Shown: piece by piece, positions 1 to 64,000 of the stretch
Layout: every line of letters starts with the position of its first letter
How positions within the stretch are numbered: position 1 is the first letter of the stretch
Assembly: GCF_035084215.1 (NCBI RefSeq)
Contig: NC_090353.1
Span: 19,902,001 to 19,966,000 of the forward strand
Length of the DNA stretch: 64,000 nt
Origin: Heptranchias perlo
Taxonomy: Eukaryota
Direction of reading: 5' to 3'
Program-made: the position numbers and the translations under genes
The notes under the pieces: model-generated
What the model saw: the letters and a program-made list of their open reading frames with translations, nothing else
Databases searched by the model: none
Told to the model about the DNA's origin: nothing

Positions 1-36
1 CTATGTTTGGAGTTGTGGTCACAATTGGTGATATCG
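1..36 (-). CDS. SEA module 3, start of exon a (cut by window edge)
   Basis: tttttcttaatag acceptor; TISPIVTTTPNI, paralogous to the start of the 1808-1968 exon. Confidence 0.8.
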
Positions 37-3000
37 CTATTAAGAAAAATGAGAAAAGCATTAAATGGAGCACAAAACATCTCTCTAATTGCATCGTTTG
101 TATTGCAGAGAGTGGAAGCAGAATAAACCAAGAATATGGAAACCACAGCAGAATATTTCTAGATGGTTCCAGAACGTTTTGAGGTGGGGTGAGACGGTTC
201 ACTCAAAGGACCATCCAACAATTTTTTTCTATCACATATGCAATTGCACTGAAATGGTCTTATCAATTGATCATGCAATAGATTGCTTTATGATGGAGAA
301 AGTCCTACTTTTGGTGAGTCTCTTACTGACGTTGGTTATTTTAAAATTCGTGCTGCAAGTCTAATTACAAGTACTATCCGCTGCTGCTGTTCTGGTCACA
401 CAGCAGTTGTATCAGTTAATTAACATGCCTCACATAAAGCAGACAGGATGACACAGCACACACAGAATCTCTGTTTAAACCTTCAACACATTCTCAATTC
501 CAGAGTTTAACTAAATTGTTCACCAGAAAAAGGTGCACCCACTCTAAACGGGAAACACTGCATCACCCATACGGTGAGGTTATTTGACAAAATGTCAACA
601 GATATCAGTAAAGAATTTGCTTTCTTGTTAACCACTTCAATAAAAAGAAACATTAATGGAACAAAGAAACAGAAAGCATACTCACTGGGTGAAGGAGTTA
701 ATTCATGGTAACCTAAAAAATAAACAGCATGTGTTTTGTATGAAACATGCCAAGAGGAAAGTCATCATTAAAGACTATAACAAATTTCAAGTTTTAAAAA
801 TAATTAACTAAATTCAATCTGAATAACATATTGAAACAGATAGAATGGAACAGAATATCTCTTTAAATGCTAAATACCATCGACGTAGAGGCTGTTACTG
901 TCCAGTGAATATGTTCCTAAGGTGGAGATGTTCTTTGTGTTGTCTCTGAACTCATGGTACACAGTAACTTTATCAACCTCCTGAGCAGTAGAATCATTTC
1001 TGAATGTGCAGATTGCGTACACACTGGTGTTACCAACATTTGCCAGGCTGTTAAAACAAAATGCATTAAGGAGGTTAACTAAATGACAAATGTTGTTCTG
1101 AAAAGATTATTGGTAATCAGAATTAGCATTACTATCCTCACCAATACTGTATGTAATTCATTACATTTGCAATCATCCTCTGTACCAGTAATTAAAATAA
1201 TTCCTAATCATTCACTGTTCTCGAAAGACAAGGTTAAAACACAAGTGCCTTCCCTCCATTACTGAATAAACCAAACGTCAAAAAGATGAAGCGGAAAATG
1301 GTGGAGGAAACAAGTCTGTGGCTACTACTTCAAATGTCATTTGGGTGAAGTTATGATGATGACTAAAACGTACCCGTGTAAAGCAAATATAAAACAACAG
1401 CATCAGGGAACACTGAACAGTATGCACAACATTCTGCCAGAGGATATTTCTTTGTGAATGGCACATTGTGCAGTATTAGCAATTGTAAACTTTTTTACAT
1501 TGTGCAAGAAATTATTACCTGCTCGCCCTTAAACAGTGCGGGCTTTTATTTATAATTATTGTTGATACAGATATTCAATATATAATGGTGAAATCTCCTC
1601 ACCTGAATGAAACAGCTTTACAACTTGAAAATGTTGCATTAATCTTGCTCTTGTTGTACAGGTCAGTGAGCTGCAATAAGTTCACAATCCCAGTGTTAGA
1701 GGGAGAAGCTCTCAATGCTAGTAAAAATATTTTTGTTAATCAATCAATATCACTAACATATCTGGAAAGTAATAATTATTATTATAATTGTGCAATATAT
1801 TGGTTACCTGGTGAGAAATAATATTTGTTGCAGAATTGTACAGCGAGGAAGTGGAATCTTGTAGACTTTTTGTAAACGCTAAGTTCGTGATAACAAAGGT
1901 CACATTGAATTCAATGGGCTTCACTTCGAGGCTTGGAGTTTGTGTTGTGGTCACAATTGGTGGTGTTGCTATCAGGAGACATTAGGAGAACATTAGACTG
2001 AGAATACAACAATCATCTCTATATTTGAAACGGGTACGGTAGCATAGTGGTTATGTTACTGGACTAGTAATCCGGAGGCCCAGACTAAAATCCGGAATCA
2101 TGAGTTCAAATCCCACCACGGCAACTGGCAAATTTAAATTCAATTAAATAAATAGTAATTTAAATCTGGAGTTAAAATACTAGTGGCCATGAAACTACCG
2201 GATTGTTGTAGAAAACCCATCTGGTTCACTAATGTCCTTTAGGGAAGGAAACCTGCCGTCCTTACCCCGTCTGGCCGATATGTGACTCCAGACCCACAGC
2301 AATGTGGTTAATTCTTAATTGCCCTCTGAAATGGCCGAGCAAGCCACTCAGTTGGAAAATCTCGCTACAAAAAGTCATAAGAATAAAACCGAACGCACCA
2401 CCCGGCATCGGACCACTAGGCACCGGACACGACAAAGGCAACCAGTTGACCCTGCAAAGTCCTCCTCACTAATATCTGGGGACTTGTGCCAAAATTGGGA
2501 GAGCTGTCCCAAAGACTAGTCAAGCAACAGCCTGATATAGCCATACTCACAGAATCATACCTTTCAGCCAACGTCCCAGACTCTTCCATCACCATCCCTG
2601 GGTATGTCCTGTCCCACCGGTCGGACAGACTCACCAGAGGTGGCGGTACAGTGATATACAGTCAGGAGGGAGTGGCCCTGGGAGTTCAATAACATTGACT
2701 CTGGACCCCATGAAATCTCATGGCATCAGGTCAAACATGGGCAAGGAAACCGCCTGCTGATTACCACCTACCATCCTCCCTCAGCTGGTGAATCAGTCCT
2801 CCTCCATGTTGAGAAGCACTGAGGCTAGCAAGGGCACAGAATGTACTCAGGGTGGGGGACTTCAATGTCCATCACTAAGAGTGGCTCGGTAGCACCACTA
2901 CTGACCGAGCTGGCCAAGTCCTGAAGGACATAGCTGCCATACTGGGCCTGTGGCAGGTGGTGAGCGAACCAACACGAGGGAGAAACCTACTTGACCTCGT

Positions 3001-6000
3001 CCTCACCAATCTACCTGTCGCAAATGCATCTGTCCATGACAGTATTGGTTGGAGTAACCACCGCACAGTCCTCGTGGAGACGAAGTCCCGTCCTCGCACT
3101 GAGGACACCATCCAACGTGTTGTGTGACACTACCACCATGCTAAATGGGATAGATTCAGAACAGATCTAGCAGCTCAAATCTGGGCATCCATGAGGCACT
3201 GTGGGCCATCAGCAGCAGCAGAATTGTATTCCAGCACAATCTGTAACCTCATGGCTTGGCATATTCCTCACTCTGCCATTACCAACAAGCCAGGGGATCA
3301 ACCCTGGTTCAATGAGGAGTGTAAACATCCCCATCCTCAATGATGGCGGAGTCCAGCACGTGAGTGTAAAAGACAAGGCTGACGCGTTTGCAACCATCTT
3401 CAGCCAGAAGTGCCGAGTGGATGATCCATCTCGGCCTCCTCCCGATATCCCCACCATCACAGAAGCCAGTCTTCAGCCAATTCGATTCACTCCACGTGAT
3501 GTCAAGAAACGGCTGAGTGCACTGGGTACAGCATACATCCTAGCTGTAGTGCTGAAGGCTTGTGCTCCAGAACGAGCCGCGCCTCTAGCCAAGCTGTTCC
3601 AGTACAGCTACAACACTGGCATCTACCCGACAATGTGGAAAATTGCCCAGGTATGTCCTGTCCACAAAAAGCAGGACAAATCCAATCCGGCCAATTATCG
3701 CCCCATCAGTCTACTCTCAATCATCAGCAAAGTGATGGAAGGTGTCGCGACAGTGCTATCAAGCGGCACTTGCTCACCGATGCTCAGTTTGGGTTCCGCC
3801 AGGACCACTCTGCTCCAGACCTCATTACAGCCTTGGTCCAAACATGGACAAAAGAGCTGAATTCCAGAGGTGAGGTGAGAGTGACTGCCCTTGACATCAA
3901 GGCAGCATTTGACCGAGTGTGGCACCAAGGAGCCCTAGTAAAATTGAAGTCAATGGGAATCAGGGGAGAAGCTCGACACCATCCAAGATAAAGCATCCCG
4001 CTTGATTGGCACCCCATCCACCACCCTAAACATTCACTCCCTTCACCACCGGCACACAGTGGCTGCAGTGTGTACAATCCACAGGATGCACTGCAGCAAC
4101 TCGCTAAGGCTTCTTCGATAGCACCTCCCAAACCCGCGACCTCTACCACCTAGAAGGACAAGAGCAGCAGGCACATGGGAACAACACCACCTGCACGTTC
4201 CCCTCCAAGTCACACACCATCCCGACTTGGAAATATATCGCCGTTCCTTCATTGTCGCTGGGTCAAAATCCTGGAACTCCCTTCCTAACAGCACTGTGGG
4301 AGAACCGTCACCACATGGACTGCAGCGGTTCAAGAAGGCGGCTCACCACCACCTTCTCAAGGGCAATTAGGGATGGGCAATAAATGCCGGCCTCGCCAGC
4401 GACGCCCACATCCCACGAACGAATAAATAAAAAAAGAACACCTTTCCTTTGGAGGCAAAATCAGCGAAAATGTGAGTGAATGCCTGTAAATTGATCATTA
4501 GCTCATCTGTTGGTTTTAGTTCTAGAGTTCCTCACTTAATGCATTCAATACAAGACAACTTTCTGATGTTTGCTGTGCCGAGTTATAACTTTAATTGGAT
4601 ACAAGTTAAACAGCATTGTGCTATTGGTTTATTTCCCTCACAGGAAATAAGATACTCTTGAATATGTTTTCCCTTTTGAGGCAGCGAATTTATTTGGAAC
4701 AATCTGTATTGTTCTCATTGAAACAGAAGTTGCTGATTGTCAGGATATTCTTTTGAATGAAATTTTCTTTATTGTTAAGTAGATACAACCAACTTAATTG
4801 AAAGATGTGGCAGGGCAATCTCATACTGTTTATGTGCTGTAAATTGTAAACAATTTTACAACACCAAGTTATAGTCCAACAAATTTATTTTAAATTCCAC
4901 AAGCTTTCGGAGGCTTCCTCCTTCGTCAGCTGACGAAGGAGGAAGCCTCCGAAAGCTTGTGGAATTTAAAATAAATTTGTTGGACTATAACTTGGTGTTG
5001 TAAAATTGTTTACAATTGTCAACCCCAGTCCATCACCGGCATCTCCACATCATATGTGCTGTAAAGCTGAGAGAACAAGGAATATCCAGGACCACTGAAG
5101 ACCAAGCAATCATCAAAGCTGTTTCCTCCAGTAATCTGTCCTCCTAACTTAATATCCAGCTATATTTTGACCATCACCTCTTTTTTTGACTCTACTGCCT
5201 TGTTTGGCAGATTCTTCTAACCATTTATTACTCCTTGATGCTTTTCCTTTTCTCAATTTACTTCTCACTAATTTCCAATCATGTTGTCTGGTCCTACACT
5301 TTTGGTTTACTTTGAAGTACTTTTCTGGCTTTACCTTATCTACACCATTTCATATTTTATATACAAACAGGGGTTGTAAAGCTACTTCGTGGTGATTGGA
5401 GTAATAATTCATGGTAATTTTAATTAACTTGACATTTATTGGAAGGTACACGTCGGTTAATACACTAATCACATCTTCCCAGCAAGGAGATGCACTCATA
5501 GGGAACATAGGTTGTAGATAGCGCTACAAAATAATAAGATTATTACTTGGTTCCCTTTGGTGCAGTAATACTCACCATTCAGATCTCTCGTGTATGATAT
5601 TTTTTTTATCCATGAGCACAAATTACCAGAAAGATAGATTGAGAGGTTTGAGCCTTGGGGAGATTGTGTGAAACTATTGCTGATATCTGAACACTACTTT
5701 GAAATTGAGGAGAGATTCCACTTGCAGCAGTATATCTAATATATTACCATTATGTTGTAACATACTACTTTGCTGCTTGAGGGTACAGTAGCTGTTGTCC
5801 ATGCTTACATTTTGCCACCGGCAGCACTGGGCACAAGCTGATATGGTCTGCTTGTTGGTGGTGTTGACTAGTTTAGCCTTTAGATACAACCAGTCTGAGT
5901 GTCCACTGTCCGACCACTGAATGGATTCTGTGGTGGCATTTGATTTTTACTTCCTTTGTAGCCTCTAAGGCTCTTTGAGAGAAAATGTTCTTTTCTCATT

Positions 6001-9000
6001 TGAATATAAGCGTTATTATGCAAATCAATAAAATTGTTACTTTAGTTTATTTACTTACAAACAATGGTTCTGAAATGATGCCCTGGACTATTAGTGTACG
6101 ACTGTACAGCACAGAAACAGGCCATTCAGCCCAACTGATCCACGTTGCTTATACTCCACATGAGCCTCCTCTCACTCCAATTACATCTTCCCACTCAGCC
6201 CCCATATCCTTCTATTCTCTTCTTCCTCAATAAATTCACCTGAAATTCCACTCTCTGATATTTTAGCAGACATTAAAACCCATTTATTTTGAAAGGGTTA
6301 ATATCTCTGCTAAAATAGGAGAGAGAAGTTTCAGATGAGCATGTTAAACATTCGTACACTAATATTCCACTGTATCATCTCATGACCTATCTCCTCCTGC
6401 ACCTGTCACTGACCAACTGGGGAATATGACCAGAAGGACAGTTGTGTTTGATAATTACTTTTCTGCACAAATTCATTTCATACATAACCCAGAAGTAGAT
6501 TGCATTTTATTACATAGGGGATTTAACTAAGTAGATTTTTCGTATCTGATCAGTAAATTGAGATGTAGAATTTTCTGGATATCATTATTAGATGGTTCTT
6601 TTTTCAATAAAGAAAGGAATGACTTTGTATAATACTCACAGTTACAATGTAGTGATTGTAATAAATAAACAGGCACCTGAGTTAAAAAGTGTAGCCACTG
6701 GTTATACTGACTGGATGATCATTTATCCCACTCACCAGACCTTTCAGCAACTGGGATTGTTATTTCTGAGTTTTAAAAGTTTTTACAATGTGTTTTCAAC
6801 CAATACATTTTACAAGTCCTGGACATCAGTCATATTTTAGCATCCAAATTAAATAATATGAGGAAAATTTATCCTGTGTACTAGTTGTAACAGAATCCTG
6901 AACAAATCTCTAAAGAATGTGCTTATGATTTCACTATGTCTAACTCACAGAGGAAATCTTCCCCATATGATCCTCGTCTCAGGTCAGGCTGTTGTAATTC
7001 AATGTTACCTTTGTAGCGTTATTAAAGGACAATATTAACTGAACAGAGAAATAATGATCGTACTTACTGGTTAAAGCAGCTGATTCATGGTAACCTGAAA
7101 AAATAAATATATTCAGAAAGGATGACTTAAGCCTTTAGAACTGAAATTATTACATGAATTTGATATAAATGATGTTACCAGAGTCAGATACATGAGTTGG
7201 ATAAGATGTTTCACATTTTGTAAGTAATTGAATGTTTCAAAATGGTATAATTGGGGTCTCACCATCAACATCCTTACTAAAAATGAATGTTACAATAACC
7301 TGTGCTTTGTCCCTTTTATCTCATTGACTTAGGAATGAATAAATAAGAGCCAGCAGACCAGGGTTGAGTGAGCAAGAGCCAGCAGAGCAGATGAGAGTCA
7401 ACAGATCAGGAGTGAATGAAAGGCAGCAGACCGGGAGTGACAGAGAACCAACAGACCAGGGGTAAGGGTAATCAGGGGACTAGGAAGGACAGAGCATCAC
7501 TAGCGAGAGAGATGGTGGCCCACAAAATAAAGTTTTAACTAGTTACAGTGCAGGTAAAAATAAATCTTTATTTAATTAAAGTGAGCATATACCATCAATG
7601 AAGAGGCTGTTGCTGTCCAGTAAATATGTTCCTAAGGTGGTGATGTTTTTTGTGTTGTCTTGGAATTCATGGTAGAGTGGAACTTTATCAACTTGCTGGG
7701 CAGTAGCACTCTTTATGAAAGTACAGATTGCCTCAATTGTACTGTTACCGTCACTTGCAGGTCTGCCACATACAAATACCAGGTGGTTAATTAGTTTTAA
7801 AATCTTAAACATAATACTGAATAACTGAATAACTGTCAACATTAGAAAGGTATGTTTCTGTATAATTTGTTTGCAGAATAGATTTTTTAAATCAACTGAA
7901 TAATCATTATTTCTTTAATGATGGTACATTACATGACATTTGAAAATACAGTGAGGATCTTGCACAGTTTTGTATATTTAGGTGGCTGTACACATTGATA
8001 AGGCTGAGGTTATTCATTGGCAGGAGGCTTACTACAGAACTCAATGCAGGTTAGTGGATGTGCTGCACTTGTCTTCCCTGACCTAGGTTCCTGAAGCAGA
8101 ATTGTATTGAAGTTGCTTGATTAAATGAGTAACTCCTATGGAGCACAAGGACATGGATTTGATCTACTTTTCTGCTGTATTGCTGAAGATTGTTGGTTCA
8201 AACTCTACTCCAGAGACGTGAGCACATAATGTAGGCTGGCACACCAGTGCAGTACTGAGGGAGGTGCCGTCTTTCGGATTCAATGTTAAGCTAAGGCCCT
8301 GACTGATGACCTGGTCATTTAATTCAATGCTATTTTGTTTGTGGGACCTTGCTTGTGTAAATTGGCTGCCGCATTGCCTATATCACAACAGTCAATTTTT
8401 CTTTCTTTCTATCTTTCTTTCTTCTCCTCTTTAGAGGAACTGAGTGAAAAATTAAAAGGAATATCAACAACGGGTTGCTGAAGCCCTTCAGTAGAATGTC
8501 AGCATTGGTGGAGGCCTGGGGTCAAGTTACCTGACCACCTCTCACCCATGGTATTTGTGATCAACAGATTAAATGTTGCTGCACAGCAATATACAACAAG
8601 ACTTCATTTCCAAAAGGGTGATCTTCACATGGTTCACCCATTGTGTTGGATTCACCATGATTCATGAGCCATGGGTGAGGATGGGTCACTCTGTTGGAAG
8701 TGTTCGCCATCATTGTCCAATCATCTAAGAGGACATTCCTGAACAGCAATAGTTCATTCAAAATCCTGTGTACCTGCTACATTAACCTCTGAGGCTCGAA
8801 GAACATATTCCTGCTATTTATAATCTCTGTTCTTTTTCGGTAATCTTGAATAAGATAATAATTAACATGTATATTAACATTGTTCTGTCAAATCCAATAC
8901 CCTGAGATGGTCTCTGCCCTATTATTTTTGGCTGTTTGCAATCTAATAATGTAGGAGTTCATGTTGCATCCCCTGTTTACCTACAAGTACATTATTCAAT

Positions 9001-12000
9001 TACTGAGGCAGTCATTCTCTAGGAGTAGGCACTACATGCCAAGATGTACGAAATATATCACAGTTATACACTTATGGTAATTTGGAGTAGCTTTTGCTCT
9101 GTGAGGCAGATAGCAGGATGAATTCTGTTAAGTTGCCGAAGTTTGGGTGTGTGGTGATTGCAACAATGCAGTTAGGGAATTACCTCATCAGATTTTGACA
9201 GCGGTTGAAGAATTTTCTTACACTCTTTGTGTAACTTGATTTTTTTTGCATAATATAATAAATACAGGTCATTTGAGCATCAATATAAGTTGTGCATTCA
9301 TTTAACTTAGAACTTTCACAGTAATAATTCATTTCTTACCTGAAAGATACAGACCGACAATTCGAGAATGTTGAATTTACTTTGCTATTGTTGTACAGAT
9401 TATTGAGCTGTAGGAAATTAAAATTTAACATTTTAATACAAGATGTATAATGAAATATAACATTTTCTTCCCTAATGACTTAGATAATATACTTACCTTG
9501 TCAAGAATGTTGCTTGATTCAGCCGTGTACAGTGGGGAACTGAGATTTTGTAGACTTGGTGTGAATGGCAGTGTGAGCACATTGAAGGTTACATTAAAAT
9601 TTTTTGTCTGAGTTTCTTGAACTGGTTTGTCTGTTACAGGTACAATGGGGGGTTCCACTATAAAAGAAAGAGGTGCAAAGCAAGAAGAAAAATTTAAAAA
9701 TTAAAATCCATAAAAATCAATCCAAAAAAGGATTAGGAACATAACAACATAAGAAATAGGAGCAGGAGTAGGCCATATGGCCCCTCGAGCCTGCTCCGCC
9801 ATTCAATAAGATCATGGTTGATCTTCAACCTCAACTCCACTTTCCCGCCCGATCCCCATATCCCTTGATTCCCTTAGAGTGCAAAAATCTATCTATCTAT
9901 ATTACAGCTTATCAGGAGAGATCTTTCTGGGTGTGCGCCCAGGCGCACTGGATATCAGAAATTGGACAAGTCAGAGCACACGCCCATAGAGGAACCCGCC
10001 CCATTTTCTTTCCTATGCAGCCATGAGCTGCAATCGTCTGATTTGCCAATATTCACAGTATCCAGGTGATGGAGTACACCTGGGTGGAGACCCACGGAAA
10101 GCTCCCTGTTAATTCCATTTAAGATTTAATCAGATTCCACCCACAGCCCGCTAACCCAAAGCTAATGCAGCCCAGCCTTCAAAATGCACCGGGCCTCCTG
10201 TCGGGTCTATCGGGCGGCATTCTGCTCAGGGGAAATACCTACCCCCATCTCTCTATACTTCAAAACCTCATGGATATTTCAAATCAAAAATAAAAGTAAA
10301 TCATTTCAAATGATGGCACAAAAATATACTTTTCAGACAAAAAGCTCAAGATAATTGAAAGAATCTCTACATAAATATACCATACTTAATACTCTTATTC
10401 ATGATCTCTCAGTTGTTCCTGTCTGTACCTGTCATCATGCTGGTTGTTTGTGTTGTGGATGCTTCACTGGAGATCACAAGCACTGCTGAGGTTGTTTCAG
10501 GTACAGTTGTGGAGGTTTGAATAGATGTGGAAGGTGTTTCTGTTGCTGATGGTGTCAGACTAGATGATGATTCTGTTGAACATTCAAACTGTTACACCAG
10601 TGCTCATGCATCAGACGGTCATCCTTTTTTGTTAAATATCAGTTCCATTGTAAAGTTTCAGAGACCCATCAAGCTGATAACCCAGTTAAACTGCTAGAAG
10701 GACATAAACTGGTCCTTGTGGAGCAGCTTGTCTACTTCAGTGACTCCCTTCTTAAAGCTGTTCCCTTCCCATGTGAAGAATTGTAGTTGTTGCAGGCAAA
10801 TCTTTCAGGATTCAGGAAATATGTTCATTGAACTCCTGGGATGTGAGCAGGCAGGTCTCAAAAGAAATAGAGTCGGAAGGGGAATATGTTTCTCTTCATA
10901 GTGCTCTCAGTGATCAGGCTATTGGGCCCAATAGGTTTGTGTATATACTAATGGGCTGAGAATTTTAATGCTACAATTATAACTAGGTAAGTTTGTATCT
11001 GTCCATAAACAGGTTTCTTATATTTAAGTCCTGAGCAAAGACCATGCCCTTTGATTTGGAGTAACTGAGTCTGTCGTCTGAGAGCTGGCTGAAATCTTTA
11101 GTAGTTTATAAAATACCAGAGAGGGAAGTAGTGAGGTTGGTCATATAAAGCAGAAAGTTATGCACTGCATGGGTTAATTCTCATGGACATTGCTATGGGT
11201 TATAAAGCTAGGGGAGCAAGGGAGACAAAGAGCATTCCTGCCCAGACTCTCATTGGAAGAGGAATGCAGTTGAAGTGTAACTATTAGTTCTTATTACAGA
11301 TGAGTGCAGAAAAGTAACACATTTAGAAACATCATCCGAACACACTGACAAAGGTTACCCTTTTGAGAACGAAAAATGTAAATTTCCACTTCTTCCAGTC
11401 AAATGCTTTCTCTACCAGGGCAGGTACAATTGTGTTGTTTTACTGAAGCACTAAGTTGAATAATCATTTGGTATTGTGTGTCTCAAGGTGTCCTGATATG
11501 AAACCGATATAGTTTCAGGAATTACCCGTGGCTACTGAGAAATGTGCTGGTTTTTGTTCTAATACTGCCAGTTGATTTTACCTGTTGTTGCTGGTCTTGC
11601 TGATGTCTGTGCTGTGGATGTTTCCCCAGAGGTCCTTGCACTTGTAAACACTGTTGTTCTTGCTGACCCAACGTTAGCACTGGAGGTTTGTGTTATTGTG
11701 AGAGATGTTGCTGTTTCTGCTGTAGTGGAAAATATTTCTGCTGCTGCTGGTACAGAAGTAGCTGATGTAGCTATTTAAACAAAAAAAAAATTCAGCCTTG
11801 ATCGTGATGGCAGTGCATCAGAAATACAATTTGCGATATTGTTTTATACTAACAAAAATATTGTAGGGTAGAAATTCAGTGATATGCACACCCAGGTGGG
11901 AACGGTGTGAAGTGGGGCATTCACCTGATGTAATGTGCATTGCCATTTCTGCCTGAACTTCTGTATTCTACTCTCATTGCTCATCTCATATGTTCAGTGA

Positions 12001-15000
12001 GCTCCTGCTCACACAGTAAGCTACTTCTGAAAACTCACACACAGGAAGGGGGTATTTGCGTTGCTGCCGCAACTATTTAAAGACTACCAGAGCCATTTTG
12101 TAGGGAAGTCACGTTTTCAGCCAACAAATAGCGTCTGCGTATAATTGACGAAGCGCAACAGGAATCAAATTCTCCACTTTGCAGATGATGAAGTGGAGGT
12201 CCTGCTGCATTAGATGGGTGTGGGACGGCTGCCCTGTTTGGCACTCCAGGACACCCCCCCACCAGAGGAGAACAGGATAGCTTGCCAATGAAGAGATTGC
12301 AGACAAGGTCAGTGCTGTGTACACTTGACCTGGGACCAAATGTGGAAGATGATAGACCTTAAGAAAAATACCAAGGTAAAGCTACCAACAGTACCATATG
12401 CCAGTTAGATGGCTCAAGTATATGTATCACAAAGAGTTACCTGTCAACATTTACTGCTGTCCCATGTTACAGCAGGTCAAATCTTCAAGCTGCAATGTAC
12501 AACTGGAACTCTTATTACACTGACATCTTGACACAAGCCATAGCCCAGAAACTATGCTCCTTTATGGGGTAAAATTCAATGTTGGCACAGCAGGGGGATT
12601 TAATGTTAGGAGCAGAATCCGGTTCTGCCAGACTTTTACCCATGCAATTCCCACACAGCAGACCTGGGGTGAGGGTGGATGTTTCTCTGCACAGCCCTTC
12701 ATATCCTAACCTCAGCTTGGACTGTATATGGGGGTTCCTGGGCCCTCCGGAAATCCGGCTAGATATGCTGCCGTAAGGCCCATCGGCAGAAAGCAGGCAT
12801 AGGTGCTGCTCTGAGCTGCAAGAAGGCGCTACCTAAAACAGATAAAATGGTATTTGACTTGGTTGCTCCTGTAGAACCATTACTGATGCAGGCACCTGCC
12901 GCTATTACAGTAATGACCTTGCCCTTGGTGGCAGGGAGGCAAAAGCGGCAGGCAGAAGTTCTGCATCATCACACGTTCCGTGGGGGAATTTCTGCTTTCA
13001 TGTTTTAATACAAATAAGCTGCACAGTGTAAGTTCATTGACTCACACACATCATGTCATGCAGTGGCAATTCTGTGTCACAGTGTGTGCTCTTCAAGCTT
13101 CCAACATCTCAATATTCAATCTCTGTTAGCAGGAAAAGTTGTTTAAAAAAGGTGGGAGTAAATATAGGCAGGGTAAGGACCCCAATTTTCTGCCCATTGA
13201 CAGCTTTTGAGATGGCCACAGTTGACAATATTGGCAGCAACAGCACAGATGGATTGGGGACGCTGAAGCCCAAGCTCAGATCGAGCACCATCCTGCTATT
13301 GTTACATGTTCTGACTGTCCTCATTCGCTTTTACATAGGCACAAGCACAACACCATGACATGCAGTATATTGCCATGTAAGCACAGTTTAAAGCATTGTC
13401 TTGCAGCTAGCATTTTAAGGTATGGTCCTTATCTATTTATTCATGCTTGCCACAGCATCCATTCAACAGTCGAGTGCAATAGAATCAAGCAGTACAACAC
13501 TGTATTGCTTGTATTACTCCACTTGTCACAAGTGCATCTGTAAGGACTACCAAATGGAGGTGGCAGTGGAGGAGCTGGAACCTACTGAAAGAGGCCATTC
13601 AGCCCATCGTGCCAGTGAAAAAGCTATCCAATTAATCCCACTCCCATGCTCTTTCCCCATGGCCCTGCAAATTTTTCCTTTCAATTACATTTCCAGTTCC
13701 TTTTTGAAAGTTACTATTGGATCTGCTTGCACCATCCTTTCAGGCAGTGCATTCCAGATCATAACAACTCGCTGCGTAAAAGAAATTCTCCTCAGCTCCC
13801 CACTAGTTCTTCTGCCAATTATCTTAAATCTGTGTCTTCTGGTTACCAACCCTCCTGCCAGTAGAAACAGTTTATCCTTATTTACTCTATCAACACTGTT
13901 CATAATTTTGAACACCTCAATTAAATCTCCCCTTAACCTTCTCTGCTCTAAGGAGAAAAATCCCAGCTTCTCTACTCTCTCCACATAACTGAAGTCCCGC
14001 ATCCCTGGTATTCTGGTAAATCTCCTCTGCACCCTCTCCAAGGCCTTGACATCCTTCCTAAAGTGTGGTGCCTGGAAGTGATCATAATACTCTAGCTGAG
14101 GGCTAACCAGTGATTTATACACGATTAGCATAATTTCCTTGCTTTTGTACTCCATGGGGGTGATTTTAAACCCCAAGAACGGGTGGGCAGGAGGCGGGTG
14201 GGAGTTGAAAACAGTTATTTTTTGGGTTGCGACCACAACCCAGCTTTATTTCCGGGTTTAACATCGGCGTGGAAAAGTACAGGCTTCCCACTGGGAATGC
14301 CAAGTCCAAAGATTTTGCGGTTGCGACCCGAAAAAACTACTGTTTTCAACTCCCACCTGCCCCCAACCCACCCGTTCTTGGGGTTTAAAATTACCCCCAA
14401 TGCCTCTATTTATAAAGCCAAGGACCCTGTATGCTTTTTCACAGCCGTATCAATTTATCCTGCCACCTTCAAAGATGTAGAGAGCCATAATACAGGACTT
14501 CACAGACCTAATTGCTGCTGTTGGGTATGCTTCTACATAGATCAGTGGTCACAGTGTCTAGCTGTAGAAGCATGGCTGGAGTAGGCATGGATGTGGCTGC
14601 TTTCTCTCAAGGAGACAACCCATTCAGTCTACCTGTGAAAGTGACAATAGATGCTCCAGAAAACAGGCAAGACCAGTCAGGCACCACAGTAAGAGATGTC
14701 GCTGAAGCAACTGAAGGACCATCTCAGAGCCACCACAAGAAAGCAACCTTAATTCCCATGGAAAGATTAGAAAATGAAGCGCTCACTATCAATGCGCTCA
14801 TTCAAATCAACTAAGCATGCATAATGAAACTCTTAAGCAAAATGTTTGGGAGCTGTATCAGCTGGCGGAAAATAGGAGCCAAGAAAGGACACACTCCATA
14901 TTTCAAGTGAAATTAAACTGCTAATGAAAGTGTGCTAGAATATTCACCACGTGTTATTGAAGTGACTGGTGCTATTGAGATAGTCGTTGATTCAGTTGTC

Positions 15001-18000
15001 GATGCTTGAGTAGAGCTCTCCGAATTTGTTGGTATTGTTGTACCTGTTGAGGTGGGAGCCAATGTAGAGGTCGGTGCTGCAGTGGAGGTCTGTGTACTTG
15101 CAGTCGATGTTTCTGTTGATGCTGTGAAAGAAGTTGATGATGTTATTGAGGCAAATATAAAACTTAGAACAACTTACTATTAATTATGCATTAAAGACAA
15201 ATTGCTCTGTATTTTTAACACCTACATATAATGCGAATTACGCAGTAATATAACATATTCATGTTGCAACAGCAGCAGAGTGTTAAGTGACAATTGCATG
15301 TGATTCTCTGCTGCATTATTGTAGCTGACAACACACAACAATAATATTTTGTTATTATTTCTTAGATATGTTTCCAAACTTGCATTGATTGAAAGGAATC
15401 AGAATTAAACTGCTGATAAAAGTGTGCTGGTATACTCACCGCTTGTAGAAGTGAGTGGTGTTGTTGAGATTGCTGCTGATTCAATTGTCAGTGTTTGAGA
15501 GGAGCTCTCTCTAGTTGTTGGTACTGTTGCATTTGTTGAGGCTGGAGCTGATACAGAGGTCGGTGCTGCGGTGGAGGTTTGTGAACTTGCAGTTGATTCT
15601 TCTGCTGTTGCTGCGAAAGTAGTTGATGTCATTATTGAGGCAAACATAAAACTTGGAACAACATACTATGAATTATGCATTAAAGACAAATTGCTCTGTA
15701 TTTATAATACCGAGATAGCAAGTAAATTACGGAGTAATATAGCATATCCATGTTGCAACAGCAGCAAAGTGTCAAGTGACAAATATATAAGATTCTCCGC
15801 TGCATTATTGTAGCTGACAACATACCACAACAATATTTTGTTATTATTTCTCAAATATGTTTCTAAACTTGCATTGGATTGAAAGGAATCAGAATGAAAC
15901 TGCTGATAAAGGTGTACTGGTATACTCACCACTTGTTGAAGTGAGTGGTGTGGTTGAGATTGCTGTTGATTCAGTTGTCACTGTTTGAGAAGTGATCTCT
16001 GTCGTTGTCGGTACTGTTGTACTTGTTGAGGCGGGAGCTGATGTGGAGGTTGATGCTACAGTGGGGGTCTGTGTACTTGCAGACGTTGCTTCTATTGTTG
16101 CTGCGAAAGTAGTTGATGTCATTATTGAGGCAAACATAAAACTTGGAATAACATACTACAAATTTTGCATTAAAGACAAATTACTATCTATTTTTAACAC
16201 CCAGATATAATGCAAATTATTTGGTATTATAACATATCCATGTTGCAACAGCAGCAAAGTGTCAGGTGACAAATGCACAAGATTCTCCGCTGCATTATTT
16301 TAGCTGACAACACACCAGAACAATATTTTGTTATTATTTCTCAAATATGTTTCTAAACTTGCATTCGATTGAATGGTTTTTGAATGAAACTGCTGATAAA
16401 GGTATACTAGTAAACTCACCACTTGTTGTTGAAGAGACTGGTGTTGTTGAGATTGTTGTTAATTCTGTTGTCGTTGCTTGAGTAGAGCTGCCTGTAGTTG
16501 ATGGTATTGTACTTGTTGAGGCGAGAGCTGATGTAGAGGTCGGTGCTGCAGTGGAGGCCTGTGTAATTGCAGTCGATGCTTCTGTTGTTGCTGTGAAAGT
16601 ATCTGATGTCATTATTGAGGCAAACATAAAACTTGGAACAACGTACTATGAATTATGCAATAAAGACAAACTGCTCTGTATTTTAATACCTAGATACAAT
16701 ATAAATTACTCAGTAATATAACAAATTCATGTTGCAACATCAGCAGAGATTCAAGTGACAATTGCATGTGATTCTCCACAGCACAATTGTAGCTGACAAT
16801 ATACCGCAATAATATTTTGTTATCATTTCTCATGTATATTTCTAAACTTGCATTAGATTGAAAGGAATCAGAATTAAACGGCTGATAAAAGTGTACTATT
16901 ATAGAATCATAGAACCATAGAATGTTATGGCACAGAAGGAGGCAATTCGGCCCACCGTGTCTGTGCCGTCCGAAAAAGAGCTATCCAGCTTCATCCCACT
17001 TTCCAGCTCTTGGTCCGTAGCCATGCAGGTTCTGGCACTTCAAGTGCACATCCAAGTACCTTTTAAATGAGTTGAGGGTTTCTGCCTCTACCACCCTTTC
17101 AGGCAGTCAGTTCCAGACCCCCCACCACCCTCAGGATGAAAAAATTCTCCTCAGCTCCCCTCTAATCCTTCTACCAATTACTTTAAATCTATGCCCTCTG
17201 GTTACTGACCCCTCTGCTAAGGGAAATAGGTCCTCCCTATCCACTCTATCTAGTCCCATCATAATTTTATATACCTCAATTAAATCTCCCCTCAGCCTCC
17301 TTTGTTCCAAAGAAAACAACCCCAGCCTATCCAATCTTTTCTCATAGCTAAAATTCTACAGCCCTGGCAACATCCTTTTAACTCTTCACTGTACCCTCTC
17401 TAGTGCAATCACATCTTCCCTGTAATGTGATGACCAGAACTGTATGCAGTACTCAAGCCTAACCAATGTTTCATACAGTTCTAGCATAACCTCCCTGCTC
17501 TTATATTCTATGCCTCGGCTAATAAAGATGATGTGGAGATGCCGGTGATGGACTGGGGTGGACAAATGTAAGGAATCTTACAACACCACGTTATAGTCCA
17601 ACAGTTTGTTGGACTATAACCTGGTGTTGTAAGATTCCTTACATTCGTCTAATAAAGGAAAGTATCCCGTATGCCTTTTTAACCACCTTATCTACCTGTC
17701 CTGCTACCTTCAGGGATCTGTGGACATGCACTCCAAGGTCCTTTTGTTCCTCTACACCTCTCAGTATCCTTCCATTTACTGTGTACTCCCTTGCCTTGTT
17801 TGCCCTCTCCGAATGCATTACCTCACACTTCTCTGAATTGAATTCCATTTGCCACTTTTCTGCCCAGCTGACCAGTCCATTGATATCTTTCTGCAGTCTA
17901 CAGCTTTCCTCCTCACCATCAACCATGTGGCCAACTTTTGTATCATCTGCAAACTTCTTGATCAAGACCCCACATTCAAGTCAAAATTATTAATATATAC

Positions 18001-21000
18001 CACAAAAAGCATGGGACCTAGTACTGAGCCTTACGGAACCCCACTGGAAACAGCCTTCCAGTCGCAAAAACCCCCGTCAACTTTTGCTTCCTGCCACTGA
18101 GCCAATTTTGGATCCAACTTGCCACTCTCCCTTGGATCCCATCGGCTTTCACTTTTTTGACCAGTCTGCCACGTGGGACCTTGTCAAAAGCCTTGCTAAA
18201 ATCCATGTACACTACATCAAACACGTTACCCTCAACCCTCCTTGTTACCTCCTCAAAAAATTCTATCAAGTTAATCAGACACGACCTTCCTTTAACAAAT
18301 CCATGCTGACTGTCCTTGATTAACCCGTGCCTTTCTAAATGACAATTTATGCTGTCCCTCAGAATTGATTCCAATAATTTGCCCACGGCCGAGGTTAGAC
18401 TGACTAGCCTATAATTACTCGGTCTATCTCTTTCTCCCATTTTAAACAATGGTACAATGTTAGCAGTCCTCCAATCATCTGGCACAACGCCTGTAGCCAG
18501 AGAGGATTGGAAAATGATGGTCAGAGCCTCCGCTATTTCCTCCCTTGCTTCTTTTAACAGCTTGGGATAATTTTCATTCGGACCTGGTGACTTTCAAAAA
18601 TGCTAAACCCCTTAATACTTCCTCTCCCACTATGTTTATCCCATTTAATATTTCTCTCCCCTCATCCTCCTTAACTACAATCTCTGCATTGTCCCCCTCT
18701 TTTGTGAAGTCAGATGCAAAGTATTCCTTAAAAACCATACCCACATCTTCCACCTCCACATATTTAGACACCTTTTTGGTATCTAATAGGCCCTACTGTG
18801 TCCTTAGTTATCCTCTTTGCTGTTTATGTACTTATAAAATATTTTTTGGGCTTTCCTTACTTTTACTTGCCAGTATTTTTTCATGCCCTCTCTTTGCTTT
18901 CCTAATTTCCTTTTTAATTTCACCCCTACACTTTCTATACTCCTCTAGGCTTTCTGCAGCATTGAGCTCTCGGTGTCTGACACAAGCTTCCCTTTTTTGC
19001 CTAATCTTACCCTGTATGCTCCTTGTCATCCAGAGGAGGGCTCTAGATTTGGCAATCCTACCCATTTTCTTTGTGGGAACATGTTTATTCTGAACCCCTT
19101 GAATCTCCCCCTGGAATGCCTCCCACTGCTCTGACACTGATTTACCTTCAAGTGGCTGTTTCCAGTCCACTTTTGCGAAATCACTTCCCAGCCTAGTAAA
19201 ACTGGCCTTTCCCTAATTTAGAATTTTTACTCCTGTTCTATCTTTGTCCTTTTCCATAACTATGCTCAATCGAACTGAATTATGGGGCGACATTTTAGCA
19301 CCCGCTATCGGGTGCGTTCCTCCCGGGGGGGCTCCGAAAATCAGAGAATCCCGGAGCGGGACCGGAGCCCGCCCTGAACCCGCGCACTTCCGGGTTCCCC
19401 GCTGACGCGCCGGCGTGCGCGCGCAGCCCCCGTTGGTGAGAATCCCGCAGGCAATTAAAGCCAGCGGGATGCCACTTGAACCTATTTATTTAGGTATTTC
19501 AGGTCATTAACTGACCTGATTAAGGGATTATGTGAGGAGGGGTGGGATTTTAGAGCAAACTGGGACTGTTTCCCACACTGGGGGAAACACTCCCAGTTCA
19601 AATGGACGTGTTGCAGCGTCAGCCTGTGGCAGCTGCAAAGGTCCATTTGACAGGTCGGGGGGGGGGGAGACCCTCACCCATTGCAGGAGGCCACTCTGTC
19701 ACTTGGGACAAAGTTTGGCCTCCACCACCCTCCTCCTGACAGTCAAAGTCACCGACCTGCACACTTACCCCGGGGTCCGGAGACATGTACCTACCTTGCG
19801 GACCCCCTCAGATGTACATCTTGCGGATGGGGGCCGCCGTAGCTGCAGTCATGACCTCCTCGGAGGGCGAACAGCATCACCAGCCGATCCAGCCTCGCCA
19901 TCCACGCCGTCCACCTCTGACACGTGGAGCTCCACAACAGAGTGCTGTGACACATCCACCTGTACAGCAGGAGGGAGGGCTACCACAGAGAGAGATGCGT
20001 CGCAGAGGGCACTACCCTCGCCACAGGGTCCACAGACCGAGGCTCAGCCTCCTGGACCTCTCTGAGCAGCAGTGCACACGGAGGCTCAGAGTCACTCGAC
20101 ATGTAGTCGTGGACATCTGCAGCCTCTTTCATGCCAAGCTGCTCCTGCCTGGCCCGAGCACCATCTTCTTACCTGTCGCTGTCAAAGTCACCACTGCCCT
20201 CAACAACTTCTCCTCCGCATCCTTCCAGGGTGCAACCGGGGACATCGCCGATGTCTCTCAGTCGTCTGCGCGAAAGAGCCCTGCAAATACACCTACACCC
20301 ACTCTGCAGTGACACAATGGGTGGCATCAGTTGTGGGTCCTCATCGTGATCCTCAGGAGAGGGCATTATTGCACAAACCAGACAGGATTCGCGAAGACAT
20401 GGCAGTAGTGGTGCCAATATAATATGTAATGTGAGTTGTTCAGAAATTCAATATAAGTAACACCCATGACAAACCCTCAAACACCCTTGAGCATCCCCTT
20501 CATGCTCACAACACGTTTGCCTTATGCTGCCTACTGCACATATGTGATGTATGCCCTGTGGATGCAGCACAGGTAGTGGCAGGTTGAGTCAGGCTGGCCG
20601 TGAAAGAGATGCACGAGAGGGTGAGTATGAGATAGAGCCATGAGATTGTATGAGGATTGGGTTGAGTGGTAGTGGCGGGATGAGTACTGGTGAGGTGAGT
20701 AGGTGCAGGTAAGATGAGGATGAGGTTTGAGTGGGTATGAGGGGTGATGTGACAGAGTAGTGTTGGCAGTGCTGAAGGAGATGTGGGGTGGGGGCGGTGA
20801 TGTGGCAGACGGAGTGTAGGGGAAAGACTACGTGCACTCACTTTGGCTGACCTACTGAGGTCATTGGAGCGCCTCCTGCACTGTATGCAGGTGGGCGATA
20901 TGTTGGTTGCACTGGTGACCTCCTCTGCCACCTCAAGCCAGGCCTTCCTGGTGGCAGAGGCAGGCCGCTTCCTCCCGCACCTCCTCCTCACCCCATGTAT

Positions 21001-24000
21001 TGATACCTGGAGTGAGGCATCATTAAACTGGGAGCAGCCTTCCCCCTGGGCTGCTCCATGCTGTAATTTTTGCTATTTGTTGCAGCATCTGTCAGTGGAG
21101 GACTGCCCCTTTAAATAGAGCTCCTCCAGCTGACAGATCTTTCTGCGCATGCGCAGCCCACCCGACGTGCAGATCAGCAGTGGGGAACCCGGAGGACAAG
21201 GTAAGTGGATCCAATTAGTGGATTGGATGCTACAATCGCGCGGGAAGCTGACTAATTTCACCGGGCGCGTTACCCACCGCCCGATAGCCCCCCCGCCGGG
21301 AACCCGCAGCCCTGCTAACATCGGGCCCATGATCACTACCACCAAAATGCTCTCCCTCTGATACTCCTTCCACCTGCCCAGATTCATTCCCTAAAACTAA
21401 ATCCAGAACTGTCCCATCTCTTGTTCAGCTTGCAACGTACTGGCTTAAAAAGTTCTCCTGAATGCAATTTAAGAATTCTGTGCCATCTATACCTTTTGCA
21501 CTGATTGTTTCCCAGTTAATATAAGGGTAGTTGAAATACCCTACTATTACTGCCCTATTGTTTTTGCACTTCTCAGAAATTTATACTGACCACCGGTTGA
21601 AGTGAGTGGTGTTGTTGAGATTGTTGTTGATTCAATTGTCGATGTTTCAGAAGTTGTTGGTACTATTGTACTTGTTGAGGCGGGAGCTGATGCAGAGATC
21701 GGTGCTGCAGTGGAGGTCTGTGTACTTGTAGTCGATGTTTCTGTTGTTGCTGTGAAAGTAACTGACGTCATTATTGAGGCAAACATAAAACTTGGAAAAA
21801 CATCCTATGAATTCTGCATACCAGACATATTGCTTTGTATTTTTAGGACCTAGCAAAAATGGAAATTACTCAGTAATATAACATATCCATGTTGCAGCAA
21901 CAGCAAAGTATCAAATGACAATTGCTCCGCTACATCATTGTAGCTGACAACATACCACAACAATATTTTGTTATTATTTCTCAAATATGTTTCTAAACTT
22001 GCATTAGATTAAGGTATTCGAATGAAACTGCTGATAACGGTATACTCACCACTTGTTGAAGAGACTGGCGTTGTTGAGATTGTTGTTAATTTAGTTGTCG
22101 TTGCTTGAGGAGACATGTCTGTAGTTGATGGTATTGTACTTGTTGAGGCGGGAGCTGACGTAGTGGTCGGTGCTGCAGTGGAGGTCTGTGTACTTGCAGT
22201 CGATGTTTCTGTTGATGCTGCGATAGTAGTTGACGTGATTATTGAGGCAAACATAAAATTTGGAACAACATACGATGAATTTTGCATTAAAGACAAATTG
22301 CTCTGTGTTTTAATACCTATATATAATGCAAATTACTCAGTAATATAGCACATCCATGTTGCAAGAGCAGCAGAGTGTCAAGTGACAATTGCAAGTGATT
22401 CTCTGCAGCACAATTGGTGCTGACAACATACCCCAACAATATTTTGTTATTATGTCTCAACTTATGTATGTTTCTCAACTTGCATTGATTAAAATTAATC
22501 AGAATTAAACTGCTGATAAAAGTGTACTGGTACACTCACCACTTGTTGAAGTGATTGGTGTTGTTGAAATTGCTGTTGATTCAATTGCCGATGTTTCAGA
22601 GGTGCTCTCTGTAGTTGTTGGTGCTGTCGTACTTGTTGAGGCGGGAGCTAATATAGAGGTCAGTGCTGCAATGGAGGTCTGTGTACTTGTATTCGATGCT
22701 TCTGTTGATGCTGTGATAGTAGTTGATGTCGTTATTGAGGGAAACTTAAAACAACATGCTACAAATTTTGCATTAAAGACAAATTGCTACGTATTTTTAA
22801 TATCTTGATATAATGCAAATTATTCAGTAATATAACATATCCACGTTGCAACAGCAGTAACGTGTCAATTGACAAATGCATAAAACTGTCCGCTACATTA
22901 TTTCAGCTAAGAACAGACCACAACAATATTTTGTCATTACTTCACAAATATGTTTCTAACCTTGCATTAGATTGAAATGTATTTAAATGAAACTGCTGAT
23001 AAAGTTTACTAGTATACTCACTTATTGTTGTTGAAGAGAGTGGTGTTGTTGAGATTGTTGTTAATCCAGTTGTCGTTGCTTGAGAAGAGCTGTCTGCAGA
23101 TGATGGTATTGTACTTGTTGAGCCGGGAGCTGAAGTAGAGGTCGGTGCTGCAATGGAAGTCTGTGTACTTGGAGTCGATGCTTTTATTGATGCTGCGATA
23201 GTAGTTGATGTGATTATTGAGGCAAACTTAAAACTTGGAACAATATACTACGAATTTTGCATTCAAGACAAATTGCAATGTATTTTTTTACATCGAGATA
23301 GAAAGCAAATTACTCAGTAATATAACACATCCATGTTGCAACAGCAGCAAAGTGTCAAGTGACAAATGCACAAGATTCTCTGCAGCATTATTGTAGCTGA
23401 CAACACACCACAGCAATATTTTGTTATTATTTCTCAAATATGTTTCTAACCTTGCATTAGATTGAAAGGAATTCGAAAGAAACTGCTGATAAAAATATAG
23501 TAGTATACCAACCACTTGTTGTTGAAGAGATTGTTGTTGTTTCGATTCTTGATAATTCAGTTGTCGTTGCTTGAGTAGAGCTGCCTGTAGTTGTTGGTAT
23601 TGTACTCATTGAGATGGCAGTTAATGTTGAGGATGGTTCTGCAGTGGTGGTCTGTGTATTTGCAGTCAATGCTTCTGTTGTTGCTGTGGGTGCAATTGAT
23701 GTCGTTATTTAGGCAAACATAAAACGTGGAAGAACTCACTTCAAATAGTGCATTGAAGACAAATTGCTATGTATTTTTAACACCTAAATATAATGCAAAT
23801 TATTCAGCAATATAACATTAAAGATTCAAAGGCAGCAAAGTAGAAGGTGAGAATTGCACATGATTGCAGCTGATAACACACCACAACAATATCTTGTTAT
23901 TATTTCTCAAATATGTTTCTAACCTGATATGAGATTGAAAGGGATTCAAATGGAACTGCTGATAAAGGTTTCCTAGTATACTCACCGCTTGTTGTTGATG

Positions 24001-27000
24001 AGTCTGGCGTTGTTGAGATTGTTGTTAATTCAGTTGTCGTTGCTTGAGTAGAGCTGTCTGTAGTTGATGGTATTGTACTTGTTGAGGCAAGAGCTGATGA
24101 AGACGTTGGTGCTGCAGCGGAGGTCTGTGTATTTGCAGTCGATACTTCTGTTGTTGCTGCGAAAGCAGTTGATGTCATGATGGAGGCAAACATAAAACTT
24201 GGAACAAATACTACAAATGATGCATTAAAGATGAATTGCTCTGTATTTTTAATACCGACATAGAATGCAAATTACTGTTTAATATAACATTCATGTTGCA
24301 ACAGCAGAAGAGTGTTAAGTGACAATTGCATGTGCTTCTCCACAGCACAATTGTAGCTGACAACATACCACAATAATACTTTGTTATTATTTTTTAAGTA
24401 CGTTTCTAAACTTGCATTGATTGAACGGAATCAGAATTTAAATGCTGATAAAAGTGTGCTGGTATACTCACCATTTGTTGAAGTGAGTGGTGTTGTTGAG
24501 ATTGCTGTTGATTCAAATGTCAATGTTTGAGAAGTGCTCTCTGTAGTTGTAGCGACTGTTGCACTTGTTGAGGCTGGAGCTGATATCGAGGTCGGTGCTG
24601 CAGCGGAGGTCTGTGTACTTGCAGTGGATGCTTCTGTTGTTGCTGTGAAAGTAACTGATCTCAGTATTGTGGCAAACATCAAACTTGAAAAAACATACCA
24701 TGAATTATGCATGAGAGACAAATTGCAATATATTTTTAACCTCCAGATAGAATGCAAATTATTCAGCAATATAACATATCCATGTTGCAACAACAGCAAA
24801 ATGTCAAGTGGCAAAGTCATAAGATTCTCTGCTGAATTATTGTAGCTGACAACACACGACAATAATATTTTGTTATTATTGCTCAAGTATGTTTCTAAAC
24901 TTGCATTAGATTAAACAGAATCTGAATTAAACTGCTGATAAAAGTGTGCTGGTATACTCACCACTTGTAGAAATGAGTGGTGTGGTTGATATTGCTGTTG
25001 ATTCAATTGTCAATGTTTGTGAGGTGCTATCTGCAGTTGTCGGTACTGTTGTACTTGTTGAGGCGGGAGCTGATATAGAGGTCGGTGCTGCGGTGGAGGT
25101 CTGTGTACTTGCAGTGGATGCTTCTGTTGTTGCTGTGAAAGTAACTGATCTCATTATTCTGGCAAACATAAAACTTGAAAAAACATACTATAAATTATGC
25201 AGAGACAAATTGCTTTGTATTTTTAACCTCCAGATATAATGCAAATTACTGAGTAATATAACATATTCATGTTGCAACAGCAGCAGAATGTCAAGTGACA
25301 ATGCCATCAGATTGTCTGCTGAATTATCGTAGCTGACAACATACCACAATAATATTTTGTTATTATTGCTCGAGTATGTTTCTAAACTTCCATTCGATTG
25401 AACGGAATCAGAATTACACTGCTGATAAAAGTGTGCTGGTATACTCACCACTTGTTGAAGTGAGTGGTGTGGTTGAGATTGCTGTTGATTCAATTGTCAA
25501 TGTTTGAGAAGTGCTCTCTGCAGTTGTTGCTACTGTTGCACTTGTTGAGGCGGGAGCTGATACAGAGGTCGCTACTGCAGTGGAGGTCTGTGTACTTGTA
25601 GTTGATGCTTCTGTTGTTGCTGTGAAAGTAATTGATATTATTGTGGCAAACATAAAACTTGGAACAACATACTATGAATTATGCATTTAAGACAAACTTC
25701 TCTGTATTTTTCAGACCTATATAGAATGTAAATTAGTTACAAATATAACATACCCATGTTGCAACAGCAGCAGAGTGTCAACTGACAATTGCACGTGATT
25801 CTTCGTAGCACAATTGTAGCTGACAACACACGACAATAATATTTTGTTATTATTGCTCAAGTATGTTTCTAAACTTGCATAAGATTAAACAGAATCTGAA
25901 TTAAACTGCTGATAAAAGTGTGCTGGTATACTCACCACTTGTTGAAATGAGTGGTGTGGTTGATATTGCTGTTGATTCAATTGTCAATGTTTGTGAGGTG
26001 CTCTCTGCAGCTGTCGGTACTGTTGTACTTGTTGAGGCTGGAGCTGATATCGAGGTCGGTGCTGCGGTGGAGGTCTGTGTACTTGCAGTGGATGCTTCTG
26101 TTGTTGCTGTGAAAGTAACTGATCTCATTATTGTGGCAAACATAAAACTTGAAAAAACATACCATGAATTATGCATGAGAGACAACTTGCTATGTATTTC
26201 CAACCTCTAGATATGATGCAAATTACTCAGTAATAAAACATATCCACGTTGCAACAACAGCAAAATGTCAAGTGACAAAGCCATAAGATTCTCTGCTGAA
26301 TTATTGCAGCTGACAACAAACCACAATAATATTTTGTTATTATTGCTCGAGTATGTTTCTAAACTTGCATTAGATTGAATGGAATCAGAATTAAACTGCT
26401 GATAAAAGTGTGCTGGTATACTGACCACTTGTAGAAGTGAGTGGTGTGGTTGAGATTGCTGTTGAATCAATTGTCAATGTTTGAGAGGAGCTCTCTGCAG
26501 TTGTCGGCACTGTTGTACTTCTTGAGGCTAGAGCTGATGTTGAGGTCGGTGCTGCAGCGGAGGTCTGTGTACTTGTAGTTGATACTTCTGTTGTTGCTGT
26601 GAAAGTGATTGATCTTATTATTGAGGCAAACATAAAACTTGGAACAACATACTACGAATTATGCATTTAAGACAAACTGCTCTATTTATTTTTCATACCT
26701 ATATGCAATGTAAATTAGTTACAAATATAACATATCCATGTTGCAACAGCAGCAGAGTGTCAACTGACAATTGCACGTGATTCTTCGCAGCACAACTGTA
26801 GCTGACAACACACGACAATAATATTTTGTTATTATTGCTCAAGTTTGCTTCTAAACTTGCATTAGATGAAACAGAATCTGAATTAAACTGCTGATAAAAG
26901 TGTGCTGGTACACTCACCGCTTGTAGAAGTGAGTGGTGTGGTTGATATTGCTGTTGATTCAATTGTCATTGTTTGTGAGGTGCTCTCTGCAGTTGTCGGT

Positions 27001-30000
27001 ACTGTTGTACTTGTTGAGGCGGGAGCTGATGTCGAGGTCGTTGCTGCGGTGGAGGTCTGTGTACTTGCAGTGGATGCTTCTGTTGTTGCTGTGAAAGTAA
27101 CTGATCTCATTATTGAGGCAAACATAAAACTTTAAAAAACATACTATGAATTATGCAGAGACAAATTGCTTTGTATTTTTAACCTCTAGATATAATGCAA
27201 ATTACTCAGTAATATAACATATCCATGTTGCAACAACAGCAAAATGTCAAGTGACAAAGCCATAAGATTCTCTGCTGAATGATTGTAGCTGACAACAAAT
27301 CACAACAATATTTTGTTATTATTGCTCGAGTATGTTTCTAAACTTGCATTAGATTGAATGGAATCGAATTAAACTGCTGATGAAAGTGTGCTGGTATACT
27401 GACCACTTGTTGAAGTGAGTGGTGTGGTTGAGATTGCTGTTGATTCAATTGTCAATGTTTGAGAAGTGCTCTGTGTAGTTGCTGCGACTGTTGCACTTGT
27501 TGAGGCGGGAGCTGATGTTGAGGTCGGTGCTGCAGCGGAGGTCTGTGCACTTTTAGTTGATGCTTCTGTTGTTGCTGTGAAAGTAATTGATCTTATTATT
27601 GAGGCAAACATGAAACTTGGAACAACATACTACGAATTATGCATTTAAGACAAACTTCTCTGTATTTTTCATACCAATATAGAATGTAAATTAGTTCCAA
27701 ATATAACATATCCATGTTGCAATAGCAGCCGAGCGTCAACTGACAATTGCACGTGATTTACGGTTGAGAAAGGCATGGATGTTAGGGAACTTGGGGAAAT
27801 AAATAGTGATGTCTTGAGGAGTGTACATATTACAGAGAGGGAGGTGCTGGAAGTCTTAACGCGCATCAAGGTAGATAAATCTCCGGGACCTGATGAAATG
27901 TATCCCAGGACATTATGGGAGGTTCGGGAGGAAATTGCGGGTCCCCTAGCAGAGATATTTGAATCATCCACCGCTACAGGTGAGGTGCCTGAAGATTGGA
28001 GGGTAGCAAATGTTGTGCCTTTGTTTATGAAGGGCGGCAGGGAAAAGCCTGGGAACTACAGACCGGTGAGCCTGACATCTGTAGTGGGTAAGTTGTTCGA
28101 GGGTATTCTGAGGGACAGGATCTACAGGCATTTGGCGAGGCAGGGACTAATTAGGAACAGTCAGCATGGTTTTGTGAGAGGAAAATCATGTCTCACGAAT
28201 TTGATTGAGTTTTTTGAAGGGGTAACCAAGAAGATAGATGAAGGCTGTGCAGTAGACGTGGTCTACATGGACTTCAGCAAATCCTTTGACAAGGTACCGC
28301 ATGGTAGGTTGTTACATAAGGTTAAATCTCATGGGATCCAAGGTGAGGTAGCCAATTGGATACAAAATTGGCTTGACGACAGAAGACAGTGGGTGGTTGC
28401 AGAGGGTTGTTTTTCAAACTGGATGCCTGTGTCCAGCGGTGTGCCTCAGGGATCGGTGCTGGGTCCGCTGTTATTTGTTATTTATATTAATGATTTGGAT
28501 GAGAATTTAGGAGGCATGGTTAGTAAGTTTGCAGATGACACCAAGATTGGTGGCATTGTGGACAGTGAAGAAGGTTATCTAGGATTGCAACGGGATCTTG
28601 ATAAATTGGGCCAGTGGGCCGATGAATGGCAGATGGAGTTTAATTTAGATAAATGTGAGGTGATGCATTTTGGTAGATCGAATCGGGCCAGGACCTACTC
28701 CGTTAATGGTAGGGCGTTGGGGAGAGTTATAGAACAAAGAGATCTAGGAGTACAGGTTCATAGCTCCTTGAAAGTGGAGTCACAGGTGGATAGGGTGGTG
28801 AAGAAGGCATTCGGCATGCTTGGTTTCATTGGTCAGAACATTGAATGCAGGAGTTGGGATGTCTTGTTGAAGTTGTACAGGGCATTGGTGAGGCCACACT
28901 TGGAGTACTGTGTACAGTTCTGGTCACCCTATTATAGAAAGGATATTATTAAACTAGAAAGAGTGCAGAAAAGATTTACTAGGATGCTACCGGGACTTGA
29001 TGGTTTGACTTATAGGGAGAGGTTAGACAGACTGGGACTTTTTTCCCTGGAGAGTAGGAGGTTAAGGGGTGATCTTATAGAAGTCTATAAAATAATGAGG
29101 GGCATAGATAAGGTACATAGTCAAAATCTTTTCCCAAAGGTAGGGGAGTCGAGAACGAGGGGGCATAGATTTAAGGTGAGAGGGGAGAGATAAAAAAGTG
29201 TCCAGAGGGGCAATTTTTTCACTCAAAGGGTGGTGAGTGTCTGGAACGAGCTGCCAGAGGCAGTAGTAGAGGCGGGTACAATTTTGTCTTTTAAAAAGCA
29301 TTTGGACAGTTACATGGGTAAGATGGGTATAGAGGGATATGGGCCAAGTGCAGGAAATTGCGACTAGCTTAGTGGTATAAACTGGGCGACATGGACATGT
29401 TGGGCCGAAGGGCCTGTTTCCATGTTGTAACTTCTATGATTCTATGATTCTTCGCAGCACAACTGTAGCTGACAACACACGACAATAATATTTTGTTATT
29501 ATTGCTCAAGTATGTTTCTAAACTTGCATTAGATTAAACAGAATCTGAATTAAACTGCTGATCAAAGTGTGCTGGTATACTCACCACTTGTTGAAGTGAG
29601 TGGTGTTATTGAGATTGCTGTTGATTCAATTGTCAATGTTTGTGAGATGCTCTCTGCAGTTGTCGGTACTGTTGTACTTGTTGAGGCTGGAGCTGATATA
29701 GAGGTCGGTGCTGCGGTGGAGGTCTGTGGACTTGCAGTGGATGCTTCTGTTGTTGCTGTGAAAGTAACTGATGTCATTGTTGAGGCAAACATAAAACTTG
29801 GAACAACATACTACGAATTATGCATTTAAGATAAGTTGCTCTGTATTTTTAAAACCGATATAGAATGCAAATTACTGAGTAATATAACATATCCATGTTG
29901 CAACAGCACCAGAGCGTCAACTGACAATTGCATGTGATTCTTCGCAGCACAATTGTAGCTGACAACAAACCACAATAATATTTTGTATTATTGCTCGAGT

Positions 30001-33000
30001 ATGTTTCTAAACTTGCATTAGATTGAATGGAATCAGAATTGCACCGCTGATAAAAGTGTGCTGGTATACTCACCACTTGTTGAAGTGAGTGGTGTGGTTA
30101 AGATTGCTGTTGATTCAATTGCCGATGTTTCAGAGGTGTTCTCTGCAGTTGTTGGTGCTAATGTACTTGTTGAGGCGGGAGCTGATCTCGAGGTCGTTGC
30201 TGCAATGGAGGTCTGTGTACTTGCAGTGGATGCTTCTGTTATTGCTGTGCAAGTAACTCATCTCATTATTGTGGCAAACATAAAACTTGAAAAAACATGC
30301 AATGAATTATGCATTTAAGACAAACTGCTCTATTTATTTTTCATACCGATATAGAATGTAAATTAGTTACAAATATAACATATCCATGTTGCAACAGCAG
30401 CAGAGTGTCAACTGACAATTGCACGTGATTCTTCGCAGCACAACTGTAGCTAACAACAAACCACAATAATATTTTGTTGTTATTGCTCGAGTATGTTTCT
30501 AAACTTGCATTAGATTGAATGGAATCAGAATTAAACTGCTGGTAAAAGTGTGCTGGTATACTCACCACTTGTTGAAGTGAGTGGTGTGGTTGATATTGCT
30601 GTTGATTCAATTGTCAATGTTTGTGAGGTGCTCTCTGCAGTTGTAGGTACTGTTGTACTTGTTGAGGCGGGAGCTGATATAGAGGTCGGTGCTGCGGTGG
30701 AGGTCTGTGTACTTGCAGTGGATGCTTCTGTTGTTGCTGTGAAAGTAACTGATCTCATTATTGTGGCAAACATAAAACTTGAAAAAACATGCTATGAATT
30801 ATGCAGAGACAAATTGCTTTGTATTTTTAACCTCTAGATATAATGCAAATTACTGAGTAATATAACTTATCCATGTTGCAACAGCAGCAGAATGTCAAGT
30901 GACAAAGCCATAAGATTCTCTGCTGAATTATTTTAGCTGACAACATTCCACAATAATATTTTGTTATTATTGCTCGAGTATGTTTCTAAACTTGCATTAG
31001 ATTGAACGGAATCAGAATTGCACCGCTGATAAAAGTGTGCTGGTATGCTCACCACTTGTTGAAGTGAGTGGTGTGGTTAAGATTGCTGTTGATTCAATTG
31101 TCACTGTTTGAGAGGTGCTCTCTGCAGTTGTCGATACTGTTGTACTTGTTGAGGCGGGAGCTGATGTAGAGGTCATTGCTGCGGTGGAGGTCTCTGTGCT
31201 TGCAGTTGATGCTTCTGTTGTTGCTGTGAAAGTAACTGATCTCATTATTGAGGCAAACATAATATTTGGTAGAACACGTTGAATTATACATTAAGGACAA
31301 ATTGCTCTGTATTTTTAATACCTAGATACAATGCAAATTACTGAGTAATATAATATATTCATGTTGCAACAGCAGCAGATTGTCAACTGATAATTGCACG
31401 TGATTCTTCACAGCACTATTGCAGCTGACAACACACAACAACAATATTTTGTTACTTTTTGCTGAAGCATATTTGCAAACTTGCATTAGAGAGAAAGGAA
31501 TCAGAATGAAACGGTTCATAAGGGTGCACTAGTCTACACACCACTTGTTGTGGAAGTGAGTTGTGTTGATGAGATTGTCGTTGATTCACTTGTCGAAGCT
31601 TGAGTCGTGCTTTCTGTGGTTGTTGGTACTGTTGTAATTGTTGAGGCGGGAGCTGATACAGAGGTCGCTACTGCAGTGGAGGTCTGTGTACTTGCAGTGG
31701 ATGCTTCTGTTGTTGCTGTGAAAGTAACTGATCTCATTATTGTGGCAAACATAAAACTTGAAAAAACATACCATGAATTATGCATGAGAGACAACTTGCG
31801 ATGTATTTCCATCCTCTAGATATGATGCAAATTACTCAGTAATATAACATATCCATGTTGGAACAACAGCAAAATGTCAAGTGACAAAGCCATAAGATTC
31901 TCTGCTGAATTATTGTAGCTGACAACATTCTACAATAATATTTTGTTACTATTGCTCGAGTATGTTTCTAACCTTGCATTAGATTGAATGGAATCAGAAT
32001 TAAACTGCTGGTAAAAGTGTGCTGGTATACTCACCACTTGTTGAAGTGAGTGGTGTGATTGATATTGCTGTTGATTCAATTGTCACTGTTTGAGAGGAGC
32101 TCTCTGCAGTTGTCGGTACTGTTGTACTTGTTGAGGCGGGAGCTGATGTTGAGGTCGGTGCTGCAGCGGAGGTCTGTGTACTTGTAGTTGATACTTCTGT
32201 TGTTGCTGTGAAAGTAATTGATCTTATTATTGAGGCAAACATAAAACTTGGAACAACATACTCCGAATTATGCATTTAAGACAAACTGCTCTGTTTATTT
32301 TTCATACCTATATAGAATGTAAATTAGTTACAAATATAACATGTCCATGTTGCAACAGCAGCAGAGTGTCAACTGACAATTGCACGTGATTCTTCGCAGC
32401 TCAACTGTAGCTGACAACACACGACAATAATATTTTGTAATTATTGCTCAAGTTTGTTTCTAAACTTGCATTAGATTAAACAGAATCTGAATTAAACTAC
32501 TGATCAAAGTATGCTGGTACACTCACCGCTTGTAGAAGTGAGTGGTGTGGTTGAGATTGCTGTTGATTCAATTGTCAATGTTTGTGAGGTGCTCTCTGCA
32601 GTTGTCGGTACTGTTGTACTTGTTGAGGCTGGAGCTGATATCGAGGTCGGTGCTGCGGTGGAGGTCTGTGTACTTGCAGTGGATGCTTCTGTTGTTGCTG
32701 TGAAAGTAACTGATCTCATTATTGTGGCAAACATAAAACTTGAAAAAACATACTATGAATTATGCATGAGAGACAACTTGCTATGTATTTCCAACCTCTA
32801 GATATGATGCAAATTACTCAGTAATATAACATATCCATGTTGCAACAGCAGCAGAATGTCAAGTGACAAAGCCATAAGATTCTCTGCTGAATTATTTTAG
32901 CTGACAACATTCTACAATAATATTTTGTTATTATTGCTCGAGTATGTTTCTAAACTTGAATTAGATTGAACGGAATCAGAATTGCACCGCTGATAAAAGT

Positions 33001-36000
33001 GTGCTGGTATACTCACCACTTGTTGAAGTGAGTGGGGTGGTTGAGATTGCTGTTGATTCAATTGTCAATGTTTGAGAGGTGCTCTCTGCAGTTGTCGGGA
33101 CTGTTGTACTTGTTGAGGCGGGAGCTGATGTAGAGGTCATTGCTGCGGTGGAGGTCTCTGTACTTGCAGTGGATGCTTCTGTTGTTGCTGTGAAAGTAAC
33201 TGATCTCATTATTGTGGCAAACATAAAACTTGAAAAAACATACTATGAATTATGCAGAGACAAATTGCTTTGTATTTCTAACCTCTAGATATAATGCAAA
33301 TTACTGAGTAATATAACATATTCATATTGCAACAGCAGCAGAATGTCAAGTGACAAAGCCATAAGATTCTCTGCTGAATTATTGTAGCTGACAACAAACC
33401 ACAATAATATTTTGTTATTATTGCTCGAGTTTGTTTCTAAACTTGCATTAAATTGAATGGAATCAGAATTAAACTGCTGATAAAAGTGTGCTGGTATACT
33501 GACCACTTGTTGAAGTGAGTGGTGTGGTTAAGATTGCTGTTGATTCAATTGTCACTGTTTGAGAGGTGCTCTCTGTAGTTGTCGGGACTGTTGTACTTGT
33601 TGAGGCGGGAGCTGATGTCGAGGTCATTGCTGCGGTGGAGGTCTGTGTACTTGCAGTGGATGCTTCTGTTGTTGCTGTGAAAGGAACTGATCTCATTATT
33701 GAGGCAAACATAAAATTTGGTAGAACACACTGAATTATACATTAAGGACAAATTGCTCTGTATTTTTAACACCTAGATACAATGCAAATTACTGAGTAAT
33801 ATGACATATTCATGTTGCAACAGCAGCAGATTGTCAACTGATAATTGCACGTGATTCTTCACAGCACTATTGCAGCTGACAACACACAACAACAATATTT
33901 TGTTACTTTTTGCTGAAGCATATTTGCAAACTTGCATTGGAGAGAATGGAATCAGAATGAAACGGTTCATAAGGGTGCACTAGTGTACACACCACTAGTT
34001 GTTGAAGTGAGTTGTGTTGATGAGATTGTCGTTGATTCACTTGTCGAAGCTTGAGTCGTGCTTTCTGTGGTTGTTGGTACTGTTGTAATTGTTGCGGCGG
34101 GAGCTGATGTCGAGGTCGCTACTGCAGTGGAGGTCTGTGTACTTGCAGTGGATGCTTCTGTTGTTGCTGTGAAAGTAACTGATCTCATTATTGTGGCAAA
34201 CATAAAACTTGAAAAAACATACTATGAATTATGCATGAGAGACAATTTGCTTTGTATTTCCATCCTCCAGATATGATGCAAATTACTCAGTGATATAACA
34301 TATCCATGTTGGACCAACAGCAAAATATCAAGTGACAAAGCCATAAGATTCTCTGCTGAATTATTGTAGCGACAACAAACCACAATAATATTTTGTTATT
34401 ATTGCTCGAGTATGTTTCTAAACTTGCATTCGATTGAATGGAATCAGAATTAAACTGCTGATAAAAGTGTGCTGGGATACTCACCACTTGTTGAAGTGAG
34501 TGGTGTGGTTGATATTGCTGTTGATTCAATTGTCAATGTTTGTGAGGTGCTCTCTGCAGTTGTAGGTACTGTTGTACTTGTTGAGGCTGGAGCTGATACA
34601 GAGGTCGGTGCTGCGGTGGAGGTCTGTGTACTTGCAGTGGATGCTTCTGTTGTTGCTGTGAAAGCAACTGATCTCATTATTGTGGCAAACATAAAACTTG
34701 AAAAAACATACTATGAATTATGCGGAGACAAATTGCTTTGTATTTTTAACCTCTGGATATAATGCAAATTACTGAGTAATATAACTTATCCATGTTGCAA
34801 CAGCAGCAGAATGTCAAGTGACAAAGCCATAAGATTCTCTGCTGAATTATTTTAGCTGACAACATTCGACAATAATATTTTGTTGTTATTGCTCGAGTAT
34901 GTTTCTAAACTTGAATTAGATTGAATGGAATCAGAATTGCACCGCTGATAAAAGTGTGCTGGTATACTCACCGCTTGTAGAAGTGAGTGGTGTGGTTAAG
35001 ATTGCTGTTGATTCAATTGTCACTGTTTGAGAGGTGCTCTCTGCAGTTGTCGGTACTGTTGTACTTGTTGAGGTGGGAGCTGATGGAGAGGTCATTGCTG
35101 CGGTGGAGGTCTCTGTACTTGCAGTGGATGCTTCTGTTGTTGCTGTGAAAGTAACTGATCTTATTATTGTGGCAAACATAAAACTTGAAAAAACATACTA
35201 TGAATTGTGCAGAGACAAATTGCTTTGTATTTTTAACCTCTAGATATAATGCAAATTACTGAGTAATATAACATATTCATGTTGCAACAGCAGCAGAATG
35301 TCAAGTGACAATGCCATCAGATTGTCTGCTGAATTATCGTAGCTGACAACATACCACAATAATATTTTGTTATTATTGCTCGAGTATGTTTCTAAACTTG
35401 CATTCGATTGAACGGAATCAGAATTACACTGCTGATAAAAGTGTGCTGGTATACTCACCACTTGTTGAAGTGAGTGGTGTGGTTGAGATTGCTGTTGATT
35501 CAATTGTCAATGTTTGAGAAGTGCTCTCTGCAGTTGTTGCTACTGTTGCACTTGTTGAGGCGGGAGCTGATACAGAGGTCGCTACTGCAGCGGAGGTCTG
35601 TGTACTTGTAGTTGATGCTTCTGTTGTTGCTGTGAAAGTAATTTATATTATTGTGGCAAACATAAAAATTGGAACAACATACCATGAATTATGCATTTAA
35701 GACAAACTTCTCTGTATTTTTCAGACCTATATAAAATGTAAATTAGTTACAAATATAACATACCCATGTTGCAACAGCAGCAGAGTGTCAACTGACAATT
35801 GCACGTGATTCTTCGTAGCACAATTGTAGCTGACAACACACGACAATAATATTTTGTATTATTGCTCGAGTATGTTTCTAAACTTGCATTAGATTGAATG
35901 GAATCAGAATTGCACCGCTGATAAAAGTGTGCTGGTATACTCACCACTTGTTGAAGTGAGTGGTGTGGTTAAGATTGCTGTTGATTCAATTGCCGATGTT

Positions 36001-39000
36001 TCAGAGGTGTTCTCTGCAGTTGTTGGTGCTAATGTACTTGTTGAGGCGGGAGCTGATGTCGAGGTTGTTGCTGCAATGGAGGTCTGTGTAATTGCAGTGG
36101 ATGCTTCTGTTGTTGCTGTGAAAGTAACTGATCTCATTATTGTGGCAAACATAAAACTTGAAAAAACATGCTATGAATTATGCATTTAAGACAAACTGCT
36201 CTATTTATTTTTCATACCGATATAGAATGTAAATTAGTTACAAATATAACATATCCATGTTGCAACAGCAGCAGAGTGTCAACTGACAATTGCACGTGAT
36301 TCTTCGCAGCACAACTGTAGCTAACAACAAACCACAATAATATTTTGTTGTTATTGCTCGAGTATGTTTCTAAACTTGCATTAGATTGAATGGAATCAGA
36401 ATTAAACTGCTGGTAAAAGTGTGCTGGTATACTCACCACTTGTTGAAGTGAGTGGTGTGGTTGAGATTGCTGTTGATTCAATTGTCAATGTTTGTGAGGT
36501 GCTCTCTGCAGTTGTAGGTACTGTTGTACTTGTTGAGGCGGGAGCTGATATAGAGGTCGGTGCTGCGGAGGAGGTCTGTGTACTTGCAGTGGATGCTTCT
36601 GTTGTTGCTGTGAAAGTAACTGATCTCATTATTGTGGCAAACATAAAACTTGAAAAAAAATGCTATGAATTATGCAGAGACAAATTGCTTTGTATTTTTA
36701 ACCTCTAGATATAATGCAAATTACTGAGTAATATAACTTATCCATGTTGCAACAGCAGCAGAATGTCAAGTGACAAAGCCATAAGATTCTCTGCTGAATT
36801 ATTTTAGCTGACAACATTCCACAATAATATTTTGTTATTATTGCTCGAGTATGTTTCTAAACTTGCATTAGATTGAACGGAATCAGAATTGCACCGCTGA
36901 TGAAAGTGTGCTGGTATACTCACCACTTGTTGAAGTGAGTGGTGTGGTTAAGATTGCTGTTGATTCAATTGTCAATGTTTGAGAGGTGCTCTCTGCAGTT
37001 GTCGGTACTCTTGTACTTGTTGAGGCGGGAGCTGATGTAGAGGTCATTGCTGCGGTGGAGGTCTCTGTACTTGCAGTGGATGCTTCTGTTGTTGCTGTGA
37101 AAGTAACTGATCTCATTATTGAGGCAAACATAAAATTTGGTAGAACACACTGAATTATACATTAAGGACAAATTGCTCTGTATTTTTAATACCTAGATAC
37201 AATGCAAATTACTGAGTAATATAATATATTCATGTTGCAACAGCAGCAGATTGTCAACTGATAATTGCACGTGATTCTTCACAGCACTATTGCAGCTGAC
37301 AACACACAACAACAATATTTTGTTACTTTTTGCTGAAGCATATTTGCAAACTTGCATTAGAGAGAAAGGAATCAGAATGAAACGGTTCATAAGGGTGCAC
37401 TAGTCTACACACCACTTGTTGTGGAAGTGAGTTGTGATGATGAGATTGTCGTTGATTCACTTGTCGAAGCTTGAGTCGTGCTTTCTGTGGTTGTTGGTAC
37501 TGTTGTAATTGTTGCGGCGGGAGCTGATGTCGAGGTCGCTACTGCAGTGGAGGTGTGTGTACTTGCAGTGGATGCTTCTGTTGTTGCTGTGAAAGTAACT
37601 GATCTCATTATTGTGGCAAACTTAAAACTTGAAAAAACATACCATGAATTATGCATGGGAGACAACTTGCGATGTATTTCCATCCTCTAGATATGATGCA
37701 AATTACTCAGTAATATAACATATCCATGTTGGAACAACAGCAAAATGTCAAGTGACAAAGCCATAAGATTCTCTGCTGAATTATTGTAGCTGACAACATT
37801 CTACAATAATATTTTGTTACTATTGCTCGAGTATGTTTCTAACCTTGCATTAGATTGAATGGAATCAGAATTAAACTGCTGGTAAAAGTGTGCTGGTATA
37901 CTCACCACTTGTTGAAGTGAGTGGTGTGATTGATATTGCTGTTGATTCAATTGTCACTGTTTGAGAGGAGCTCTCTGCAGTTGTCGGTACTGTTGTACTT
38001 GTTGAGGCGGGAGCTGATGTTGAGGTCGGTGCTGCAGCGGAGGTCTGTGTACTTGTAGTTGATACTTCTGTTGTTGCTGTGAAAGTAATTGATCTTATTA
38101 TTGAGGCAAACATAAAACTTGGAACAACATACTCCGAATTATGCATTTAAGACAAACTGCTCTGTTTATTTTTCATACCTATATAGAATGTAAATTAGTT
38201 ACAAATATAACATGTCCATGTTGCAACAGCAGCAGAGTGTCAACTGACAATTGCACGTGATTTTTCGCAGCACAACTGTAGCTGACAACACACGACAATA
38301 ATATTTTGTAATTATTGCTCAAGTTTGTTTCTAAACTTGCATTAGATTAAACAGAATCTGAATTAAACTGCTGATAAAAGTGTGCTGGTACACTCACCGC
38401 TTGTAGAAGTGAGTGGTGTGGTTGAGATTGCTGTTGATTCAATTGTCAATGTTTGTGAGGTGCTCTCTGCAGTTGTCGGTACTGTTGTACTTGTTGAGGC
38501 TGGAGCTGATATCGAGGTCGGTGCTGCGGTGGAGGTCTGTGTACTTGCAGTGGATGCTTCTGTTGTTGCTGTGAAAGTAACTGATCTCATTATTGTGGCA
38601 AACATAAAACTTGAAAAAACATACTATGAATTATGCATGAGAGACAACTTGCTATGTATTTCCAACCTCTAGATATGATGCAAATTACTCAGTAATATAA
38701 CATATCCATGTTGCAACAGCAGCAGAATGTCAAGTGACAAAGCCATAAGATTCTCTGCTGAATTATTTTAGCTGACAACATTCTACAATAATATTTTGTT
38801 ATTATTGCTCGAGTATGTTTCTAAACTTGAATTAGATTGAACGGAATCAGAATTGCACCGCTGATAAAAGTGTGCTGGTATACTCACCACTTGTTGAAGT
38901 GAGTGGGGTGGTTGAGATTGCTGTTGATTCAATTGTCAATGTTTGAGAGGTGCTCTCTGCAGTTGTCGGGACTGTTGTACTTGTTGAGGCGGGAGCTGAT

Positions 39001-42000
39001 ACAGAGGTCATTGCTGCGGTGGAGGTCTCTGTACTTGCAGTGGATGCTTCTGTTGTTGCTGTGAAAGTAACTGATCTCATTATTGTGGCAAACATAAAAC
39101 TTGAAAAAACATACTATGAATTAAGCAGAGACAAATTGCTTTGTATTTTTAACCTCTAGATATAATGCAAATTACTGAGTAATATAACATATTCATGTTG
39201 CAACAGCAGCAGAATGTCAAGTGACAAAGCCATAAGATTCTCTGCTGAATTATTGTAGCTGACAACAAACCACAATAATATTTTGTTATTATTGCTCGAG
39301 TTTGTTTCTAAACTTGCATTAGATTGAATGGAATCAGAATTAAACTGCTGATAAAAGTGTGCTGGTATACTGACCACTTGTTGAAATGAGTGGTGTGGTT
39401 AAGATTGCTGTTGATTCAATTGTCACTGTTTGAGAGGTGCTCTCTGTAGTTGTCGGGACTGTTGTACTTGTTGAGGCGGGAGCTGATGTCGAGGTCATTG
39501 CTGCGGTGGAGGTCTGTGTACTTGCAGTGGATGCTTCTGTTGTTGCTGTGAAAGGAACTGATCTCATTATTGAGGCAAACATAAAATTTGGTAGAACACA
39601 CTGAATTATACATTAAGGACAAATTGCTCTGTATTTTTAACACCTAGATACAATGCAAATTACTGAGTAATATGACATATTCATGTTGCAACAGCAGCAG
39701 ATTGTCAACTGATAATTGCACGTGATTCTTCACAGCACTATTGCAGCTGACAACACACAACAACAATATTTTGTTACTTTTTGCTGAAGCATATTTGCAA
39801 ACTTGCATTGGAGAGAATGGAATCAGAATGAAACGGTTCATAAGGGTGCACTAGTCTACACACCACTTGTTGTTGAAGTGAGTTGTGTTGATGAGATTGT
39901 CGTTGATTCACTTGTCGAAGCTTGAGTCGTGCTTTCTGTGGTTGTTGGTACTGTTGTAATTGTTGCGGCGGGAGCTGATGTCGAGGTCGCTACTGCAGTG
40001 GAGGTCTGTGTACTTGCAGTGGATGCTTCTGTTGTTGCTGTGAAAGTAACTGATCTCATTATTTTGGCAAACATAAAACTTGAAAAAACATACTATGAAT
40101 TATGCATGAGAGACAATTTGCTTTGTATTTCCATCCTCCAGATATGATGCAAATTACTCAGTGATATAACATATCCATGTTGGACCAACAGCAAAATATC
40201 AAGTGACAAAGCCATAAGATTCTCTGCTGAATTATTGTAGCGACAACAAACCACAATAATATTTTGTTATTATTGCTCGAGTATGTTTCTAAACTTGCAT
40301 TCGATTGAATGGAATTAGAATTAAACTGCTGATAAAAGTGTGCTGGGATACTCACCACTTGTTGAAGTGAGTGGTGTGGTTGATATTGCTGTTGATTCAA
40401 TTGTCAATGTTTGTGAGGTGCTCTCTGCAGTTGTAGGTACTGTTGTACTTGTTGAGGCTGGAGCTGATACAGAGGTCGGTGCTGCGGTGGAGGTCTGTGT
40501 ACTTGCAGTGGATGCTTCTGTTGTTGCTGTGAAAGCAACTGATCTCATTATTGTGGCAAACATAAAACTTGAAAAAACATACTATGAATTATGCGGAGAC
40601 AAATTGCTTTGTATTTTTAACCTCTGGATATAATGCAAATTACTGAGTAATATAACTTATCCATGTTGCAACAGCAGCAGAATGTCAAGTGACAAAGCCA
40701 TAAGATTCTCTGCTGAATTATTTTAGCTGACAACATTCGACAATAATATTTTGTTGTTATTGCTCGAGTATGTTTCTAAACTTGAATTAGATTGAATGGA
40801 ATCAGAATTGCACCGCTGATAAAAGTGTGCTGGTATACTCACCACTTGTTGAAGTGAGTGGTGTGGTTAAGATTGCTGTTGATTCAATTGTCATTGTTTG
40901 TGAGGTGCTCTCTGCAGTTGTCGGTACTGTTGTACTTGTTGAGGCGGGAGCTGATGTCGAGGTCGTTGCTGCGGTGGAGGTCTGTGTACTTGCAGTGGAT
41001 GCTTCTGTTGTTGCTGTGAAAGTAACTGATCTCATTATTGAGGCAAACATAAAACTTTAAAAAACATACTATGAATTATGCAGAGACAAATTGCTTTGTA
41101 TTTTTAACCTCTAGATATAATGCAAATTACTGAGTAATATAACATATCCATGTTGCAACAACAGCAAAATGTCAAGTGACAAAGCCATAAGATTCTCTGC
41201 TGAATGATTGTAGCTGACAACAAATCACAACAATATTTTGTTATTATTGCTCGAGTATGTTTCTAAACTTGCATTAGATTGAATGGAATCGAATTAAACT
41301 GCTGATGAAAGTGTGCTGGTATACTGACCACTTGTTGAAGTGAGTGGTGTGGTTGAGATTGCTGTTGATTCAATTGTCAATGTTTGAGAAGTGCTCTGTG
41401 TAGTTGCTGCGACTGTTGCACTTGTTGAGGCTGGAGCTGATACAAAGGTCGGTGCTGCAGCGGAGGTCTGTGCACTTGTAGTTGATGCTTCTGTTGTTGC
41501 TGTGAAAGTAATTGATCTTATTATTGAGGCAAACATGAAACTTGGAACAACATACTACGAATTATGCATTTAAGACAAACTTCTCTGTATTTTTCATACC
41601 AATATAGAATGTAAATTAGTTCCAAATATAACATATCCATGTTGCAATAGCAGCCGAGCGTCAACTGACAATTGCACGTGATTTACGGTTGAGAAAGGCA
41701 TGGATGTTAGGGAACTTGGGGAAATAAATAGTGATGTCTTGAGGAGTGTACATATTACAGAGAGGGAGGTGCTGGAAGTCTTAACGCGCATCAAGGTAGA
41801 TAAATCTCCGGGACCTGATGAAATGTATCCCAGGACATTATGGGAGGTTCGGGAGGAAATTGCGGGTCCCCTAGCAGAGATATTTGAATCATCCACCGCT
41901 ACAGGTGAGGTGCCTGAAGATTGGAGGGTAGCAAATGTTGTGCCTTTGTTTATGAAGGGCGGCAGGGAAAAGCCTGGGAACTACAGACCGGTGAGCCTGA

Positions 42001-45000
42001 CATCTGTAGTGGGTAAGTTGTTCGAGGGTATTCTGAGGGACAGGATCTACAGGCATTTGGCGAGGCAGGGACTAATTAGGAACAGTCAGCATGGTTTTGT
42101 GAGAGGAAAATCATGTCTCACGAATTTGATTGAGTTTTTTGAAGGGGTAACCAAGAAGATAGATGAAGGCTGTGCAGTAGACGTGGTCTACATGGACTTC
42201 AGCAAATCCTTTGACAAGGTACCGCATGGTAGGTTGTTACATAAGGTTAAATCTCATGGGATCCAAGGTGAGGTAGCCAATTGGATACAAAATTGGCTTG
42301 ACGACAGAAGACAGTGGGTGGTTGCAGAGGGTTGTTTTTCAAACTGGATGCCTGTGTCCAGCGGTGTGCCTCAGGGATCGGTGCTGGGTCCGCTGTTATT
42401 TGTTATTTATATTAATGATTTGGATGAGAATTTAGGAGGCATGGTTAGTAAGTTTGCAGATGACACCAAGATTGGTGGCATTGTGGACAGTGAAGAAGGT
42501 TATCTAGGATTGCAACGGGATCTTGATAAATTGGGCCAGTGGGCCGATGAATGGCAGATGGAGTTTAATTTAGATAAATGTGAGGTGATGCATTTTGGTA
42601 GATCGAATCGGGCCAGGACCTACTCCGTTAATGGTAGGGCGTTGGGGAGAGTTATAGAACAAAGAGATCTAGGAGTACAGGTTCATAGCTCCTTGAAAGT
42701 GGAGTCACAGGTGGATAGGGTGGTGAAGAAGGCATTCGGCATGCTTGCTTTCATTGGTCAGAACATTGAATGCAGGAGTTGGGATGTCTTGTTGAAGTTG
42801 TACAGGGCATTGGTGAGGCCACACTTGGAGTACTGTGTACAGTTCTGGTCACCCTATTATAGAAAGGATATTATTAAACTAGAAAGAGTGCAGAAAAGAT
42901 TTACTAGGATGCTACCGGGACTTGATGGTTTGACTTATAGGGAGAGGTTAGACAGACTGGGACTTTTTTCCCTGGAGAGTAGGAGGTTAAGGGGTGATCT
43001 AAAAGAAGTCTATAAAATAATGAGGGGCATAGATAAGGTACATAGTCAAAATCTTTTCCCAAAGGTAGGGGAGTCGAGAACGAGGGGGCATAGATTTAAG
43101 GTGAGAGGGGAGAGATAAAAAAGTGTCCAGAGGGGCAATTTTTTCACTCAAAGGGTGGTGAGTGTCTGGAACGAGCTGCCAGAGGCAGTAGTAGAGGCGG
43201 GTACAATTTTGTCTTTTAAAAAGCATTTGGACAGTTACATGGGTAAGATGGGTATAGAGGGATATGGGCCAAGTGCAGGAAATTGCGACTAGCTTAGTGG
43301 TATAAACTGGGCGACATGGACATGTTGGGCCGAAGGGCCTGTTTCCATGTTGTAACTTCTATGATTCTATGATTCTTCGCAGCACAACTGTAGCTGACAA
43401 CACACGACAATAATATTTTGTTATTATTGCTCAAGTATGTTTCTAAACTTGCATTAGATTAAACAGAATCTGAATTAAACTGCTGATCAAAGTGTGCTGG
43501 TACACTCACCGCTTGTAGAAGTGAGTGGTGTTATTGAGATTGCTGTTAATTCAATTGTCAATGTTTGTGAGATGCTCTCTGCAGTTGTCGGTACTGTTGT
43601 ACTTGTTGAGGCTGGAGCTGATATAGAGGTCGGTGCTGCGGTGGAGGTCTGTGGACTTGCAGTGGATGCTTCTGTTGTTGCTGTCAAAGTAACTGATGTC
43701 ATTGTTGAGGCAAACATAAAACTTGGAACAACATACTACGAATTATGCATTTAAGATAAGTTGCTCTGTATTTTTAAAACCGATATAGAATGCAAATTAC
43801 TGAGTAATATAACATATCCATGTTGCAACAGCACCAGAGCGTCAACTGACAATTGCACGTGATTCTTCGCAGCACAATTGTAGCTGACAACAAACCACAA
43901 TAATATTTTGTATTATTGCTCGAGTATGTTTCTAAACTTGCATTAGATTGAATGGAATCAGAATTGCACCGCTGATAAAAGTGTGCTGGTATACTCACCA
44001 CTTGTTGAAGTGAGTGGTGTGGTTAAGATTGCTGTTGATTCAATTGCCGATGTTTCAGAGGTGTTCTCTGCAGTTGTTGGTGCTAATGTACTTGTTGAGG
44101 CGGGAGCTGATCTCGAGGTCGTTGCTGCAATGGAGGTCTGTGTACTTGCAGTGGATGCTTCTGTTATTGCTGTGCAAGTAACTCATCTCATTATTGTGGC
44201 AAACATAAAACTTGAAAAAACATGCTATGAATTATGCATTTAAGACAAACTGCTCTATTTATTTTTCATACCGATATAGAATGTAAATTAGTTACAAATA
44301 TAACATATCCATGTTGCAACAGCAGCAGAGTGTCAACTGACAATTGCACGTGATTCTTCGCAGCACAACTGTAGCTAACAACAAACCACAATAATATTTT
44401 GTTGTTATTGCTCGAGTATGTTTCTAAACTTGCATTAGATTGAATGGAATCAGAATTAAACTGCTGGTAAAAGTGTGCTGGTATACTCACCACTTGTTGA
44501 AGTGAGTGGTGTGGTTGATATTGCTGTTGATTCAATTGTCAATGTTTGTGAGGTGCTCTCTGCAGTTGTAGGTACTGTTGTACTTGTTGAGGCGGGAGCT
44601 GATATAGAGGTCGGTGCTGCGGTGGAGGTCTGTGTACTTGCAGTGGATGCTTCTGTTGTTGCTGTGAAAGTAACTGATCTCATTATTGTGGCAAACATAA
44701 AACTTGAAAAAACATGCTATGAATTATGCAGAGACAAATTGCTTTGTATTTTTAACCTCTAGATATAATGCAAATTACTGAGTAATATAACTTATCCATG
44801 TTGCAACAGCAGCAGAATGTCAAGTGACAAAGCCATAAGATTCTCTGCTGAATTATTTTAGCTGACAACATTCCACAATAATATTTTGTTATTATTGCTC
44901 GAGTATGTTTCTAAACTTGCATTAGATTGAACGGAATCAGAATTGCACCGCTGATAAAAGTGTGCTGGTATACTCACCACTTGTTGAAGTGAGTGGTGTG

Positions 45001-48000
45001 GTTAAGATTGCTGTTGATTCAATTGTCACTGTTTGAGAGGTGCTCTCTGCAGTTGTCGGTACTGTTGTACTTGTTGAGGCGGGAGCTGATGTCGAGGTCA
45101 TTGCTGCGGTGGAGGTCTCTGTACTTGCAGTTGATGCTTCTGTTGTTGCTGTGAAAGTAACTGATCTCATTATTGAGGCAAACATAAAATTTGGTAGAAC
45201 ACACTGAATTATACATTTAGGACAAATTGCTCTGTATTTTTAATACCTAGATACAATGCAAATTACTGAGTAATATAATATATTCATGTTGCAACAGCAG
45301 CAGATTGTCAACTGATAATTGCATGTGATTCTTCACAGCACTATTGCAGCTGACAACACACAACAACAATATTTTGTTACTTTTTGCTGAAGCATATTTG
45401 CAAACTTGCATTAGAGAGAAAGGAATCAGAATGAAACGGTTCATAAGGGTGCACTAGTCTACACACCACTTGTTGTGGAAGTGAGTTGTGTTGATGAGAT
45501 TGTCGTTGATTCACTTGTCGAAGCTTGAGTCGTGCTTTCTGTGGTTGTTGGTACTGTTGTAATTGTTGAGGCGGGAGCTGATGTAGAGGTCGCTACTGCA
45601 GTGGAGGTGTGTGTACTTGCAGTGGATGCTTCTGTTGTTGCTGTGAAAGTAACTGATCTCATTATTGTGGCAAACATAAAACTTGAAAAAACATACCATG
45701 AATTATGCATGAGAGACAACTTGCGATGTATTTCCATCCTCTAGATATGATGCAAATTACTCAGTAATATAACATATCCATGTTGGAACAACAGCAAAAT
45801 GTCAAGTGACAAAGCCATAAGATTCTCTGCTGAATTATTGTAGCTGACAACATTCTACAATAATATTTTGTTACTATTGCTCGAGTATGTTTCTAACCTT
45901 GCATTAGATTGAATGGAATCAGAATTAAACTGCTGGTAAAAGTGTGCTGGTATACTCACCACTTGTTGAAGTGAGTGGTGTGATTGATATTGCTGTTGAT
46001 TCAATTGTCACTGTTTGAGAGGAGCTCTCTGCAGTTGTCGGTACTGTTGTACTTGTTGAGGCGGGAGCTGATGTTGAGGTCGGTGCTGCAGCGGAGGTCT
46101 GTGTACTTGTAGTTGATACTTCTGTTGTTGCTGTGAAAGTAATTGATCTTATTATTGAGGCAAACATAAAACTTGGAACAACATACTCCGAATTATGCAT
46201 TTAAGACAAACTGCTCTGTTTATTTTTCATACCTATATAGAATGTAAATTAGTTACAAATATAACATGTCCATGTTGCAACAGCAGCAGAGTGTCAACTG
46301 ACAATTGCACGTGATTCTTCGCAGCACAACTGTAGCTGACAACACACGACAATAATATTTTGTAATTATTGCTCAAGTTTGTTTCTAAACTTGCATTAGA
46401 TTAAACAGAATCTGAATTAAACTACTGATCAAAGTATGCTGGTACACTCACCGCTTGTAGAAGTGAGTGGTGTGGTTGAGATTGCTGTTGATTCAATTGT
46501 CAATGTTTGTGAGGTGCTCTCTGCAGTTGTCGGTACTGTTGTACTTGTTGAGGCTGGAGCTGATATCGAGGTCGGTGCTGCGGTGGAGGTCTGTGTACTT
46601 GCAGTGGATGCTTCTGTTGTTGCTGTGAAAGTAACTGATCTCATTATTGTGGCAAACATAAAACTTGAAAAAACATACTATGAATTATGCATGAGAGACA
46701 ACTTGCTATGTATTTCCAACCTCTAGATATGATGCAAATTACTCAGTAATATAACTTATCCATGTTGCAACAGCAGCAGAATGTCAAGTGACAAAGCCAT
46801 AAGATTCTCTGCTGAATTATTTTAGCTGACAACATTCGACAATAATATTTTGTTATTATTGCTCGAGTATGTTTCTAAACTTGAATTAGATTGAACGGAA
46901 TCAGAATTGCACCGCTGATAAAAGTGTGCTGGTATACTCACCACTTGTTGAAGTGAGTGGTGTGGTTGAGATTGCTGTTGATTCAATTGTCAATGTTTGA
47001 GAGGTGCTCTCTGCAGTTGTCGGGACTGTTGTTCTTGTTGAGGCGGGAGCTGATGTCGAGGTCATTGCTGCGGTGGAGGTCTCTGTACTTGCAGTGGATG
47101 CTTCTGTTGTTGCTGTGAAAGTAACTGATCTCATTATTGTGGCAAACATAAAACTTGAAAAAACATACCATGAATTATGCATGAGAGACAACTTGCGATG
47201 TATTTCCAACCTCTAGATATGTTGCAAATTACTCAGTAATATAACATATCCATGTTGGAACAACAGCAAAATGTCAAGTGACAAAGCCATAAGATTCTCT
47301 GCTGAATTATTGTAGCTGACAACAAACCACAATAATATTTTGTTATTATTGCTCGAGTATGTTTCTAAACTTGCATTAGATTGAATGGAATCAGAATTAA
47401 ACTGCTGATAAAAGTGTGCTGGTATACTGACCACTTGTTGAAGTGAGTGGTGTGGTTAAGATTGCTGTTGATTCAATTGTCACTGTTTGAGAGGTGCTCT
47501 CTGCAGTTGTCGGGACTGTTGTACTTGTTGAGGCGGGAGCTGATGCAGAGGTCATTGCTGCAGTGGAGGTCTCTGTACTTGCAGTGGATGCTTCTGTTGT
47601 TGCTGTGAAAGTAACTGATCTCATTATTGAGGCAAACATAAAATTTGGTAGAACACACTGAATTATACATTAAGGACAAATTGCTCTGTATTTTTAACAC
47701 CGAGATACAATGCAAATTACTGAGTAATATAACATATTCATGTTGCAACAGCAGCAGATTGTCAACTGATAATTGCACGTGATTCTTCACAGCACTATTG
47801 CAGCTGACAACACACAACAACAATATTTTGTTACTTTTTGCTGAAGCATATTTGCAAACTTGCTTTGGAGAGAATGGAATCAGAATGAAACGGTTCATAA
47901 GGGTGCACTAGTCTACACACCACTTGTTGTTGAAGTGAGTTGTGTTGATGAGATTGTCGTTGATTCACTTGTCGAAGCTTGAGTCGTGCTTTCTGTGGTT

Positions 48001-51000
48001 GTTGGTACTGTTGTAATTGTTGCGGCGGGAGCTGATGAAGAGGTCGCTACTGCAGTGGAGGTCTGTGTACTTGCAGTGGATGCTTCTGTTGTTGCTGTGA
48101 AAGTAACTGATCTCATTATTGTGGCAAACATAAAACTTGAAAAAACATACTATGAATTATGCATGAGAGACAACTTGCTATGTATTTCCATCCTCGAGAT
48201 ATGATGCAAATTACTCAGTGATATAACATATCCATGTTGGAACAACAGCAAAATGTCAAGTGACAAAGCCATAAGATTCTCTGCTGAATTATTGTAGCTG
48301 ACAACAAACCACAATAATATTTTGTTATTATTGCTCGAGTATGTTTCTAAACTTGCATTAGATTGAATGGAATTAGAATTAAACTGCTGATAAAAGTGTG
48401 CTGGTATACTCACCACTTGTTGAAGTGAGTGGTGTGGTTGATATTGCTGTTGATTCAATTGTCACTGTTTGTGAGGTGCTCTCTGCAGTTGTAGGTACTG
48501 TTGTACTTGTTGAGGCTGGAGCTGATACAGAGGTCGGTGCTGCGGTGGAGGTCTGTGTACTTGCAGTGGATGCTTCTGTTGTTGCTGTGAAAGTAACTGA
48601 TCTCATTATTGTGGCAAACATAAAACTTGAAAAAACATACTATGAATTGTGCAGAGACAAATTGCTTTGTATTTTTAACCTCTAGCTATGATGCAAATTA
48701 CTGAGTAATATAACATATTCATGTTGCAACAGCAGCAGAATGTCAAGTGATAAAGCCATAAGATTCTCTGCTGAATTATTGTAGCTGACAACAAACCACA
48801 ATAATATTTTGTTATTATTGCTCGAGTTTGTTTCTAAACTTGCATTAGATTGAATGGAATCAGAATTAAACTGCTGATAAAAGTGTGCTGGTATACTCAC
48901 CACTTGTTGAAGTGAGTGGTGTGGTTGAGATTGCAATTGATTCAATTGTCACTGTTTGAGAGGAGCTCTCTGCAGTTGTCGGTACTGTTGTACTTGTTGA
49001 GGCTGGAGCTGATATAAAGGTCGCTGCTGCGGTGGAGGTCTGTGTAATTGCAGTGGATGCTTCTGTTGTTGCTGTGAAAGTAACTGATCTCATTATTGTG
49101 GCAAACATAAAACTTGAAAAAACATACTATGAATTATGCATTTAAGACAAACTGCTCTGTTTATTTTTCATACCTATAGAGAATGTAAATTAGTTACAAA
49201 TATAACATATCCATGTTGCAACAGCATCAGAGTGTCAACTGACAATTGCACGTGATTCTTCGCAGCACAACTGTAGCTGACAACAAACCACAATAATATT
49301 TTGTTGTTATTGCTCGAGTATGTTTCTAAACTTGCATTAGATTGAATGGAATCAGAATTAAACTGCTGATAAAAGTGTGCTGGTATACTGACCACTTGTT
49401 GAAGTGAGTGGTGTGGTTAAGATTGCTGTTGATTCAATTGTCACTGTTTGAGAGGTGCTCTCTGTAGTTGTCGGGACTGTTGTACTTGTTGAGGCGGGAG
49501 CTGATGTCGAGGTCATTGCTGCGGTGGAGGTCTGTGTACTTGCAGTGGATGCTTCTGTTGTTGCTGTGAAAGGAACTGATCTCATTATTGAGGCAAACAT
49601 AAAATTTGGTAGAACACACTGAATTATACATTAAGGACAAATTGCTCTGTATTTTTAACACCTAGATACAATGCAAATTACTGAGTAATATAACATATTC
49701 ATGTTGCAACAGCAGCAGATTGTTAACTGATAATTGGACGTGATTCTTCACAGCACTATTGCAGCTGACAACACACAACAACAATATTTTGTTACTTTTT
49801 GCTGAAGCATATTTGCAAACTTGCATTGGAGAGAATGGAATCAGAATGAAACGGTTCATAAGGGTGCACTAGTCTACACACCACTTGTTGTTGAAGTGAG
49901 TTGTGTTGATGAGATTGTCGTTGATTCACTTGTCGAAGCTTGAGTCGTGCTTTCTGTGGTTGTTGGTACTGTTGTAATTGTTGCGGCGGGAGCTGATGTG
50001 GAGGTTGCTACTGCAGTGGAGGTCTGTGCACTTGCAGTGGATGCTTCTGTTGTTGCTGTGAAAGTAACTGATCTCATTATTGTGGCAAACATAAAACTTG
50101 AAAAAACATACCATGAATTATGCATGAGAGACAATTTGCTTTGTATTTCCATCCTCCAGATATGATGCAAATTACTCAGTGATATAACATATCCATGTTG
50201 GACCAACAGCAAAATATCAAGTGACAAAGCCATAAGATTCTCTGCTGAATTATTGTAGCTGACAACAAACCACAATAATATTTTGTTATTATTGCTCGAG
50301 TATGTTTCCAAACTTGCATTCGATTGAATGGAATCAGAATTAAACTGCTGATAAAAGTGTGCTGGTATACTCACCACTTGTTGAAGTGAGTGGTGTGGTT
50401 GATATTGCTGTTGATTCAATTGTCAATGTTTGTGAGGTGCTCTCTGCAGTTGTAGGTACTGTTGTACTTGTTGAGGCTGGAGCTGATACAGAGGTCGGTG
50501 CTGCGGTGGAGGTCTGTGTACTTGCAGTGGATGCTTCTGTTGTTGCTGTGAAAGTAACTGATCTCATTATTGTGGCAAACATAAAACTTGAAAAAACATA
50601 CTATGAATTATGCAGAGACAAATTGCTTTGTATTTTTAACCTCTAGATATAATGCAAATTACTGAGTAATATAACATATTCATGTTGCAACAGCAGCAGA
50701 ATGTCAAGTGACAAAGCCATAAGATTCTCTGCTGAATTATTGTAGCTGACAACAAACCACAATAATATTTTGTTATTATTGCTCGAGTTTGTTTCTAAAC
50801 TTGCATTAGATTGAATGGAATCAGAATTAAACTGCTGATAAAAGTGTGCTGGTATACTCACCACTTGATGAAGTGAGTGGTGTGGTTGAGATTGCAATTG
50901 ATTCAATTGTCACTGTTTGAGAGGAGCTCTCTGCAGTTGTCGGTGCTGTTGTACTTGTTGAGGTGGGAGCTGATGTTGAGGTCGCTGCTGCGGTGGAGGT

Positions 51001-54000
51001 CTGTGTAATTGCAGTGGATGCTTCTGTTGTTGCTGTGAAAGTAACTGATCTCATTATTGTGGCAAACATAAAACTTGAAAAAACATACTATGAATTATGC
51101 ATTTAAGACAAACTGCTCTGTTTATTTTTCATACCTATAGAGAATGTAAATTAGTTACAAATATAACATATCCATGCAGCAACAGCATCAGAGTGTCAAC
51201 TGACAATTGCACGTGATTCTTCGCAGCACAACTGTAGCTGACAACAAACCACAATAATATTTTGTTGTTATTGCTCGAGTATGTTTCTAAACTTGCATTA
51301 GATTGAATGGAATCAGAATTAAACTGCTGATAAAAGTGTGCTGGTATGCTCACCACTTGTTGAAGTGAGTGGTGTGGTTGAGATTGCTGTTGATTCAATT
51401 GTCACTGTTTGAGAGGAGCTCTCTGCAGTTGTCGGTACTGTTGTACTTGTTGAGGCTGGAGCTGATATAGAGGTCGGTGCTGCGTTGGAGGTCTGTGTAC
51501 TTGCAGTGGATGCTTCTGTTGTTGCTGTGAAAGCAACTGATCTCATTATTGTGGCAAACATAAAACTTGAAAAAACATATTATGAATTATGCGGAGACAA
51601 ATTGCTTTGTATTTTTAACCTCTGGATATAATGCAAATTACTGAGTAATATAACTTATCCATGTTGCAACAGCAGCAGAATGTCAAGTGACAAAGCCATA
51701 AGATTCTCTGCTGAATTATTTTAGCTGACAACATTCTACAATAATATTTTGTTGTTATTGCTCGAGTATGTTTCTAAACTTGAATTAGATTGAACGGAAT
51801 CAGAATTGCACCGCTGATAAAAGTGTGCTGGTATACTCACCACTTGTTGAAGTGAGTGGTGTGGTTAAGATTGCTGTTGATTCAATTGTCACTGTTTGAG
51901 AGGTGCTCTCTGCAGTTGTCGGTACTGTTGTACTTGTTGAGGTGGGAGCTGATGTAGAGGTCATTGCTGCGGTGGAGGTCTGTGTACTTGCAGTGGATGC
52001 TTCTGTTGTTGCTGTGAAAGTAACTGATCTCATTATTGTGGCAAACATAAAACTTGAAAAAACATACTATGAATTGTGCAGAGACAAATTGCTTTGTATT
52101 TTTAACCTCTAGATATAATGCAAATTACTGAGTAATATAACATATTCATGTTGCAACAGCAGCAGAATGTCAAGTGACAAAGCCATAAGATTCTCTGCTG
52201 AATTATTGTAGCTGACAACATTCTACAATAATATTTTGTTATTATTGCTCGAGTATGTTTCTAAACTTGCATTAGATTGAATGGAATCAGAATTAAACTG
52301 CTGATAAAAGTGTGCTGGTATACTCACCACTTGTTGAAGTGAGTGGTGTGGTTGATATTGCTGTTGATTCAATTGTCAATGTTTGTGAGGTGCTCTCTGC
52401 AGTTGTCGATACTGTTGTACTTGTTGAGGCGGGAGTTGATATAGAGGTCGGTGCTGCGGTGGAGGTCTGTGTACTTGCAGTGGATGCTTCTGTTGTTGCT
52501 GTGAAAGTAACTGATCTCATTATTGTGGCAAACATAAAACTTGAAAAAACATACTATGAATTATGCATTTAAGACAAACTGCTCTGTTTATTTTTCATAC
52601 CGATAGAGAATGTAAATTAGTTACAAATATAACATATCCATGTTGCAACAGCATCAGAGTGTCAACTGACAATTGCACGTGATTCTTCGCAGCACAACTG
52701 TAGCTGACAACAAACCACAATAATATTTTGTTGTTATTGCTCGAGTATGTTTCTAAACTTGCATGAGATTGAATGGAATCAGAATTAAACTGCTGATAAA
52801 AGTGTGCTGGTATACTCACCACTTGTTGAAGTGAGTGGTGTGGTTGAGATTGCTGTTGATTCAATTGTCACTGTTTGAGAGGAGCTGTCTGCAGTTGTCG
52901 GTACTGTTGTACTTGTTGAGGCTGGAGCTGATATAGAGGTCGGTGCTGCGGTGGAGGTCTGTGTACTTGCAGTGGATGCCTCTGTTGTTGCTGTGAAAGC
53001 AACTGATCTCATTATTGTGGCAAACATAAAACTTGAAAAAACATACCATGAATTATGCATGAGAGACAACTTGCTATGTATTTCCAACCTCTAGATATGA
53101 TGCAAATTACTCAGTAATATAACTTATCCATGTTGCAACAGCAGCAGAATGTCAAGTGACAAAGCCATAAGATGCTCTGCTGAATTATTTTAGCTGACAA
53201 CATTCGACAATAATATTTTGTTATTATTGCTCGAGTATGTTTCTAAACTTGAATTAGATTGAACGGAATCAGAATTGCACCGCTGATAAAAGTGTGCTGG
53301 TATACTCACCACTTGTTGAAGTGAGTGGTGTGGTTGAGATTGCTGTTGATTCAATTGTCAATGTTTGAGAGGTGCTCTCTGCAGTTGTCGGGACTGTTGT
53401 TCTTGTTGAGGCGGGAGCTGATGTCGAGGTCATTGCTGCGGTGGAGGTCTCTGTACTTGCAGTGGATGCTTCTGTTGTTGCTGTGAAAGTAACTGATCTC
53501 ATTATTGTGGCAAACATAAAACTTGAAAAAACATACCATGAATTATGCATGAGAGACAACTTGCGATGTATTTCCAACCTCTAGATATGTTGCAAATTAC
53601 TCAGTAACATAACATATCCATGTTGGAACAACAGCAAAATGTCAAGTGACAAAGCCATAAGATTCTCTGCTGAATTATTGTAGCTGACAACAAACCACAA
53701 TAATATTTTGTTATTATTGCTCGAGTATGTTTCTAAACTTGCATTAGATTGAATGGAATCAGAATTAAACTGCTGATAAAAGTGTGCTGGTATACTGACC
53801 ACTTGTTGAAGTGAGTGGTGTGGTTAAGATTGCTGTTGATTCAATTGTCACTGTTTGAGAGGTGCTCTCTGCAGTTGTCGGGACTGTTGTACTTGTTGAG
53901 GCGGGAGCTGATGTAGAGGTCATTGCTGCAGTGGAGGTCTCTGTACTTGCAGTGGATGCTTCTGTTGTTGCTGTGAAAGTAACTGATCTCATTATTGAGG

Positions 54001-57000
54001 CAAACATAAAATTTGGTAGAACACACTGAATTATACATTAAGGACAAATTGCTCTGTATTTTTAACACCGAGATACAATGCAAATTACTGAGTAATATAA
54101 CATATTCATGTTGCAACAGCAGCAGATTGTCAACTGATAATTGCATGTGATTCTTCACAGAACTATTGCAGCTGACAACACACAACAACAATATTTTGTT
54201 ACTTTTTGCTGAAGCATATTTGCAAACTTGCTTTGGAGAGAATGGAATCAGAATGAAACGGTTCATAAGGGTGCACTAGTCTACACACCACTTGTTGTTG
54301 AAGTGAGTTGTGTTGATGAGATTGTCGTTGATTCACTTGTCGAAGCTTGAGTCGTGCTTTCTGTGGTTGTTGGTACTGTTGTAATTGTTGCGGCGGGAGC
54401 TGATGAAGAGGTCGCTACTGCAGTGGAGGTCTGTGTACTTGCAGTGGATGCTTCTGTTGTTGCTGTGAAAGGAACTGATCTCATTATTGTGGCAAACATA
54501 AAACTTGAAAAAACAAACTATGAATTATGCATCAGAGACAACTTGCTTTGTATTTCCATCCTCGAGATATGATGCAAATTACTCAGTGATATAACATATC
54601 CATGTTGGAAGAACAGCAAAATGTCAAGTGACAAAGCCATAAGATTCTCTGCTGAATTATTGTAGCTGACAACAAACCACAATAATATTTTGTTATTATT
54701 GCTCGAGTATGTTTCTAAACTTGCATTCGATTGAATGGAATTAGAATTAAACTGCTGATAAAAGTGTGCTGGTATACTCACCACTTGTTGAAGTGAGTGG
54801 TGTGGTTGATATTGCTGTTGATTCAATTGTCAATGTTTGTGAGGTGCTCTCTGCAGTTGTAGGTACTGTTGTACTTGTTGAGGCTGGAGCTGATACAGAG
54901 GTCGGTGCTGCGGTGGAGGTCTGTGCACTTGCAGTGGATGCTTCTGTTGTTGCTGTGAAAGTAACTGATCTCATTATTGTGGCAAACATAAAACTTGAAA
55001 AAACATACTATGAATTGTGCAGAGACAAATTGCTTTGTATTTTTAACCTCTAGCTATGATGCAAATTACTGAGTAATATAACATATTCATGTTGCAACAG
55101 CAGCAGAATGTCAAGTGACAAAGCCATAAGATTCTCTGCTGAATTATTGTAGCTGACAACAAACCACAATAATATTTTGTTATTATTGCTCGAGTTTGTT
55201 TCTAAACTTGCATTAGATTGAATGGAATCAGAATTAAACTGCTGATAAAAGTGTGCTGGTATACTCACCACTTGTTGAAGTGAGTGGTGTGGTTGAGATT
55301 GCAATTGATTCAATTGTCACTGTTTGAGAGGAGCTCTCTGCAGTTGTAGGTACTGTTGTACTTGTTGAGGCTGGAGCTGATATAGAGGTCGCTGCTGCGG
55401 TGGAGGTCTGTGTACTTGCAGTGGATGCTTCTGTTGTTGCTGTGAAAGTAACTGATCTCATTATTGTGGCAAACATAAAACTTGAAAAAACATACTATGA
55501 ATTATGCATTTAAGACAAACTGCTCTGTTTATTTTTCATACCTATAGAGAATGTAAATTAGTTACAAATATAACATATCCATGTTGCAACAGCATCAGAG
55601 TGTCAACTGACAATTGCACGTGATTCTTCGCAGTACAACTGTAGCTGACAACAAACCACAATAATATTTTGTTGTTATTGCTCGAGTATGTTTCTAAACT
55701 TGCATTAGATTGAATGGAATCAGAATTAAACTGCTGATAAAAGTGTGCTGGTATACTCACCACTTGTTGAAGTGAGTGGTGTGGTTGAGATTGCTGTTGA
55801 TTCAATTGTCACTGTTTGAGAGGAGCTCTCTGCAGTTGTAGGTACTGTTGTACTTGTTGAGGCTGGAGCTGATATAGAGGTCGGTGCTGCGGTGGAGGTC
55901 TGTGTACTTGCAGTGGATGCTTCTGTTGTTGCTGTGAAAGTAACTGATCTCATTATTGTGGCAAACATAAAACTTGAAAAAACATACTATGAATTATGCG
56001 GAGACAAATTGCTTTGTATTTTTAACCTCTAGATATAATGCAAATTACTGAGTAATATAACATATTCATGTTGCAACAGCAGCAGAATGTCAAGTGACAA
56101 AGCCATCAGATTCTCTGCTGAATTACTGTTGCTGACAACATTCTACAATAATATTTTGTTACTATTGCTCGAGTATGTTTCTAAACTTGCATTAGACTCA
56201 ATGGAATCAGAATTAAACTGCTGATAAAAGTGTGCTGGGATACTCACCACTTGTTGAAGTGAGTGGTGTGGTTGATATTGCTGTTGATTCAATTGTCACT
56301 GTTTGAGAGGAGATCTCTGCAGTTGTCGGTACTGTTGTACTTGTTGAGGCGGGAGCTGATGCTGAGGTCGGTGCTGCAGCGGAGGTCTGTGTACTTGTAG
56401 TTGATACTTCTGTTGTTGCTGTGAAAGTAATTGATCTTATTATTGAGGCAAACATAAAACTTGGAACAACATACTCCGAATTATGCATTTAAGACAAACT
56501 GCTCTGTTTATTTTTCACACCTATATAGAATGTAAATTAGTTACAAATATAACATATCCATGTTGCAACAGCAGCAGAGTGTCAACTGACAATTGCACGT
56601 GATTCTTCGCAGCACAACTGTAGCTGACAACACACGACAATAATATTTTGTTATTATTGCTCAAGTATGTTTCTAAACTTGCATTAGATTAAACAGAATC
56701 TGAATTAAACTGCTGATCAAAGTATGCTGGTACACTCACCGCTTGTAGAAGTGAGTGGTGTGGTTGAGATTGCTGTTGATTCAATTGTCAATGTTTGTGA
56801 GGTGCTCTCTGCAGTTGTCGGTACTGTTGTACTTGTTGAGGCTGGAGCTGATATCGAGGTCGGTGCTGCGGTGGAGGTCTGTGTACTTGCAGTGGATGCT
56901 TCTGTTGTTGCTGTGAAAGTAACTGATCTCATTATTGTGGCAAACATAAAACTTGAAAAAACATACCATGAATTATGCATGAGAGACAACTTGCTATGTA

Positions 57001-60000
57001 TTTCCAACCTCTAGATGTGATGCAAATTACTCAGTAATATAACTTATCCATGTTGCAACAGCAGCAGAATGTCAAGTGACAAAGCCATAAGATTCTCTGC
57101 TGAATTATTTGAGCTGACAACATTCGACAATAATATTTTGTTATTATTGCTCGAGCATGTTTCTAAACTTGAATTAGATTGAACGGAATCAGAATTGCAC
57201 CGCTGATAAAAGTGTGCTGGTATACTCACCACTTGTTGAAGTGAGTGGTGTGGTTGAGATTGCTGTTGATTCAATTGTCAATGTTTGAGAAGTGCTCTCT
57301 GCAGTAGTTGCTACTGTTGCACTTGTTGAGGCGAGAGCTGATACAGAGGTCGCTACTGCAGTGGAGGTCTGTGTACTTGCAGTGGATGCTTCTGTTGTTG
57401 CTGTGAAATTAACTGATCTCATTATTGTGGCAAACATAAAACTTGAAAAATCATACCATGAATTATGCATGAGAGACAACTTGCTATGTATTTCCAACCT
57501 CGAGATATGTTGCAAATTACTCAGCAATATAACATATCCATGTTGGAACAACAGCAAAATGTCAAGTGACAAAGCCATAAGATTCTCTGCTGAATTATTG
57601 TAGCTGACAACAAACCACAATAATATTTTGTTATTATTGCTCGAGTATGTTTCTAAACTTGCATTGGATTGAATGGAATCAGAATTAAACTGCTGATAAA
57701 AGTGTGCTGGTGTACTGACCACTTGTTGAAGTGAGTGGTGTGGTTAAGATTGCTGTTGATTCAATTGTCACTGTTTGAGAGGTGCTCTCTGCAGTTGTCG
57801 GTTCTCTTGTACTTGTTGAGGCGGGAGCTGATGTAGAGGTCGTTGCTGCGGTGGAGGTCTCTGTACTTGCAGTGGATGCTTCTGTTGTTGCTGTGAAAGT
57901 AACTGATCTCATTATTGAGGCAAACATAAAATTTGGTAGAACACACTGAATTTTTAATTAAGGACAAATTGCTCTGTATTTTTAATACCTAGATACAATG
58001 CAAATTACTGAGTAATGTAACATATTCATGTTGCAACAGCAGCAGATTGTCAACTGATAATTGCACGTGATTCTTCAAAGCACTATTGCAGCTGACAACA
58101 CACAACAACAATATTTTGTTACTTTTTGCTGAAGCATATTTGCAAACTTGCATTAGAGAGAAAGGAATCAGAATGAAACGGTTCATAAGGGTGCACTAGT
58201 CTACACACCACTTGTTGTTGAAGTGAGTTGTGTTGATGAGATTGTCGTTGATTCACTTGTCGAAGCTTGAGTCGTGCTTTCTGTGGTTGTTGGTACTGTT
58301 GTAATTGTTGCGGCGGGAGCTGATCCAGAGGTCGCTACTGCAGTGGAGGTCTGTGTACTTGCAGTGGATGCTTCTGTTGTTGCTGTGAAAGTAACTGATC
58401 TTATTATTGTGGCAAACATAAAACTTGAAAAAACATACTATGAATTGTGCAGAGACAAATTGCTTTGTATTTCCAACCTCTAGATATGATGCAAATTACT
58501 CAGTAATATAACTTATCCATGTTGCAACTGCAGCAGAATGTCAAGTGACAAAGCCATAAGATTCTCTGCTGAATTATTTTAGCTGACAACATTCGACAAT
58601 AATATTTTGTTATTATTGCTCGAGCATGTTTCTAAACTTGAATTAGATTGAACGGAATCAGAATTGCACCGCTGATAAAAGTGTGCTGGTATACTCACCA
58701 CTTGTTGAAGTGAGTGGTGTGGTTGAGATTGCTGTTGATTCAATTGTCAATGTTTGAGAAGTGCTCTCTGCAGTAGTTGCTACTGTTGCACTTGTTGAGG
58801 CGAGAGCTGATACAGAGGTCGCTACTGCAGTGGAGGTCTGTGTACTTGCAGTGGATGCTTCTGTTGTTGCTGTGAAATTAACTGATCTCATTATTGTGGC
58901 AAACATAAAACTTGAAAAAACATACCATGAATTATGCATGAGAGACAACTTGCTATGTATTTCCAACCTCTAGATATGTTGCAAATTACTCAGTAATATA
59001 ACATATCCATGTTGGAACAACAGCAAAATGTCAAGTGACAAAGCCATAAGATTCTCTGCTGAATTATTGTAGCTGACAACAAACCACAATAATATTTTGT
59101 TATTATTGCTCGAGTATGTTTCTAAACTTGCATTAGAGAGAAAGGAATCAGAATGAAACGGTTCATAAGGGTGCACTAGTCTACACACCACTTGTTGTTG
59201 AAGTGAGTTGTGATGATGAGATTGTCGTTGATTCACTTGTCGAAGCTTCAGTCGTGCTTTCTGTGGTTGTTGGTACTGTTGTACTTGTTGAGGCGGGAGC
59301 TGATACAGAGGTCGGTGCTGCGGTGGAGGTCTGTGTACTTGCAGTGGATGCTTCTGTTGTTGCTGTGAAAGTAACTGATCTTATTATTGTGGCAAACATA
59401 AAACTTGAAAAAACATACTATGAATTGTGCAGAGACAAATTGCTTTGTATTTTTAACCTCTAGATATCATGCAAATTACTGAGTAATATAACATATTCAT
59501 ATTGCAACAGCAGCAGAATGTCAAGTGACAACGCCATCAGATTCTCTGCTGAATTATTGTTGCTGACAACATTCTACAATAATATTTTGTTATTATTGCT
59601 CGAGTATGTTTCTAAACTTGCATTAGATTGAATGGAATCAGAATTAAACTGCTGATAAAAGTGTGCTGGTATACTGACCACTTGTTGAAGTGAGTGGTGT
59701 GGTTGATATTGCTGTTGATTCAATTGTCACTGTTTGTGAGGTGCTATCTGCAGTTGTAGGTACTGTTGTACTTGTTGAGGCTGGAGCTGATATAGAGGTC
59801 GGTGCTGCGGTGGAGGTCTGTGTACTTGCAGTGGATGCTTCTGTTGTTGCTGTGAAAGTAACTGATCTCATTATTGTGGCAAACATAAAACTTGAAAAAA
59901 CATACCATGAATTATGCAGAGACAAATTGCTTTGTATTTTTAACCTCTAGATATAATGCAAATTACTGAGTAATATAACTTATCCATGTTGCAACAGCAG

Positions 60001-63000
60001 CAGAATGTCAAGTGACAAAGCCATAAGATTCTCTGCTGAATTATTTTAGCTGACAACATTCGACAATAATATATTGTTATTATTGCTCGAGTATGTTTCT
60101 AAACTTGAATTAGATTGAACGGAATCAGAATTGTACCGCTGATAAAAGTGTGCTGGTATACTCACCACTTGTTGAAGTGAGTGGTGTGGTTAAGATTGCT
60201 GTTGATTCAATTGTCACTGTTTGAGAGGTGCTCTCTGCAGTTGTCGGTACTGTTGTACTTGTTGAGGCGGGAGCTGATGTTGAGGTCATTGCTGCGGTGG
60301 AGGTCTGTGTACTTGCAGTGGATGCTTCTGTTGTTGCTGTGAAAGTAACTGATCTCATTATTGAGGCAAACATAATATTTGGTAGAACACGTTGAATTAT
60401 ACATTAAGGACAAATTGCTCTGTATTTTTAATACCTAGATACAATGCAAATTACTGAGTAATATAACATATTCATGTTGTAACAGCAGCAGATTGTCAAC
60501 TGATAATTGCACTTGATTCTTCACAGCACTATTGCAGCTGACAACACACAACAACAATATTTTGTTACTTTTTGCTGAAGCATATTTGCAAACTTGCATT
60601 CGAGAGAAAGGAATCAGAATGAAACGGTTCATCAGGGTGCACTAGTCTACACACCACTTGTTGTTGAAGTGAGTTGTGTTGATGAGATTGTCGTTGATTC
60701 ACTTGTCGAAGCTTGAGTCGTGCTTTCTGTGGTTGTTGGTACTGTTGTAATTGTTGCGGCGGGAGCTGATGCAGAGGTCGCTACTGCAGTGGAGGTCTGT
60801 GTACTTGCAGTGGATGCTTCTGTTGTTGCTGTGAAAGTAACTGATCTCATTATTGTGGCAAACATAAAACTTGAAAAAACATACTATGAATTATGCAGAG
60901 ACAAATTGCTTTGTATTGTTAACCTCTAGATATAATGCAAATTACTGAGTAATATAACACATTCATGTTGCAACAGCAGCAGAATGTCAAATGACAAAGC
61001 CATAAGATTCTCTGCTGAATTATTGTAGCTGACAACAAACCACAATAATATTTTGTTATTATTGCTCGAGTATGTTTCTAAACTTGCATTAGATTGAATG
61101 GAATCAAAATTAAACTGCTGATAAAAGTGTGCTGGTATACTGACCACTTGTTGAAGTGAGTGGTGTGGTTGAGATTGCTGTTGATTCAATTGTCACTGTT
61201 TGTGAGGTGCTCTCTGCAGTTGTCGGTACTGTTGTACTTGTTGAGGCTGGAGCTGATATAGAGGTCGGTGCTGCGGTGGAGGTCTGTGTACTTGCAGTGG
61301 ATGCTTCTGTTGTTGCTGTGAAAGTAACTGATCTCATTATTGTGGCAAACATAAAACTTGAAAAAACATACCATGAATTATGCAGAGACAAATTGCTTTG
61401 TATTTTTAACCTCTAGATATAATGCAAATTCCTGAGTAATATAACTTATCCATGTTGCAACAGCAGGAGAATGTCAAGTGACAAAGCCATAAGATTCTCT
61501 GCTGAATTATTTTAGCTGACAACATTCTACAATAATATTTTGTTATTATTGCTCGAGTATGTTTCTAAACTTCAATTGGATTGAACGGAATCAGAATTGC
61601 ACCGCTGATAAAAGTGTGCTGGTATACTCACCACTTGTTGAAGTGAGTGGTGTGGTTAAGATTGCTGTTGATTCAATTGTCACTGTTTGAGAGGTGCTCT
61701 CTGCAGTTGTCGGTACTGTTGTACTTGTTGAGGCGGGAGCTGATATAGAGGTCATTGCTGCGGTGGAGGTCTGTGTACTTGCAGTTGATGCTTCTGTTGT
61801 TGCTGTGAAAGTAACTGATCTCATTATTGAGGCAAACATAATATTTGGTAGAACACATTGAATTATACATTAAGGACAAATTGCTCTGTATTTTTAATAC
61901 CTAGATACAATGCAAATTACTGAGTAATATAACATATTCATGTTGCAACAGCAGCAGATTGTCAACTGATAATTGCACGTGATTCTTCAAAGCACTATTG
62001 CAGCTGACAACACACAACAACAATATTTTGTTACTTTTTGCTGAAGCATATTTGCAAACTTGCATTAGAGAGATAGGAATCAGAATGAAACGGTTCATAA
62101 GGGTGCACTAGTCTACACACCACTTGTTGTGGAAGTGAGTTGTGTTGATGAGATTGTCGTTGATTCACTTGTCGAAGCTTGAGTCGTGCTTTCTGTGGTT
62201 GTTGGTACTGTTGTAATTGTTGCGGCGGGAGCTGATGCAGAGGTCGCTACTGCAGTGGAGGTCTGTGTACTTGCAGTGGATGCTTCTGTTGTTGCTGTGA
62301 AAGTAACTGATCTCATTATTGTGGCAAACATAAAACTTGAAAAAACATACGATGAATTATGCAGAGACAAATTGCTTTGTATTTTTAACCTCTAGATATC
62401 ATGCAAATTACTGAGTAATATAACATATTCATGTTGCAACAGCAGCAGAATGTCAAGTGACCAAGCCATCAGATTCTCTGCTGAATTATTGTTGCTGACA
62501 ACATTCTACAATAATATTTTGTTATTATTGCTCGAGTATGTTTCTAAACTTGCATTAGATTGAATGGAATCAGAATTAAACTGCTGATAAAAGTGTGCTG
62601 GTATACTCACCACTTGTTGAAGTGAGTGGTGTGGTTGATATTGCTGTTGATTCAATTGTCAATGTTTGAGAGGAGATCTCTGCAGTTGTCGGTACTGTTG
62701 TACTTGTTGAGGCTGGAGCTGATATAGAGGTCGGTGCTGCAGCGGAGGTCTGTGTACTTGTAGTTGATACTTCTGTTGTTGCTGTGAAAGTAATTGATCT
62801 TATTATTGAGGCAAACATAAAACTTGGAACAACATACTCCGAATTATGCATTTAAGACAAACTGCTCTGTTTATTTTTCATACCTATATAGAATGTAAAT
62901 TAGTTACAAATATAACATATTCATGTTGCAACAGCAGCAGAGTGTCAACTGACAATTGCACGTGATTCTTCGCAGCACAACTGTAGCTGACAACACACGA

Positions 63001-63763
63001 CAATAATATTTTGTTATTGTTGCTCGAGTATGTTTCTAAACTTGAATTAGATTGAACGGAATCAGAATTGCACCGCTGATAAAAGTGTGCTGGTATACTC
63101 ACCACTTGTTGAAGTGAGTGGTGTGGTTGAGATTGCTGTTGATTCAATTGTCAATGTTTGAGAAGTGCTCTCTGCAGTAGTTGCTACTGTTGCACTTGTT
63201 GAGGCGAGAGCTGATACAGAGGTCGCTACTGCAGTGGAGGTCTGTGTACTTGCAGTGGATGCTTCTGTTGTTGCTGTGAAATTAACTGATCTCATTATTG
63301 TGGCAAACATAAAACTTGAAAAAACATACCATGAATTATGCATGAGAGACAACTTGCTGTGCATTTCCAACCTCTAGATATGTTGCAAATTACTCAGTAA
63401 TATAACATATCCATGTTGGAACAACAGCAAAATGTCAAGTGACAAAGCCATAAGATTCTCTGCTGAATTATTGTAGCTGACAACAAACCACAATAATATT
63501 TTGTTATTATTGCTCGAGTATGTTTCTAAACTTGCATTAGATTGAATGGAATCAGAATTAAACTGCTGATAAAAGTGTGCTGGTATACTGACCACTTGTT
63601 GAAGTGAGTGGTGTGGTTAAGATTGCTGTTGATTCAATTGTCACTGTTTGAGAGGTGCTCTCTGCAGTTGTCGGGACTGTTGTACTTGTTGAGGCGGGAG
63701 CTGATGTATAGGTCGTTGCTGCGGTGGAGGTCTCTGTACTTGCAGTGGATGCTTCTGTTGTTG
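1..63763 (-). CDS. Partial multi-exon gene: MUC16-like mucin (exon-array PTS domain followed by tandem SEA modules); both ends lie outside the window
   Basis: The exons checked (below) have AG/GT boundaries and compatible phases, consistent with one stop-free spliced frame. The SEA translation resembles MUC16 tandem SEA repeats (FNVTF..TNL, paired Cys, LGTYxLDxxSLYVDGY). Orthology was not tested. Confidence 0.85.
686..712 (-). CDS. SEA module 2, micro-exon d (27 nt)
   Basis: ttttttag / CCA|GTGAGT; GYHELTPSP. Confidence 0.85.
878..1047 (-). CDS. SEA module 2, exon c (170 nt)
   Basis: ttttaacag / ATG|GTATTT; SLANVGNTSVYAICTFRNDSTAQEVDKVTVYHEFRDNTKNISTLGTYSLDSNSLYVD. Confidence 0.9.
1603..1670 (-). 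CDS. SEA module 2, exon b (68 nt)
   Basis: attgcag / CAG|GTGAGG; LTDLYNKSKINATFSSCKAVSF. Confidence 0.9.
1808..1968 (-). CDS. SEA module 2, exon a (161 nt)
   Basis: ctcctgatag / CAG|GTAACC; TTPPIVTTTQTPSLEVKPIEFNVTFVITNLAFTKSLQDSTSSLYNSATNIISHQ. Confidence 0.9.
2031..4435 (+). mobile_element. Degenerate non-LTR retrotransposon (APE endonuclease + RT) with a tRNA-like 5' head; clade unresolved
   Basis: EN fragments (PDIAILTESYL, RGGGTVIY, GDFN) and RT fragments (NYRPISLLS, QFGFR, LDIKAAFDRVWH). Frameshifts and internal deletions (no YADD region); A-rich 3' tail at ~4421-4435. Confidence 0.85.
2040..2113 (+). promoter_or_regulatory. tRNA-like RNA polymerase III internal promoter (A and B boxes)
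   Basis: TAGCATAGTGG at 2040-2050 and GAGTTCAAATCC at 2102-2113. Confidence 0.6.
4842..5052. mobile_element. Penelope-like element-derived insertion: 176-bp perfect palindrome plus 35-bp tail
   Basis: Arms 4842-4929 and 4930-5017 are exact reverse complements. Flanking direct repeat tatgtgctgtaaa at 4831-4843 and 5053-5065. Contains a CTGACGA..GAAA core. Confidence 0.8.
6100..6230 (-). mobile_element. Old CR1 3'-end fragment
   Basis: acagcacagaaacaggccattcagccca resembles the CR1 3' UTR ends near 13590 and 16930. Confidence 0.5.
7068..7094 (-). CDS. SEA module 1, micro-exon d (27 nt, phase 1-1)
   Basis: ttttttcag / CCA|GTAAGT; GYHESAALT. Confidence 0.85.
7593..7762 (-). CDS. SEA module 1, exon c (170 nt, phase 2-1)
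   Basis: gtggcag / ATG|GTATAT; RPASDGNSTIEAICTFIKSATAQQVDKVPLYHEFQDNTKNITTLGTYLLDSNSLFID. Confidence 0.9.
8183..8393 (+). mobile_element. Degenerate Deu-domain SINE (SacSINE1/AmnSINE1-like)
   Basis: B-box-like ggttcaaactc, then ccagtgcagtactgaggga..ggtgccgtctttcgga and tgtttgtggga..aaattggctgccgc; recognised from memory of the family. Confidence 0.6.
9340..9407 (-). CDS. SEA module 1, exon b (68 nt, phase 0-2)
   Basis: ttcctacag / CAG|GTAAGA; LNNLYNNSKVNSTFSNCRSVSF. Confidence 0.9.
9497..9657 (-). CDS. SEA module 1, exon a (161 nt, phase 1-0)
   Basis: ctttcttttatag / AAG|GTAAGT; VEPPIVPVTDKPVQETQTKNFNVTFNVLTLPFTPSLQNLSSPLYTAESSNILDK. Confidence 0.9.
9736..9900 (-). mobile_element. CR1-type 3'-end fragment
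   Basis: aacataacaacataagaaataggagcaggagtaggcc: short-repeat tail plus 3' UTR. Confidence 0.6.
10429..10572 (-). CDS. Unique PTS exon, 144 nt, phase 1-1
   Basis: gttcaacag acceptor, CAG|GTACAG donor (weak); ESSSSLTPSATETPSTSIQTSTTVPETTSAVLVISSEASTTQTTSMMT. Confidence 0.7.
11582..11770 (-). CDS. Unique PTS exon, 189 nt, phase 1-1
   Basis: Poly-T tract then gtttaaatag acceptor, CAG|GTAAAA donor; ATSATSVPAAAEIFSTTAETATSLTITQTSS...ARPATT. Confidence 0.8.
12165..12380 (+). pseudogene. Decayed Myb/SANT-like domain, probably a Harbinger remnant
   Basis: Translates, with stops and frameshifts, to HFADDEVEVLL...EEIADKVSAV...DLKKNTKV, similar in pattern to the Myb-like ORF at 20840-21060. Confidence 0.45.
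13580..14478 (-). mobile_element. 5'-truncated CR1 LINE interrupted by a MITE
   Basis: ORF 13685-14236: YKSLVSPQLEY...LERVQRRFTR...LEQRRLRGDLIEVFKI, the CR1 ORF2 C-terminus. Confidence 0.9.
14156..14398. mobile_element. MITE with long terminal inverted repeats (Harbinger-like termini)
   Basis: gggggtgattttaaaccccaagaacgggtggg... pairs with ...cccacccgttcttggggtttaaaattaccccc; imperfect arms ~80 bp; it splits the CR1 sequence. Confidence 0.85.
14948..15121 (-). CDS. Last (3'-most) PTS repeat exon of the array, 174 nt
   Basis: tttcacag / G|GTGAAT; ASTETSTASTQTSTAAPTSTLAPTSTGTTIPTNSESSTQASTTESTTISIAPVTSITR. Confidence 0.8.
15440..15610 (-). CDS. PTS repeat exon, 171 nt
   Basis: tttcgcag / G|GTGAGT. 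Confidence 0.8.
15930..16100 (-). CDS. PTS repeat exon, 171 nt
   Basis: tttcgcag / G|GTGAGT. Confidence 0.8.
16420..16590 (-). CDS. PTS repeat exon, 171 nt
   Basis: tttcacag / G|GTGAGT; T/S-rich open frame. Confidence 0.8.
17528..17648. mobile_element. Second Penelope-like hairpin insertion, nested in CR1
   Basis: Tail atgatgtggagatgccggtgatggactgggg is the reverse complement of ~5023-5053. 39-bp inverted arms span 17565-17645. TSD ctaataaag at 17519-17527 and 17649-17657. Confidence 0.8.
19285..21328. mobile_element. PIF/Harbinger DNA transposon (internally deleted), nested in CR1
   Basis: 3-bp TSD ATG; imperfect TIRs gggcgacattttagca / tgctaacatcgggccc. Plus-strand HARBI1-like fragment (LPVAVKVTTALNNFSSASFQGATGDIADVSQSS) converges on a minus-strand Myb/SANT-like fragment (KAWLEVAEEVTS..CIQCRRRSNDL). 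Confidence 0.85.
21591..21749 (-). CDS. PTS repeat exon, 159 nt (12-nt in-frame deletion)
   Basis: tttcacag acceptor, G|GTCAGT donor, 53 codons. Confidence 0.75.
22050..22217 (-). CDS. PTS repeat exon, 168-nt diverged copy
   Basis: tatcgcag acceptor, G|GTGAGT donor, length a multiple of 3. Confidence 0.75.
24962..25132 (-). CDS. PTS repeat exon, canonical 171-nt class (example)
   Basis: tttcacag acceptor, G|GTGAGT donor, 57 codons. Confidence 0.85.
27759..29444 (+). mobile_element. Young 5'-truncated CR1 LINE, copy A, with uninterrupted 472-aa RT ORF (27775-29193)
   Basis: RT motifs GVPQGSVLGP and KFADDTK; ttctatgattcta tail; tgatt duplicated at 27754-27758 and 29445-29449; intronic. Confidence 0.95.
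39864..40037 (-). CDS. PTS repeat exon, 174-nt variant class (example; 12 copies counted)
   Basis: Encodes ...TTESTTQASTSESTTISSTQLTSTTS; donor G|GTGTGT; 58 codons, frame preserved. Confidence 0.7.
41684..43369 (+). mobile_element. CR1 LINE copy B (duplicated with the array, offset 13,925 bp)
   Basis: Same 5' truncation point, same flanks and same intronic site as copy A; the proteins differ at 2 positions (G/A, I/K). Confidence 0.95.
63593..63763 (-). CDS. PTS repeat exon (most 5' copy in window), 171 nt, phase 1-1
   Basis: Acceptor tttcacag, donor G|GTCAGT; 57 codons with no stop. Confidence 0.8.
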
Positions 63764-64000
63764 CTGTGAAAGTAACTGATCTCATTATTGAGGCAAACAT
63801 AAAATTTGGTAGAACACACTGAATTTTTCATTAAGGACAAATTGCTCTGTATTTTTAATACCTAGATACAATGCAAATTACTGAGTAATATAACATATTC
63901 ATGTTGTAACAGCAGCAGATTGTCAACTGATAATTGCACGTGATTCTTCACAGCACTATTGCAGCTGACAACACACAACAACAATATTTTGTTACTTTTT

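Follow-up and report, generated by a model that had tools for sequence, protein, structure and literature searches.

A MUC16-like mucin gene of the shark Heptranchias perlo with a PTS stalk region built from 124 small symmetric exons

The repeat-exon array

The window analysed here, a stretch of 64,000 nucleotides from Heptranchias perlo, carries on its minus strand, between 14948 and 63763, a PTS array of 84 repeat exons that are 159-174 nt long, lie in phase 1 at both ends and together encode 4,796 aa; apart from the long introns described below, a related intron of about 316-321 nt comes after each of them. A motif scan located 82 of these exons and two more, 23683-23513 and 21749-21591, were added by reading the sequence; a length of 171 nt was found in 69 of them and 174 nt in 13, while one exon each has 168 and 159 nt. 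An earlier, sequence-only reading of the same DNA had counted at least 84 exons and about 4,800 aa and had considered the array to be open at the window edge, which proved to be the case. When 600 kb of the flanking genome were included, the array comprised 124 exons and 7,079 aa: it crosses the window end within an intron (63764..64000, minus strand), continues with 40 further repeat exons (C32:19966081-19985291, minus strand) and ends outside the window at the extended coordinate 83291. (Coordinates prefixed C32 are those of the contig and extended ones are those of the window with its flanks.) Tandem Repeats Finder returned a period of 487-490, which agrees with the unit of about 490 bp that had been described.

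Across the whole array, the AG and GT ends and a length that is divisible by three are present in all 124 exons, as the sequence-only reading had noted for the copies that it measured. In the phase-1 frame no exon contains a stop, compared with 123 and 122 of the 124 exons in the other two frames. Reading on into the introns leads to an in-frame stop in each of the 123 introns, as had also been claimed, and the interpretation of the array as one giant, read-through exon was therefore rejected. The introns measure 300-322 nt, and hence there is no room for missed units; three introns are longer, two with 2,010 nt each and a third with 5,000 nt (16591..21590), which separates the last four repeat exons, and all of them contain inserts, made up of repeat elements in the third, and no exon remnant. 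The acceptor motif of the array had 71 exact matches in the genome, all of which were located within this array. A second in-frame AG lies at +9 in 122 of the 124 exon starts and can be regarded as a backup acceptor, although the joints in the RNA-like contigs described below use the first AG. In the 5'-most repeat exon the homologous AG is gone; an in-frame AG that lies 24 nt upstream would serve instead, giving a first exon of 195 nt. The earlier description of the copies as near-identical holds for nearest neighbours, whose median exon identity is 99.4%, but not for the 112 core exons as a whole, which form about eight interleaved classes with a mean pairwise identity of 89% and a minimum of 71%.

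Gene anatomy and MUC16 identity

The array is the PTS stalk region of a complete MUC16-like gene that consists of a signal exon, the array, eight SEA domains, a transmembrane exon and a tail. A search with a window exon as the query returned 17 proteins of cartilaginous fishes (P0001-P0017), 16 of which are named mucin-16-like, and one of these, P0004 from Heptranchias perlo itself, was 100% identical to a window exon. This database model can be aligned with the locus one exon at a time between 23609 and the tail and covers the last nine of the 124 repeat exons, two unique PTS exons, the eight SEA domains, a hydrophobic exon and the tail; it begins at an internal Met without a signal peptide. 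The mucin-16-like models of sharks, rays and a chimaera all appear to be cut at the N-terminus.

Downstream of the array, all on the minus strand, lie the two unique PTS exons, both in phase 1-1, which have 189 nt (11582..11770, the anchor exon) and 144 nt (10429..10572). They are followed by a first SEA module at 7068..9657 (exons 9657-9497, 9407-9340 and 7762-7593 and a short linker exon near 7094-7068) and a second one at 686..1968 (exons 1968-1808, 1670-1603 and 1047-878 and a short linker exon near 712-686). Outside the window, past its first position, follow the six further SEA domains, also on the minus strand, the transmembrane exon near C32:19873600 and the tail exon near 19869700. 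By inspection, the hydrophobic exon and the last exon of 30 aa encode a single transmembrane segment and a short tail. At the gene's other end, a comparison of the regions upstream of this gene (gene 1) and of its neighbour (gene 2) revealed an exon that is conserved in both. This predicted first coding exon (C32:19992339-19992408, extended 90408-90339, minus strand) has 70 nt, an ATG and a phase-1 donor, and encodes 23 hydrophobic residues that were judged by inspection to be signal-like. Spliced to all 124 repeat exons, it gave no stop in 7,165 codons. About 159 exons encode the predicted protein of about 8,400 aa, which includes a PTS stalk of about 7,200 aa with 4,083 Ser/Thr residues; at 0.25 nm per residue, this stalk would be about 1.8 micrometres long. 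The 7,079 aa of the array itself are composed of 35.7% T, 23.0% S, 14.6% A and 5.6% P.

The view that the repeat forms the PTS domain of a mucin was thus supported and could be sharpened to MUC16 using P0004 together with the Pfam and PDB comparisons. Pfam PF01390 (SEA) matched eight stretches in P0004, and three of the five PDB matches to the SEA region are named Mucin-16 (7SA9, 8GKL and 8VM1, E 4e-16 to 2e-14). The remaining two are 1IVZ, a mouse SEA domain that we take to be from Muc16, and another SEA protein at E 8e-4. The SEA domains therefore appear, judging by their sequence, to be of the MUC16 type. When a SEA exon was searched against the genome, all 20 matches fell inside this gene cluster. 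The neighbourhood includes MYO1F at C32:19.18 Mb (0.7 Mb away) and, at 19.31 Mb (0.6 Mb away), an ADAMTS10/6-like gene, both on the same strand, which matches the order of MUC16, MYO1F and ADAMTS10 in humans. With its tandem SEA domains, huge Ser/Thr/Pro-rich N-terminal domain, signal, transmembrane and tail exons and this neighbourhood, the gene would, by its predicted product, belong to the MUC16 mucins. In humans, MUC16 is the sole mucin with multiple SEA domains, according to the available part of PMC1552070. In the whale shark and the horn shark (P0002, P0012, P0014, P0029 and P0139; P0009, P0010 and P0140), several mucin-16-like models lie on contigs equal in length to those of MYO1F and/or ADAMTS10-like models, suggesting that the tandem cluster and its surroundings are common to sharks.

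Neighbouring paralogs

The cluster comprises three tandem MUC16-like genes, and each of them has transmembrane and tail exons of its own. Gene 2, whose array is located at C32:20046000-20068200 (extended 144100-166200), has a signal peptide that is identical to that of gene 1 and at least 45 units of the gene-1 family, with a unit identity of 76%. Eight of its 45 listed units have lost the homologous AG, with the frame still open and another in-frame AG 9 nt further downstream; among naturally occurring units, these eight are the strongest candidates for exon skipping or shifting. Gene 2 is likely to be expressed too, as the longest contig over 600-15400 has the 12 differences of the paralog in the unique exon.

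The array of gene 3 (C32:20180667-20267924, extended 278667-365924) has at least 231 symmetric PTS exons, of which 227 were found by motif and four by inspection. Exons of 117, 180, 162 and 177 nt form a four-exon unit of about 1.35 kb, which is repeated approximately 58 times with an identity of about 99%. All 227 motif-found exons have AG/GT ends, a length divisible by three and no stops (11,997 aa), and the other four keep the AG and the GT. The array of about 12,200 aa is interrupted by a 10.2-kb insert and is followed by about ten SEA domains. Gene 3 probably totals over 270 exons, which makes it larger than the gene-1 array, and a candidate signal exon was found for it. The units of gene 1 and gene 3 showed no DNA homology when compared with each other (best E 0.29). 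Additionally, two isolated SEA exons, one of the C-type and one of the A-type, lie between the gene-3 tail and the gene-2 signal exon (C32:20085900-20087800, extended 183923-185773) and are likely the remnant of a fourth gene copy.

Splicing in RNA-like contigs

The contigs came from three runs (X1-X3) of one sample in one study, none of which is on record as RNA and which were taken as RNA-like. They were compared with two regions, 600-15400 and 21570-24700, the latter of which covers seven of the 124 repeat exons, all at the diverged 3' edge (21591..24642, minus strand). Over 600-15400 the contigs join SEA exons with the introns absent; an X1 contig covers the anchor exon with 0 differences, and the contig piece at the second unique PTS exon matches the gene-2 copy. 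Contigs of repeat elements dominated this region, and among those listed none joins the array to exon 11770. Over 21570-24700, X1 and X2 show depth on the exons and zero in the intron-only bins, X3, in which next to none of the searched sequence words occurred, contributes no contigs, which is no sign of absence, and X1 has nothing on exon 24642. All six consecutive junctions were found at the predicted bases with CT..AC ends, that is, at exact GT-AG sites: X1 and X2 list five joints each and a loose end of X2 fits the sixth, with five of the six joints flagged "between: not known". The exon model of the sequence-only reading is thereby borne out, in that the RNA-like contigs are confined to exons, with joins where the model places them. 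The check that it had named, a junction from a core exon end to a core exon start, is present in the X2 contigs, even though the 112-exon core is too homogeneous to be resolved with contigs.

The same reading had suggested a possible splicing-based dial for the length and glycan content of the stalk. In a regulated form of it, cells would skip chosen sets of cassette exons and so adjust both to their tissue or state. Since all 124 exons are symmetric, any subset can be skipped in frame. Moreover, the donor classes differ in their U1 pairing score, from 6.5 to 8.5, and the weak donor GTGTGT occurs in 17 of the 20 class-C exons. An analogous proposal was already made for chicken Muc13, as far as the text available of PMC1552070 goes, and in one patient human MUC16 transcripts that were shorter by whole SEA repeats were reported in the accessible portion of PMC10829539. 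So far, the evidence neither supports nor refutes such a dial. Among the seven exons, one of which has a weak GTTGGT donor, the X1 and X2 contigs of this one sample contain none of the 15 possible skip joints, a count to be read with the fact that contigs drop rare forms and that skipping below the contig level would be missed. The GTGTGTA donor is carried by 17 exons, none of them in the 21570-24700 stretch. No broken exon was found among the 124, nor among the 231 of gene 3; one exon makes up less than 1% of the stalk, and near-identical flanks would offer a regulator little with which to tell the copies apart. Duplication alone demands phase-1 copies with lengths divisible by three, so that exon symmetry requires no skipping and, being a condition for any surviving duplicate, is no evidence for a dial. 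Regulated skipping is an improbable account of the array. The wider idea that sharks tune the height of a MUC16 glycocalyx by skipping sets of the 124 exons (at least 231 in the paralog), with the weak-donor classes as the variable steps of a titin-like dial, seems unlikely.

Several contig features bear on unregulated polydispersity, in which stochastic skipping or exon repetition, as in SmPoMuc, would spread the stalk lengths within one animal. One X1 contig (record 1) is listed as exon 21749 and, after it, the initial 86 nt of that exon once more, without a differing letter, and one core junction of X2 (record 13) fits no consecutive pair of the assembly, with three differences listed and the nearest pair at six; taken literally, the former is an exon repetition and the latter a non-consecutive junction. 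With 123 introns, even small errors per exon would shorten many molecules, and the in-frame products would presumably escape nonsense-mediated decay. There are precedents: SmPoMuc transcripts have more repeats than the genes (PMC2576457) and FIM-C.1 is polymorphic by splicing (PMC7177656), to go by the parts of both sources that were available. On closer comparison, the two joints that go back from 21591, one onto 24642 (55 nt) and one onto 21749 or 22217 (86 nt), land where the true next exon, 16590, which lies outside the compared stretch, fits best and would be placed. The literal reading of these joints as circles or exon repetition is therefore unlikely and was set aside, although for one of them 0 differences are listed where exon 16590 would lead one to expect seven, a mismatch that this explanation does not account for. 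A contig assembled at k=31 should not contain one 86-nt piece twice, which also counts against exon repetition. As for record 13, X2 carries letters that are missing from the assembly, and the odd junction may come from the other haplotype or a chimeric contig. We regard unregulated polydispersity as improbable. Relative to the assembly, X2 differs at window positions 22540-22649 and 24057, with five letters in exon 22710 and a core-like loose end. One changed X2 context is missing from all 664 kb, and a second haplotype with a conversion tract is possible.

Evolution of the array

Exon distances were calculated for all exons but the 195-nt first one (123 of the 124), and intron distances for the 119 of the 123 introns that remain without the first intron and the three long introns. 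The mean pairwise distance was 0.112 for exons and 0.136 for introns, and the two correlated at 0.69. There were 136 distinct non-synonymous variants against 136.8 expected at the intron rates and 57 synonymous variants against 58.0, while no real stops were observed against 5.9 expected. Two stops that were counted by the script were discarded, as they arose from splitting doubly changed codons and no exon has a stop. Gaps were multiples of three in three of three cases in the exons and in four of 21 in the introns (p 0.017), and AG/GT variants numbered 0, compared with an expectation of 5.0 (P about 0.007). The P values are approximate, as related copies were treated as independent. The data show cleanly that selection sees the frame, the stops and the splice sites and hardly the residues. 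Even if skipping were normal, a lost splice site might still do harm by way of cryptic splicing.

Blocks of 8.4, 6.3, 5.8 and 5.7 kb were duplicated with an identity of 97-98.5% at offsets of 28.5, 12, 16.5 and 19 units, and self-alignment offsets range from three to 32.5 units. A 5'-truncated LINE-type reverse-transcriptase fragment that is inserted in an intron (27757..29445, plus strand; RVT_1 E 9e-33) keeps an open frame of 478 codons. Its second copy, at about 41680-43370, is 99.8% identical and was duplicated with the block that is offset by 28.5 units. The two block copies differ from each other at three of 1,689 sites in the LINE and at 128 of 6,719 sites in the units (Fisher p 1.7e-9). 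Of 124 differing letters, 107-111 are found again in other units. This contrast, together with the recurring letters, indicates exchange between units; blocks of exons and introns were duplicated and have exchanged letters. Other LINE-type reverse-transcriptase fragments were observed in introns at 18018-18593, 13685-14245 and 3195-3991. A GC-rich insert at 19300-21350 in the 5-kb intron had no Pfam match, and its translations resemble a Harbinger-type transposon.

The divergence among the copies also bears on whether the core is mostly an over-expansion of the assembly or a run of unused pseudo-exons, so that only the 3' exons of the database model would be real. The few repeat exons in P0004 and the absence of X1 contigs from exon 24642 would fit this explanation. 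It is opposed by the number of distinct sequences (103 of 124 exons and 109 of 123 introns), by the 1.5-3.5% that separates the duplicated blocks, by the preservation of the frame and the splice sites throughout and by the core-type junctions in X2. It is also opposed by the start of P0004, which lies at an internal Met without a signal peptide, while a signal exon exists 5' of the array. This explanation is largely refuted, and we regard it as highly improbable.

The repeat profile was also compared with five proteins of other cartilaginous fishes. The two whale shark proteins, P0002 and P0014, have the same PTS repeat of about 55 aa (0 of 200 shuffles as good), whereas the proteins of Narcine, Pristis and Callorhinchus were not matched (41-127 of 200 shuffles as good). 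The similarity of the profiles suggests that the gene-1 repeat unit is likely to be old.

Discussion

The best explanation of the locus, to which we assign a probability of roughly 0.7, is that the 124 copies of exon plus intron are all spliced in, in order, and that the length of the stalk is set by the number of copies in the DNA. It builds on the anatomy of the gene, the spliced frame without stops, six junctions that are joined in order, the duplication of blocks and the exchange between units, all of which were observed; the RNA-like contigs reach seven of the 124 exons, all at the diverged 3' edge and from one sample. Unequal crossing-over and gene conversion would make the array grow and shrink and would homogenise it, as in the VNTRs of human mucins, yet with an intron inside each unit. 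Duplicates would survive only if they are in phase 1 and have a length that is a multiple of three, and each copy would be in use so frequently that selection purges stops, frameshifts and lost splice sites. From this one assembly we infer that the copy number varies between haplotypes. The predicted product, with its signal peptide, PTS stalk, eight SEA domains, one transmembrane helix and short tail, would be O-glycosylated along the stalk and may form a long glycocalyx barrier on an epithelium.

A literature search for MUC16 in sharks or elasmobranchs found no relevant paper within its reach, which excluded subscription papers, and as far as that search extended this is the first full-length view of a MUC16 locus in a cartilaginous fish. 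Most of this cluster, in which one gene has about 159 exons and another probably more than 270, has been missed by annotation. The novelty lies in the setting within a MUC16 gene, in the size of the arrays, with 124 and at least 231 exons, and in the layout that two unrelated repeat units share in one cluster, both of them using small symmetric exons. This sharing would fit the suggestion, made in 2006, that PTS domains were ancestrally multi-exonic and that the giant PTS exons of mammals are derived. Additionally, whether mucin length within an individual is controlled by splicing becomes cheaply testable: with 150-nt reads and 75-nt anchors, 121 of the 122 single skips can be identified.

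Comparison with known systems

The shark gene resembles human MUC16/CA125 in its large N-terminal domain, predicted to be glycosylated as in the human protein, its tandem SEA domains, membrane span and short tail, as described in the available part of PMC10829539, which gives 19 SEA repeats for the human protein compared with eight domains in the shark gene. Humans have one such gene and the shark has three in tandem. The PTS domain of human MUC16 is encoded by exons of very large size, in which the repeat is degenerate and the length almost fixed, whereas the shark has 124 small and recently homogenised exons. Large VNTR exons are used by human mucins including MUC16, according to the same excerpted source (PMC13345508), and this canonical layout of PTS repeats in one large exon is not found in the shark, in which every intron stops the frame. 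Human MUC19, considered as another mucin with one exon per repeat, was not borne out as such, as an uninterrupted central exon is cited in the text available of PMC13345508.

The principle of one exon per repeat was known, as the sequence-only reading had stated, but chicken Muc13 is a closer precedent than the Xenopus mucins to which it had pointed. Lang, Hansson and Samuelsson proposed in 2006, for chicken Muc13, both the control of length by splicing and an ancestral multi-exon design, and described a SEA-type membrane mucin with one PTS repeat per near-identical exon, the layout that we observed for all 124 shark exons, joined by splicing at six of six junctions. In the part of that source that was available (PMC1552070), chicken Muc13 has at least 12 repeats of 20 aa next to an assembly gap, compared with 124 of about 57 aa in the shark, and it belongs to another mucin family and has one SEA domain. 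Similar observations were made for SmPoMuc of Schistosoma mansoni, which shares the tandem unit of an exon and a highly conserved intron and the recombination between units. It differs in its 27-bp exon, in its number of copies (up to 20) and in the transcript variation that was revealed by cDNA sequencing (PMC2576457, as far as available), a variation that the contigs over the seven shark exons do not show. FIM-C.1 of Xenopus is likewise a vertebrate mucin that was reported, in the portion of PMC7177656 at hand, to be polymorphic via alternative splicing, but it is a secreted mucin with TFF modules.

Beyond the mucins, the array is reminiscent of the PEVK region of titin, a low-complexity spacer that is encoded by over a hundred small in-frame exons. 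Regulated skipping is established in titin, which marks the difference between the two systems.
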